A stretch of DNA of 64,000 nt, from contig CP075497.1 of NCBI GenBank assembly GCA_021613535.1, forward strand, positions 13,764,001-13,828,000, given 5' to 3'. How positions within the stretch are numbered: position 1 is the first letter of the stretch; each line of letters starts with the position of its first letter. The notes under the pieces are model-generated. The model searched no databases. It worked only from the letters and a program-made list of their open reading frames with translations, and was not told where the DNA came from. The translations under genes were made by a program, and so were the position numbers. Below are positions 1-64,000 of the stretch, piece by piece. The stretch is from Adineta vaga (Eukaryota > Animalia > Rotifera).

Positions 1-225
1 GGAGGTGATCATGAAGCAATATCAGCAGAAATGGTCAGAAAAATGATTGTACATGCTCATAAATATTGTGATATGCTTATTAACGACAATCCTCTGTTAA
101 AAGGATCTATAAATAACATAAAGAATGTAAAAGATTACGAAGAAGTCGAAGAAGTCGACGAAAAAGAAGAAGATGAAGATGAGGATGATGATATCAATAT
201 AGAAGCCGATGATATTATTGAATAA
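1..225 (+). CDS. 3' end of an unidentified coding region with an acidic C-terminal tail (begins upstream of the window)
   Basis: Open frame from the window edge to TAA at 223-225, ending in an E/D-rich tail; no diagnostic motif. Confidence 0.35.
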   Translation, partial: GGDHEAISAEMVRKMIVHAHKYCDMLINDNPLLKGSINNIKNVKDYEEVEEVDEKEEDEDEDDDINIEADDIIE

Positions 226-332
226 CTTTCATTAAAAAGTATTATCGTGCACAGCACTTCTGGACTTGATGGTTAGAATGCTTGATCGACATTAAAAATG
301 TTATTTTTCTGTATAAATCAGTTGTCATTTAA

Positions 333-1002
333 GGTGCGCGCAATTCAAAAGTCGAGCACTATCTCAGTTTTTGATCGAAACCTACATGTTCAGATACTCC
401 TCGGTGTGCTGAGTCCGAATATCACCTTTTTTTCTCGAGTTCGATTAAATTTTTTGGGAAAATTTTTCAAAATACTAGAGGTATAAAAAAATCAAAAAAA
501 AATCATCATTCGAAAAAAATTTGAAATTTTGCCCTTTTCGTTTACTGCAATTTTTTGAATTCGATATATTCGGATTCCCCATGAAAAACTGAGTATAATC
601 ATATGACTTTGAGCCACAAAAAATAAAATTTCCGTTCTAAAAAATTTCGACAAGAGTAAGTACTCAACACAATGAGTCATCACTCTTGTAAACCTATCTT
701 CTCCCTCATTTTGAAACTTTTCTCCGATCGTAATACGCCATTCGAACCATAATTTAAAGAGGAACAAAAGTACGCATCGCGTTTTCAAAAAAGTATTGAT
801 TCTTCATTGAGAAAAATTTATGTTAATGGAAAGAAAGATAAACAAAAAAAACTTTTTTTTTTCAAAATTGCATATTTTTATTTTTTTGGTTTGCGCATGA
901 GTATATAGTTTAGAAACAATGTAGAAAACGATTTGATACTCATTGATGATACAGAAAGTATCATATAGATCTTCAAAAACTCAAAATGAAAAAACAAATA
1001 AT
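333..1002. repeat. Left TIR (~670 bp)
   Basis: Inverted copy of 3283-3951. Confidence 0.92.
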
Positions 1003-1063
1003 AATCACAATTTTCTTTTTATGGAAAAGTTGTTAATGGGAAATAGAAGAAAATCCAGGGCAG

Positions 1064-2898
1064 TTATGAATTCATATTAGTGTTCGTGATTCTTCTATGC
1101 GAAACAACATCACCCACGCAGAAATTACTGAAGAACAGCTTGAGAACCTCGCTATATGATTGGCCTTGGTTGTAGGCTTGCAGTGTTCGCCAGAAGCGCC
1201 GAAACAATTTGAGCTGAAGGTCCTTCTCTTGGAAGTCCACACGAGACTTCGGGATGAGGGTAAGCATAGTAGAAAATGTCTGATCATTTCGCTGGCGAAC
1301 GTAGCGTTTCATTGCGCACCAAAGTCCCTCAATAGGATTAAGTTCGCAGTGATATTTCGGCCCAAAAATGACCTTGACGTGATATTTCGAAGCCAATTTT
1401 TCTAGTCGACTCACATTCTGGAACGCCAAATGTGCCGTCAACAAGTTTCGCAGGTCGCCGAGCTTGATTCTATCCGGCACCGCTAGCTTCAACTCTTTGG
1501 CCAACACTAGTAGACCTTTCGATTTTCCCTTGTTTTGACCATCAGTGAAGAAGCAGGAAATCGATTGCATTTGGCCACGTTCGTCGAGAAATTCGAGCTC
1601 ATCCACTGTGCACTTAGTACCGATATTCTTGCCGAAGTCGTTCACACTGTAGTCTTTGGCCGAATGAGTTCTCGCATTGTCGACGACTACCTCAACATCA
1701 TGTCCGGCAAATTCGCTCTTGAACGGTAATAGCTGGAAAAGCCGTTCGAATTGTTTGAGCACTGTTTCATTATCGAAATAGTTGTCCTGACCTACGTTAA
1801 TACCAGCTGTAGCAGAATATCCGACATATCTATCATAGTCATCAACCAGGAGGTTCGGATACTTTCTCGCTGCCTCTTGAAACTCTGAATAGATGAGAGC
1901 GAAGAATGGCCCGGACGGATGTGACACCAGGAAATCGGACACCATGTGGCTTCGGCCTCGTCCTTTACTGAAGAAAGGCGTCTTCTCATTAATTGTCCAA
2001 CGCTTGTTCGAGATATCACCGCTTCTGAACGTTGATTCATCGTGACCTAACCAGAGGAGAGAAGAGAAAAAACGTATTAAGAGTCTCAAAACAATCGAAG
2101 CATAGCTAACTTACATATCAACACACATGGTTTGGGTGCCATTGGCATGCACCACATAGGCTGCTCTTCATCGCTCACAGTGTAGTAGTGAGCTTGACGT
2201 GTGAGAAAGTAAGAAATAAATTTATTCCTTTCGACCACGACATCATTACGCTTGTGGCCCTCGAAATAGGGGCGTTGCTTATTGTCAGTGAAACACACGC
2301 CCCAACGGCGCAAGTCGAGACGACAACTGGTTTCTGATCGAACAAGTTCATCTTTCAAATTCTTTACTGTCTGTGATAGTTCGTAGAACTTTTTATCGAC
2401 ATGTTTGGCCAGATCGGCCACAGAGAAGTCGGCGGTTTTGCGCGAACAACCTTCCACCGCATATAATCGCGCTTCGGCTTCCAATTCTGGATAGATATCG
2501 TAAAATGAATCGAAACGTTTCCCGCCGCGACCCTCTTCAACAAACGTGTCAAAATCTCCCGAAGTCAATGTGTTCGTCCACTTATGAGCGGTTTCACATT
2601 GATGCGCACCAATCACAGCCAGAAATTCGTTGATTCTTCGCCAGGGTAGACCGAAATGCCGTAAAGCCATGTATAAGAGCACCGATATCTTGCGCGGTCC
2701 ACTCTCATTTCGGATCAACTCAAAGAGATCGGCCATTGTTGACACATCATATTTTTCATCCGCCTCCATGTCGGGTACCCCCTCCTCATCAGATGACGAT
2801 GTTTCGGTCTGCGAAGCTGCTTCCTCGTCCCATCTGACTGTCGCAGCGGTTTGTGATTGTCTCCGACGAATAGTTGTTTTCGGCTTTTGAAAGTACAA
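1064..2898 (-). CDS. DDE transposase of the ITm type, two exons (intron 2047-2114)
   Basis: Removing the 68-bp GTAAGT...TTAG intron joins VLIC-HDESTF. Catalytic motifs HDESTF, VVDNARTH and PKYHCELNPIE are present. The start codon is uncertain because the ORF-track start is TTG. Confidence 0.88.
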
Positions 2899-3282
2899 GG
2901 CACGTTGAAACGATAAGCTTCGATGAAAATGAGCAACTGAATTTATTTTTTCTCTTTTTTTCGGTCCGATACGAAACTATACCGAACCTCTATTTCGCTC
3001 CATGCGTGATTATACGTGATAGCTGCTTATTATGTAGGAATATCATTACATTCATTCAATATATATATCTATTTCTCTTCTTTGTTCTAAGATTAAACAT
3101 TTTTACACACGTCTTCTTTTTCTTCTCCTTCTCTGTGCTGATAAAAAGAACGTGTGAAGTTATTTAGAATAGAATAAGAAAAAGAAATGCATAATGTAAC
3201 ATACTCATGTCTCCTTTTCACATCAAGTACGAGATAAACAATGGCAGTGCTGTAAATATTCGTACAAAAAATAGTGAAAGTC

Positions 3283-3951
3283 ATTATTTGTTTTTTCATT
3301 TTGAGTTTTTGAAGATCTATATGATACTTTCTGTATCATCAATGAGTATCAAATCGTTTTCTACATTGTTTCTAAACTATATACTCATGCGCAAACCAAA
3401 AAAATAAAAATATGCAATTTTGAAAAAAAAAGTTTTTTTTGTTTATCTTTCTTTCCATTAACATAAATTTTTCTCAATGAAGAATCAATACTTTTTTGAA
3501 AACGCGATGCGTACTTTTGTTCCTCTTTAAATTATGGTTCGAATGGCGTATTACGATCGGAGAAAAGTTTCAAAATGAGGGAGAAGATAGGTTTACAAGA
3601 GTGATGACTCATTGTGTTGAGTACTTACTCTTGTCGAAATTTTTTAGAACGGAAATTTTATTTTTTTGTGGCTCAAAGTCATATGATTATACTCAGTTTT
3701 TCATGGGGAATCCGAATATATCGAATTCAAAAAAATGCAGTAAACGAAAAGGGCAAAATTTCAAATTTTTTTCGAATGATGATTTTTTTTGATTTTTTTA
3801 TACCTCTAGTATTTTGAAAAATTTTCCCAAAAAATTTAATCGAACTCGAGAAAAAAAGGTGATATTCGGACTCAGCACACCGAGGAGTATCTGAACATGT
3901 AGGTTTCGATCAAAAACTGAGATAGTGCTCGACTTTTGAATTGCGGGCACC
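3283..3951. repeat. Right TIR (~669 bp)
   Basis: Inverted copy of 333-1002. Confidence 0.92.
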
Positions 3952-4697
3952 TTAATTTATTAGATTTATTTAATATTGAAGAACAACAACCATGACATTA
4001 CAACAATAAATGAGTAATAAATAATAACGAAAGCAACGCAAAAAAATGATTAAGTTAGGCATAACAACGATAGATGTGCTGGTAAGCAGTAGAATAAGTA
4101 CGAAAAAGTGCACATATATGAGAACGACATAGAAAAAATTCTTGGAAAGTTGAATTTATCAACTCTATTTATATAAAGCAGGTGTTGTTCAGGGAATTTT
4201 TTGTTCGTAAACGTGAATTGTAAACGAATACTAGAAATAAACAAGTTCAAAGTGAAACAAATCCTATGTATTTGTACTAAATGTCTTTTCTACTTTGACT
4301 CTGTGATGTATCGTTCTCTCTATGTGCCGTCTCTGCTATATCTTCATCTCTCGTCACTAATCATAAATACTATTTAATGAAATAGTTTTCAGAAGTTATA
4401 CTGACTCACGCTCGGCTTTTACATAAATCACTCGTGCAGATATATATATATATGTTGTTTTCTCAACTTCGATTTAAATACTCAAGCTTTTGATTTAACT
4501 GTTACTTTTAAAATCAACTGTTCCACTCGAATTTGCTGCTCATTCGTACTGTATCTTTTAAGGTATGATAAAAAGACCTTGTTATTCCTCGATATCAACT
4601 CAGTTATCTATGCAAATCTAAAAAAACCAATCTACGTACAAGTCAGATACTTTTTTCTTGAAAACAGATTATTTCCAATTAAATAACGAGCACTTGG

Positions 4698-5987
4698 CTA
4701 CGATAACGTCTGGGCAACTGGCATCTGTGGAGTGATTTTTCGCTTCCGCCCCGCAATATATTGTACGATATAGTTAAAAACCTTGATTAGTCGAGGCACA
4801 CTGAGCTTCAGCATTGTTACTAGACCACCCACCAATCCCACAATCGTTGTTATGATGTACACTGCACTGTTCTTCGTCTCATGTGTGTAGGTACATTGAG
4901 ATGGCTGACACATTGCATAATATTTCTCAAATGTACCATTCTTCATCCATTGTTCTACCATGAACTGATTAACTAGTTCTTGAATAGTAAAGTCTGGACG
5001 ATATCGATTTGATAATGAGGAATCAAGTGCTTTCGCATTCATCGAATATAATACACTAATATTTGACTGTAACACATCCAGACATGTCTGATTATAGAAA
5101 CATTCGAGCGTTGACCGAAGTAATGATTCTATTATATAACATCCTACATAGAGACCTGGAAGAAAAAAGACTTTTTGCGTGCCAGTGTCGTCGAAGATTG
5201 CCATTTGTGTTAGACATATGACGCTTGTAGCACAGCTACAATTAGAATACGTGATTGGTTGTGCATATACTGTTGTGTTATCTGGATATGAATAATATAT
5301 ATAGTTTGTTTGAAATGCAGACTGTAAAGCGTTGTCTTGAGTTGTATGCTGCACCATTTGTAGTGATGAAGAAAAGGTCGTCACTGTCGAAGATATAAAT
5401 TGATCGATCAAAAATTGCACTTGTGATTCAAACAAAGGTAACGATGTCACAACTGCAGTCACATATTGGTTTGCATAGAAACGGACAAGACTCTCGACGA
5501 TTGTTTCGTTTACTAGTTGACAAAAACTGCGGAGGGTCTGGAATATCAACAGACTAGAAGAACGAAAGTCACCGGAGACGATATAACGTGTACTCGCTGC
5601 ATACATGAAATAATTGATCCACTCTTCTGAGATGAAAGTGCTGTTGCGTATTTGATGCAAGGTGTAGCTCATATCCATGAATTGGTCATAGTTGATAGAA
5701 ATGGATGCACATGTACATGTGAGAGTTCGTGGAAATGTTGCATACAAGTCAAAATATTGTGAGAGAGAAGGTATGCGAACTACGACAGTCTCGGTAACAG
5801 TAATGACTGATGTATAAACGATAAGAATAGACAATGAAAGGACTAATAAAATGATGAAGAGTCTTGTTGATATGTGTTGATTATGTAGTTCATGGTCATC
5901 GGTTGAAGGTGGTACAGATGGGAAGATATTAAAATTCCGTACGAATTTCTTCATTCTTCGAAATATGTTAGAGGCCATGGATCCCAA
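4698..5987 (-). CDS. Cys-rich membrane protein of unknown function (TM - Cys-rich ectodomain - TM), possibly a 5'-truncated member of a bdelloid-expanded family
   Basis: 429-codon ORF with hydrophobic segments near both ends (RLFIILLVLSLSILIVY; IITTIVGLVGGL) and CxC, CSC and GC...STLECFY...C patterns. Confidence 0.7.
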   Translation of the reverse strand: MGSMASNIFRRMKKFVRNFNIFPSVPPSTDDHELHNQHISTRLFIILLVLSLSILIVYTSVITVTETVVVRIPSLSQYFDLYATFPRTLTCTCASISINYDQFMDMSYTLHQIRNSTFISEEWINYFMYAASTRYIVSGDFRSSSLLIFQTLRSFCQLVNETIVESLVRFYANQYVTAVVTSLPLFESQVQFLIDQFISSTVTTFSSSLQMVQHTTQDNALQSAFQTNYIYYSYPDNTTVYAQPITYSNCSCATSVICLTQMAIFDDTGTQKVFFLPGLYVGCYIIESLLRSTLECFYNQTCLDVLQSNISVLYSMNAKALDSSLSNRYRPDFTIQELVNQFMVEQWMKNGTFEKYYAMCQPSQCTYTHETKNSAVYIITTIVGLVGGLVTMLKLSVPRLIKVFNYIVQYIAGRKRKITPQMPVAQTLS

Positions 5988-6978
5988 ATCTGTGGCTGGG
6001 CTACAGTCAGATAGCTGATTACCTTCGACACTACGCTAGTGAGGCCCACTGAACTACAATCTTAAAGATGAAACTGGTACGCGATGAATGAAATTTTAAT
6101 AGCTAGAAGAATAAATTGAAACAGATAAACACGCAGAGGTATGTGTCGTACTTGTCTTAAAGGAAATGAGATTGAGATGATTGAAAAAATAAGATATGAA
6201 GAAACAGCAATGACTTCACGTTACGAGATTCAATTTTTAAGGTGGCAAACTGTGTTGAGTGCCTCTTTCTATAGCTCATGAAGATTTGCGAGATGTGGCA
6301 AAATTCGATACCATTTTTCATGAATTGTAGTTATTTCACGGTTACAACTTTCTAGTTCGTGTCTCAAGGAAGATTAACGAATAAGAATTTGTAATAGACT
6401 TATTCCATGGAAAATCTTACGTCGCCTTATCGTCAGTGCCGTTTCTATAACAAAAAAAAGAAAGAAAAAGTAACAAGAAACTCACTAACTACTTTTTATT
6501 CATTTTGCTATGTAATTATCTCGTAAAAAAATACAGAAAATATTTTTCTCTAACTATGAACACTGAAAACTTAATTAAATAAATAAATATACTATGTTTA
6601 AACTTCTTGTCACTTACCGTAAGTGATTGAATTCATATGAGAAAGCGAAAGATTTTTCTGAAAACTTCATGATTTTGATATGGTAGAAACTTTTAATTAT
6701 ACTATAGTGAATACAGTTGGATTTCTTTTTCTAACGTGAGGTATTGTTTGACTTTTTTCTATTAAGAAAGACTGTGCATTTCGATCTGTTTTTGAATAAA
6801 AATATTAAATGTCTTGATATATTTGGAAAAAAATTCAAGATTAAGTAATCGTTTATGTTTTAATTTCATATTTTTTCTTATTTTCATTAATTTTCAGTTT
6901 TAACGATATCAATGTTATTTATATATTTACTTATTGGATTGAAAGTAATCAAAATATTTATAGATGTTAGTACTAGTA

Positions 6979-7430
6979 TATAGGTCAGTCAATAAGTTCT
7001 CGTAATAGACACTTAAATTTTTATCTTGATTAGTTCTTTCCGTTCTGTTGCTATATTCTGGTAGGAACATCTGCTGTATATCAAAACAGCAATAGGGCGT
7101 TTCTCAGGTCTCAATCAGAGCAAATCGCTGAAACAAATTTCAATACCTATATTCTCCGTATTGGTAAACTGTGTATCAGTACTGTATAAAAGCTCGTCTT
7201 TTACCAGGCCTAGTTACTTTAGAAATTCATGACGAATTAACAACTGCTTATGGATAAGGCACTGCTTCGTATAATATAATAATTCAGTGGATTCATAGAT
7301 TTTGAAATGGACTAGAGTCGTTGAAAGATTATCTATGAATTGATCATCCAATAACCGTCATCATTCAACAAAACACAGATCTTGTTAATAACTTGAATAT
7401 AGAGAATCCGCGTACCACTAGTGATTATAC
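6979..7430 (+). mobile_element. Degenerate mariner-like element, 5' remnant
   Basis: TIR-like TAGGTCAGTCAATAAGTTC near 6981. ~7180-7420 reads IHDELTTAYG*GTASYNIIIQWIHRF*NGLESLKD, matching the mariner N-terminal HTH region, with stops. Confidence 0.65.
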
Positions 7431-8640
7431 TATCACCGCCTCATACCTACTGAATTAAATATATTACCAATGCGAATGCTCTAAACACTTAGTTAAAAAT
7501 ACGCATAAGAAAAAATCATTGTTGTAAAACATAGTTAAAACATGCATTTTCAAAATGTAGAAAAATGGGTTCGTGACATTATTTCTGATCTTGATAATTC
7601 TGATGAAGAAAATTCAAACTTATCATTTATTCACTATACAAGTCTTACCTTGTGCCTTCCAGCTTACGCTTATTCAGCTATCTCAAATGAACTGTTGATA
7701 TGAATTTAGATAATACAAGTTTAACTTAGTTAATAACCACGGAGCTCAATTCGACACTTGCTCAAGATCACCAAAAGACATCATTTTCCAGAGGATAACT
7801 AATCGTTACTACTGGATAATATGAGTCTCATCCTAGCACTGCGAGTTCTAGTCTATTTATGTGTAATGCTGAATAGATTTGACTCATGCTTGACAAATAA
7901 TATTATGAGGCTGACTGCATAATTAGTTTTTATTTCAAGTTCTGCTGTTCAATTCAGTTTTCCTACAAGTTCCTTTACTTAAGTGTCGAAAGATGATTCA
8001 GTTCATTGAGAAGATAGACATTTGTTCGAATATATCTAAATGAAAAGATATTGTTATGAAAAATCAAATATAATACACAAACATTCACTTGATGATATGT
8101 TATTTCAATAGATATAAACTCGTAGAATATGATATAACACTATTTCTGCAAGAACATACAATTGCATTGACATAGATCTCTTGAAGCTTTTTTGTAAGTT
8201 TTAAATTCAGGTTTTTCAATAGTATATGAAACAATTGGTTACATAGTGTGCTTCTTTATTATTTGATTTTACATCAGGAGATAAGTTTAACTATCATAAG
8301 TTCTGTAATATCAAACGAATTATCTTCGTCATAATTCTTCTGAATAATATCACAAATAATGATATTAGATCGCAACTTTAAGAGAAAAATATTTATTTTT
8401 TTAATAGATATTTTCATATCTTAAAATGAAAGAAAAAAACAATGCACAACACAATATAGAATTATTTCAATTTTTCAATTTTCCATTAAAATAATTCGGT
8501 ACAAATAAAATAGTTCTAAAAACGCTACACTATAGTTTATAAGATCATCATTAGAATTTTCAAGAACTTCTAAAGATGCTTGTCTCACTAGAGCTTCGAG
8601 ATTGAGGTTCAAACTACATAAAATACGTTATAATTTGTCG

Positions 8641-9637
8641 TTAGAGTATTGGTTCTGCAACGCATATATTCGCATTCATAAGTAATATGACATTTGATTT
8701 TTTCTTGCAAAAATAACAAAAACAACGTTTGGCTTGTTGACGAAATTTTTTTGAAACAATGAGAAATATATAAAAAGCACTCTTAAAAGAAAATAAAACA
8801 ATTATTGAAAATAATGAGAAAAAAAAGTAACATTGAATTTTGTTACTTACACCATAAATGACACTAAATAAAGAATGAATAATCAATATTCTTTTGAGTT
8901 GCTGAGTTTATTACCGTTGATGATGGTGAGAATCCAAGAAAATACGCACTGGGTAAAGTAGGAACAATAGTTACGATAATTTGTGCAAAAATCATAAGAG
9001 TCAGTTGACGATCGAATCCTCGACCTTGATGATTAGCTTCTAAATTATGTACATTTCGATAAGAAAGAATACAAATAATCATTGGTAATATTCTGAAAAG
9101 AAGTCAATTATTTACATAAAGAGAATACCTACTCAAAAAATCATTGTAAATCGAACAGTTGTTTGATCTAAAAAAGGTATTTTGAAAATTGAAAATGATT
9201 ACAATGTTAACTAACCATAAAGTTACTACACCAATATCAATATAATGACTCCGTGTAATATTACTCAATCGTCGTAATTTAACAGATCTTGATGTTATTA
9301 AAAACTGATGAATTGCTGTAAAACATTCACATGTTATTGAAATACCAAAACCAATATTAATTATATAATATCTCGTTTTACACCAGAAAAGTGAAGTTGT
9401 TGTTACATCTATTAGAAAACCAACACCAAGAACACGCGCCGTTCCTATACTAACAGTATGTATAAGTCGAAAAATTGATGAGATAAGTAAAACGAATGTG
9501 CAGGGTTGAGATCGATATATAGATGTACTTAAAAATATAATTGCATTCATCATCGAACCAAATGCACTACAGTACAATAATGTTGAACCTATATACTGCA
9601 TAAATATTTGCGTTAAATAAGACCAAGATATCATCAT
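8641..9637 (-). pseudogene. Rhodopsin-like 7TM GPCR pseudogene
   Basis: TM-like segments and FWCKTRYY / SKKFRQQ motifs spread over three ORF pieces. In-frame TGA at 9104-9106, a frameshift near 8885, and a probable short intron near 8785-8850. Confidence 0.75.
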
Positions 9638-10617
9638 ATGTCTAGATTTCTAAGTATCAGAAGAAAATATTTGAAATTATTAACTAATTTAGTAAGTGTT
9701 CACTTCTTTATATTATTTTCATCGAAGCTTTTCTGTCATAAGAAAAAAAGTATCTAAAAATGAGTTGATGTTTTCAAAGAAATTATTCCTATCGAGAAAC
9801 ATCACTTTTAAGAATATTTAGATATATAAATAGACTCATTTGGTGATATTCTAAAGTGATAATAATAGATTAACATTAACATAATGACAGACAAGATAAA
9901 GATAAAATTATTCATCTACCATTAAAAACATCTACGAGAAAAGAAAGATTTTATAAAAATTGACTAATGCAATTCAATTATATGTTCTATCTAAAATAAA
10001 CAAAATCGAGAAAAATTCTCTTTAAAATGCTTTTTCTTATCTTTGACGTGTTCAAAAAGAACAATTTTTTCACATTCATCACTATTTTTGTGTCTAACAG
10101 ATATAATATGAAAGCGACGCTCTAATTAAGTATTATACGAATAGATTTTTCTTTTTATTAAAGATTTTCATCAACAACAGTGTCGTGATTCACATAGAAT
10201 ATTGATATTATATCGTGAATAAGGTTTTTCAAATGTTGATTTTGAACAATTACAACAAAACAAAGAGTGATGATGTGGATGAGACTCATGTATTAATATG
10301 TTATCCACACCGACATTCACCGTGTTAAATGTTCCTTTACTTTTATATGAGTATCGATATATGGTAATTATATTATTATTTGTTCAATTCATATCATTGA
10401 ATTCATACGAAACTATAAAATATTGTATAGAAACTAGAAAAACAATTGATCAATCTCTTTTCTTACAATATTAATATCATCTGTATTTTTATTAAATTAC
10501 TTATAGTTTAATAGCAATATTTATATGATTATATTATTTGATAAAAAAATTCAATTTTATCTTTCAAACTAAAAGAAAAATGTTCTTTTCTTAATATTGA
10601 TCAAAATAAAATTTAAT

Positions 10618-10733
10618 TCTTTTCAGATAACCATCACTATTTTCTCCACCAATAACTAATATTTTTCCATCTGATCAGACGGAAGTTATAGATCTAACTC
10701 GTGCGAGACTCATATTTCCAGCCACTGTCCATT
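10618..10733 (-). pseudogene. Isolated degenerate Kelch-repeat exon
   Basis: Reads WTVAGNMSLAR... then, after a frameshift, DGKILVIGGENSDG. Preceded by a TTTAG acceptor; contains a stop. Confidence 0.45.
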
Positions 10734-11486
10734 CTAAATACATAAAAAAAGAATTCTAGCAAAAGAAAAAATATTACGTTTTCACTCTAAAGATTTCATT
10801 TCTAAAGTACAATACTAAATTAGAATATTACAGAAATATTCCTTCTTATTTAAACAAATATGTATGAAATGTTTAATTATATGAGCTGGTAGTTGTCGAT
10901 TATTAGCAATAAAAGTCATAATAATTGTTTGTGATATTAAACTACCATATTCCCATTAATTATTAGATTAATTAAATGTTATTGTATGACAATTATTATT
11001 TGTTAAACAAACTATTTGACAAATTAATAAATTTTTTTATCTAAAGATAATTGTCGAAGATGAACAACAGAAATTGATATATTGATATCGAATATTATCT
11101 CTTCAATATATTAATAATCTAATGAGATTTTGTAAATCTATTTTTATGATGATGATAATTATTATACATAAAAGCGACATAATTATGTGTTTCATGTTTA
11201 ATGAATATTTAAATATAAACAAATAACTTTCTTTTTATAAATGAGAAAGAGAAAAAAAGAGAGACAAGTATATTTTTGATATTCAAAACGTATTTGTTCG
11301 ATATAGTATATAGTATACTGAGTGTTTAAGAAAATGTAATTTTTACTAATGTTGTATTCTACTTTGTATTTCAAATGACCTTTTTCCTAATAGAATTGTA
11401 AAAAATGAACAAAACTTGAAAGAGAAACCATGTCAGCTAAGTTTCGAAGGAGATTTAGACTTGGGTTCACATACGTAGATTGTACC

Positions 11487-12076
11487 TTATAGAGTTTTTT
11501 CTCTGAAAGTAAGTTTTGTTATATTTATTATCCAGCACTGAGTATCTGAATAAAATAAACTAATTACAATCCAAATTATACCAGAAAACTCTCTGGTAAA
11601 TGCTTTAACAAAAACCAATCTTATATAGGAATTTGTGTGTTTTGAAATACCAAAGAAGCCAATTGTATCTAAAGGGTTAACATTAGCAACGTTTTCTTGA
11701 ATATCTTTTTTCCATGCTTCTAAAAAGTTCTCTTTTCGTTCTCCTTTTGGAATTCTAACAGCTACTTGTGCACCTCCATTATCTCTTGTCCAACGTCCAT
11801 CTTTTTCTTTAATAGGATTCAATTGAAATATTCGAAAATAAAATTTAAATGATATTGCTGTATGAAATCGACATTGATTTATCATACTCAAACTATAACT
11901 TGATTTGCCCAATCATATTTGAAATTCGAATTAAAAATAACTTCATTCTGATCTAATACATAATTGACACGACCATCTTTGATAAGTTGTCTTGATAAGA
12001 CATTAGATGAAATAAATAACGCTCGCAGAGGCTGACTCGCTTTACCCTCGACTGAATTAATAACTTGATACGCCAT
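11487..12076 (-). CDS. Unidentified, probably spliced or degraded coding fragments
   Basis: Two overlapping ORFs with protein-like composition (MAYQVINSVEG...; ...ENFLEAWKKDIQENVANVNP); no recognised motif. Confidence 0.3.
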
Positions 12077-12414
12077 GATATTCACGAATCTTTTCCATAC
12101 GAAAAGAGAAAAAATACAGAAACATAATCCTACGGAATTGTTTTTCAAGGATAGTTCTCATGCATCACATCGATTCAACAACAATTAGATCATTGCTGTC
12201 AATCTTCTTATTTACCAAGTGTTTCTAAATGAATATCACTATCTCAATGGAATAGTAATCTACTAGAGTGCTTATCATGACTTTTCTACATTCAGTCATG
12301 TCTCCTCTTTTTTTCAACAGAACAATGGATGCTATTACATAATATATGATTGCTAATAAACCGCACATACTAATTCGCTCAGTTTTTCTCATCCATCCAT
12401 CAGTTACCACCTCC

Positions 12415-13600
12415 GAGAGCAGCTCGTCGCTCGTCGGCGCCCCTATAGGGCGCCACTCACGACTCGCTGCTCCGCACTTATCCCTATCAAAGCTTATTCC
12501 CCAACTTTTGTGCCCAAATCGTCAAACTGCACAGCTTTTGTTTCATTACGACCCTCCTTACAGTTAACCAACACACTCTCAAAATATTACATTTTCAATA
12601 TTCACCAAAGAACATGTTCCCTTCACCATCTCAAAAAACATTTTCACAGGACTTTAGAACCGACCGATACACCTAGAGTATAGGACTTGATGACCCATGG
12701 TTACCCCCATAGTATAGGACTTGAGGACCTATGGGTACCCTCTTAATAAAGTATAGGATATGCTTGCAATATAAAAATTTTTTGATGGATGACCTTTGAA
12801 CTTTGAGCTCTGACCTGCGACAGACAAACAAACAAATTTGAGTTCTTGACCCCCTTCTTTTCCGTAAAACCCTCTTTTCAGTCGAGGGAATTAAACAAAC
12901 GCCTTGTCGTTCGTTGGCCTCTCTCCGATCGACCACTCACGACTAGCCGCTCCCGTGTGCACACATATTTAACCATTATACGGTGGTCTTTTGCCTACGA
13001 TCTTTCTCATTCACTTGTATAGTTTCCCCATTTTACTCATGGATCGCACTAGATACTCTGATTGAACAGTGTCGTTTATCCAAACTATTAGAGGATTTTT
13101 GACTGCGTCAGTATCCAACCTGATATAATCTTGTATTAGTCCACAGGTAAGCATCGAAAGACCTGCAATTCACCGGATATGTGGAACGAAGAAACATGAG
13201 CTACCCACAGTCCAACGTCAGGGAAGCGAATAACAGCAAAGTTACAACATGAAACACTAACCTCGGTTCCAGTTCATTATTAAAAGCCGCTGTGTCAATG
13301 AACAACCCTAGAATATTGAAAACTTGTTTGTTTAACCGCAGAAACCGTCGCAGATCGACTTCTCTCGACTATTAACGGAACTTAGAAAAAAATGTTTTTT
13401 TGACCCTCACTCCTACTACCCTCCTTCCCCCCTCGCTCACATTCGAACTAGACCCATCCTATTATGACTTTTGAACGTTTTAAAGAATTTCGAAAAAATG
13501 TTTTTTTTGACCTTTGACCCGCGACATACATACATACAAACGAATTTCAATTTTTTGACCACTTTTTTTGCACAAAACCCTCCTTTCAGTCGAGGGAACA
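12415..13600. mobile_element. Two head-to-tail non-autonomous Helentron/DINE-like elements (about 12415-12890 and 12893-13600)
   Basis: Both units start with a related GC-rich hairpin block (GTCG(C/T)TCGT...CCACTCACGACT(C/A)GC). Both carry an ACAA/ACAT microsatellite and end in AACCCTC(T/C)TTTCAGTCGAGGGAA, a CCCTC/GAGGG stem-loop (12870-12888; 13578-13596). Confidence 0.55.
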
Positions 13601-14195
13601 ATCCATTTTTCACGAAAATCTTCATTACGAATCGTTTTAACTGCTTGTCGAATCATTTTGGCAGTAGAAGGTAAAGAAAGTGAATCAGCAAATTGAGAAG
13701 ATGGTACTGAAATAATGTAATTTCCGACATGTCCTTGTGTTACTAATGAATCACATATATCACGATAATTAATAATCATACGAGCACGTTGAATATATTC
13801 ATCCGTCGTAAGAAAAAAATGTTTATTTAAAGTAATAATAATATAAGCACAAAGTATATCATGAATCGTCACTTCTTCTTCTTCATCATCATCATCATCA
13901 CATTTACCAATATTGTGTAATGTATTGAGTTGTTCAGTTTTGGATTTTCCTTTGATAATACATCCAAAAAAGATTCTATCTTTTCAGCTTTTTCCGATAT
14001 TTCCTTAATAAGCGGAAAAGAAAGATCCAATTTGTCTTTGTTTAATACACATCGTTGAAAAATAGGACGAGGTGATAAAGGTTCAAGATGTTGATAAATT
14101 TGAGAAAGATCATTTAGAAAACGAATATTTGAATTAGCATCACCAACTAAATGTGATGTACTTGTATCAATAATATATTCATTACTACGAAGTAA
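13601..14195 (-). pseudogene. CoA-dependent acyltransferase (BAHD/transferase-like) gene fragment
   Basis: HxxxD motif (SHLVGDANSNIRFLNDLSQIY) and a downstream TIHDILCAYI...NYR...GN segment. Frameshifted near 13870, truncated by the repeat at 13600 and interrupted near 14200. Confidence 0.6.
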
Positions 14196-14199
14196 ATAA

Positions 14200-14252
14200 G
14201 TAGCCCGGATAGCAGAAGATGTGGGTTCGACTCCCACGAAGGTCACTTTTTT
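14200..14252 (+). mobile_element. tRNA-derived SINE fragment or tRNA 3' half
   Basis: T-arm/B-box GTGGGTTCGACTCCCAC followed by GAAGGTCA and an oligo-T run; no A-box, D-arm or 5' acceptor strand. Confidence 0.5.
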
Positions 14253-15219
14253 CCATTCTCTCTTTCTTTCGTTCTCTTTCGCTGATGTCCCTTTCATTGC
14301 TCATATATGAGGCTAACACATTTCTTGATGGAACAGATGCATCAATGTAACAAGTCATTTTAAATCTTGGTTTTCTTTTAAATAATTATATTGTATTTTT
14401 CTCGCCTTATATATGTAAAAGTTGCGAAATAACGATTAAAGTCCGTCAGATTACTTGTTTTTCTCTCCACTAATAAAAAATGTAGGTCAGAGATACGAAA
14501 GAACCGAAAATTTTCTCGATTGGTTCTTTGATTCCAACTAGATATAATCGAAGATGGCGCAAGATACTGCTCTGACAGAATTGACAATCCAAAGAAAAAT
14601 TTCTTTGTTCAATAAACTTAGATATCAAAATTAAGGGTGGAACAATTGAAAACCTTGGGATAGTTTTAAAAGAAAACATCATAGAGTTTCTCGACGAATT
14701 ACGAATATTGTTACGCACCACGAAATTGACAATTATGATGCCGTTCGAAAATCTGCACAGGAATTTCGAATACAATTTTATTACTTCCTATCACAATATA
14801 ATCCGTGTGAAATCATTAACAATACCAAAAAAGACGACCATTGAGCTTCAATCTTTGGATTGTTTCTATAATAGACAAATGAAATATTTCATAAAACAGT
14901 TGTACAACCGTGTGGTCGTGGATAAAATTGATATTCATCTATACGAACGCAATAATATAATTAAAGCATTTTCTAGAAAGCGATGAATCTTATTCAAACA
15001 AAATGAAATGTATTATCTTTTAAAACATTACAAAACAATTCATCTGTAAAAAATTAGGTCGCAGCAAGAAAATATGTTTCATTTTATATTAGATAAAGAA
15101 CAACAAATAAGAAATACAAGTGATACAATATATTTAGCACGGAATTGAATGCCACTGTCTGTCTTCATTTCGTCCCTATCATCAATAATCTGAATTGAAA
15201 TGACAGAAGAAGAATATTG

Positions 15220-18200
15220 TCAGTGACAACGTGTAAATATATATTGTTTAATGCGTACAATTGTCTGATTCAATTCTTTTTTATAGGTTTCCGATGGGAT
15301 CACGAAAACGACAAATAAAAGCATTGGTGGTAGAAACGAGATTAGATAACCACTCAGATAGATCGCTAGATAACCTCTTGTTGTTTTCATACAACCGGAT
15401 ACAAACGAAATAACAAGTCGAGGTGAAGCTAATAGAATTAGAATAGCTGGACTAATTAATAAATGCTTTAGTTCATATAATTGTCGTCGTAATTGCTGAT
15501 TGTTAGATTGTTGTCTTTGTGCTTGGGATCGTTGACTAGCAGTATGTGTAATAATATATAGAGCGGAAAGAATATTGAAAAGAAACGGCAAAAAGAAATG
15601 ACATGCAGAAACGATTGAATTGAATAATTGTAAAGATGGACTGAATTGTACATGGCACCATGTTCGACGTTCATCTTCTTCATCTCCATCTTCATTATCA
15701 TCGATTAGTCGACGATAGATTGGATCATGCACATAAGTTACAGTAGTAAATATATAAGTACTGATGATCATCCATTTGGCCATTCTTTTTGTTTGCATTT
15801 TATCAAACTTGACACCTTTCTGCACAGTAATGGCTCGTTCGACACCAACAAAACTATTGAGCCAATCACTGACACTCAAGAGAACTTTCAGCATATATTC
15901 AATTGATATACAATTGAGTAACATATATTGACGATTGGCAATTATACCCATTTGTGAAACAAGAAGAAAATAGAATTTTAGAGAAAATATAACAAGCGTC
16001 ATTGCTGATGTGATCGAGGACACAAGAAGATAATAACCACAGCCTACTTCGAGTGTTTTCTTTGTATAAAAAGTCATCACACACAATAAACTACCAATCA
16101 TACCAACTATCAACATAATTGTCACAATGATAGTCGTCAAATGAATGACAAAACGTTGATTTCGAAATGATCGATTCGATTGAATCTGATGACCAAGAAT
16201 AGCATCTAATGAAAGACCAATACCTTTTGTCGAAAATTGACAACGCGAACCATATGAACATTCGTTACAAACACACATGAACGATGTTGGACAATTAGGA
16301 TCATCACGAAAACATTGACCATGATTTTCACATGGATTCTGTTCTTCACAATCATAAGATTTCGAATGATTAAATATGAAACAATTTGCTTGCCGAATAT
16401 CTTCATAACAGATACATAGATGTATCTCATCATAGAAACATCGTAGTTCTCTTCGTTCTTGACACAGTAAATGATAGTATTTCATACGGCGAAGAAGATG
16501 CCATCTTACCAATGTGTCATTAAAGAGTTTTGTAATTGATAAACAACGATCTGAGACTTTGATAGTGACTGAGATATTCGAGTGTGGAATGAATTCTTGT
16601 TGAAATATAGATAAATAATAGATTTTTGATTGTGCCATCTCAATGAAAACAAGATGAAATCGTAAAGATGTGAGAAAAGATATGGTTTCTTGATTGATTT
16701 CAATTTTTTTAAAACTTGTTGATCGAAGAGGAGATTGATGTTTGCCAAATACTTCGATGAAATGTACCAGTATTGATGATGATATAGGTATCTCAGATGC
16801 AAATGATAATGTAATTCGTGTATCACGTTTTTCACATTTCGCACCAGAATAACCTTTCGGACAAAGACATACACTTTCTTCTTTTCGTATATGTTCATCG
16901 TTTGGTATACATGTTCCACCATGTTGACATGAACATTTCAGATGTTTAAGATAACAACGGGGACCAAACTTATTCAATGGACAAACACATATATTTGAAG
17001 CAACACAAAGTGAATCCGATGAACAATGACACGTATATAGAACATCGCAGTACTTACCAGACCATCCTTTGTCACAAAAACAATAGACACTTGGTGTATT
17101 TACATACTGCAAACACCGACCATGAAGCCCACAATTCAATTCGGTACACTTGAATGCAGTAACTTTTTTCGGTGGAATTTGCAACTGAATAGCCATACGA
17201 TATACTGGTAAAAACGAAAATACAATAGGAAATAACCAACTCGTATGATGTTCGAGTGTTTGCTTGTTGAAGATATCAATTCGTACACTGTGATTTGTTG
17301 AGACATTTTTTGGACGTGTCGCATACAAAAGATAGATATTAAACTTGGTATGACAATCACGCTCGTAATAATAATAAGCCTGATCAAACGATTCAATACG
17401 ATTGTCTTGGTTATCACGCAGTGTAATCACAATAGCAAACAAAGTACGAAATTCGAATGCTGCGCGCACTTTCACTGTCAAACTAACACGTTGGTTTTGA
17501 TATTGACACCATTGTCCGTAGTACGCTGGTGGACAAAGACAAACTAGCTGAATATTGTTGCTGGTGGCAGTTGTAACGCTGTGACTATTTTTACGATGAT
17601 GAACCACGAGACCTCGATTGCATAACCACGTCAGATAACCTTCTTTCCAAGAAGAATCACGACTTTTTTTCTTATTGGCGTGTGGAGCTACGAGATAAGG
17701 ATATCCTAGAAGTGAAAAAAAAATCATCAAATGATGATTATTTGTCTATATACTTCTAATTTCATTCTTGAACAAATATTTTTGTCTTACTCAACGAGAA
17801 AACAACTGTTGAAATCATCGGTGTTTAAAGTTTCCAACCGATGTATCATTAAACCTGTAGCTAAGTTAGTATACGCAATCTAAATCCTAAATCATCATTC
17901 AGTTTTAAGATAATCAAATAGATATAGCTCCATGAATGAATATTTTTATGTTATTTATAAACGCGAATCAAAAAAGAAATCGTTTGTTTGAATGATGATG
18001 TCTTCTGTATTTGTTTTGCCTTCAAATCAAAAGAGATTTATTGAACATGATATTAGATACTTACGTGGCATCTTCAGTTTTGCATAAGACGTTGAACCAA
18101 CAAGTGTAAAATATATCGTGATTAAATACTTCATATCTGTTAATGTACATAAATGTTGTTCTACATGACTAAGATTTGACCCTGAATTACAACGCAGATC

Positions 18201-20727
18201 TAATATTCCTTCTATCTCTTGACAGAAACGCATCGAGTTATTATTATAAACGGGACACAGATACGGTTTCACACAAACTATTCGACTACTGATACATGTA
18301 TTTGTATGCAAACAACGATAACGAATAGCGGGTAGAGAGGTAGGTTGTTGTCGACACAAGTACCGTTCATCAAAAGCACCCAAACAATCATCTACACCAT
18401 CATTGATAGAACTCATAGGTAAACAAATGAGATGACCAGACAAAGGTGAAAGACATAAATGATGAAATAAAGGACACAATGGTGGCCATTCACAATTCAC
18501 TTCATCAGCACCATCACGACAATTCCAAAATCCATCACATCGAGTATACGTATTATTACATGGAAAATGCATACATTCATTCTCATCTGTTTCGTTACGA
18601 CCATCGATTATTATTGATTGAACATGAATATAACCATCACACAATATTTGAAATGAAAGTGATGTTGATTGTTTATTATCAAATTGATCTTTTTCATCGG
18701 ATTCATCTTCACAATTCATTTGATCATTCATTACTAGTAATTGAGATACACATTTCATATTCTTATTATGATCACATTGAAAACGATGATTATAATGTTT
18801 CAATGAACAACTTTCTTCATATGATTCATCATCTCCATGTAAACAATCTTCAATTCCATCGATGAGACGATATGATGAAATGACTTTAGATGTATTCATA
18901 CATCGATATGAATGAGAATAATCAACTAATGGCCATGACTGATGATAGGTAGAGCATTTATGAAAGATTTTATATAGTCCACTCCATACTTGCTCCCACA
19001 AAAAGGTCATATTATTTAAAATTTGAAATGCATGGAATGGTCGACAAATACTTTTGTCACCGAAGAGATCGATCGAAGGATGTGATGAACTGGAGAACAG
19101 ATTCTGATCACACAGATGATCTGCATAGCAAATATAGTCTGGATCAACAAAAATTTCTATGGAACGGTTTAATAACTTGTTCTAAATAGAAAAATATCTT
19201 TGATAGAAAATATTTAGATAAAATTTTAAAATTGTTTTGTAACTGAGAACAGATCAATGTACTAAAAGAATATCGATAATAATTTTTTCTCGGTCTCATC
19301 TACTAACACTAAACTCGAACGTCATGGTTAAACTTCTCAGACATGCGACTATGACTGTCTACAAAAAAATATGCGTTATTGTCCAGACTTCTAGTCCAAA
19401 ACATATCGATTTAAAAGTTCATCTTACTATTTTCTTCAAAAATATATATCAATTTCACAAAATCTAACATCACTTTAGATTTTCTCAACAGTTCCCTAGT
19501 TATTATTCAATGACATACTAAAGTTTGATTATTGGTATAAATCATTCGTACATGACCAAATAATATTGGTGGAATTTCGACAAATTGAGGACAATATTGT
19601 TTAATCTCATTCATAAATATGTGCGATGGTGGCAGACAATGTTCATCATCATAATAATTAAAAAACCATGGCATTTTGATAAAACATGCAATAGCGAAAC
19701 GACACTCGTTTGAAACATTTCTTTGTGACCAAAGCGCATTGTACAAGAAGAAATCACGTTTATTCTGACAACCGGACGTATATAGTGTACATGAGCCATC
19801 ACCACATTCGAGTGTATACTTCTCATATAGTGATGTATGACATCGATGATCTTCACATCGAAATGCTGGATCACTAGTACAAATAGTGGGATGTTGGTAT
19901 GATCGGGAAGTTTGCCCTAAATTTTCATCCGTTCTATCTAAACAATCGGCATTCCATTCATCATCATGAAGAAATACTAAAGGAATACACAAGCCATTAT
20001 GACATCGGTATTCTGTGTTTTTATCACAATGATTCATCTCTAATTGTAAACAGAATTCTTCATCAGATTTACCATTAACACAGTCAACTTTTCCATCGCA
20101 TATTTCACGCCAATCTAAACATGCACCTGGTGTTTGACCATGATTACCAACACGATCACATTGTAAATGTTCATAACACGGTAAGATATTCAACTCTGTC
20201 GGACTATAAAATACTTTCTTATCAAATATTTTCTCCACTTGATCATCAAAATCCGATTGTGGTTCATCGAAATGATATTCGCAACGAGAACCAAACCATG
20301 GATATGTACAATTATAAAATCGTATTTTATCCATTGATATGTTCGTCTCGAGATAATGCTCATACTGTTCAATAATATCAATCGCTGCTGACCATTGATA
20401 TAGTTGTTCACTACTGACATTTCTTCGTCGTAATTCATCAAATGTGAATCTGTTCTCATTCTGTTCATGATCATCATTATCAGCCAAATCAAATATCATT
20501 TCATTAAATGAAACACGTTGGCAATATTGAATGAATTGAAAGGCAAAACCTTTTCTAGGAACATTATAGTATAAGCAATCATGATCATAACTATGCACAA
20601 ATGTATGTGTATAATACAGATGAAAACCTGATAACTTTGAGCAGTAGTTAGTTGATAAAATAGAACATAAACAAAGGAAACATAATTGTATTTCCAATCG
20701 TGTCATTGTTAAATCATTGATATTCAA
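15220..20727 (-). CDS. Large multi-exon LDL-receptor class A / EGF-repeat rhodopsin-like 7TM receptor
   Basis: Main exons about 19519-20710, 18065-19182 and 15220-17705, with GT-AG borders. Signal-like N-terminus, LDLa motifs (CLDWREICDGKVDC...DE; CDGFWNCRDGADE), EGF repeats (CLCPPAYYGQWC) and a C-terminal 7TM (VGVERAITV; FVIPSETYKKE). Small extra exons are possible. Confidence 0.88.
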
Positions 20728-21444
20728 TTGATATTTGTCGTCTCCGAACCGTCTATAACATCTTTAGAACATTGAAGAATGAATAACACTGACTTTGTAG
20801 AAAGATAAAATAGAGTATATCAACAGAGAGAATAGTTATTTTTTTCTGAATCATTTGATACAGATTTATCACACATATGTCCCAAGAATATTCTCATTTT
20901 CATAACGTTGTAATCTTTTACAGGAAAGTAACTCTTTGAAACAAACGTTTGCTTTTTTTATTCCATTAGTAGGACAAGGATAAAAAAAATCTGATTCTAC
21001 ATGATCTACATTGCGACTTTTTTTTCAGTAGTAAAAAATGTTTGCCATCTGCTCTTTGTTTTATCATTAGTATTCATTTTTAGCATGTGAAACTCTTCTT
21101 GCCTTTTAAATAACTTTTAACTATTTCTAGTTTTTGACGTCAAGAAGAAAGGTAATTATTTTACATCAATAGAATAATAAATCATGCAAATATGATTATT
21201 TGATATTTACACGAGAAGTTTTTTTCTTCTGTGGAATAATTTATTTAACAACAAAAATGTGGATGATCACAGAGAGCATTGCGATAAAGAGATTCGTTTT
21301 AGAAAGAAATTTTTTAGACTAACGAAGAATATCGTGCGAAATATTAGAATGTCAATAATCTAATGGACATCCAAAATTTAAAACACTTGATATTATACGA
21401 CCAAAAGAAATAGAGAAAACTGTGATAATTGGCTATTTTTTTTT

Positions 21445-21730
21445 GGAATGAGCTTGAGGCAATATCGAGATATCTCCTTGTCTGGAAAGTCCGTGAACTA
21501 TACCAAAACAGTGAATTTTAGTCATTTCACTTACAGCATCGTGTGGCAGATGAGTTGGGCATGCGAAAGGTCTGCGTACGCTGAGTTCCTAAATTCTTGA
21601 CTGCAATCCAATGCATCGATAGAGTGGAGTGTTGCCTAGAACAATTAAACGAAACTGAAGACAAATCCGCTCAAGTTTTTCAGTGACATCGTCACTGGAG
21701 ATGAGTCATGGATGCACTACTACGATCATC
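21445..21730 (+). mobile_element. Degenerate mariner transposase fragment
   Basis: DELGMRKVCVR*VPKFLT (WVPK motif with a stop) and IVTGDESWMHYYD. Confidence 0.8.
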
Positions 21731-22009
21731 ATTGACGTATCGTTCGTTTAGTATTTATTATACAAAATACAATAGTATGGAAGATAAAGATTAATACGAA
21801 GAAGTTATATTTAGATAAATAAAATTAATAAAAGATATTAACATCATCAAGAAAAAGAATAAATATTCAAGAATATCCTCTATTTACCTTTATGTTTTTT
21901 TGTTATCGAAAAAACGACGAATACGTCAATGATGACGTATATGAAAATATCTTTCCATACGCAATTTACCTTTTGCTATTTCTATTGTTTTTATCAATGA
22001 TAAAAATAG

Positions 22010-22017
22010 TATAAATA
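22010..22017 (+). promoter_or_regulatory. Putative TATA box
   Basis: TATAAATA about 75 bp upstream of the ATG at 22088. Confidence 0.4.
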
Positions 22018-22087
22018 TTCTATAATATTTTCAATTATTCAAATAAATCGTTTTTTCTACAAACGAAAAAAAAGATAATAATTTAAA

Positions 22088-22315
22088 ATGTTTGCTCAAC
22101 CAATTGTTCATAATAATTTAAATGTTGATTATCATAATTTTGGATTAGGTAATTATGGATATGGAATATATACACAAGATAGTAGAATTTATCGTAATCC
22201 ATTAAATGGATATTTAGGTATTGAACAAGAAGTTGATTTTATTCCATTAGATACATTTCATATTCAACCATATACTGCTATTCCTGCATCTATTCGACAA
22301 CATTTTATTATTTAA
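22088..22315 (+). CDS. Small 75-aa G/Y/N-rich protein of unknown function
   Basis: AAAATG start context, strong A/T third-position bias, upstream TATA, and AATAAA about 30 bp after the stop. Confidence 0.6.
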   Translation: MFAQPIVHNNLNVDYHNFGLGNYGYGIYTQDSRIYRNPLNGYLGIEQEVDFIPLDTFHIQPYTAIPASIRQHFII

Positions 22316-22895
22316 ACAAATATTTATATGTAAATTTCATTTTTAAATAAAATAAAATGTAAGAATAGTTTGTGATAAAGTAGATAGAATAATAAAATAA
22401 GTAATAGAAATTATTTGAATGAAAAATGAAATTAAATAATGAATAAGAGTAGATATTCAATTATAAGTTATTTCTATTAAAATTGATTACATAAATAAAT
22501 AAATTAGTTGAAAAATGAGAAATAATTGTATAATAATAATAATAATAATAATTAGAATTGAGAAATGAGATTTTTTTGAATAAAATGAAAGTGAAAAGAG
22601 AATAAAAAGAAGACAATGAATATGTCATTTGTTTCATTAAGAGAAAATAAATATGAAATTGATTTACATAAATTAATATTTATAATTTCAAGAGTTATTT
22701 CAATAAATTTAAAAAATAAATAAAAAAATAATGAAATTTGATTAAAACAAGTCATTATTATATCGTTTTGTGCAATTAAAATGTGAAACATGATCTAATT
22801 GTTGTTGATAGTGGAGGGAGAGAAACAGTTTACTTCTATGTTTCCTAAGTCCAAACTTTATTCGATCGAAAAATCAAAGAATATTTATAATAAGA

Positions 22896-22912
22896 TGTAG
22901 GTGTGAGTGTGG
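22896..22912 (+). repeat. Degenerate telomere-like tract (TGTAGGTGTGAGTGTGG)
   Basis: Imperfect TGTGGG-type units directly beside a hammerhead motif. Confidence 0.55.
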
Positions 22913-22926
22913 TTGAATAATTAACT

Positions 22927-22969
22927 ACCATGATTGGTTTCGACTTATTTCAAAGTCTCATCAGATGGT
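22927..22969 (-). ncRNA. Minimal type-I hammerhead ribozyme (stem III degenerate), Penelope/Athena-type
   Basis: Minus strand: ACCAT-CTGATGA-GACTT-TGAAAT-AAGTC-GAAA-CCAA-TC-ATGGT. Stems I and II pair perfectly. Confidence 0.75.
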
Positions 22970-23039
22970 TCATAATCTTCATAATGAAAATAATCTAAAA
23001 CCAATTCGAAAGATTAAAAAGGTCTTCTAAATCAATTTC

Positions 23040-24260
23040 AAACTACATAGTTCAAAAACGTATTATCAATATTCTGTCGTAACTGGTCACTGGGCGGAAA
23101 AATATTCCGTTGGTGGATCTTGTCGCGGTAAGTGACATAAAGATCTTTTTTGCTCTTACATTTATTGATATTTGTCTGTCTTTTTCTGTACAAAAAAAGG
23201 GAAGAAAGAAATTCAGTCCAATTCAGTTACGTAAAACATTATTTCTCTAGTTTTGTTTTCTTTGTCAAACAGCAGAAAAATATGCTAAAACAAATAAAAA
23301 TTTCAAAGCAACATTTAATTCATATTTCGAATTGTTCTTAGTCTACCTATGTTTTTTTGAGATCCGCTCATATTGTTTAATATACAATTTGATTTTTTTT
23401 TAAACTTTTGTTATTTACATTGTATTTTATTATGACTATTTTATCTAATAGTTGTTCAGTTGATTGAAACATGTCTAGAAATTTCATCTTTCAGTCTTAA
23501 ACTATATAGTACAATGCTGTAAACCTCTTTCATGTTTGCTCTTGCGCATTGTCATCCTGAGATTGGCATTATTCTTGATCTTACTGAAATTGTTAAGTAC
23601 ATTAAGAAAAATCCTGAATTATCAAAATTATGATAAAGACCGAGATTAATGAAAGACATTCATGAGCATCAGTTTGGTATGGGGATCTAGAATCGATTGT
23701 TTATCTTGACCACAGTATTTTAATTTTATGTGATTTTCTTTCAGTCCAACTGGAATAACCAGTGGTCGATCTGGATCGTAATTCATTGCCTATATCTACT
23801 TTAAGAGGGCAATCACTTGCAAAACATAATCAATTATGTGAAAAGCATTATGTAGAACCATTAATACTGAGCGAAGATTTGAACTATATCTCTCACGATT
23901 ATGCAAAGATACTTACTACTATTAATCAAGTTCCACCGAACTTTAGTGGAATTAGAATGGAGAATATATAGCTTTGATAGATTGAAATTTATCTGTTCAA
24001 AGGTAGTGACATAGTCACTGAATGGTATTGGCGAAAATACTGTCTATAATTATACGAATCCTCTTTTTTGAATTACAAATCATTTTGCGAAAATAATTTA
24101 GAAGGGCGCACGTCAACTAGGCATTGGTAGAGCATATTCAAAGACTGATACAATGTATGTAGTTGCAACGTATAATTCTAGAGAATATCTTGAAGAATCG
24201 TACGAAGAAAATATTAAAAAACAATGTTGAGAAATTATTGAAGAAGGAAGGATAGAAGAA
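23040..24260 (+). pseudogene. Degraded spliced gene of unknown family
   Basis: Exon-like stretches bounded by GTAAGT (about 23128), GTATGG and TTTCAG sites, with multiple stops. Confidence 0.3.
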
Positions 24261-24822
24261 TATTTTCAAAAATCATTTTGACTTTTACATTAATGTTTTG
24301 CACAAAAAATACAAATACTATTACTTTTAATTTTGTTTTATTGATCTTTATATTAACATTTTGTGATGATGGGTAATAGATACTATGTTTTTTTTTCTTT
24401 TTAATATATTAGTAAATAATAAGGAATACTCATACTATAGATTTAGTAGATCTTTACTGAAACGCTGCATACAGTGAATTTAAGTTAAGCGCTAAAAGGA
24501 ATGAGAATCTCAACAACTTGCTAGAACAAAAAAAAAATCACGTTTTCTGTTATGAAACTACATTATAAGAAACAGATATGCTTATTTTTTACCACAGTCT
24601 CTTCTCGTACTTCGTTTTCTTCATCTTTTTCGTTTTTTTACTTTTCTTTTCTTGCTTTACAAGAGTGTATAAATGGGTACGATCATTCACGCAGAACCAA
24701 TACTTAACTTCATCATTCTAATACACATAAAGGTAATTCGTCGATGTTCTATTGCTTTCATATTTTGCTTTTGTAATTGGAAAAAAAGATGAATTGGTCT
24801 CTGCTCATATGTGCTGTCTTAA

Positions 24823-27190
24823 CCCTTTCAGGACCGGCTTATTTTGAGGAAAAAATACAGTTATAATGTTCTTTAAAATGCTTTATTTTTGTGAGATGTA
24901 TCAAAAAGAGCATCAAAAAGCTTTCAAAGTGTGATATTCTTTGAAACAAGTAGGATTGCACAGTGGAACATCACAGTCCGGACAATAAAACCTTGTAACA
25001 CTCCGTTTTTTCTCCCGCTTGACTGAATGACTGCAGACGAAACAGCGTTTCTTGACATTAGTGCCAGGAATAAAAGCGATGAAATGACGAGCAGAGAGGC
25101 GTAGCGGACAATCGATTGGTGGTCTTCCTTTCGTCTGTGGCCGCATTGATCCATATTCTTCAATGTGTTCTCGAGCAAGTTCAAGACGAAATTCCGAAAG
25201 TTCGAGATTTTTGTGGGTTTTTATCTTGTACATGGCATAAGAGTTCTGCGCAGTGATATCAAATAAATGAAAAAACAATTTCTTGTACCATTTGATTGTT
25301 TTTCTTAGACATTCTGAGAAACTGGTTTGCATGTCCACTTGGTCCACTGCTCCCATATTTTTGTTATATTGTACAATACAATGAGGTTTCTTGATTTTTT
25401 GGCCTGCTTCTCTATCATTCTTACCAGTTTCTACCATGACAGGTTTGTGCGCGGTAGTAAGCATGTGCACCTCTCTTTTGTCCATCCATTTGAGTGCTAA
25501 AAGTTCACCAGTTGTTCGATATTCCTGTTGACCCTTTGCCAGCTTTCCAAACATTGGCATCCCATTTCTTGTTCTTTTCACAGTTCCACAAGATTTCGTT
25601 TTCTCCTCCAGTAATCTTTCAAATAATGTTGGGCTGGAATACCAATTATCAATGAAGAGTGTATGATTTTTCTTCAAATAATTTTTCATCAATGTTAGTA
25701 CTACTGAACCTGATATTCCAACCTCGGGATAATTGTCAATTTCTGTTTCTGCTCCAGTGTAAACGATGAAGTTCAGAACGAATTTGGTCTCACAGTCGCA
25801 TAACAGGAAGAGCTTTACACCAAAACGATGTCTTTTCGACGGAATGTATTGCTTAAAACTGAGGCGACCTTTCCAAAGCATCAGGCTCTCATCAATCCAC
25901 AAATTTTCCCATGGAATTATTGCTTTTCCAAATTTCTTTTTCAAATTTTCGATAATTGGGTGGATCTTTCGTAGTTTGCCTTCTTGCTCTGTGTTATTAT
26001 CAGCAAAGTGAAGATATCGCAGAACAGAAAGATACCTGTTCCTTGTGAAAAGCTCGCCGAAAATTGGTGTTGTTATCAGCTTATCCGTTGACCAATAATC
26101 TTTTATGCGATTCTTTTGATTTAATCCCATCAAAATAGTGGTAGCGAAAAAGATATACATTTCTTCCACATTAGTGTCGTACCAGGCGGCAGTTTTTTCA
26201 ATATTTGGTGTTGCATTTTGTTGTTGATAATTGTTAGTTTCTTCAACAATTATTTCCATTAGCTCGTTGTCAAAAAAAGCTTTGAAATAGTCAGATGGAT
26301 TGTTTCCTTCGATTTCAAATTCTTCGTTGACACCTGATGCTTTATCGGAAAATTTCAAGTCCTTGAGTTTGAAGCCACACTGACTCCACTTTCTGGGAGC
26401 ACGTTTTTTCCGAATAGTCGGTGATGCAATGTCCTTTTCTTCATCTTCTTCACTGGTTGAGGACATATGTAAATCGTCAAATTCTGTTGCTAAGTCTGAT
26501 TCCGAATCGTCGAAAACTTCGTCGATTTCCATTGGATTGAGCTTCTTTTTTCTTGAAGTTGCCATATGTAAATGAAACCTGTTAGTTAGCGTTTTACTAA
26601 TCGAAATAATTATGTATATATAATATTTGATATATAATATATGTTACTTCTGCTTTTATTATAGAAAATCAACAACTATATATACGATTTGAAAAGTTCA
26701 ACTAGAAGCGAAAAGAAGAATCTATGTGACGTGATGGAAAATCAGTTGACAGAGTACATTTGATCAGATGGAAGAGCATATGATGTCATCATATGTTCAT
26801 ATGGTAGATAACACTGTACACATGACGTCATGTATATATGTACGCAAAAGAACGAAAAAAGATATATGATGACGTCATGGCAACAATGGTAATAGTACAT
26901 ATATGAAGACATTGCATAGCAAACTGATAAAGTACGAATTGTGAACTCTTTATGTATCTAATTTTTTTGTCAGTATCTCTTTATAACTATCTAATAGATG
27001 ATGAACGAGAGGAAAAAATCCATGAAGTATAAATGAGAATAAGAAAAAAGAAAATACTAATAATAACACGGACGTTTAAAACAACATCCACAATATTTAC
27101 TTCAAAGAAACACGAAAAAGGTCGAATTTTTACACACAAGACCACATGACAGCTCAATGGCACTTTAAAGTGCCACCGGTCCCGAAAGGG
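24823..27190 (-). mobile_element. Full-length piggyBac transposon (2368 bp)
   Basis: TTAA target duplications at 24819-24822 and 27191-27194; 15-bp TIRs CCCTTTC(A/G)GGACCGG; intact transposase. Confidence 0.96.
24913..26565 (-). CDS. piggyBac transposase, 550 aa
   Basis: Acidic N-terminus, DDD triad (WIDESL, FIDNWY, GAVDQVD), KWYKKLFF, and a C-terminal Cys-rich domain (CFVC...CPDCDVPLC...CF..YH). Confidence 0.96.
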   Translation of the reverse strand: MATSRKKKLNPMEIDEVFDDSESDLATEFDDLHMSSTSEEDEEKDIASPTIRKKRAPRKWSQCGFKLKDLKFSDKASGVNEEFEIEGNNPSDYFKAFFDNELMEIIVEETNNYQQQNATPNIEKTAAWYDTNVEEMYIFFATTILMGLNQKNRIKDYWSTDKLITTPIFGELFTRNRYLSVLRYLHFADNNTEQEGKLRKIHPIIENLKKKFGKAIIPWENLWIDESLMLWKGRLSFKQYIPSKRHRFGVKLFLLCDCETKFVLNFIVYTGAETEIDNYPEVGISGSVVLTLMKNYLKKNHTLFIDNWYSSPTLFERLLEEKTKSCGTVKRTRNGMPMFGKLAKGQQEYRTTGELLALKWMDKREVHMLTTAHKPVMVETGKNDREAGQKIKKPHCIVQYNKNMGAVDQVDMQTSFSECLRKTIKWYKKLFFHLFDITAQNSYAMYKIKTHKNLELSEFRLELAREHIEEYGSMRPQTKGRPPIDCPLRLSARHFIAFIPGTNVKKRCFVCSHSVKREKKRSVTRFYCPDCDVPLCNPTCFKEYHTLKAF

Positions 27191-27740
27191 TTAATCAACT
27201 TTGGATTCATTGTAATTTCTCAATGTTATGCCAGAAACATGGAAGAGAGTAACGAAGCAATGATAGGTAGAAATAGCCTTCGATCAATTGCTTTACGTCA
27301 TCTGTTTTCTCGTTATGAAGCAATTAAACGCGTGGCTTCTCTCAAAAGAGGTAAGTGATTCTAAACCGTTTCTCTGCAATGTAAATATAGTTTGATGTTT
27401 GTTTAGTTTTTGACTTGGCTAGCAGGTCAGCATGCTTCTAGAAATGAACATAAAAAACCTTTATAACATTTGTTGCCACTAAAAGTAATTAAGATTTTCC
27501 GTTCACATCTGAGAAATTTCGTTGATTTTACTTAGAGTAGACCAAAAGCTCGTGTCCTGTGATTTAAAACTTTATAGAAAAGAAAATATTAAATATTTTA
27601 CTATATGAATACATAATATAACATCTCGTCTTGATTAATCTATAGAGAATATTCATCTTGGGTTTGAGTATAACATCCTACTATAGACTATGATTATAAT
27701 TTAATGAATATCTTTAGATTTAACTATGCTTTGACGAATG

Positions 27741-28496
27741 TTCTGGTATATTCTGAAACTGTTCACATTATATTTATTTCTCACTTTATCTGCTCATATT
27801 TAATGACATCATGTTCTAGAGCATCACATTTCGATAATATATCGGGTACAACATAAAAAATGATACCATTAGTATTTTCTCATTTCATTGACCTTCGTTC
27901 ATTATGGAAATGCCGGTTCAGTTTCAAAAGATGCGCTGTTAAATTCTCCACAAGATAGTGTGTCTACCACCCCAATCACATGCTTCTTTAGTTTCTCAAG
28001 ATTGATGCAACTTTTCAAAATGCTCATTTTTCATAATATTGTGCACTACTACCAGTTGTATTTTTAACTTTAGTTTCATACGGATATTCTTTCAAGCTTC
28101 GTTGCAGTAATTTATGGAATAAAGTTCATCACGGCAGGCGCTACGTTAATGTTAAAGTTGAATATACAGTCCTTACTCAATTAAAAAGCAACCAAAAGTA
28201 TTATGAAAAATGAACATTTTGGAAAGTTGCATCAATCTTGAGAAACTAAAGAAGCATGTGATTGGGGTGGTAGACACACTATCTTGTGGAGAATTTAACA
28301 GCGCATCTTTTGAAACTGAACCGGCATTTCCATAATGAACGAAGGTCAATGAAATGAGAAAATACTAATGGTATCTTTTTTTATGTTGTACCCGATATAT
28401 TATCGAAATGTGATGCTCTAGAACATGATGTCATTAAATATGAGCAGATAAAGTGAGAAATAAATATAATGTGAACAGTTTCAAAATATACGAGAA
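27741..28496. mobile_element. Foldback/MITE-like element with ~298-bp inverted arms and a ~160-bp spacer
   Basis: 27741-28038 is the near-perfect reverse complement of 28199-28496; no clear TSD or ORF. Confidence 0.8.
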
Positions 28497-28519
28497 AAGG
28501 AAAATTCAATAGATTTTTC

Positions 28520-28926
28520 TATAATAGTAGCTGATTTATCTCATTCATCATATCAATTCAATGTTCTTCACCATCTCTCAACTATATCACCTTATTTTGA
28601 ATCGAATTCTAATGAATTAAATTCAAATCCTTCATTAGGTTGTAAAGTTAATAAAGCAATTTATTTAATTCGGCATGGATCTATTTATGTAAGTTATTAT
28701 GATTATAAATATGTAATTGAACCATTTTTAAAACGATTAAATTCTTTATTAAATCAAATAAATTTTTCTCAATCAAAAGAATTATCTTTTTTATCAAGAT
28801 GGAAATCTCCATTTACAAATAAGAGTGAACAAATAGAAAAATTAACAATATTCGGTCGTCTTGAGGCATTTAATCTCGGTATTCGATTAGCATCTCGTTA
28901 TCCCAATGAAAAAATTACTAAATCAT
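28520..28926 (+). pseudogene. Histidine acid phosphatase/phytase N-terminal fragment, truncated by a telomeric tract
   Basis: Not in the ORF track. Reads QFNVLHHLSTISPYF...GCKVNKAIYLIRHGSIY...DYKYVIEPFL...EKLTIFGRLEAFNLGIRLASRYP, with RHG at 28671-28679. Confidence 0.75.
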
Positions 28927-28940
28927 TGAGGGTGTGGGTG
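28927..28940 (+). repeat. Telomere-type tract TGAGGGTGTGGGTG
   Basis: Directly visible; identical to the start of the tract at 60253. Confidence 0.8.
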
Positions 28941-28947
28941 TTCTAGC

Positions 28948-28992
28948 AGCCATGACGCGTTTCGAACCCGCTACGGTTCTCATCAGATGGCT
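28948..28992 (-). ncRNA. Intact minimal type-I hammerhead ribozyme
   Basis: Minus strand: AGCCAT-CTGATGA-GAACC-GTAGCG-GGTTC-GAAA-CGCG-TC-ATGGCT. Perfect core, stems I and II, palindromic ACGCGT stem III, and a GUC cleavage triplet. Confidence 0.9.
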
Positions 28993-29705
28993 TCTCAATG
29001 AAAAAAGATCAGAACTAGATTATTTTCAACTTAAAAAAGTCAAAAACAATCCAATTCAATCATTCTTAAACTAGGTTCAATGTTAGCTCTGCTTAGAAGT
29101 TAGACTAAGTGTATGAGTTTGAACAAATCAGACCTTAGTTTTGTATTGATTGATGCTGTTTTATGGTGTAGTCCGTTTGTTGCTGAGAATTTGGATGGAT
29201 GCTGTCATTTGAACTCTGGCTGTTGGTTTGGATGGCGTTATTCAGTTTGCTTGGAGTATTTGATGTAATTTGATGATGGATGATTGTAAAGGATTTATTT
29301 TATGGTACTTTTATGTTCTTTGCGAGACTAGTTTATTTTTTTTTTTTGTAACTTGCAGTTCTTTATCGTTGATCTCAATTGATTCTTGATCAAAGACTAG
29401 CATCCTATGAATGTTTGTTATATTCAAAATATAGAATGAAACGTTATATACTGTTTTTTATTGTAGATTCCGCTGGCTTGTGAGTGTCTGGATACACTAG
29501 AAAACGATATATTCTCATAATCCATGGATGTATGTTGAGTTTTGATATTGGTATATCGAGAATTCAAAAACATGTGAATATTTTCTTCATAGTTTTTTTT
29601 CATGCATTCTATACATATTGGTCACGTACAAAGCGAAGAAGATTTTTGATCAATGTATAGAAAGAAGAAACAGAACATTTGTTCTGGAAAAAATACCAAA
29701 GGAAA

Positions 29706-30103
29706 CCCAGGTCGAAATGGGTACATCGGATCCTACCGGACGGATGCAAAATCCGTTGTGATCTGGATGATCGGATCCAGTCGGATATTCCTTGTCGGAT
29801 TCCGATGTAATCCGCCGTTTGCCTTTGATATCCGATGATCGGATACGACGGGTTCCAATCGGATCCATGCAACTGGAACCGCCCGAATCCGATCACAGGA
29901 TCTGATCATTTCCGATCTTATTCCACATAATCCGATCATCAGAAATAATCGGAATTGACAGGTTCTCATCGACAGGATTCCGTGATAAAACCATCCATTG
30001 ACTGCTATCGGAACTGGTCGGATCATACAAGTACTTAGGATTTCCGTTCATTGGATTTTTTCATGTAACATGAACATAGATCCGATCGGAATCGGTGACT
30101 GGG
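29706..30103. repeat. Subterminal repeat block, CCCAG...CTGGG (may itself be a MITE)
   Basis: GC-rich block of GATCCG/TCGGA motifs in both orientations, bounded by CCCAGGTC and GACTGGG. Confidence 0.65.
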
Positions 30104-31266
30104 TTTACATCGGAAATAATCAGAAAACTGTGTATGCAGCTAAACGATGTGGCCAACATACTGTTGAAGAATTAATCTTTCACTCTTAAATTGAAAACTC
30201 ATTTAGCTATGTCCTATCGAGTGAAATTCAACAACTAATTGAAATGATAATATTTCTATTCGAAAGATAGAAACAAATTAGATTTGATTGACGACAGATG
30301 GTGGGTCTATGTCAAGAAATATTTAGTGCGTGTCAATAAAAATAAGACAAAATATACTGTTAAAATTAAATAAACCTTTGTGCAATGATGACGTGAAGAA
30401 AATTGATTTTTTCATCGGAAAAAATCTAATAATTGTCTATAATTTAAACAAAAGAAATTCAATTTGTTTTATGTCAATACAAGTCATATTGCTTTTTCTC
30501 TCTTCATAATCCTGCTATTACTATACAGCGAGATAAATCAACAAAACTTCTTCCCAATTGCCATTAAATCATTAGAAATTAATCTGAATTAACTAATAAT
30601 ATTAATAATTTAAAATATATTAAAAACTAATAAAAACAAGACGAAATCTTATATTAATTTTAGGAGAGAAGATTAACATCCGATAAAAATGGTGTTTATA
30701 TTTAACTTATAAAATGCATTTCTAATGAATATGTAATCAAACAAATAATGTTTTTTAATCGTTCTGAAAATTGTTCTTAAGCCTCATACTGGATAATTAT
30801 GAATTGACTGTCGCTAAAAAATATGATCAAGACGGTGTATTTGAATTATATTCGAGCACATTGTTTTTTGCACTACAGATTGGTGTCGCCCATTGTAAAG
30901 TTTTACAGATTATTTCTTTGATAATTCATGATAAGAAAATTTCAGCTATTATTGTATTGATTTCTAACAGGAGATTTGAAAAAATACAATATTTATGTAA
31001 GGATTTTCTATATTAACAGTTTTTATTCAAGATACGTTCGTTTCAGCTAAGGACATCTGTACACCGTCTATTGATTGTAAGATATGTTTTCTTTGAAATT
31101 TGGAAATGTTCCATATGTTTCTACAACGAAAAGTTCGAGATTTTCCGTGCTAACTTGAATATTTTTTTAAAAATTTATTATAATCTTTTAAACATTATTA
31201 TATTAATAATAAAGTAGTTTTAATTTAGAGTATTGTTTAGCTAAAAGATTTTATCGTATTATCTGC

Positions 31267-34200
31267 ATGGATTTTGATTTCAGCGAAGCTCTTGATTTTG
31301 TTACAAGCAGAAATTCAAAGAGATCAATAATAAATAATGAAAGAAAAATGAAAAAACGAAAACTTCATTATGAACAAACACCAAATGATAATGAATTACC
31401 GGATGTTATTTCCTCATTTACACCTGATACCGATGTACAAAATAAAATTACAACAAATGTAGAGAATGATTATTTATTAGAAAACCAAATGAATGAAAAT
31501 CTTATGGAATATGAAGACAATCTTAACGATTCTTATCAAATGGAAAATCTCAATATCAATGATACTCATATTATTGGTGATTTATCCGATGGTTTAGAGT
31601 GCTGTGATGATCTTAATATTGATTCCAAAAATTTATTACATAATTACACGAATATGTCAACTAAAGAATTTTGTTCAAACTTATTGAATTTACTACGAAA
31701 ATCGAATATATGTAAATCACATGCAAATCATTTGTTATCATTTATTTCTTCAACACTTCCATTACCGAATAATGTACCAAAGAATATGGAGAACCTGATA
31801 ACACGATTAGAAATTGAAAATAATACTTTAAAAAAACGTATTTTATGTACCAGTTGTAATAGTAATTTATCATGTGATAAAAAATGTTGTGTCAAATGTC
31901 AATCTAGTAATTCTAAAACATTTGCATATATCTATGATATGAATATTGAAGAATATATTAAAAGCATTTATACACGATTGAAGGTAGAAATAAATGAGTA
32001 TCAACATGAACTTCGAATTATGAATGATAAAAACAAAACTAATGATATAGGATTCAACAATGTTTATCAACAGCTATTGAAAAATAATCCCAATGTTAAT
32101 TTCATTACATTTCTATTACATCTTGATGGCATTAAATTATCGAAATCATCTAATATGAAGATGTGGTTGTTCTCTGGATCAATAATTGAATTAAGACCTC
32201 AATTACGAGATAATCGTTATAATAATGTATTATTTTCGTTTTGGTTTAGCTATAAAGAACCTGTTGCAAGAATATGGTTAGACAACTGCAGAGATACGAT
32301 TAAATTGATAAAAACAAAAGGTAATATAGACATACATATATAATTTGAGCACTTGTTTTCAGATTTAATGATTGAATGCATTGCTTTCAAAAAAATCTAC
32401 AGTACAATATGTTGTATTTGATTCATTCTTTTAATCTTCGATGAAAATATAATAGTACAAATATCGTTATGAGAATATATGCTTCTTTTCTTAGATTGTA
32501 TGTACATATGTATAGACTGAATAAACGATTATTAGGAGTAAAAAATCAGAAACAAAGAATGATTAACTCGTGTTTAGTTCATATAAAATATACTGAAAAA
32601 ATAGAAGATTTTGTTATTATTTATATATATGAATAGATAATAAGTATTCAGTATTAATCGAATAATAAGACAAAAATTAGATAGATTTCAAGGATATTAA
32701 TAAGAATTCAGATGTGTGTGAAATAATAATCGTTCTGAATGAGTTCATTTTCTTATTCGTTTGTACTTGTTTAGACGTTTAAATTATTTATTTAGAATCA
32801 GATGGAAATTAATTAATTATCGAGCTTCATAGTGTGGTATTTGATATGATGGAGCTTGCAACATTTTTCTTTTATTTTTTTTAGGAATATTAATAAATGA
32901 AAATCATCGAATTGAAGTTAAATTTCTTGCTATTACTGGAGATTCACCAGCTTTGAGCAAAATACTTCATTTTAATGGACATAATGGTTACTATTGTTGT
33001 CACTTTTGTTATATCCGTGGGATTAATATTAAAAAAAAAAGGCAATACTTTTATGAAAAAAAATTATTTTTACGTAATCCAGAAAAATATCACAAACAAT
33101 CTGAAGACGCTGAATCTTCAAAAGAAATCGTATATGGACATAAAGGTCAATTGTTTGGTACAAACATTCATTCTAAGGCATCATCTTGAAAAATATTCAC
33201 TGATAATAATTGAATTTGTTGAGACATAGTTCAAATGGTCGTATAAAGATTATGAGGTTGTAAAGATATTTAAACATAGAAATCTAAATCTTTCTCTATA
33301 CAATCTATATATAGATCTAATATTTAATGAAAAATATCCTTGTAGATTTTGCTCACTAAATTTAAACTACAATATTTCTCTGAATTACTTTTAAAGTTTA
33401 TTAAAAAGCTGTTAGAAGTAGATCTATCGAAGAAAAGCAGATTTAACTGTCTTATTTAAATCATACAAATTTTCTTTATTATAGGAATTTCAATTCTACA
33501 AGATATACTTGATATATCATTACCGTATAGTATTCTGATTGATTACCAACATGTTACGTTACTACGTCACACTAAGACTGTTTTGAACGAGATCTACAAA
33601 CTGCTTAAACCATCAAAACGTGAACAACTCAATAATAAATTAAGATTGCAATCCTTTCCACATTTCTTTCATCGTAAAATGAAGCCTTTTACAGAGTTTG
33701 CTTTTATAAAAGCAACAGAATTAAGAAATATTTTGTACTACGGATGTCTGCCTTCATTATTGGGTCTTATTGATATTGAGAGACTTGCTCACTTTGCTTT
33801 ATTTGTTTGTTCTATACGATTGTATCATTTACAGCCTTCAATGTTTGATAATCAAACACAAACGATAGCTGATGCATTGTTTGATCAATATTACAAAGAT
33901 CATGAATTATTTTATACTGGTATTCAAAATTTTGTATTGCATTTACATCGGCATTTTGGTGCACAATATCGCAATTATGGTTCATTAGCAAATATTGGTT
34001 GTTTTCATCAAGAAGACCTCATCGGTCATATAAGTAAAAATATTCATGGTTCTAATTATTATTCTGATCTTATAGTACATTATTATTCTATTGATTTTCA
34101 TTTGTATGCACAAACTGCTCATGCAAAATTTACAACAATTTCAAAACCTATAGATCTCAATGTTGATATTAATCTTAATAATTATCCTATTGTTACACAA

Positions 34201-34647
34201 TATCACGACAAAATATGCACATGTTTAAATCCTTTAAGTTGTGTTTCTATTTATCGACGATTTCTTATTCGTAATAACATGTTTCATTCATTAATCTATA
34301 ACAAAAGAGGAAAATCCAATAGTTACTTTGTATCTTACTACAAATCATCAAATGATCATAATCAACATTTTGGAAGAATTAAATTATTTTTTACATTTTC
34401 TAACAGTAATTATGCCCTTCTTCAACGTTACATACAAGATGATAACTTTAGTTCACTATTTGAAACATCATCATATTTCTCTTTATTAGAAAAACCATTA
34501 GATAAATTTTTTAGTTTGTTGTCTAAAGAATCATCTGATCTAATTGATATTATCGATGTCAATAATATTCTGAAACATTGTATTACATTTGAATTTCATC
34601 AACAATTAATTGTAACAGAAGTATCTGCATACCATGAGCACGACTGA
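31267..34647 (+). CDS. EnSpm/CACTA-like transposase, 3 exons (31267-32320, 32885-33145, 33485-34647), about 825 aa
   Basis: GT-AG introns keep the frame. Motifs: CxxC zinc finger, LHLDGIKLSKSS..MWL, GDSPA.S.IL.F.GHNGYYCCHFC, DYQH, KATELRNILYY, LHLHRH...YG.L...CF..E. Confidence 0.88.
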
Positions 34648-35129
34648 AAGTATTTTTTTATGTTATGAACTTTTTATTTCATCTATTTGAAAAAAAAAAT
34701 AAAAGTAGAAAACTATATTATAGAAATCACGTTTCATTATGCGAGAAGAATTCTTTCCAATTCTTTATGCATTCTTTTTACTTTCGAATCATTGGATGTA
34801 CATGATTATATTATGTTTATGCATCATTTTAGCCAGTTTAAACCTGAAACGCTTTTCTATATAGCTAAAGCACCGATAATATAAACACGTGTATGTATAC
34901 ATTAATACCTCGTAATAAAGGAGAAGGGAGAACAGAAAAGAGAAAAAAGAAAAAAAGGAAAAACCCTATCACGTTGGGATGTTAATATATAATACTGTGT
35001 TAAAACGGATCCATGGACGTGTATAACGTTTAAGCTATTTAAAATAGGAAATCAAATAAATCTTATTAAAATTTCATTCTATTTTATATCTACTTAGATT
35101 GTTTTTAAACTCTTCTGATTAATAAAAAA

Positions 35130-37398
35130 ATGCTTCGATCTCCTCGTGTAAAAAATGCACCTCACAAGTATTCACCATCACAACCAACTCTATACAGTCA
35201 AGAAAATTATTTATTACGTTTTGAAGATAATAATGAATTAGTTGTTGTTAAACGTTCAAGTATTAGATCAATCATTGAAGATAAAGCAATTGTTGGGACA
35301 GGTTCGAAACGTCGATTTGCAACAATTGAAGCTAAAGGTAAGAGATGGATTTTATCATTCTGAAAAAAGTCAGTGGTAATATTGAATTATACGAAAAATT
35401 AAATATTAAGTTGCATCGTACTCATATGCCTATATTAAATTATATTTAAAAAGTAATATTCGCACAATTTCTAAGCTAGATTTTTAAATTCTTATGTCAC
35501 GCACGTGTTTTTATTCTATTGAAAATCATAATAAATTAATAGAACTTTTTATTTTGATCATAGGTACATATACTGAATGTAATAATATGTATGAATATTT
35601 AAAAGGAGAAGAAGAAAATGATGATAATGATGAAGAAAGTAATAGTTTTTATATCATTTTGCTTGATTACATCACAAGCATTATGATTTTTTTCTAATGA
35701 TAATCCAATATTTGCATTCAATTCTTTAGATCAAATCAATGATCAAGAAGAGGAAGATGATGATCAAATGAATGAAAGTAAGAGTCCAGATGCAATACCC
35801 AGTATGTTGATGTTTCTTAAACAAATGATAATAATAATTTTTTCCATTTCCTTTATATAGAAGAACCAATTGTAACAAAAAAAAGAAAACTCTCTTCATT
35901 GATAGTCGAAGATAATGATGGTAAATATATTGAAGAAGGTATTTCTTTGGAGAAAAGATTTATATTAAATATAATTTGTTTCGAGTAGAAAATAAAATTT
36001 ATAATGACAAAACAGTTATATATGTACTTTAAATAAGAAATAAATTTGTAAAGAATATTATTTTAATTCTCTTGTAGAAAACATCACTAGTTCCAAAACA
36101 CAAAAAGATGTATCAAAGAAAAAAACAAGTAAATGTTTTCATGATGATTTTAAATATAAATATAATGTACTTCATTTAGAATCTGATCGTTTATCTGATA
36201 ATTCTATTGTTCGAAGTAAAACTGTCATTTAATTATATGCATTAATATAGTCATAATTTACATTTTAGATGACGTTTTAGTCAATCAGAATCAGAATAAT
36301 GAAGAAAATGAAACTATACAAAGTATGTGTAACTATTCAAGCTGGATTGTCAATCATAATGTTATTATTTAATCATTTTAAAGCTAATACTATTGGATTT
36401 ATTTTTTGGAATTGTTTTGTATATTTTCTAGCTCGATTGATGTATCAAACAATTGATGACATGCATCAGACGATTTTACAAAGAATGGAAAAGAAATTTT
36501 CTAATTTTACCAGAAAGTTAGATCAGTTAATTCCTTGTGCAGTAAATAATACACAATCGTGAGACTGCTGAATTCAATATATTTTTGTTACTTTAGGTGT
36601 ATCAAAATTTGGATAGTTATCGAGAGAAAAACGAAGTTTTTCCTACTACAATCGTAAGGGTTCTTTTATATTTGTTTTTTAATGATGAATTATCCTGTTT
36701 CTTTTAGATGTATAAAGATAAAAATCTTTTAGAGAGTCGAGGGAGAGATATCTATGATTTCGGAAGACAGGTGTTAGGAGTTTTATATACACCAGAAGAA
36801 TTAAGTTCTTCTATTTTACCACCTGATAGAAGTCATTTAGCACGACCAGCGTTGGATCCTCAACGTTTTGGAATATTTCATGGTATGTAGTTTCAATTGA
36901 ATATGAGAGCATTTTTAAACAAAAATATTCAAAATACATAGAATTCAATGCAAAAAAAGTCCATGAGAAGAGTAATTTTAATAGATTATCTTATAGTTAC
37001 TAACTGATTTAGTTCTCAAAAATTGCGTTTAACGAATATTTTCATTAAAAGTTTAACTAAAAGCGAATAAGATAATATTGTTTTAATTAGTTATTGGTTG
37101 TGGAAGGAATGACTTTACTTAATTCAATACGGTTTCAGGAGATTTAAATATTCGCTATATTCTATGTTACAAATCGCAAATGTATTAATAAAGATTGTTA
37201 ATTGTGAACGTCTTTTTTTCTATAGAAGCTGTTCGAGTTAAATACAGAATATCTGTCCTACATTATGATACTTGCTATTCTAAATTAATACGACCAAGAA
37301 TGTGTGATTTCCTAATTGACGAACGAAAAAGACAAAAAAAGGCACTGGCAAAAAAATTAATACAAATTCAAGAACAAAATATAAACAATGACATTTAA
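35130..37398 (+). CDS. Multi-exon transposon accessory protein with an acidic middle and a putative C-terminal BEN-like domain
   Basis: Many small GT-AG exons. The 3' exons read GRDIYDFGRQVLGVLYTPEELSSSILPP...ARPALDPQRFGIFH-EAVRVKY. Confidence 0.6.
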
Positions 37399-38327
37399 TG
37401 GTTTTCTTATATTCAATTATTATTGAGCTATTATTGATCTTCTTGGAAACTTTTCTTCTAGATAATCAAGAAGATCTGCTTGTATTAATATAAGCACTGC
37501 TCAATTATGTTGAATATGAATTTGATTTTCAAGTTTTTCCGTTTTTTTCTTTTTTTGTCTATCATTAACATATATTTTTAATCAAAGAAATCAACTCTTT
37601 TGGTAATTTAGGACAAGATATTGAATTGACTAACCAGTAGTTTATCATATAAATCAATAGAGAATTAAGCGAGCATGAATTATTTAACAATTTAAAGTAA
37701 ACTATAGGTTTTATATGGAAACAAATATTAGTTCAAATTGTCTCTTTGATCTATAAACTTTTTCTTTTTCTCATCTCAATGTTTACTTTGCCGATTATAC
37801 ATTTAGTCTTATTCTACATGAATTTTATTTTTAATATTGGTCAGATTAATAATACAATGAATTCGAGAATGAACCAGCAAAGAATCAACAGTTCAATACT
37901 GAGGTGAGGGAATAGAAGAAAAATATATAAACATAATGTTATCTCATATATTGATAATATTGCAAAATAACGAAATTAAAGTCTTGACTTTTTAAAAGTT
38001 TTATTTCTAAACTTGTAATGCTTTCTTTTCATAAAACAATCACTTCTGGAATGCAAATATTTTCAATAAATCTTATGTGAGTTTAAAAAAACATCTAATG
38101 ATGCATAATAAGAAAAGTACAATAGACATCACCATCGACGAATAAAGAAAAAAAAAGTAAAACAGGAATAATAACATAATGAATAGAAGAAGTTAGAAGA
38201 ACAATCTAATTTACATTGTGATCATTCTTCTAAGAAATTTCAATAAGAAAACCAATAGATATTGATAAGGATATAAAGTAGAAAAAGAAAAGCATTTCCA
38301 AATTTCAAAACATGAATAAAATCATTC

Positions 38328-39300
38328 TTATCTTTCTTTAAGAAGTTTTGACTTTTTTATTTTTCTTTGTCTTATTTAAATTGTTTCTCTTCCGGTAATT
38401 GAGTGAACCAAAATAATTCGACATTGCATGTTTAATCTTTGTCGTTGTTGTTGATTCATCTGAATGTAACTTCAATACACGATCTATGTTTTAAAAAAAC
38501 AAATAGTTTATAAAAACAAAAAAAATGAACTAACCAATGATTTCATTAATCAGTGATTTCTTCAAATTTGATAAATTAAAATCAATCTCTGGATTTGGAT
38601 ACAAATACTTCAATATAGAACGAGCAGTAGATGTAGCACTTTGTTGTTTTAATGAAAATAATGTAACATCATCAATAATAAATGTTGTAGGAAGAATTTC
38701 CTTTTTCTCATCATTATTATTTGTTGTCATCATATCACTATCATTCAATGAAATATTACTATTCATTTTTGAAGCATCATCATTATTAACTAAATTAATG
38801 TCGTCCTTGAATGTGATAGTATTATCAACATTAGCTACAATTGAATCAGTATTATCGACAATCATAATATTATTATTACTATCATTTGAAAAGAGTGAAA
38901 TATCACCAAACAATTCTTGATTAATACTCATATCTTGTGGAATTACTAAAACAAAAACTAGTAATTACAATAGAATTCGAACTGATAAAATTACCTAATG
39001 AAGTTTTTTCTAAAACTTCAATACGTTGTTCTAAATCAAAACATCGTTTTTTTAACTTGATAATTTCCGCATCCTTTTCGTCCATCAAATTTAAATCAAC
39101 TAATTCAATCGGTCGTTTTTGACCACCAGAAACTTCACGTTCTAAATCCATTTATAAATTTAAGTTTATTAGAAAAAATTTGAAATTATACCTGTTGTAA
39201 CATAGTTTATCTTATTTTCTAATTCAAGATGTTGATTGTTATTTTCTTTTTCTTCATCAATTAAATTTCTTTTAATAAGTTTTTTACGAACCATTGGTAA
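38328..39300 (-). CDS. Second multi-exon accessory protein (coiled coil, low-complexity region, BEN-like helical C-terminus); 5' end uncertain
   Basis: Spliceable ORFs: KDAEIIKLKKRCFDLEQRIEVLEK; SATSTARSILKYLYP...INEII; DRVLKLHS...IKHAMSNYFG...KER*. Confidence 0.55.
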
Positions 39301-40459
39301 TAAAGATTTAAATGAAACAATCTAAAGACGAAGTCTATAGCTATACAAAGAAAATTCTAATACGTATCACTACACTATTCGAGTATATTTCTTGATTCCG
39401 ATAGACGAATTAGTTATCATTCGAGAAAATCGGGGGAGGTTAATGATTAATAATCATCAGAAATTTTCACAAGTTTTAATTGAAACCAAATGAAAATGAG
39501 TCTTTTTTCACAAAACTTAATTTTCTCTTAAACGGAAATAAAATAATACGTATACATTAAAACAACAGATGTCTCTGTATTACCAGAGTTGTGTATCAAT
39601 ACACTCAGTCAAAGAAAGGAAAACGTAGATATTCTGATTAAAATCAATTGTTCGAAAGAAGTCCTAGACTGAACAATTCAGTCTGTGATAAAGTTTCACA
39701 TAAGAATAGATTTGATTAAGTTGCTACTTTTGATTGCTTATAATCCAATTATTAATCTGAGGTAGTTTGTTTCAATTTATTAATATAAGACAAATCGCTT
39801 TTACCGCATTCTAAATTACCAAGAATATGATTAAAGTAAGGATTGTTAATCCATTTTTACGTATGATCGTAACCGTTCTGTTTTACAAATTCATTCAATC
39901 AAACACGTTTAAATTTTATATTTTACAATCTTATCAGAGAATACCCTACTACTCTCATCATAAAAAGCATCCAACCATGAGTCACATCGTCAACATCCGA
40001 TGTAAACTGTAATTCCCAAAACACACGAAATCTTCGAGTCAATCTAGATTAAAATAACTATTCCAATAAAAAACAAACCCATTTCAAATATTACCATATA
40101 GCATCATCCTCATTAATACTTAATAGATATTTTGATTTTCACAATATCCAATACGTTGCTGCGGGAGCGTCAGAAAAACTATCCAAAACCTACCTTGAAA
40201 CAAACTGCATATTACCTAAAAAACACTCTTTTAAATACTTTCCCTTTTTCAAACAAATCATCTACTATTCATCCATCAAGTTCACGCCAAACGACAAATA
40301 CTGGTAAATAATTTTCTCAAAAATCTCCAATCCAAATACCGAAGAAAAATCCATTTAATTCAATAATCTTAATCCAATCCAGATTGCACCGAGGGGTATA
40401 TATATAGAGGTGGCTTTGGCAATTCTACAATCTCAGCCTAATCAAGATTTCTACAGCAA

Positions 40460-40900
40460 CCCAATCGACTAATGGTGCAATCCAGGTTCAACCTAATGGT
40501 GCAATCCAATGGTTCATTGGTGCACTCCAGGTGCAATTTATTGGATCAATGGTGCAATCCACGTGCAACTTAATGATGCAATCCAATGGTTCAATAGTGC
40601 AATCCAGATACAATTCAACGGATGAATGGTGCAATCCAGATGCAATTCAACCGATGAATGGTGCAATCCACGTGCAACTTAATGGTGCAATCCAATGGAT
40701 TAATGGTGGAATGCCGGTGTAATCCATCGTAATCTGAGTGAAATCCATCGTAATCTAGGTGAAATCCATCGTAATCTGAGTGAAATCCATCAAAATCCGG
40801 ATGAAATCCATCATAATCTGAGTGAAATCCATCAAAATCAGGATGAAATCTGTCGTAATCTAGGTGAAATTGGTCGTCAGTTTACTGCAATCCGTGTTGA
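40460..40900. repeat. Two adjacent minisatellite-like arrays
   Basis: AATGGTGCAATCCA core repeated over about 40470-40700, then ~21-bp GAAATCCATCGTAATCTGAGT units over about 40720-40870. Confidence 0.85.
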
Positions 40901-40994
40901 TTTAGGTAAAATTCAGATGTAATCCAGCATAATTTAGGGAAATTGGTTCATGATTCAGGTTTAATTCACGGTAATCTGTGGTTATTTAGTAAAT

Positions 40995-41287
40995 CCAATT
41001 GGAACGTCCGACAGGAACCGGGAAGTGGCGGTCGGAATGCGTCACTTTCCGATCTATTCCTGTCGGTAGATTCTGTCAGTTACGGTAATTTTCGATGACT
41101 GGACCCGACAGAAACCGATCGGATCTTTTCCGACGATATCCGGACCGGAATCCTACGTCATAGATTCCGGTAAAAGTCGGTCGGGTTCCGGTCGAATTTT
41201 CATGGGTTTCCGGCGAATTCCGACGCAGTCCGATGTCGGTTCCGACAGGTTCCTGTCGGATCTACCGGTCGATTTGAACGACCTGGG
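40995..41287. repeat. Right subterminal repeat block of the CMC-like element
   Basis: Clustered CCGACAGGAACC/GTCGG/TCCGG motifs ending in CGACCTGGG. Confidence 0.65.
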
Positions 41288-42311
41288 TATTGAGATGGAT
41301 GGATCATTTGTGAATATATTTGCTAGAAAATAACTTCATTTTTACTTCAATTGCATTTTGAAATAAATTTTCAGAGATGATTCTCATCGCTTTATTTTCA
41401 TTATATCTAGAAAAGTGAGTATGGTATTAGAATCGATTAATAATATAGAGTATACAATAACTTCATGCTTAGTTCTCACAAAAAAATTCTTTTTTTTGCA
41501 GTTTATATGCGGTTTAAGTATATCATTGGTACGTAACAGCCTGTCAAGCAAAGTATCGACAGGATGCTGAAAGTTTATTAAATAGTATTTTATTTTGCAC
41601 TGTCGGAAGAAACAAAGCACATACATGGAAATTTGTTATGGTGAAAAAAAAACTTTACTTATTGGTTCATATAAATCACTGTTCCTTAACTCGCTCTTAT
41701 TGTACTATATTTATTTTGTCTTCTAGAAATGAAAACATAATTTTTGCTTAGCAATTCATTTTGAAATTATATAGAACCAGTTTATTATGAAGGATGAGAG
41801 TATAAGTGAATTTAGACAACAAGATACTACATAAAACTTTGTATGAACATACTCCTGAAAAAGCCTAAGTAGTTTTTCAAATCTATAAGATTCTTCATTT
41901 TCTAGTAAACCGAAAATATATCATTAGCAACAAGTATCGCTCGTCGTGCGGACTCACTTAATTCTCAACTATGGAGACCAGATATCTTCCGCGTAACTCA
42001 ATACTGAGACCAATTGACCCAGCACTTTGATATACTAGAAAACAGCTCAAGCGTTTTTTCTCCAAAATTTATTACCTTATGACAGCGGAATACTCACTTT
42101 TTTTTGTAAAATCCCTTCCAGCTGATATGTAGGACCACTCAACAAACACCCTCAAGATGTATACAATACTTCTAATTTTTTACTTAGGAATTTATTCTTC
42201 GCAAACGAGATTTCCATGGCATTTAAAAAACGATAAAAGATTATAAAAAAAGAACATAGTTCGCTGTTTATTCTGAAGATGAAAATTTCGTGTGATGAGC
42301 AATATGGACCT

Positions 42312-43480
42312 TTATTTTACATATGCTTGATAAAAATGAGAAAAATCCTAGAAATTGAAATAAAAGTGAGTAATTAATTAATTAATTAGAGAAAAAGAAA
42401 CAACAATTGTCTTACAATTAAAAATAAAGCGCCAAGTGCAACTGCTTTCATTCGAGTGTTAAGATCTATTGGAACTAAAAAAGAGATCTTTTTTTTTCTC
42501 TTTCTCTTCAATCAAAACAAAATTACATACGTTGAATCATGAATGTATCGGCATTACTCCGTGCTTCGGCCTTATATCCGTGGTATACTTTATGAATTAC
42601 TCCTATTTCACTGACACCATCTGTTCCATATAACTAAAAAATTCATATTATTTTATTCATAAATTATCAACTAGAAATTGCAAACAGTAAAGTTATTTTC
42701 GCTGCAACATGAACAGCTTCCATCACATATACAATCTGGACCAACAATCTTTAATACAGGTTGATCTGCTTCATCTCTAAGTATGTACTGTATATACCAA
42801 CAGCTACATCTAAATAAAATATTAAAAAACAAAAATTTTGTTTGATATTCAACGAAATTCTTCGTTATACTCTTGAGTAACAAAACCAATGACGGTACCA
42901 GGAGGTGATTCAACTGTAATTTCTTGACGGCATGCATCACTACACGCACACCAACAACATCCTGCACAATATTTAAAACTTCGTCGAAGATAAATGACTT
43001 CCTATCGCCGAAAAAGGAAAATGAATTTCTTTCAATAGATAAATGATCTGTTCACAAACTTTGTTTGCACTATCAACGATATGAAGATCAAATCCACGAC
43101 TTTGTGTACACCACAGACGTTGGCACAAATGAGATTCTAAAATAACAACAACATTATTCCTTTGTTTTTAGAACACTTTTTGCATTACCTTCAAATGCGT
43201 AGTAAACTTGTTCACCTTTATCATTAAAAATTGCAAATTTAGTTGGATCGCCATTTTCTGGCATCACTACAAGAAAACAACAAAGTCATTGTTTTATTGA
43301 CTAGTTTTTCTATATCATACACGGAAGAACTTGTTTAACTAACAATGAATTTAAAGGTTTTAAATAAGCTAAGCCACTTGGATCACCACTAGGTTTATCC
43401 ATCCATTTGGTTTCTTGAGAGTTCACTACATCCTCTCCATAGATTTGATTAACTTGAGCCATTGCACCTACACGATTCAT
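42312..43480 (-). CDS. Phospholipid scramblase family protein, multi-exon
   Basis: Exons read PSGLAYLKPLNSLLVKQ, ESHLCQRLWC...RGFDLHIVD, QEITVESPPGTVIGFVTQ, VLKIVGP, NADTFMIQ and FPIDLNTRMKAVALGALFLI-DF, with GT-AG introns. Confidence 0.9.
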
Positions 43481-43767
43481 TTGGAGTTTTTTCTTTTCTG
43501 CTCGTTTATGTGAAATTGATGTGAATTTTGTTGCCTTTTAACTATAAAATCTAATGACGTATGCATGCAAGAAAAAAATTCTTTTTCTTTTCTTTTCATC
43601 GATCAATTTTCAATCGTCTGTACGTCATAACAATTCTTTCGATGACGTACTCTATACTCACTACATAAAACAGTCGTGATCAAGGACGTACGGTGCATAT
43701 TTCACTATTACAGCATTGTAAAAATATATAAAAATGTTTTTTCTTCAGAATAGTAGATTTTTTATGC

Positions 43768-44151
43768 TAGTAGCGTAACCAGAAACTTTCGCGTGGATAG
43801 GTGCCATCCACCTATTTTCGAAACGTTACTGAAAACGTTTATAAGGTGGCGAGCAAAAAGTCGAAATTTCGCAAGATTACGGCTCTACAATTCCAACGAG
43901 CGATTTCTGAGCCGACTTGTAAAAGTATGAGGAAATAAATCTTTGGTGAAATGAAATCCAACAATTAGTGTTCTCTAAATAAACGTCTCTCTGTTTCAAC
44001 CAATGATTCATTTTTAATAACATATGCAGTTCACCTAAATATCAAAAACAATTTTGAAGAAAATTAGCTTTTCAAAAGTGATCGGTGAGTAGGCGAACAC
44101 TTTTAGTTAGCGCGCAACGCCTGCTCATGACCTGCCCTGGTTACGCCACTA
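43768..44151. mobile_element. hAT-like MITE (~384 bp)
   Basis: 15-bp TIRs TAGT(A/G)GCGTAACCAG; TSD not evident. Confidence 0.6.
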
Positions 44152-44159
44152 GCCTCCAT

Positions 44160-44770
44160 GGTCCTCTTGGTTGTTCGAAAAATGGAAAAATTTGAGCATT
44201 TCTTCATTGGTAGTTGATTTCCATTGAAGGGTTTTCAATCGTTTGGTACGTTTCTGAGTTTGTAAATGTTATTCTGCGTATCGATTAGTTTCACGAACCA
44301 TGAGAATAATAATCTCATCAGTAAGGAAATGTCGATAACAATCGTTAGGATTGATCACACTATCTTCCATCATTTTATAATCCTCAGAGAATTCAGTATC
44401 CGATTTTGTTGCTATTTCATCTCAGACTTGTGAAACCACATCATCATCACCATCATCCAAACTGCTCACCTCACATTATGAGTCACCACTTTCTTCTGTA
44501 TCTGTTTTAAGAATGTAACTTTAGCTTATTTTCATTATCTCGATTAGAATGGTCTATATATTTATATATGCATGCATAGCCAACTCGAAAAAATCCCATG
44601 TACCAGAGAAGAAAAGAGGGTGGGAAAAAACCGACATGATAAATTTTACAGGAATAATCCATATTCCTCACTAGGATAATTCTCATGCATCGAAAATACC
44701 CATGAATACATGCATGAAAATTGGTATATTGAGGTTGTAATCTTCGCCAAACTGAATCGCCACGAAAGAG
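44160..44770 (-). mobile_element. 5' remnant of a second piggyBac-like element
   Basis: End reads TTAA-CTCTTTCGTGGCG on the minus strand (TTAA at 44771-44774). A degenerate frame reads PNDCYRHFLTDEIIILMVRETNRYAE*HL...WKSTTNEEMLKFF. Confidence 0.75.
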
Positions 44771-45217
44771 TTAAAAATATTATGATAAACAAGAAAAATA
44801 ATTTGATAAAAAATTTTCTTTTTTCTAAAACTGAACAAAACGAATTTTTTCTAAAAATATTTCAATTAAAGATTTGGTGAATTAAATAAAAACAAGATTT
44901 TTTAGGTATGGTATAAAGAAAATGACTTGAATTGTCCACACCTACACTCTCAAGATGGTTTTGTGAAAGCTAATACAATGCATTCGAATTTATAAATTAT
45001 TATCCAGTACATTTTGTAATAAATGTGGATCATTTTTCTTTATAAATGTAGAATAAAGAACAGTATGACGCAGGTAGTGACACAGAAAGCGTTAACGTTT
45101 TTAAATAAATAACGTCACAATAAAAAGATAACTAACGATGAGAAGTCCGATTTAATGTTAGTTCTCTTTTTAAATATTTATTATATTTTGTTCTAAGAAC
45201 AAATTCTTATTAATGAG

Positions 45218-47589
45218 ATGTTTTGTAGAACAATCTGTCGTGTTATTCTCGCAGTTTTAGCAACATTAATTATTGCCGATGGTTCATATCAGTTTGATTA
45301 TTCTGGCAAAAATGGTGTTGCTGATTTACTTTCTGTAGCTCGAATTAGTAGAAGAAAAACAACAGGTAAAGTACCATCAACAGTATCTGAGGTAGGATCC
45401 GGATCCAAAAAAAAGGGTTTATATAGCTTCGTATATACATAATCATATATTTTTATGAACTCTTACAGCTTCTCATTACTTTTAGTTACTCAATGTCTCC
45501 AACCATTTGGTATTCCAAATGCTTTTCTAACTGGGTTTATACCAAATTCAGTGGTCTCGGATGATTTCAATGATGATGGCAAACGAGACCTAGCAATTGT
45601 CAATACTGGGGGCAATACTGTTAGCATTTTGTTAGAGAATGGTAATCAAACATTTAGAAATCAGATAGTATATTCAACTGAACACAGTCCATGGTCAATC
45701 ATCTCGGGTGATTTTAACAATGACAGTAAAGTAGATCTAGCAGTGACCAATTATGACAATGATACAGTTAGTGTTTTGCTCAATAATGGAGATGGAACAT
45801 TTCGCAACCAGAGCGTGTACGCAACTGGTAGTCATCCGTTTTTTATAACAGTCGGTGATTTTACAAATGATGGCAAATTAGATCTAGCAGTGACCAATAC
45901 TGGAGATAATACAGTTAGTGTTTTACTAGGAAACGGACATGGGAGATTTAAAAATCACACAGTGTATCCAGTTGGAGATACTCCACGCGCTGTTGTAGCA
46001 GGTGATTTTAATTCTGATGGCATTGTAGACTTGGTAGTAACGAATATGAGAAGTTCCACGTTTAGTTTACTTCTCGGCAATGGCAATGGGACGTTCCGTG
46101 ATCAGATGATATACTCAACTGGTGATGAACCAGAATCAGTGATTACACGTGATTTCAATAACGATAATAAACTGGATTTGGCAATTACTAATTCTTATAT
46201 GCCCATGGTAACTATTTTTCTTAGCAACGGGAATGCAACGTTCGAAATATCGGGCGAGTACGAAGTTGATGACGCACCGTCTTCAGTCGTATCAGATGAT
46301 TTCAATAAAGATGGCAAATTAGATATTGCAGTAACTAGTTTTAATAACGGCGTAATTAATGTTTTTCTTGGTAAAGGTAATGGAGAATTCACAAAGCGGA
46401 CAACATACTATGCAGGAGCCATGGCAATTTCAGCTACAGCGGATGATTTTGGCAATGATGGCAAATTAGATTTGGCAGTAGTCGATGGTAGTAGTGGAAT
46501 TGTTACTCTTCTTGCTAATAATGGAGATGGAACATATATCGAGATCAAAGACGGTATCTAACTGATTCCAAACCATATTCAGTGATCTCGGGCGATTTGA
46601 ATAAAGATGGCAAATTAGATGTGATAGTAGGTAACTATGACAATCCGACAGTAACTGTACTTCTAGGTAATGGACGAGGTGAATTTGGAAATCAGACGGA
46701 GTACTTGACCGGATATCATCCACGTGCAGTAATAGCAAGTGACTTGAATAATGACAATATATTAGATTTAGTAACGGCCAATGAATATGATAATACAGTT
46801 AGTGTACTCCTTGGTAATGGTGACGCCTCCTTCCTTAATCAAACAGTGTACTCAACTGGAAATCAACCATCATCAGTGGTTTCGAGTGATTTCAACAATG
46901 ACGGCAAATTGGATCTTGCCGTAACAAATGTTCTAAGTAACTCTGTTAGTATTTTACTGGGTAATGGTGATGGCTCGTTCAGCAACAAGGGGGAGTATTC
47001 AACTGATACTGAACCAACTTCTGTCATATCGGATGATTTCAATCAGGACGGATATAAAGATTTAGCAGTGACAAATTTTGTCAGTTGTACTGTGAGCATA
47101 TTTCTTGGAAAAGGAGATGGTACATTCGGTAATCAGACAGTATACTTCACTGGATTGTATCCTAGATCAGTAATATCAAACGACTTCAATAACGATGGTA
47201 AAGTAGATTTAGTAGTAGCCAATTCATACTTTACTCAGCAGAATGGTACAGTCAGCATTTTTTTGGGTCATGGGGATGGTACATTTGATGATTCTATCGA
47301 ATACTTGACTGGATATGGACCATATGCAGTTATCTCCGGTGATTTCAATAACGATACTAAACTTGATTTAGTAGTAGTCAATTGCGATAGCTCAACGGTT
47401 AGCGTATTGCTCGGCAATGCCGATGGTAGCTTTCAAAATCAGCTACAATACCTAACTGGAGAGAATCCAAAATCAGTAACAGCGGCTGATTTTAATAACG
47501 ATAAAAGACTTGATTTAGTAATTGCAAATAAGATGGGATCCAGTTTGACCATTCTTCTGAACTCTTGTTTATCAGGAACATACAACTGA
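45218..47589 (+). CDS. Secreted FG-GAP/VCBS-repeat protein (14 repeats) with one frameshift
   Basis: Signal-peptide exon, short intron, then 7+7 DFNxDGKLDLAV...VSVLLGNGDGTF repeats. An extra AT in ATATAT (46534-46539) breaks the frame. Confidence 0.85.
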
Positions 47590-47899
47590 ATTCCATACAT
47601 ATAATTTTTATATCAATCGTATTTTCCTTTATAGTTTTCATTGCTATTTCGAATAAATATTTAATTAGAAGTATTTCATTTTAGATTATTAAAAATATGA
47701 GAAAGTAGAAAAAAGAAAGAACATTTTAAATAAAAAACAAATACCATGTTAATAACAAGAAATATTTGTGAAGTTTTTTAGTATTATGTCTGTCACACAT
47801 TAACTTCTCTTTAGAATAAATATAAAAAAAGGACGAGATAATATAACATTCATTCGTATACCTTTATCGTCATAAATATTCTCTAGCTTGAATCGATAA

Positions 47900-49250
47900 A
47901 ACGTTTGTGTTGCAAATAACTAAATTCTGTGACAAAAAAGGATGATCTGTCCAGAAATGAAATTTCAAAAATAGAAACTCTTTGTTTTCGATAGTATTAC
48001 CTAAATAACAAATAAAAGATACGATCGAAAAGTGTATGTGTTCATAGATTTACAGAACTTCTTTTAAAAGTACTATCGAAGAAGAAAAGTCCATATGGTA
48101 TCTTTTTTCTGGAACATATTTTCATGCTTTAATCAAATATTATGTGATAGTTTCTGGAAAACCATTAATAATAGAAGAATCAACATTGGATTGCCAATCT
48201 TTGAAAAGCCATAAAAAAGTCTTATAAGTTGTTCATTTCATACTTATATATTTCACTTTAAAAACTTCCTTTCATTAAATAAAATGTGTCTGAATAGAAT
48301 AATTTAACAAGATATTGTGTAAACCAAGATTTAATTAGAACGTCTATTGACAGTATGTTTCCTACATATGTAACTATATGAATGATCTCTTCTTCGCAAC
48401 ACTCATACTCTCAAGATGGTTCAATAGTTTACTTTCATTTGATCTAAATTATAAATTAGGATTTGTAAATGTTTTAGTTGACATAGAAGTATTAAATATC
48501 TTTATTGTTATTTACACTATTCTTGTAATATCAATTATCTGAAACTTGGATGATCATAATAATGAATTAGAATCTGGTAATTATTTTCTACAAAAGAACA
48601 TATTCATGTAATAATGTAGATTTCCCTTACATCTTCTTCAAGATTATCAAATCTATCACAATTGATAAAATAATTGATTTAACCGTATTATTTTCTGTTA
48701 TCATTGTTATAGCAGAAGAAGGAAGACGTTTTAAATTTGATCTGTATTCAAGTAGTGTATAAATGATGACAGCATGAGTCTTTACATTCATCATATTTAC
48801 CGATAATAAACCATTGTCTGTATTCGATTTAGCTGAATAAATTGTTTCCAATGATTATCATCAGACATATCACTTCGCTCATTAATAAATTTCAAATAAT
48901 ACAATGATGGTGCGTAAAAGAGATTGTACTTGTTACAAAGTATTGTGTGCGAATGAGATATTATTATATTATGGGTATAAAACTGATCTTTTAGATTAAT
49001 TGTTTGTAATTGAGAAGAATATTCATATCGAATCATTGAAATAAGAAGTTTTCTTATTTTTACTGAGAATAATGGAAGTAATGGAAGATTGACACGTTTT
49101 AAAACAGAATTCAATTGATTTCCATCGATATGAATCGATTTCAATCGACTTATTCAAATCATTCGTCAATATTAATGAAATAACATTTTCTAGTTTAATT
49201 AATCGATAAAATTCTTTTGAATTGAAAGTCTATTTATCATAAGAATTGAG
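47900..49250 (-). pseudogene. Highly degraded gene remnant of unknown family
   Basis: Short overlapping minus-strand ORFs with protein-like composition and many frameshifts. Confidence 0.3.
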
Positions 49251-49454
49251 AAAGTAACTGTATTAACAATAAAATTGTTTGAACATCGAGGTAATAAAAA
49301 TAAAAAATAAATTCTTTTCTTTTGAAATCTGTTAATTATTTCAGTTAGAAACTCTACCATCGAACTGTTTCTTCTCGAATTGAAAAGTATTTATCTCGTT
49401 ACCCTTCATGATGTTATCAATAGTGAATCAAAACATTCCCGAAATAAGAATGCT

Positions 49455-49635
49455 TAGAGATGTCTATCGCGGTTGAAAATGTACCACTGCTGCGCCACGA
49501 TGAAATTTTTAGAAATCAAAGTTGTTACTACTAGTTGAGGAAGCTCATCAAGTCTGACATGGCGCCATACAATAGCATTGTAATTATGTGTGAACTTATA
49601 AGCTATCGCGCCATACCACGCTATGTACATCTCTA
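49455..49635. mobile_element. Short hAT-like MITE, related to 51804-52106
   Basis: TIR TAGAGATGT...ACATCTCTA; shares AAGTTGTTACTACTA, TCATCAAGTCT and AATTATGTGTGA blocks with the second copy. Confidence 0.6.
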
Positions 49636-49929
49636 TTATAAATAAATGCGAATCTTACAAATGTTAATTTCTCGAAATTATCCTCATTAAAAAACGATTA
49701 TTCTAGAGATATTGCGACTAATCCACTTCTACTCCTTAATTTCAAAATATTCTGAAGTATGAAAATATAAACAACGAAGAAAATGTCGATTCATGAACCT
49801 CTAGAAAATATTAAATAAACAAATATTATTTTTGCTTTTATTTAAGTTAACTTTTAAAATAGAGAAATTTTTAGAAAGAAAAGCATTGGTTTAAAATATT
49901 TATACAGTTTCTCGATTTTTGATAATGAG

Positions 49930-52900
49930 AATATGAGGAAGAATAGAAATATCAGTTTCTGGTCCACTCTCATCCTCATCCTATGTGTAAAATGACAGAA
50001 TCTTTTAATGTCAAAGACTTCAATCATTTCCAAATTTCATTAAATGACTTGTATTTGATCCAACAATTAATCCATCAGATTTGCATTCGTTGTTTTCATC
50101 AAGATAATAACAACCAGATGTAAAGATTCTCAACTGATAATTAGATCTAAATTGTAATGATTCATTTGAAGTTAATTCTCGTAAACCAATAATTAATGTT
50201 TGATGATTTATTGTTTTTTGATTATCAATGAAATGAATGTGAGTTTTATTTGAAGGACAAAATAAATTCCATCCATCAATTTGATTTAATTGCGGAATTT
50301 GATCAAATTTATAAATAATTAAATAGGATAAATTCATATTTAATGATTGAAATTGATAATTGAGATGTTATATTAACAAAATGATAATGAAATGTTTGAT
50401 TATGAGGAGTAGAATTAAAGGATCATTGGGGGAATAGAATAATTGGGATCTTGTGGAATGATGAATCGAATTGAATGTTTAGTTGGGGTTTTGATGGAAA
50501 TTTCATTTCCATTTTGATCAGGAAAAGTTAAAGAAATCGTTCTATCACTGTTCGAAAAGAAATTATTGAATTGTTTGATAAAGATAAATTGAAATTCGAT
50601 GTAAAATAAATATCTACTCCTCCAATTTATTTTCTTTGTTTATTGATAAGTGATTGAATTGAGATAGTTTTCAATAATACAAATATTTCTAGAAATATCA
50701 ATCAATGTCATATTTTGACCAATATTTAATGATTTTGTAACTAAATCGATGATTTGATTAATTTCATTTGTGTAAGAATCAAAGGTCCAAAAAAAACATT
50801 TTTTCTAAAATCGTCTTAAACATTAAATACTCATAATAGGATGTCGGTGTGAGTTTGATAGAATCGATTTTTTAGAAAAAATTCGGTTTTCTCTTCGGAA
50901 AAATTAAGAAATAGTTAAGTCGTTTCTTCGTCTCACTTTTGAGATACGCAGAAAATACTTGTTTTCTGATTACAAAGAAATAAAATGATTTACTTAAATT
51001 TGACCAATCAGAATCTAAATCTGTATCATAATCATCTCGTATTTTTGTTGAACTATCAATATCTGATTTTAGTACATTTGTACGTTGTTGTAAAACTTGA
51101 TTAATACTCTATAATATTTATAAAAAGAGATGACAAAATAGAATTTATTTTAAATTACTTACAGTAAAAACATTAGCAGCACATTGAACATCTTCATAAG
51201 GAATTTTTGTTGAAAGAAAATGAAGAGTTTTCGGCAATCGACAACATTTATTTGAAACAATCGTCTATGTTAGAAAAATAAATTTCATAAAAGAATTTTT
51301 CGAATGAAAAGTTTGATTTTGTTTCAATGATGAAACGGAGATTTGTGTTTGGGGAATTTCACTTTTCATTGCTTTATCAAAATTTTCTCTATTAATTTCA
51401 TTTAATTCTTTCGAAATAGAATTAATAATCTGTTCAATAGAATTTTGATCTTTAGTTAGAGATAATTCGTTCAATAAATAATTTGTTTGTGTTGATAAAA
51501 CAGAAATCGATGATGAAATATTAAATTCATTAAATCACGAATTTGAACGAGAAGATTTAAATTTCCACGAGGAAATCGAACCGTAAAATTCATTGCACTG
51601 ATATTTGTTTCATATGAATTGATTTGAGAAAATAAAATCCATTGAATCTTTTTATTTAAAGAACATTTTCCATGACAGTAGGAATACAATGCAACTTGAG
51701 TTGTAGGATTTATTAAGTGATATTCAACATTTGGTAAAGAAAGTGTTGAAATAACACATCTAAATAAGAAAATGAAAGAGGATATTATTTTTTCAATTGT
51801 CAATAGAGAGGTTCATCGTGGTTAAAAATATGCCACGTCACAATGAAAGTTTTAGCGAATTCTGTTTTTTCAAGACTCCGAGCCATAGAAATCTAAGTTG
51901 TTACTACTATTTCAAGAAGAAGTCAAAGGGAAACGTATAGGTTAGGCATCGTCAGCACCTATCATAGGTTTCAGGTGCTGAAATGCCCGCACTTTTCTCC
52001 TTAGAAGAAGTTCATCAAGTCTCACACACTAGAATACATCATCATTGAAATTATGTGTGACTTTATAAGTTTAAAAGTACCGCTATCGACGCTATGAACA
52101 TCTGTGACTGTCAATGACTTACCCAGTAATAATCATTGATTTATTTAAATCTTTAATTTGTATAAGAACATAACCAATTGCATAAATTGAAGAATTTTGC
52201 CGATTATTCATTTGAATCATAAATTGATATGTTTCATCTAATTGAAGTGATTGACGAAAGATTTTTATTGAAGATTCTTTTGGATATTGCATTCCATTAT
52301 ATTCGAAATTAGTTTTATTTAATAAACATGATAAATCTGAGGAGTCATTTAATGATTGAGAATTTGGGATAATGAAATCTCCATGATGATCATAAACACC
52401 ATAAATTTGACAATAATATCTATAAATCCAATCCTTTATTTATAAATAAAACATACGGTTGAATTAAATGGATATCCATCAGGATCATTTGAATAATTTC
52501 CTGGATTTAAATAAAGATCTTGTTGATATCCAGAGGTAATCATTGATGTTCCTAATGGAACAAGATTTACTGTAATTCCTGTTGGATTTACTTGAATATA
52601 AACTGATTTTGAACAATTTAATTTAATAATTGATAAAATATAAAAATCACGATTTCGACGTATTTGAATTGGAGATAAGAACGTTGATTCTGGGATTAAT
52701 CGAATTTGAGGATATTGACATTTTGCTTTTATTCAAATATCAAATTAGAAAAATCACATTTTCAATTGAATGATGAAATTTTTACCTTGATTTTTAAAAG
52801 AAATTGTTAAGATTTGTTCTGTTGGCGAAGGAAAAGTTACTTGATCTATTATTTAAAAAGAGAAATAAACTTTCTTCATTCATTTGTTTTTACTTACGAC

Positions 52901-53560
52901 ATGAATCTTTTTCAAAAAGAAATTTTTGAGTTCGATGATTTCCAAAATCATTGACATACATATTTCTATCAACATCGAAACTAAGAACAGATGGATTATT
53001 TAATTGATGAGCTTGTGAACCTTCTCCATCACATCCAACTAAACATCGAAAACCATTTTGATCTGATCCAATTATACGATGATTTCCAAAATTCACAATA
53101 AAAAGATATTTATCAGCATCTAGAAAAATTTGAGTTGGCCCAACAAGTGTAATTGTAATATTAGAAGATGCATTTCCTGCTTTTGTTATTCCATTTAAAT
53201 TACCAAATTCAAATAATTGAATACGGTCATTTCGAAAATCTGCCACATATAAATCAAAATTATCGTCAACAAAGATTCCACGTGGATACGCAAATTGATT
53301 CGAAGCAGAACCTTGAGTACCATTTCCAGCAATAACTGTTGTATTTATTTCAACATTATTTAACCATCTTTTCACTACTTTATGTTGACTGAGAAGTGCA
53401 CAATATAAAGAATTCTTTTGATCAACAAAAAGACCAGAACAATATGATTTAACATTCATGACATTGATAAACTTGATCGTTCAATCCACTATTAATAAAA
53501 ATATCTCCAAGGTTTGTAACAAAGATCGACCATGGATTTGAAAAGTGTCCTGAAATAAAT
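49930..53560 (-). pseudogene. NHL-repeat + REJ/GPS polycystin-1-like (PKD1L/PKDREJ-like) pseudogene
   Basis: NHL repeats at 52890-53459 (PRGIFVDDNFDLYVADFRNDRIQLF), REJ-like pieces, and a GPS-like LRIFTSGCYYLDENNECKSDGLIVG; many frameshifts and deletions. Confidence 0.7.
51804..52106. mobile_element. hAT-like MITE with 8-bp TSD, intronic
   Basis: Imperfect TIRs TAGAGAGGTTCAT/ATGAACATCTGTG, flanked by ATTGTCAA (51796-51803) and ACTGTCAA (52107-52114). Confidence 0.7.
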
Positions 53561-54068
53561 AGAAATATTTGATTTATTTTCCTCGCAATGATTGGATATT
53601 ACTTAAAGTTTGATCAATGAAAATAAATAGAAAAAAAAATCGATTTTTTCATTAAAATAATAAAGTGTGAATGTTTCTACAGAAAAATTCTGGTAGAACT
53701 GAATGGAAAGTATTATCATCAATAAATTTGAATTTTTGTTTGAATTTCTATTTAATCACGTTTTAAATATTTGTAATTAAAATCAACAATTTCTCTCTTA
53801 GAGGTATTTTTTAACTAATTAATTTTATCAAATAAAACAATTCAAATGAGATTAGAAAATATCTTTCAAAACTGATTTAATTATTTGAATTTGTAATCAA
53901 TCAAAAAAAAGAGAAAAAGTCACAAATGTTGATTCTTTGTCTTTTTTAAAAAAGATATTTGATATCCATATAATCAATGAACGTGATTTAAAATCGGAAT
54001 AGAATAATGTTCCTTACAACTTATATACAATTTATCTAAATTGAAGGAAGTCAGTGGAATAGTTCTGA

Positions 54069-54893
54069 TTATGTATTGCTTGCACTGATATATGGTATCG
54101 ATTCAAATTCTAATACACAACCAATATGTGATTGAGTATCAGCTACAATACGTCCATTTTCTTTATGGTATTCTATATTGCCTTTGGCAAGCGCACTGAT
54201 TAGTTTATCCATCGAATCGATACCGAACGTTAATTTGTATATACCTAATGAGTCAATATTTCTAACAGTCAATATGATTTGAAAATTTTTGAGATGAAGA
54301 ATGTAACGATTTGCTTCGGTGCCAACTAGTTTATCAATATCCATATCGAGCAGAAATACTTGAGCCGCACTGGGCGGATCAATTACGTTGATATGAAGTT
54401 GAGTCATAGCAGTGCAACCGTTCGGATGCATCTGCCATTCAGGACGCCAAACAAGCTCTGGATTTAAATGTTGACAATAACTGATACCAGTACCAGGAAC
54501 GGGAGTAGATTCCAAACGGGTTACACGAAATGCGGCATTTCCAATTAGGGCATCGTTTAAATTAACCGGACGTGACAAGGCTAATATCGGTATAGTAGAT
54601 AAACCACGTGCAGTGAGCGTAGTTTTCACTTCATCAACATCATGTGCTTTTATTGTCATAGTTATTAATCATGCAGGCAACTACTCCAGTCTCAGACGCT
54701 TTTCGTATGGCGTGTCCTCTGTATATCCACATAGTTCCAGATAATCAGTTTAGAAAACTATAGTATGATTGATCGTACCGACTGTATGACAGCCACGTGG
54801 AGTTATAATAAAACCCATACGTTGAAAATATGCTGCTACCTGATCAAGTCAATTCCGCGTATTGAGAATAATGTGATCAATGCGATTCATCAT
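54069..54893 (-). pseudogene. Bacterial-type glyoxalase-like (VOC, Glyoxalase_3) pseudogene
   Basis: One frame from ATG 54893/54890: MNRIDHIILNTRN*LDQVAAYFQRMGFIITPRGCHTVGTINHTIVF*TDYLELCG...E*LPA*L, continuing to CQHLNPELVWRPEWQMHPNG. Four in-frame stops, no introns. Confidence 0.8.
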
Positions 54894-56047
54894 AATTTAT
54901 TATTATCGAAATCTATAAAAAAATTCTTTACTTTTATTTATAGTTCAATACTTTCCTTGTCAGTCTACATACCGTATATGAAATACATTCGTGATATATA
55001 AACTATCTTTCAGTAATGATGAAGAAAAATAAGCACATGGTTAGGTAAAAAGTAGTATACGTGAAATTATTTTCTTATCTTGAAAATAACTGTCACTACT
55101 AACAAACACCATCTGACAACAGATATAAGCCAACCATCTAAAGTTACTGAATCATGTATGAACAATAAAACATGAGAGCTAATAGTATCTTCTGCCTAAT
55201 AGACAATGATCATGGCATTGAATTTTTTAGCAACATCATGATTGCATTCATACCTTTTATGTTAATAATAGATTGTCAAGAACGACACAGTCAGTATTGT
55301 TGTTGATACATAGAAGAAAAGTGACGTTTACAAGCACCTTTTTCAGTCCTCCACAAACGTAATACTATTGTTTTATAACAGATAAGAAAGATTCTGTTAC
55401 ATCTTGAGAAGTAGATGTATGGGTGTTAGTATTATATTGTTCGTAGATCGCACCCAAACCTTTGTTAGAACTAGAAACTGTTAAATGATAGTACGCATAT
55501 ATAAAATACAAACTATATGCTACATGTTTTACTAGTATCAATTTACTCGTGTATTCTATGATAATCAAAACTGATCTTTTACAAAATTCCCGTGCTTACT
55601 GGACATTGCATGGTACATGGATGTGGATGATGGTGAGGATACAAAAACAACCACATTCACTCTCACCCTCGATTATGTGTTTCTTTCAAATGTTTATCTT
55701 CTAGAATATTTATTTAATAATTATGATAAAAAATTGTTAATTTTTGTTTATTATATTATTCGTATTAAAGACCACGTTTTTCTTGTTCTGTTTTTAAAAA
55801 CTTCTCTTATTTGTCTTCATGTATCATTTCTTTTCCGTGAATAATTTCATTGCAAGTTCGACGTGTTTCTATGTTCATCTTTTGCATATTTTTTCATTTT
55901 CTTTTCGTAGTATTTCAATGATTTATTCGTTTTTTCCCTCCATTCTGTAAGAATAATATGCTGCATCAAAGTTAAAACTTTCATAAGATGTTTTATTCAT
56001 TACAAATCTTTTTTTAACATCAGAAAATCATTCCGAGCATAGGAAAA

Positions 56048-56497
56048 TCAATCAGATTGTTGCCAACATTTTCTTTCTTCAATACCAAATTTACCATTTA
56101 ATTTAGCTTTAGTGTAAAAATCTTTGATAGCCCAATCTCTTGATTCGCTTCGACTTTTCTTTGTTGCTTTACCCCAGATCGTTTCTGATATTGATGGACA
56201 TCGAAGTTTTGTAACCCATACCCATTCCCATCCTGAGAAACGTCCTTTTTGATAAAAATCACATTTAGCGTTACATACCAACATCGACTGGTTTTTACCC
56301 CAGTTTCTATTTTCATTATAACTATTACAGAATGCATCAAGACATTGTTGAGGATTCTCGTGAGAAAGAGTATCCGTGCAAGATCTCAATAGATGACCTG
56401 GATGAAGTTTTGAATTCAAAGTAAAATGTTGACTGGAACTAGTGTAGAACAGAATAAGAGTTAAATAAAAGCCAAACCAAATCGTCGAACTCTGCAT
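56048..56497 (-). CDS. Secreted anti-lipopolysaccharide factor (ALF)-like protein
   Basis: Signal peptide, then a C-x20-C-P loop (CDFYQKGRFSGWEWVWVTKLRCP) followed by IWGKATKKSRS...AIKDFYTKAKLNG...EE...W. A (TA)n TATA-like run lies just upstream. Alternative ATG at 56521. Confidence 0.75.
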   Translation of the reverse strand: MQSSTIWFGFYLTLILFYTSSSQHFTLNSKLHPGHLLRSCTDTLSHENPQQCLDAFCNSYNENRNWGKNQSMLVCNAKCDFYQKGRFSGWEWVWVTKLRCPSISETIWGKATKKSRSESRDWAIKDFYTKAKLNGKFGIEERKCWQQSD

Positions 56498-56674
56498 GTT
56501 TAACGATTGTAAAGAAATCATTTGTATATATATATATATATATACTCATATTCAAAACAAACATGATCGATCGTATTATTTTCAATGATTTAGATAAGAA
56601 TGGAGACGAAATAAGATATTTATTAAGAAAAGTACTTCCTATTTTATATACAATTATTTGATTAAAGAACAAAT

Positions 56675-58134
56675 TTAAAAATTGTTAGTTTCAACTAAAT
56701 CATATTGAGTTTGTATAAAAGGTTGAGAACTTGGTTGGAGTGGACTTGAAATAGGAATTTCTTCAAATGAATAATTACGAATTCTCATTTGAGTTCTTCT
56801 ACAATTAAATCGATAAATAATTATTATAAAACCAATAGATATAACTATAATTGAAATAATTATTATCATTTTTAACATATTTGAATCAATTTTATTATTC
56901 AACATTACAACTTTTGTCGTTTCTTCCATAGTTACTGTTGTTGATATATATGTAATTTCAGGAGTTAGATTGATCTCCAAATCTAAAGAACATAATGATC
57001 ATTGAATTGAACGAAATAAAAGTAAGAATTTCTAAATATACCTTCTGTATTACAATAATTAGTTTCACAACAATTGATACGACCTTGAAAAGTAATATCA
57101 CGATATGAAACAATACCAAAAGGTTGATTTTGGCAGTTTTCAACAAATGTTAATATAGTAAAAGATGGATAAGTAATATTTCGATTATTATCATATCCTG
57201 TCAAACCAATAATTGTCTGAAAATAATTATATTTTAAAGAAAAGAATCTTTGAAATAACGTACAGCACATGATTCTGAAGGATTTTATGATTTAAATTTA
57301 TAAATATTATCTTCGATTGAATCATTAATACGTGAATCATAAACATAACAATTCAGACCATTTCCATGCGATAAAAATTGTTGATTACAATTCCAAGAAT
57401 AACAACATGATGAATTAATTGTTATCACAGCTTCAATTCGACTGTGTGGTTCGGAATCTAAACCAGGTGAACATTTCTTCTGATAAGATTTATATACGTC
57501 AACTTCAGTTTGGGGTTGGATCGACTAAAATTGAATTATTGATAACAAAAAAAGAGATATTTATTTGAATTTACTAACCGAACATGATTCAATAGCGCTA
57601 CTACGATATGCAATACGAATTTTATCATCACATTTATTATCAGGTGATGAACAATGACCAACAAGACATGTTAAATTAGTAAAAGCAGGTAATGGAGGTG
57701 AAGGAAGAGAATTACAAAGATTATCTTTACAACAATATTGAGATGAAGAACTTTGACGAGTATTGGAAAGTATCATGTCACGAGTTATCAGACTTTCTGG
57801 ACTTATACTTATCTAAATTATATATAAAATAATAAATTTAATAATTGTCTTACATACTTACTGAACATGAATATAAAGTTTCATGACCAGATTTAAAAAG
57901 ATGTTCTGTATTATTATTATTTAATCTTGATGAAAATAAAATTCCACATTCTGGTCCCTCATTACACGTATAGCATTGAAGGATTCGACCTTGATAGATG
58001 CCTCTTTCAATAGTCATTTTGATTGCTTGAAAAAAAAATACATATCGAAATAATTGATTTGTGAAATGATATTACTTATTGTGAACTATTATTAAATAAA
58101 TTATATGTATTCTTATTGTAATTAAATATGACAT
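56675..58134 (-). CDS. Type I membrane protein with about three Ly6/uPAR (three-finger)-like domains, multi-exon
   Basis: Domain starts CYTC, LTCLVG and LNCYV; domain ends CCKDNLCN, CCYSWNCN and CCETNYCN; then a Thr-rich stalk and TM IIIISIIVISIGFIIIIY. Confidence 0.7.
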
Positions 58135-59006
58135 AAATGAATAAATAATCTTCTTTTATATACATAACGATTTTCCTTTTCTTTTCTTACGCTTTATAAA
58201 ATTCATCAAGAACGAATGCATAAAGGTCAAAATAAGAAAAAGTGTTCTTTTTCGAAACAATGTACATTTATATAAAAGATAAGAAAAGAAAAAAAGAAAC
58301 TTGTGTGATTGAATAAACGTACTAGAATTTTTTTTATCTTAAAATTGATTGAAATGAATTAATTTTCAATTGTTTGTTCAGCATTAACATGTTTTAAACA
58401 GTTTTACGATAACAAAGTCGAAAGTGGACATAGTAGCCAGTCTTACATTCTACACTAAAGAAGGATTATTGCAAACAAAACTACATGTTTCATCTCTACA
58501 ACCCTATATCGAAACGAATCCAAGCGATGTCATAATGGACGAGTGCCGTCTTTAAAAACATTTCGAGATTTGCATTTTAAATTTCACCAATATTTACATG
58601 ATAATATCTCCTCTGCAGTCCGATATCAATTTTTTGTAGTAACCAGTAAAATTGCAAATCTAGATGCGTTTTTCTCCTCTTTGTGTTACTTATTCGCTTA
58701 AATTCCACTTTATTGTTATTTTTATCACGGTTATCTTCAGTCACTCTTTCTGTTTTTCATTTGCATTTGCTTCTCAAGATATTATTGTGCAAAACGATTC
58801 ATCATTTATTTCAAATGAATAAAATCATAATTGCAACCAATGTTAATTTTTGTTAAAGGGTATGGGTGAGCGTGATAGTCGCATCATTATTCTGTCGATT
58901 CCAACAGCCTTAAATTTCTACATATGTTTTATTTTAGTTTTCGATATTTTTAATTGCGGCGTTATTAGGAGGAATCAGAATACAGCTTATTGGCATAATA
59001 ATAATG

Positions 59007-60240
59007 TCAGCTGATTCGCCCATCGCGTTGTTGTAACTTTTCTTGAACAGTCCCCGAAATACCATTTCCATAGAACAGATTCAACTGCTTCATTTTCTGG
59101 AAAAGAATGAAACAAAAACTAAAGAAATGCATAGAGAATAAAACTCACCGTATTATTTCGGAGAGCATCAGCGAGATGTTGTGCACCAATATCTTCAATT
59201 TGATTCTCTGTTAGATGCAGCACTATGAGTCCCTGTATATGTTGCAGAAAACAGAGATGAGAAAACCTTTCAGCGCAATCCCTAACGGGATAAAAAGTGT
59301 GAGACACGATTATGCTGAACACCTTATCAATCCAATATCTGCTATGATTTCTGATAAAACCCTATAGAGTTCTTAAGTAGATGATTCAACGGTTTTTCTC
59401 TTTAAAATTAGTATAAAAAAGCGCGGAGAGAGAGAAGGAGGCAACGAGGGAGGTGGTAAATTACTGGCACGCGTTCTCATCTATTTCGCTTCGTTATGGT
59501 TGAGGCTTATGATCTGTTGCCAACGTGTATCTATTACGGTCTGTGATTCTATTTTGGCTATACTGCCATGGTCTGTTGTGCTATTTGGTCGTTCTGTCAC
59601 TGTCTGTGAGCGGATTTTTGCGAGCCTGTAGTGCCACGTCTGCACGTCTGTAACGGTTTCTGATTTTTTTGTGAATCGTGTCTGTCATGTTAGTGATCTT
59701 CTAAAATCAAATATCACGGTTTGTGAACCCGATCTATCACGGTCTGCGAGAGGATTTTGATCCCTCTGTCACGGTCTGTGGAGGGAACGGGGGATGGGTG
59801 AAAATTTCTACCTATAAACACTTCAGCATTCTCTTTCAGGTTGTGTTTCACAAAAGTGGAAAGAGACTAAAACTCACCATATTATTTCGTAGGGCATCAG
59901 CTAGATCTTGTGCACTAACATCTCCGATTTGATTATCTTTTAGATCCAGCACCATGAGTCTCTGTATATGCCGTCGAAAATAGAGATGAGAAAAGTAGGA
60001 AGAGACTAAAGCTCACCGTATTCTTTCCCAGGGCATCAGCGAGATATTCTGTGCCATTAGGGCCAATCTGATTGTCTGTAAGATCCAATGTAGTGAGTGG
60101 CTACATGTATGGTAGTCAAGCAGAGATGAAGAAAGTGAGAAAAGAGTAGAGCTCACCGTATTATTTCGTAGAGCATCCGCGAGATATTGTGCACCGACGT
60201 CTCCAATTTGATTGCCTGCATGCTTCAATGTGTTGAGTAC
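59007..60240 (-). pseudogene. 3' end of an RI-like/NLRC3-like leucine-rich-repeat gene; upstream part replaced by the retroelement
   Basis: Four 84-bp phase-0 exons (60157-60240, 60017-60100, 59878-59961, 59149-59232) each encoding LxxLxLxxNQIGxxGAQxLADALRNN, plus a terminal exon 59007-59096. Confidence 0.85.
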
Positions 60241-60252
60241 CTACATGTATCT

Positions 60253-60274
60253 TGAGGGTGTGGGTGTGGGTGTG
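60253..60274 (+). repeat. Telomere-type tract TGAGGG(TGTGGG)2TGTG
   Basis: Directly visible at the junction between the LRR intron and the retroelement 3' end. Confidence 0.88.
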
Positions 60275-60288
60275 TTTGAACAAATAAA

Positions 60289-60337
60289 TACCATAACCAG
60301 TTTCAACTTATTTTCATAAGTCGATCATCAGATGGTA
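60289..60337 (-). ncRNA. Hammerhead ribozyme-like motif in the Athena 3' repeat
   Basis: Minus strand: TACCAT-CTGATGA-TCGACTTAT-GAAA-ATAAGTT-GAAA-CTGG-TT-ATGGTA. Confidence 0.75.
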
Positions 60338-60469
60338 TAAGAAATCTACATGGTTAAGATGAAATTCCAAATTAAATTAAAACGACTATTTCCCAGTAAA
60401 GAGAAATAATCTCTCAATATTAATTTCAAATTAAATCTAATATGAAGTAGATAATTTAAATGATTCAAA

Positions 60470-60543
60470 GGGTGAGTTTGAACAAATAAATACCATAACC
60501 AGTTTTCAATACTTGTTGAAAGTATCAAAATCATCAAGAGGTA
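60470..60543 (-). repeat. Second, degenerate copy of the hammerhead-containing terminal repeat
   Basis: GTTTGAACAAATAAATACCATAACCAGTTT is repeated from 60274-60303; the core reads TTGATGA...GAAAAC. Confidence 0.7.
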
Positions 60544-61009
60544 AAATAGAAAAATATGCATAAAAATCATTTTAAGAATTAGATTTAAAGTTCAAAAGAA
60601 AACTTTAAAAATAATTACATAAATTAAATTTTAAAAATTCTGATTGATGAATGGTTTCAGAAATAGAGTAAATGAAAGGAATAGAATTGTTTGAAGAATT
60701 GACGTAGAATTTGAGAGATTTCGTTTGTAGATTACAGCGATATAAAATAAATAATGTTGTTTTTGTGGAGTATATTATTGAATATGTTTGTAAATCTAGA
60801 ATGGCAATTGATTTTAAAGTAAGAATTTATGTGAGAATTATTTTTCTGTAAGAAAAAAAGGAAATTTCTCGAATATTTTCATGCAAAGTAGATTAGTCTG
60901 TTTTGATGAGGAATGATTTTGTTTGTAAAATGAGTTTTGAATTGTTTCTTTTTAAACGGATTAAGTCGATACTCTTGGTTTTATGTGATGACACCGTGTT
61001 TCTATCGGA

Positions 61010-62407
61010 TTATGCTGATATTTTATGCTTCTTGATATATTTCATCCGTTCAGTCATATGGAAACGACGATTATCAATAGCATCGAGTATCAATTTTTGC
61101 CATTGGGATGTTGATTTCATGAATCTGTTATTTTTAAAAAATTTGTTTCGTTCAGTATGTATGATTGTGTTGGTATTTTCAATTTTTTTCTTATAAGTTA
61201 ATATTGCTCGATGAATGATATTGTTCTTAGATGTTTTCATTTGCTCGATTTCATTTGAGGAACAGTTAGTAGTTGAAGATAATTCCATACTTTCTTTCAA
61301 CTTTTCTAGATTAACATTAATATTATCAATGATTTCATGAACTGAATTAGACGCTGATTGTAATCGTGTTTGTGTTGATGTAAGACGATGTTGTAACAAG
61401 GCGATCTCTTCTTCAGCTATCAGTTGTTCTTTGGTAGCTTTCCATATACGTCTTGCTAAGATAATCTGAAGTAAATTCAAAATAAGAAAGTATAAAATGT
61501 AATTAAAATGCTTTATAAATTCTATATTTACATGTGTCCTATTTGGTGCAGTAATCAAAAACGTTTGTAATAAATAATGATCAGTTGCATCCAAGATTAA
61601 AATTTCTCTTTTATATTCGAATGCGCGTCGTAGGAGTTGCTGCTTTTCCTGAACTAATTGATTAAGAATTAAAGATAACTCCTTCATTACACATAAACAA
61701 TCATCACTGTTCCCACATTTCAATAACATATCATGTTCAAATTGTTCAATTGTACTTCTTGCTGTTACCAAATGTTTTTGAATTTGTTTTAAACATTGTT
61801 CAATGAGAGTTTTGGATCTGCCATATGTATAATGAATAGAATACTTTTCAGCTGTTACTTTTGACATACGACCACACCAAATGTTTCTTGTCGTACCGAT
61901 ATGATGATAATATTTCCATTGAATTTCTTGTAGTTGTTGAAAAGATAAATGATCAAGTAAACTAATATACTGACGAATAAAGTGTATCTTTTCATCTCCA
62001 TTGAATAGGCAAGTGAACTTCTCTGATCGATTGAAAGCTATAGATGTTATTTGATGTAATACTTCGTCTGATATAGCAATATAATTAACTGAATCATTTG
62101 TAGTTGCTACTTTTTTGCATTTTTTCATTGATACGCTTGTTTCCTCAACCACTGAACTAATAGTTGTTGATTCATTTGGTTTAATTATTTTGTTAGCTGG
62201 TGGTAATTCTTCATTGATAGATAAGTTTACACGTTGTTTATGCAATCTTCGACGATAGCGTTGTGATTTTCGATTTCCACGACTCTTCTTCTTCTTCTTC
62301 TTCTGTTTTTTCTGTTCTTGACCTTGAAATTGTTGCGATTCCTGTTCCATAGTTTGATTTGTATTGCAAAAGTTTGTGTACAAATCTTGAGAGAATGATA
62401 TATCCAT
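61010..62407 (-). CDS. Terminon-associated basic/coiled-coil protein
   Basis: KKKKKKSRGNRKSQRYRRR basic motif and long helical/coiled-coil regions; probable in-frame 66-bp intron at 61466-61531. Confidence 0.8.
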   Translation of the reverse strand: MDISFSQDLYTNFCNTNQTMEQESQQFQGQEQKKQKKKKKKSRGNRKSQRYRRRLHKQRVNLSINEELPPANKIIKPNESTTISSVVEETSVSMKKCKKVATTNDSVNYIAISDEVLHQITSIAFNRSEKFTCLFNGDEKIHFIRQYISLLDHLSFQQLQEIQWKYYHHIGTTRNIWCGRMSKVTAEKYSIHYTYGRSKTLIEQCLKQIQKHLVTARSTIEQFEHDMLLKCGNSDDCLCVMKELSLILNQLVQEKQQLLRRAFEYKREILILDATDHYLLQTFLITAPNRTHVNIEFIKHFNYILYFLILNLLQIILARRIWKATKEQLIAEEEIALLQHRLTSTQTRLQSASNSVHEIIDNINVNLEKLKESMELSSTTNCSSNEIEQMKTSKNNIIHRAILTYKKKIENTNTIIHTERNKFFKNNRFMKSTSQWQKLILDAIDNRRFHMTERMKYIKKHKISA

Positions 62408-62679
62408 TATTGTAATAAGATAATATTAATATAGGAATACTAGATCTAACATGTAAAATAATACAATGAATATATGAGCTTAGATCAAATGATTATTAGA
62501 TATATAAAGACGAGTAAACATTAAAAACATTCTTAGAAAAAGACCAAAAAAAAAATACTTTCTAGATTAGACTAAATATCTTAAATGGAATAGAACATGC
62601 AATCTAACCAAATCTATAATATTTTTCTTGATAAAAGACTTTTATAAAAAGAATTTATTAAAATATTATCTTGTTTGTT

Positions 62680-64000
62680 TTATTGTGCAATTGTAGTATT
62701 CGTATCGAATAGCATTGATTTTGTTGGCTTTTTCTTTACTAATAATTGTTGAAGAGATTTATTAGTCCGTGTACGAATCTTTAATGTAACATTGTTCATA
62801 AGTGAACCAGGATAGATATAAGACTTTTTCCATAGTTGTCGTAGTTTTTGTTTAAATTCAGACATTGGACCACTTGAATAAGGGAAATGAACATTGATTT
62901 CTTTCTTACTATAATTATGAGAAGATTCACTTTGCTTCGAAGTCATTTGTTGTTGTTGTTGTTGTTTTTCTCGTCGACTGGGTTGATTAATTAATTTCTG
63001 ATGAAGTTGCTCATAGATGTCCTTATCTAATTGTTCCATCAATGTTATAGCATTATGTTGTTGAAAGAACTTGTTAAAATGATAGGAAATAAATTTTGGT
63101 GGATAGTCATTCAATAATAGAGTTAATTCAATATGTAATCTTTCTTGATCAAAATCTTCTACATTTGAACAAAGACGTATTGCTCGAAAAAGAGCACCTT
63201 TAATTGTATTACGATGAACATGACGTGGATGATCCGATAAAAATGGAAGAATATACGGTGCAGCTGCTGGTTTATGATAAACATTAGTTCTCAATTGTCC
63301 TTGATTATTATGTACTGATACATCAAGAAATTGAGCACTTAATCTTATTGTTTGAGTAATACTAATATTTTTATCTTTATGATTTGCATGATTGAGTAAT
63401 GTATTAATTTCATCCGTAGAAAGATTAGCCGTCATAAAAACATCATCAATATATCTATAGAAAGATATAAGCAAAAAATAGATAGATAGATAGAAAGTTA
63501 TCCTCTTACCGGCCATATAATTCATTATGAGCTTTTTGATGTTCAATTAATGATTGTTCCCATTTTAACATATAGATATTAGCTAAAGTCATAGTAAATG
63601 GTGATCCCATTGCTCCACCACGAATTTGTTTATAATATTTTCCTTCGTAAACAAAGGAATTTGTATCCAATACTGCATTAGATAATTTCATCAGAGTATC
63701 AATTGTCATGCCATGAATTCTTCCATTACTTGCATGCATATTTAAAAATTGTTGTAAAGCAACTAGAGCTCCATCTCTTGGTATCATTGTATACAAATCG
63801 GTCACATCAAATGTAATAAAATTTGTTGTTGGTGTTAGACGACCGATACTTTGATACAATGCCAATCGTCGAATAAAATGAATGTCATTAATAAATGTAG
63901 TCTGCTTAGTTGCTTGATCAAATATTGGCCGAAGAACTTGATCTAAAAAATGTGATATACCTATGGCTGGTGAATGTATCATGGAGATAATCGGTCTTAA
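62680..64000 (-). CDS. Penelope-like (Athena) reverse transcriptase, C-terminal part; intron 63455-63509
   Basis: FDVTDLYTMIP and YKQIRGGAMGSP motifs; splicing the 55-bp intron yields YGRYIDD. FLDV and YHKP...ILPFLSDHPRH follow, and the ORF ends at KKKPTKSML with no GIY-YIG domain. Confidence 0.93.

Follow-up and report, generated by a model that had tools for sequence, protein, structure and literature searches.

Features of the locus

We analyzed 64,000 nucleotides of Adineta vaga DNA (C6:13764001-13828000; the window) from an assembly of 100.8 Mb and six chromosomes. The window spans 65 to 129 kb from the right end of C6 (13,893,210 bp). Besides a histidine-phosphatase-like exon fragment and a leucine-rich-repeat (LRR) gene, it contains three retroelement 3' ends, all on the minus strand and 69 to 106 kb from the chromosome end. 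These share a common layout at 22896, 28927, and 60253 (J1, J2, and J3), i.e., a G-strand telomere tract on the plus strand, a linker of 6 to 16 nt (J1, 13 nt; J2, 6 nt; J3, approximately 15 nt), and then a minimal type-I hammerhead on the minus strand (Table 1). Read on the element strand, telomere repeats of CACCCA/CCCTCA units directly follow the hammerhead and linker, with the J1 tract being degenerate. All three junctions sit where an earlier reading of the same letters (the sequence-only reading) had placed them. That reading also put the chromosome end to the right, and the window does stop 65 kb before the C6 end.

Table 1. Junctions, retroelement parts, and cut genes in the window (window positions)
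Feature	Position	Strand	Description
J1 telomere-type tract	22896..22912	+	TGTAGG TGTGAG TGTGG; degenerate; differs from TGTGGG units by two substitutions
J1 retroelement remnant	22913..23006	-	~95 bp; heavily 5'-truncated
J1 minimal type-I hammerhead	22926..22970	-	Core intact; stems I and II 5 bp each; stem III palindrome decayed (ACCAAU)
Histidine-phosphatase-like exon fragment	28497..28926	+	RHGSIY motif; ends mid-exon at J2
J2 telomere tract	28927..28942	+	TGAGGG TGTGGG TGTT, with T just before
J2 retroelement remnant	28943..29705	-	The 763 bp at the 3' end of an element at least 4.4 kb long
J2 hammerhead	28948..28992	-	Perfect CUGAUGA...GAAA core; stem I 6 bp, stem II 5 bp; palindromic ACGCGU stem III
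RNI-type LRR gene	59104..60228	-	One repeat per exon; 5' part missing
J3 telomere tract	60253..60275	+	ATCT, then TGAGGG TGTGGG TGTGGG TGTG
J3 retroelement body	60276..64000	-	Extends past the window, at least as far as C6:13832421; length at least 8.2 kb
J3 hammerhead	60291..60340	-	Stem I 7 bp; long stem II with GAAA loop; wobble-palindromic ACUGGU stem III
Internal fossil 3' end within J3 element	60468..60540	-	GGGTGAG, 30-nt linker, degenerate hammerhead

The polarity of J1 to J3 is in each case that expected with the C6 right end as the target, the 3' end of the element pointing toward the centromere. The hammerhead core and stem I occur together only at these three places in the terminal 129 kb, and GGGTGTGGGTG occurs four times in the window (0.07 expected). 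No target-site duplication is visible at J1, J2, or J3.

The wider region shares 94% identity with C4:47-54 kb, where the polarity with respect to the chromosome end matches, 98 to 99% with C3:1-5.4 kb, and 89% with C6:347 kb. The region thus evidently exchanges sequence with other chromosome ends. No collinear partner of the junction flanks was found; the flanks match only subtelomeric segmental copies and multicopy families. The assembled C6 end itself carries no telomere repeats.

Retroelement families and cut genes

The tails of all three junctions belong to families with copies elsewhere in the genome. J1 lies in AT-rich spacer in which no recognizable gene is cut, and its remnant, which retains no reverse transcriptase (RT), is 76 to 86% identical to copies at C1:17368184, C6:1244290, and C3:17646. 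The J2 remnant has copies at C3:2163889 (94%), C3:20277596 (83%), C2:16131981 (78%), and C4:5505 (71%); it ends where it abuts the terminus of another multicopy repeat. Its family has an RT-like region, of which the remnant itself retains nothing. Typical capped chains of this family are found at C3:2.16 Mb and C3:20.277 Mb, the latter being a head-to-tail series behind a 218-bp telomeric array.

The J3 element has two to three copies of 98 to 99% identity, two of them near the C3 left end. One 99% copy on C3 also carries the fossil tract and hammerhead, with an identical 30-nt linker; this degenerate pair is part of the J3 element itself. The open reading frame (ORF) pieces at 62683-63546 and 63509-64012 contain a YIDD motif. 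Pfam and PDB sequence searches with these pieces gave no RT call. Their 231 homologs include named ones that are all bdelloid, and the longer homologs score RVT_1 at 1e-5 to 1e-6. On the basis of the YIDD motif and these homologs, we regard the protein as a putative RT; it is a candidate member of the Athena clade. No endonuclease family, GIY-YIG included, was found in the element's ORFs of at least 150 amino acids, which are split by introns or frameshifts.

That a host gene is cut at both of the cleaner junctions, as the sequence-only reading had proposed, was borne out. In a C2 paralog of the phosphatase (79%), the exon interrupted at J2 runs for more than 110 further codons, and the last 129 kb of C6 lacks the remainder of the cut gene. 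J3 breaks the LRR gene in an intron, approximately 10 nt before the 3' splice site of an exon. The LRR exons end there without resuming distally, and the missing part is likewise absent from the last 129 kb.

Hammerhead identity

Rfam returned no hits at the gathering threshold for any junction. At E values up to 10, there was only a weak Hammerhead_3 match at J1 (28.6 bits; cutoff, 48.5). Because Rfam was silent at gathering, the case for hammerheads was built on core, stems, and covariation. The catalytic core (CUGANGA...GAAA) is exact in J1 and J2. In J3 two extra bases follow CUGAUGA and interrupt it, as they do in two other young families. Covariation was assessed in 37 genomic hammerhead sites (25 distinct stem combinations) against 1,000 partner shuffles. 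Stem II was paired at 95% (73% shuffled) and stem I at 90% (82% shuffled), values that none of the 1,000 shuffles reached in either case. Minimum free energy folds of the three hammerheads recovered stems I and II (z-scores, -1.1, -1.5, and -3.3), and palindromic stem III loops among the sites include ACGCGU, ACCGGU, AUCUAGAU, and ACUAUAGU. We conclude that the three motifs are real minimal type-I hammerheads, i.e., predicted ribozymes.

The flanks of the junctions differ, and the view that they arose in separate events holds. The further argument that different stems mark independent families does not, because the stem II sequences of J1 and J3 are homologous.

Genome-wide distribution and tract register

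A genome-wide search for the hammerhead-plus-tract pattern gave 44 matches (0 to 1 for a reversed control), corresponding to approximately 36 junctions, all within approximately 4.2 Mb of chromosome ends. Among copies of a single family, the telomere tract ranged from 8 to 216 nt. The genome-wide test of orientation proposed in the sequence-only reading had a divided outcome. Within approximately 100 kb of the ends, 9 of 10 junctions are telomere directed, whereas farther in the orientation is random (approximately 11 consistent and 15 not). One inverted junction lies 2.7 kb from the C4 left end.

The tracts of J2 and J3 do share the start TGAGGGTGTGGG, but this start is not peculiar to such junctions, since (ATC)TTGAGGG begins more than 1,000 internal tracts that are free of Athena sequence; a short tract is therefore no proof of a former terminus. 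Short tracts, including those of J2 and J3, follow a fixed register, (C)ATCT-TGAGGG-TGTGGG, whose conservation decays outward; within long telomeric arrays, TGAGGG makes up only approximately 4% of the units. The Athena-free tracts are mostly head-to-head palindromes (G arm, loop, C arm) with unique flanks, nonhomologous loops, and no target-site duplication; like transposons and foreign genes, they are concentrated in the distal compartments. The nonhomologous loops and the absence of target-site duplications disfavor miniature inverted-repeat transposable elements (MITEs). As start-codon contexts, the palindromes gave a weak signal (approximately 9 of 25 ATG-containing cases open at least 20 codons; approximately 18% expected). 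As introns, they gave a mixed outcome in a spliced-ORF test on 20 sites, only a few being at intron ends.

The occurrence of more than 1,000 Athena-free tracts inside chromosomes suggests that seeds are also made at ends that are later rejoined. As a tentative explanation, internal DNA ends throughout the genome might receive a templated cap, with capped ends usually being fused, leaving a palindrome as the scar, and only rarely priming an Athena cDNA, as J1 to J3 would have done. As part of this same tentative proposal, telomerase or an Athena-type RT would copy an RNA reading ...CCCACACCCUCAAGAU.

Proposed origin of the junctions

We consider it highly probable that all three junctions are 3' ends of Athena/Terminon retroelements, which are Penelope-like and endonuclease deficient, and that each became attached to a telomere seed at a broken DNA end. 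The sequence-only reading had invoked such 3' ends on G-rich telomeric tracts, and the layout at all three junctions supports it. A DNA end with its 3' strand toward the C6 right telomere would have gained a short G-strand telomeric seed starting in the usual genomic register, i.e., (ATC)TTGAGGG and then TGTGGG units. The C-rich tail 3' of the hammerhead in the element RNA, whose transcripts are predicted to end in ...CCCUCAAGAU, would pair with the seed, and the 3' OH of the seed would prime reverse transcription. On the plus strand, the product would read host DNA, G tract, linker, reverse-complement hammerhead, and element body. The cDNA would have been 5'-truncated, with approximately 95 bp left at J1 and 763 bp at J2, while the RT-encoding J3 copy would have remained long (at least 8.2 kb).

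The three events are independent and would run from the oldest (proximal) to the youngest (distal), as expected for an arm that repeatedly lost its end and grew outward again. Identity to the nearest copies increases accordingly in the distal direction, from 76 to 86% at J1, where the tract has decayed, through 94% at J2 to 99% at J3. This proximal-to-distal fall in age fits stacking by outward growth. For the repeated break-and-cap history put forward in the sequence-only reading, the gradient is what stacking predicts, but the standing of J1 and J2 as true termini is not established by it. The DNA distal to these two junctions speaks against terminal addition alone. It is ordinary subtelomeric DNA rather than retroelement, made up of a piggyBac, other repeats, gene fragments, and subtelomeric multicopy genes, and it probably arrived later, either through end joining or when chromosome ends recombined with one another. 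One ORF here (31267-32343), considered as a transposon gene, is not recognizable as one and encodes a bdelloid-only protein. The J1 and J2 remnants lack telomeric caps where they are 5'-truncated, and they adjoin unrelated DNA there.

These uncapped truncations would also be expected if J1 and J2, and perhaps J3, had never been stable ends. Under such a reading, one side of an internal double-strand break, or a fragment end during multibreak repair, was seeded, primed Athena, and was quickly joined to another end, the DNA between the two being lost. The random orientation of the deeper junctions favors such internal patching, as do the (ATC)TTGAGGG tracts described above, most of which are palindromes oriented as a head-to-head fusion of two seeded ends would leave them. 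In laboratory lines, breakpoints of deletions carry Athena fragments and telomeric repeats (PMC13564844), which points the same way. Set against this are the orientation of J1 to J3, all of which face a real chromosome end, as do 9 of 10 junctions within approximately 100 kb of ends genome-wide; the age gradient, which suits outward growth; and the absence, distal of the remnants, of a partner C arm or a continuation of the cut genes. On balance, we regard internal patching as possible but rather unlikely for the junctions studied here.

Under ordinary insertion of the endonuclease type, each element would have entered an intact gene, and the telomere-like tract would be no more than its own tail. 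This reading would agree with the published model in placing a C-rich tail in the element RNA, and part of each tract could for that reason be element templated. Such insertion is nevertheless very improbable, given the lack of target-site duplications, the absence of the cut-gene remainders from the terminal 129 kb, the lack of an endonuclease domain in the J3 element ORFs, and the variation in tract length between copies of one family. We give a similarly slight chance to chimeras that the long-read assembler created at repeats, for which the 98 to 99% copies of the J3 element, the repeat-rich region, and the C6 end without telomere repeats would provide an opportunity. At J3, the sole junction compared with short-read contigs, the boundary between host and tract recurs in contigs from four runs of four independent studies (2013 to 2022), which read from the unique flank through the whole tract and extend 27 bases past the boundary rather than at least 31. 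At J1 and J2, unique sequence meets remnants so short and diverged that they would not mislead an assembler. Attachment of Athena/Terminon 3' ends to telomere seeds remains our preferred reading.

Relation to known systems

Published Athena/Terminon elements carry a 3' hammerhead followed by (ACACCC)n/(TCACCC)n and are attached to G-rich telomeric DNA; they are subtelomeric, encode an RT without an endonuclease, and occur as 5'-truncated copies whose truncations are usually telomere capped (PMC6431247, PMC8557442). For this comparison, we used the work of Gladyshev and Arkhipova (2007) and Arkhipova et al. (2017) as summarized in those two later papers by the same authors. J1 to J3 share the hammerhead with telomeric repeats, the 5' truncation (J1 and J2), the subtelomeric site, and, at J3, a putative RT without an endonuclease. 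They differ in that the J1 and J2 truncations are uncapped and that the units are parted by 6 and 31 kb of nonelement DNA. The inferred stacking of units separated by host genes is not new; Terminon chains consist of stacked head-to-tail units with captured host genes between them (PMC6431247).

As cited in PMC6431247, Cervera and de la Pena (2014) describe minimal type-I hammerheads of Penelope-like elements with a CUGAUGA...GAAA core, an open stem I, a stem II that forms a hairpin, and a stem III that is very short and has a palindromic loop. Dimeric hammerheads of Penelope-like elements typically have a palindromic stem III such as the ACGCGU of J2. The core, stems, and palindromic loop (ACGCGU at J2) are shared by the junctions described here; the two extra core bases of J3, the loss of the palindrome at J1, and the scores below the Rfam gathering thresholds set them apart.

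In A. vaga laboratory lines, telomeric repeats and Athena fragments occur at ends made by deletions (PMC13564844). Those neotelomeres are fresh and seen in reads, whereas J1 to J3 are fixed, range from old to young, and lie within a reference chromosome. The HeT-A/TART telomeric retrotransposons of Drosophila offer a parallel, as does L1 insertion that proceeds independently of the endonuclease at breaks or uncapped telomeres. In both, a free chromosomal 3' end primes reverse transcription, and the result is polar arrays without target-site duplication. Both are non-LTR elements, however, which end in poly(A) and have no ribozyme. Unlike them, J1 to J3 would pair with telomerase-type repeats through a C-rich tail beside the hammerhead. 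The Drosophila elements are reviewed in PMC5537684.

The mechanism has already been published for A. vaga; J1 to J3 are real but not new. They constitute a coordinate-level example of that mechanism in the species in which it was described, and their value lies in annotation, i.e., three dated junctions, two truncated genes, and an order from old (proximal) to young (distal) that fits outward rebuilding of the arm. In that mechanism, telomere-attaching retroelements record former ends of a chromosome arm. If templated capping were true, tracts at fresh breaks would begin with ATCTTGAGGG, and bdelloid chromosomes would, in their plastic parts, be mosaics of fragments that had once been capped. 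The shared tract start would then offer a handle on break processing in a desiccation-tolerant animal and on the assembly of its gene-capturing subtelomeric compartments.

Anatomy of the junctions

Three junctions at which a short telomere-type G-strand tract is followed by a minus-strand hammerhead (J1 to J3) had been proposed from the sequence, and all three proved real at their proposed sites (see table). In the RNA sense, each consisted of a stem I 5′ strand, CUGAUGA, a stem II hairpin, GAAA, a stem III of 4 to 6 nt, the cleavage site, the stem I 3′ strand, a linker of 6 to 16 nt, and then CACCCA/CCCTCA units. None of the three hammerheads was matched by Rfam at gathering, and a below-threshold Hammerhead_3 match was obtained for J1 only. 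Given this silence of Rfam, we gathered all genomic matches to a core-plus-tract pattern, using the reversed pattern as a control. The search returned 44 matches (approximately 36 sites; control, 0 to 1), and sequence was extracted for 34 of the 44.

Stem II was paired in 95% of cells, versus 73% after partner shuffling, and stem I in 90% versus 82% (37 sites; 25 distinct stem combinations); the observed pairing of either stem was reached in 0 of 1,000 shuffles. Clear double changes were present at stem II pairs 3 and 4 (CG/UA/AU) and at the stem I closing pair (UA/CG). The stem III segment was palindromic in most families (ACGCGU, ACCGGU, AUCUAGAU, ACUAUAGU), as is characteristic of the small hammerheads of Penelope-like elements, which form dimers. 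In three young hammerhead families, including that of J3, CUGAUGA is separated from stem II by two extra bases, an unusual core variant of these putative ribozymes. The proposal that the three hammerheads have different stems and belong to independent families held for J2 versus J1 and J3 but not for J1 versus J3, the stem II sequences of which are homologous.

Features of the region (positions in the window)
Feature	Position	Strand	Remarks
EGF/LDLa gene block	15068-21495		copies at C4:47601-54074 (94%) and C3:512819-518756 (88%)
J1 tract	22896-22912	+	degenerate
J1 hammerhead	22926-22970	-	palindrome of stem III lost
piggyBac transposon	24813-27199		PF13843 at 1.8e-89; TTAA duplications; intact 550-aa transposase ORF; CCCTTTC... 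inverted ends
J2 tract	28927-28942	+	
J2 hammerhead	28948-28992	-	canonical
Degenerate palindrome	44905-44958		
FG-GAP gene block	44958-47690		copy on other arm, C6:347266-349986 (89%)
Degenerate palindrome	55600-55672		
ORF, anti-lipopolysaccharide factor (ALF)/scygonadin family	56048-56521	-	PF11630, 8e-10
J3 tract	60253-60275	+	
J3 hammerhead	60291-60340	-	two extra bases after CUGAUGA

Flanks and intervals

The genome comprises 100.8 Mb in six contigs (C1 to C6). The C6 contig is 13,893,210 bp long, and the window (C6:13764001-13828000, + strand) lies 129 kb (left edge) to 65 kb (right edge) from its right end, in agreement with the sequence-only reading that the chromosome end lies to the right. 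The assembly of this end terminates inside acidic-repeat coding-like sequence (C6:13888001-13893210), where telomere repeats were not found; thus, the real terminus is absent from the assembly. The telomere repeat and its polarity were fixed by the left end of C4, which carries a terminal C-strand array, (CACCCA)n, at bases 2 to 124. At 2.5 kb from that end (within C4:1-8000), a 169-bp G-strand array is followed by J2-family elements, and their right-end orientation suggests an inverted captured chromosome end.

As had been claimed for the two cleaner tracts, J2 and J3 cut host genes. A histidine-phosphatase-like exon fragment (RHGSIY) halts mid-exon at the J2 tract; in the C2 paralog (79%), the same exon runs on, as does the gene beyond, and no other piece of this gene was present in the terminal 129 kb. 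To the right of J2, an element at least 4.4 kb long is represented by its final 763 bp; its other copies run on with common sequence and an RT-like region. This remnant meets the terminus of another multicopy repeat at 29705/29706, with no telomeric cap. The repeat (29706-40147) terminates exactly at 29706, the start base of many copies. Relative to C1:17517245-17519779, the window copy contains an additional ~8 kb, in which two bdelloid-only ORFs lie; a palindromic cluster of diverged copies is located at C6:7.89-7.92 Mb.

At J3, the left flank is a minus-strand RNI-type LRR gene with one repeat per exon, cut approximately 10 nt upstream of an exon's 3′ splice site; no LRR exon was found anywhere distal of J3. 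The element on the right (at least 8.2 kb, extending past the window) contains RT ORF pieces with YIDD, and no endonuclease domain was found in it. It has two copies (98 to 99%) near the C3 left end. Approximately 215 bp inside the element, GGGTGAG is followed by an identical 30-nt linker and then by a degenerate hammerhead; this fossil 3′ end is also present in the C3 copy and thus belongs to the composite tail of the family rather than to a separate event here. We checked J3 in assembled contigs of sequencing runs, none recorded as RNA and two guessed to be RNA. In four runs from four studies (2013 to 2022), a contig spanned the unique LRR flank and the whole tract and ended at 60279, i.e., 27 bases past the boundary rather than 31 or more, because depth climbs two- to fourfold where the multicopy element begins. 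Among the contigs listed in the runs examined, none continued from the flank in any other way. These contigs support a real and stable boundary between host and tract.

The J1 element remnant is only approximately 95 bp long, and its left flank is an AT-rich spacer in which no recognizable gene was found. Between J1 and J2 are unique sequence, a piggyBac, other repeats, and a 298-bp inverted duplication (27741-28038 and 28199-28496; 98% identity; 160-bp spacer). The duplication directly adjoins the 5′ side of the exon fragment truncated by J2 and has no other genomic copy. A 99% copy of the piggyBac (C3:5403-7779) sits inside a J3-family retroelement copy. The J2-J3 interval contains repeats; FG-GAP, NHL, glyoxalase-like, and ALF-like genes; and bdelloid-only genes of unknown function. 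Most of the genes have paralogs in other distal regions.

Genome-wide position and orientation

None of the approximately 36 pattern sites is more than about 4.2 Mb away from a chromosome end. At the 10 sites up to about 101 kb from an end, the hammerhead 3′ end pointed toward the centromere in 9 (one-sided binomial p of ~0.01), the exception lying 2.7 kb inside the left end of C4. No bias was seen at the two sites that follow, at 111 and 125 kb, or farther in (overall, approximately 20 consistent versus 16 not). The genome scan proposed in the sequence-only reading thus bore out a strongly nonrandom position, whereas telomere-directed orientation was confined to the outermost ~100 kb, the zone in which the window falls.

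A fixed tract start and telomere-tract palindromes

The G-strand start of the junction tracts was also nonrandom. Seven of 37 junctions, all with unrelated flanks, started with ATCTTGAGGG, 10 of 37 with TTGAGGG, and about half, from at least six hammerhead families, with nested shorter starts (TGAGGG, GAGGG, AGGG). Inside long arrays, TGAGGG accounted for only 3 of 76 units. Genome-wide, TGAGGGTGTGGG with A/T 12 bases upstream occurred 1,072 times (control, 12) and CACCCTCAAGAT 783 times (control, 2), on every chromosome and both strands, with unique flanks. The fixed start is independent of Athena, i.e., of the endonuclease-deficient Athena/Terminon Penelope-like retroelements of bdelloids. 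By hand count of approximately 79 tract starts among the first 100 matches listed, TGAGGG was preceded by T in 89%, CT in 56%, and ATCT in 38%. More than 1,000 short interstitial tracts start (C)ATCT-TGAGGG-TGTGGG; on C1, sites are sparse at 2.2 to 9 Mb and dense elsewhere.

Twenty central sites were examined and were mostly small palindromes composed of a G arm, a nonhomologous loop of 10 to 60 nt, and a C arm ending in CCCTCAAGAT; neither Athena sequence nor a target-site duplication was found in them. The order of the arms, G before C, is that of two telomere-seeded ends joined head to head. On this polarity, the seeds (i.e., tracts added to DNA ends) were evidently made at ends subsequently rejoined within chromosomes.

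Origin of the junctions

In the published Athena/Terminon model, a C-rich tail by the hammerhead base-pairs with the G-rich telomeric DNA of a chromosome end, which then serves as the primer for reverse transcription (PMC6431247, PMC8557442). The junction anatomy here matches this model, and the identity of J1 to J3 as Athena/Terminon 3′ junctions is well supported. The arrangement is of an already published kind, apparently in the same species; in laboratory lines, Athena fragments and telomeric repeats occur at fresh deletion breakpoints (PMC13564844). At J1 to J3, the C-rich tail of the element RNA would pair with the telomeric G tract and the DNA end would prime the cDNA; the distal nonelement DNA would require a second process.

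Ordinary insertion of an element into genes is disfavored, and seeded ends facing the telomere are favored for J1 to J3, because target-site duplications are absent from the junctions, the rest of each cut gene is missing, the polarity of all three junctions is the same, and identity to the nearest copies declines from distal to proximal (J3, 99%; J2, 94%; J1, 76 to 86%, with a decayed tract). Given seeds at rejoined internal ends, a short tract with an Athena tail fits a transient internal end or a healed terminus. We give J1 and J2 an even chance of having once been true chromosome termini. That they are patched internal ends is a tentative alternative, in favor of which stand the >1,000 Athena-independent internal tracts with the same start, mostly palindromes where examined.

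Blocks common to other chromosome ends fit end-to-end recombination or joining. A recent block is shared by the right arm of C6 and C3:1-5.4 kb (98 to 99%). Homology of the EGF/LDLa block ends 1.4 kb before J1, and its C4 copy is oriented in the same way with respect to its own chromosome end. The FG-GAP block and its copy each start just past a C-rich telomeric arm, at slightly different positions, and it looks as if their ends were capped separately.

No description of telomere-tract palindromes was found in the searchable literature; PMC8494291 notes only that interstitial telomeric repeats rise locally at one HGT hotspot. The fixed tract start, together with the palindrome family, is the more novel lead.

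Follow-up and report, generated by a model that had tools for sequence, protein, structure and literature searches.

The 64-kb window analysed here, a stretch of the Adineta vaga genome (100.8 Mb, six contigs), carries on its minus strand an intronless gene (56048-56497; ATG at 56497, TGA at 56048-56050) whose 149-aa product is an ALF-like member of PF11630, the family of anti-lipopolysaccharide factors (ALFs) and scygonadins, and not a canonical ALF. With slightly better than even confidence, and judging from its sequence and a structural model, we read the product as an expressed, secreted defence protein with the ALF fold, belonging to a subfamily expanded in bdelloids and having three predicted disulfides; compared with the shrimp protein ALFPm3, it would probably bind canonical lipid A less tightly, or with a shifted affinity.

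Gene structure and transcription

The gene is defined by its open reading frame, the PF11630 match, RNA-like contigs and the starts of its orthologues, and the reading frame, the contigs and the Adineta steineri orthologue all give a single exon. As orthologues begin at the Met at 56497, an upstream Met at 56521 was discarded as the start. Contigs from three RNA-like runs, which are separate studies (RNA status is a guess for two, and the third is unlabelled with transcript-like coverage), cover 55979-56497, 56042-56487 and 56006-56495; all are unspliced, with no joint, and no contig in the three runs lies upstream of 56550. If these runs are RNA, they show that the gene is transcribed. A short 3' UTR (55979-56047, minus strand) is marked by AATAAA at 55992-55997 and by one RNA-like contig stopping at 55979. 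Just downstream, the three runs also cover a second, single-copy piece (55351-55936, strand not given) with no convincing ORF, which is either a long 3' UTR isoform or a separate non-coding RNA.

The closest A. steineri protein, CAF1098980.1 (145 aa), is encoded by a stand-alone, single-exon gene, and since the DNA upstream of that gene matches 56710-58104 of the window, it is the syntenic orthologue; dN/dS for the pair is roughly 0.47. From the contigs, the AATAAA signal, the syntenic orthologue and the dN/dS, this is therefore a real chromosomal gene that is probably expressed and evolves under moderate constraint. Contamination was rejected on the grounds of synteny with A. steineri and with a metagenomic contig, family loci spread over all six chromosomes, and a host-like GC3 of 0.25. 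The upstream neighbour (56675-58104, minus strand) has several exons, some of them Cys-rich with CC..N.CN and the last one transmembrane, and keeps its place beside the ALF gene both in A. steineri and in the metagenomic contig; its Cys-rich exons resemble Ly6/uPAR by eye, and the one exon scanned gave no Pfam match.

A public model, UJR38897.1 (664 aa), is identical to the 149-aa ORF over its first 134 residues, which confirms A. vaga as the host where the preliminary description had supposed a rotifer. According to this model the ALF segment is merely exon 1 of a multidomain protein, with a GT donor near 56095 spliced into a glyoxalase-like frame at 54836. However, the RNA-like contigs run across both donor and stop with no joint, 54548-55163 is covered by no RNA-like contig in the three runs, the glyoxalase frame holds four in-frame stops, and the A. 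steineri orthologue stands alone with another gene downstream. The unspliced contigs over the stop and the stand-alone syntenic orthologue make the fused model very likely wrong, and we give next to no credence to the ALF segment being a first exon. The glyoxalase frame belongs to an intronless Glyoxalase_3-like gene (54069-54899, minus strand) with all four stops in its first third, and is a pseudogene, possibly of horizontal origin. An NHL-repeat ORF (52890-53459, minus strand), a member of a multi-copy bdelloid family, has likewise been absorbed into UJR38897.1.

Sequence features and relationship to ALFs

Residues 69-145 (56063-56293, minus strand) match PF11630 (Anti-LPS-SCYG, formerly DUF3254) with 39.3 bits, E 7.8e-10, against a curated gathering threshold of 25 bits, and comprise the predicted four-stranded sheet and two C-terminal helices. 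When compared as a single sequence, ALFPm3 (2JOB) matched the protein weakly (E 0.73), whereas a profile of the paralogues matched 2JOB at E 8e-10; at the level of sequence, kinship with ALF is settled by this profile. The ALF-like homology proposed in the preliminary description, for which a Pfam HMM search had been named as a check, is thus borne out by the family model, by the paralogue profile and by the predicted fold. Its further particulars were recovered as well: exactly 20 residues lie between C79 and C100, the loop they form, described as Trp-rich, holds three Trp, and the motif CP..I.G.A...SRS downstream appears a single time across the window's six frames, where a bare CX20C pattern occurs 20 times.

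A probable signal peptide spans residues 1-22 (56432-56497, minus strand), with a hydropathy peak of 1.9 at residues 7-17 followed by small residues. On this hydropathy profile, cleavage after S22 and before Q23 is plausible, and the length falls within the 22-28 residues of the strict ALF definition. The predicted mature protein has a mass of about 14.9 kDa, a pI of 9.1 and a net charge of +7.

The protein contains seven cysteines (C40, C52, C57, C75, C79, C100 and C144); the Cys-containing N-terminal segment of the preliminary description corresponds to C40, C52 and C57, to which C75 and C144 are additions. In a set of 78 homologues, C75 and C144 go together in 25/25 carriers, with one exception, a signal that comes from a single subfamily, is phylogenetically confounded and therefore does not amount to independent covariation. 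C52 was never seen without an upstream Cys in the same set, and C57 is private, being present in 1/78. The pattern points to disulfides C40-C52, C75-C144 and C79-C100, with C57 probably unpaired. Across the 78 homologues a core of W66, K84, C79, C100, G109, S115 and R116 is kept.

Predicted structure

An AlphaFold2 model built with 54 homologues (pLDDT 84.4, pTM 0.75) places helices at residues 38-44, 49-63, 116-133 and 139-147, and strands at 70-74, 77-88, 91-99 and 108-114. The predicted layout corresponds to the three helices and four strands of ALF with a short extra N-terminal helix; this helix and the following helix alpha1 (56309-56386, minus strand) carry the putative C40-C52 bridge as well as C57, and the putative C75-C144 bridge lies within the PF11630 match.

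[quoted passage not shown] With Foldseek, an earlier 10-sequence model matched 2JOB at E 3e-4, the sole match at E <= 1e-3. A viral fold library gave no match at E <= 1e-3. With VIA-align, the 54-sequence model put 2JOB at the head of 48,161 chains (Z 8.1, rmsd 3.2, 80 residues, 25% identity), and dsRBDs of MLE/DHX9 came within 1 Z unit of it (model ma52782d0f4a6). The fold search hence agrees with ALF, yet is not decisive on its own, and as the dsRBD match lies so close, the fold alone leaves the function unfixed. Structural classifications place ALF itself in a dsRBD-like group.

The same result raises the idea that the protein binds extracellular dsRNA or another nucleic acid through its dsRBD-like core, since dsRBD1 of DHX9/MLE superposes at Z 7.8-8.4 (rmsd 2.5-2.7 A over about 70 residues), tied with 2JOB, and the helix is preceded by a basic stretch, G-x-A-x-x-K-K-S-R, at about the position of the dsRBD lysine motif. 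We consider this very unlikely: identity to the dsRBDs is only 7-19%, compared to 25% for 2JOB, the Pfam dsrm family (PF00035) gave no match at E up to 1, a Z near 8 can reflect a common arrangement, and no link between ALFs and dsRNA was found in the literature searched.

Hairpin charge and the LPS site

The hairpin of ALFs corresponds to C79-C100 (56198-56263, minus strand) and to strands 77-88 and 91-99 of the model. It contains four basic and two acidic residues, giving a net charge of +2, which is also the median of its subfamily, while ALFPm3 has +6 and 21 classical ALFs have a median of +4 (range 0-8). The hairpins of the A. vaga paralogues range from -2 to +5, a spread resembling that of shrimp groups A-G. 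For ALFPm3, seven charged residues have been given for LPS binding (PMC3701609). Their equivalents, mapped via the weak single-sequence alignment to ALFPm3 (E 0.73), are Q70, S71, D80, K84, V95, K97 and W108, so that two of seven are kept and one is reversed in charge to Asp; many classical ALFs also lack some of these residues. Given this and the low net charge, the cationic/aromatic hairpin of the preliminary description stands as regards the CX20C spacing and the three Trp, but "cationic" was an overstatement.

An alternative is that the protein is nevertheless fully active, LPS-neutralizing and bactericidal like ALFPm3, with its basic residues rearranged. A molecular dynamics simulation of ALFPm3 found Lys39 and Tyr49 to be key and binding to be mainly hydrophobic (PMC10131219); Lys39 and Arg52 of ALFPm3 correspond to K84 and K97, and Tyr49 is replaced by W94, so that both key positions may be regarded as kept. 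Together with the intact CX20C and the cationic mature protein (pI 9.1, net +7), these features speak for full activity. On the other hand, five of the seven LPS-site residues are gone, one of them reversed to Asp, the hairpin carries a net charge of only +2 as in the rest of its subfamily, and a comparable loss cripples the Group D ALFs, which keep two of the seven residues, bind 20-fold more weakly and are nearly inactive (PMC3701609). Full ALFPm3-like activity therefore seems unlikely to us, and from the two retained site residues and the charge of +2 a modest binder of microbial lipids, or one of altered specificity, or an opsonin, is judged more likely than a potent killer of the ALFPm3 type.

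Family members and distribution

The A. vaga genome holds 13 family loci, distributed over all six chromosomes, which include secreted forms with four and six Cys and a type II membrane form (L019/P0016); three of the copies are broken. L019 and L033 are spliced and were treated exon by exon. In the paralogue L010 (1315-1884; G000 C6:13.54 Mb), a Thr-rich stalk and a C-terminal hydrophobic tail resemble a GPI-anchored protein, and similar forms are found in other species (P0029, P0030 and P0128). L030, L032, L034 and L020 are broken copies; several of their stops, TGA or TAG, fall where relatives carry Trp; the metagenomic orthologue has two such stops, read through as Trp by the gene caller.

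A word search with the single sequence found one relative only, whereas searching 1.84 billion representatives with a profile returned 197 matches. Named members outside the arthropods come from A. steineri, Rotaria spp., Brachionus calyciflorus and the nematode Romanomermis culicivorax, and when the Rotaria, Brachionus and Romanomermis members were re-scanned, all three lay above the Pfam cut-off; the B. calyciflorus member bears the automatic UniRef name 'Anti-lipopolysaccharide factor'. Many other relatives stem from unlabelled eukaryote assemblies, and the contigs of the environmental relatives look animal (ASC channels, Cys-loop receptors, EF1A). Among environmental eukaryotes, P0053, P0058, P0068, P0101, P0126 and P0147 carry Cys-less tandem PF11630 repeats, up to five, several with an N-terminal transmembrane helix and one GC-rich (GC3 0.94). 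P0113 is a Cys-less single domain of 84 aa with no signal peptide, and P0040, also environmental, fuses PF11630 to a ricin-type beta-trefoil lectin domain.

The membrane-anchored, lectin-fused and Cys-less tandem relatives suggest a general binding module, and with the loss of LPS-site residues they could indicate that the ALF fold has been co-opted for a non-immune, secreted role, e.g. as a lipid carrier, as a component of egg, cuticle or mucus, in digestion of bacterial food or in membrane binding linked to desiccation. An A. vaga PF11630 gene, apparently another paralogue, moreover changes in spaceflight, which is no infection setting (PMC12220480). Conversely, the characterized PF11630 members are all defence peptides, and the multigene expansion, the several broken copies, the near-telomeric site and the rather quick pace of protein change (dN/dS about 0.5) would fit immune effectors. 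A non-immune role thus appears to be a minor possibility beside the secreted defence protein.

Phylogeny and origin

An unrooted tree was built from 83 sequences and 117 columns, in which most environmental homologues were without taxon and classical ALFs were labelled by sequence likeness, not by taxon look-up (e.g. P0117, matching 2JOB at E 2e-42; P0075 we take to be the Limulus ALF). One side of a 99/99 branch was made up of 21 classical-type ALFs and one unlabelled marine-animal sequence; it included no named sequence from a rotifer or nematode. The protein grouped with its A. steineri orthologue (100/98) inside a subfamily with six or seven Cys. A single clade of A. vaga paralogues was rejected (AU p 3e-51), and these lineages are therefore older than the divergence of the species sampled. 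A sister relationship between the query subfamily and the classical ALFs was compatible with the AU test (p 0.16).

The best fit to these data is an old eukaryotic or protostome family with patchy retention and a rotifer expansion preceding the split of the Adineta species, of which the classical arthropod ALFs would be one branch; an ancient transfer between eukaryotes is possible. A separate question from that of function is whether an arthropod or a microbe passed the family to rotifers horizontally, for which the preliminary description had suggested a phylogeny. Bdelloids do contain many foreign genes, often near telomeres (PMC11258130), and this gene is intronless, is some 73 kb away from the end of the chromosome and adjoins the bacterial-type glyoxalase pseudogene; the family distribution is patchy and the AU test tolerates the sister grouping just mentioned. 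Nevertheless, pattern-based scans of limited sensitivity confirmed no relative in 185,579 prokaryote genomes and 2.9 million viral contigs, every match of checkable origin was eukaryotic, the classical clade holds no rotifer sequences, the family is common to bdelloids and monogononts, and the GC3 of 0.25 is like that of the host. As the classical ALFs keep to a 99/99 branch of their own and the scans of prokaryotes and viruses were blank, a recent transfer is unsupported, and we consider a horizontal origin improbable.

Proposed function and significance

As a secreted defence protein, the product would be exported by its signal peptide to the gut lumen, the body surface or the body fluid, where the cationic mature protein may be attracted to anionic microbial surfaces. 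By analogy with a model of ALFPm3 (PMC10131219), phosphate groups could be touched by K84 and K97, and acyl chains may lodge in the Trp-rich hairpin and in the cleft at the back of the sheet (W92, W94). The two putative disulfides besides that of the hairpin would pin the N-terminal helix and the last helix onto the core. A published study of fungal infection yielded nothing on the PF11630 family, and no induction by infection could be traced to this gene.

A broader and more tentative reading is that PF11630 is an old group of dsRBD-like eukaryotic binders of microbial surfaces, richest in rotifers, in which ALFs form one branch and the triple-disulfide, Trp-rich protein may serve a ligand other than canonical lipid A as part of a gene-encoded antimicrobial arsenal of bdelloids. 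The diversity sampled for it comprises, in rotifers, secreted forms with two, four and six or seven Cys as well as membrane-tethered and lectin-fused forms, and beyond rotifers members from a mermithid nematode and Cys-less tandem forms from unidentified eukaryotes.

ALFs have been stated to be exclusive to marine chelicerates and crustaceans (PMC6213531, PMC3701609), and a review from 2025 presents them as peptides of arthropods (PMC11767717). The literature searched, outside which most subscription journals lay, gave no description of rotifer or nematode ALFs; one A. vaga PF11630 gene is an uncommented row in a table of differential expression in spaceflight and another appears in the supplement (PMC12220480). 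The suggestion of a little-characterized family outside the arthropods thus held: the family is multigene in A. vaga, with no member described in searchable papers. An expanded, expressed rotifer family together with members from one nematode widens the stated range of ALFs and puts the origin of an intensively studied antimicrobial, endotoxin-binding family in question again. Bdelloids, whose defence in the face of asexuality is an open question, gain candidate gene-encoded effectors, and natural variants with extra disulfides, Trp-rich hairpins of low charge or tethers offer a probe of the residues behind LPS binding. The surprise is tempered by the fold being known, by the automatic labelling of rotifer members in databases and by the predicted nature of the activity.

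Comparison with known systems

Classical ALFs, such as ALFPm3 (Penmon ALF-B1, 2JOB) and LALF, are found in horseshoe crabs and malacostracans and share with the A. vaga protein the PF11630 domain, a signal peptide, CX20C, the G-x-A...SR...A..DF..KA tail, the equivalents of Lys39 and Arg52 and, as far as predicted, three helices on a four-stranded sheet. Under the strict definition, by which relatives with three and four Cys are not 'authentic' ALFs (PMC6213531), the 20-residue hairpin between C79 and C100 and the predicted helix/sheet layout agree. In contrast, the A. vaga protein has seven cysteines where the mature classical peptides have two, a mass of about 14.9 kDa compared to 10.7-12.2 kDa, two of the seven charged residues of the LPS site (Group B type, PMC3701609), W-x-W in place of L-x-Y in the hairpin, an extra N-terminal helix with no counterpart, and a single exon instead of the three exons and two introns of shrimp ALFs; it also falls outside the crustacean and xiphosuran branch (99/99), in a spiralian host. 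Since it departs from the strict definition in Cys number, size, LPS site, gene structure and clade, it is filed as ALF-like.

Other relatives come close in single traits. Shrimp Group D (Litsty ALF-D1) likewise has two of the seven LPS-site residues (PMC3701609), but is anionic, with a pI up to 6.2 and two Cys, whereas the A. vaga protein is cationic overall with seven. ALF-related peptides with three or four Cys (MjALF-E1) and the scygonadins resemble it in combining PF11630 with extra Cys or an altered hairpin, and such peptides fall outside the authentic ALF clade (PMC6213531); scygonadins, however, are anionic and have CX17C, unlike the CX20C and pI of 9.1 found here. The beta-beta-beta-alpha core finally superposes on dsRBD1 of DHX9/MLE with Z about 8, yet unlike a dsRBD the protein is predicted to be secreted and disulfide-bonded, and it has no sequence match to dsrm.
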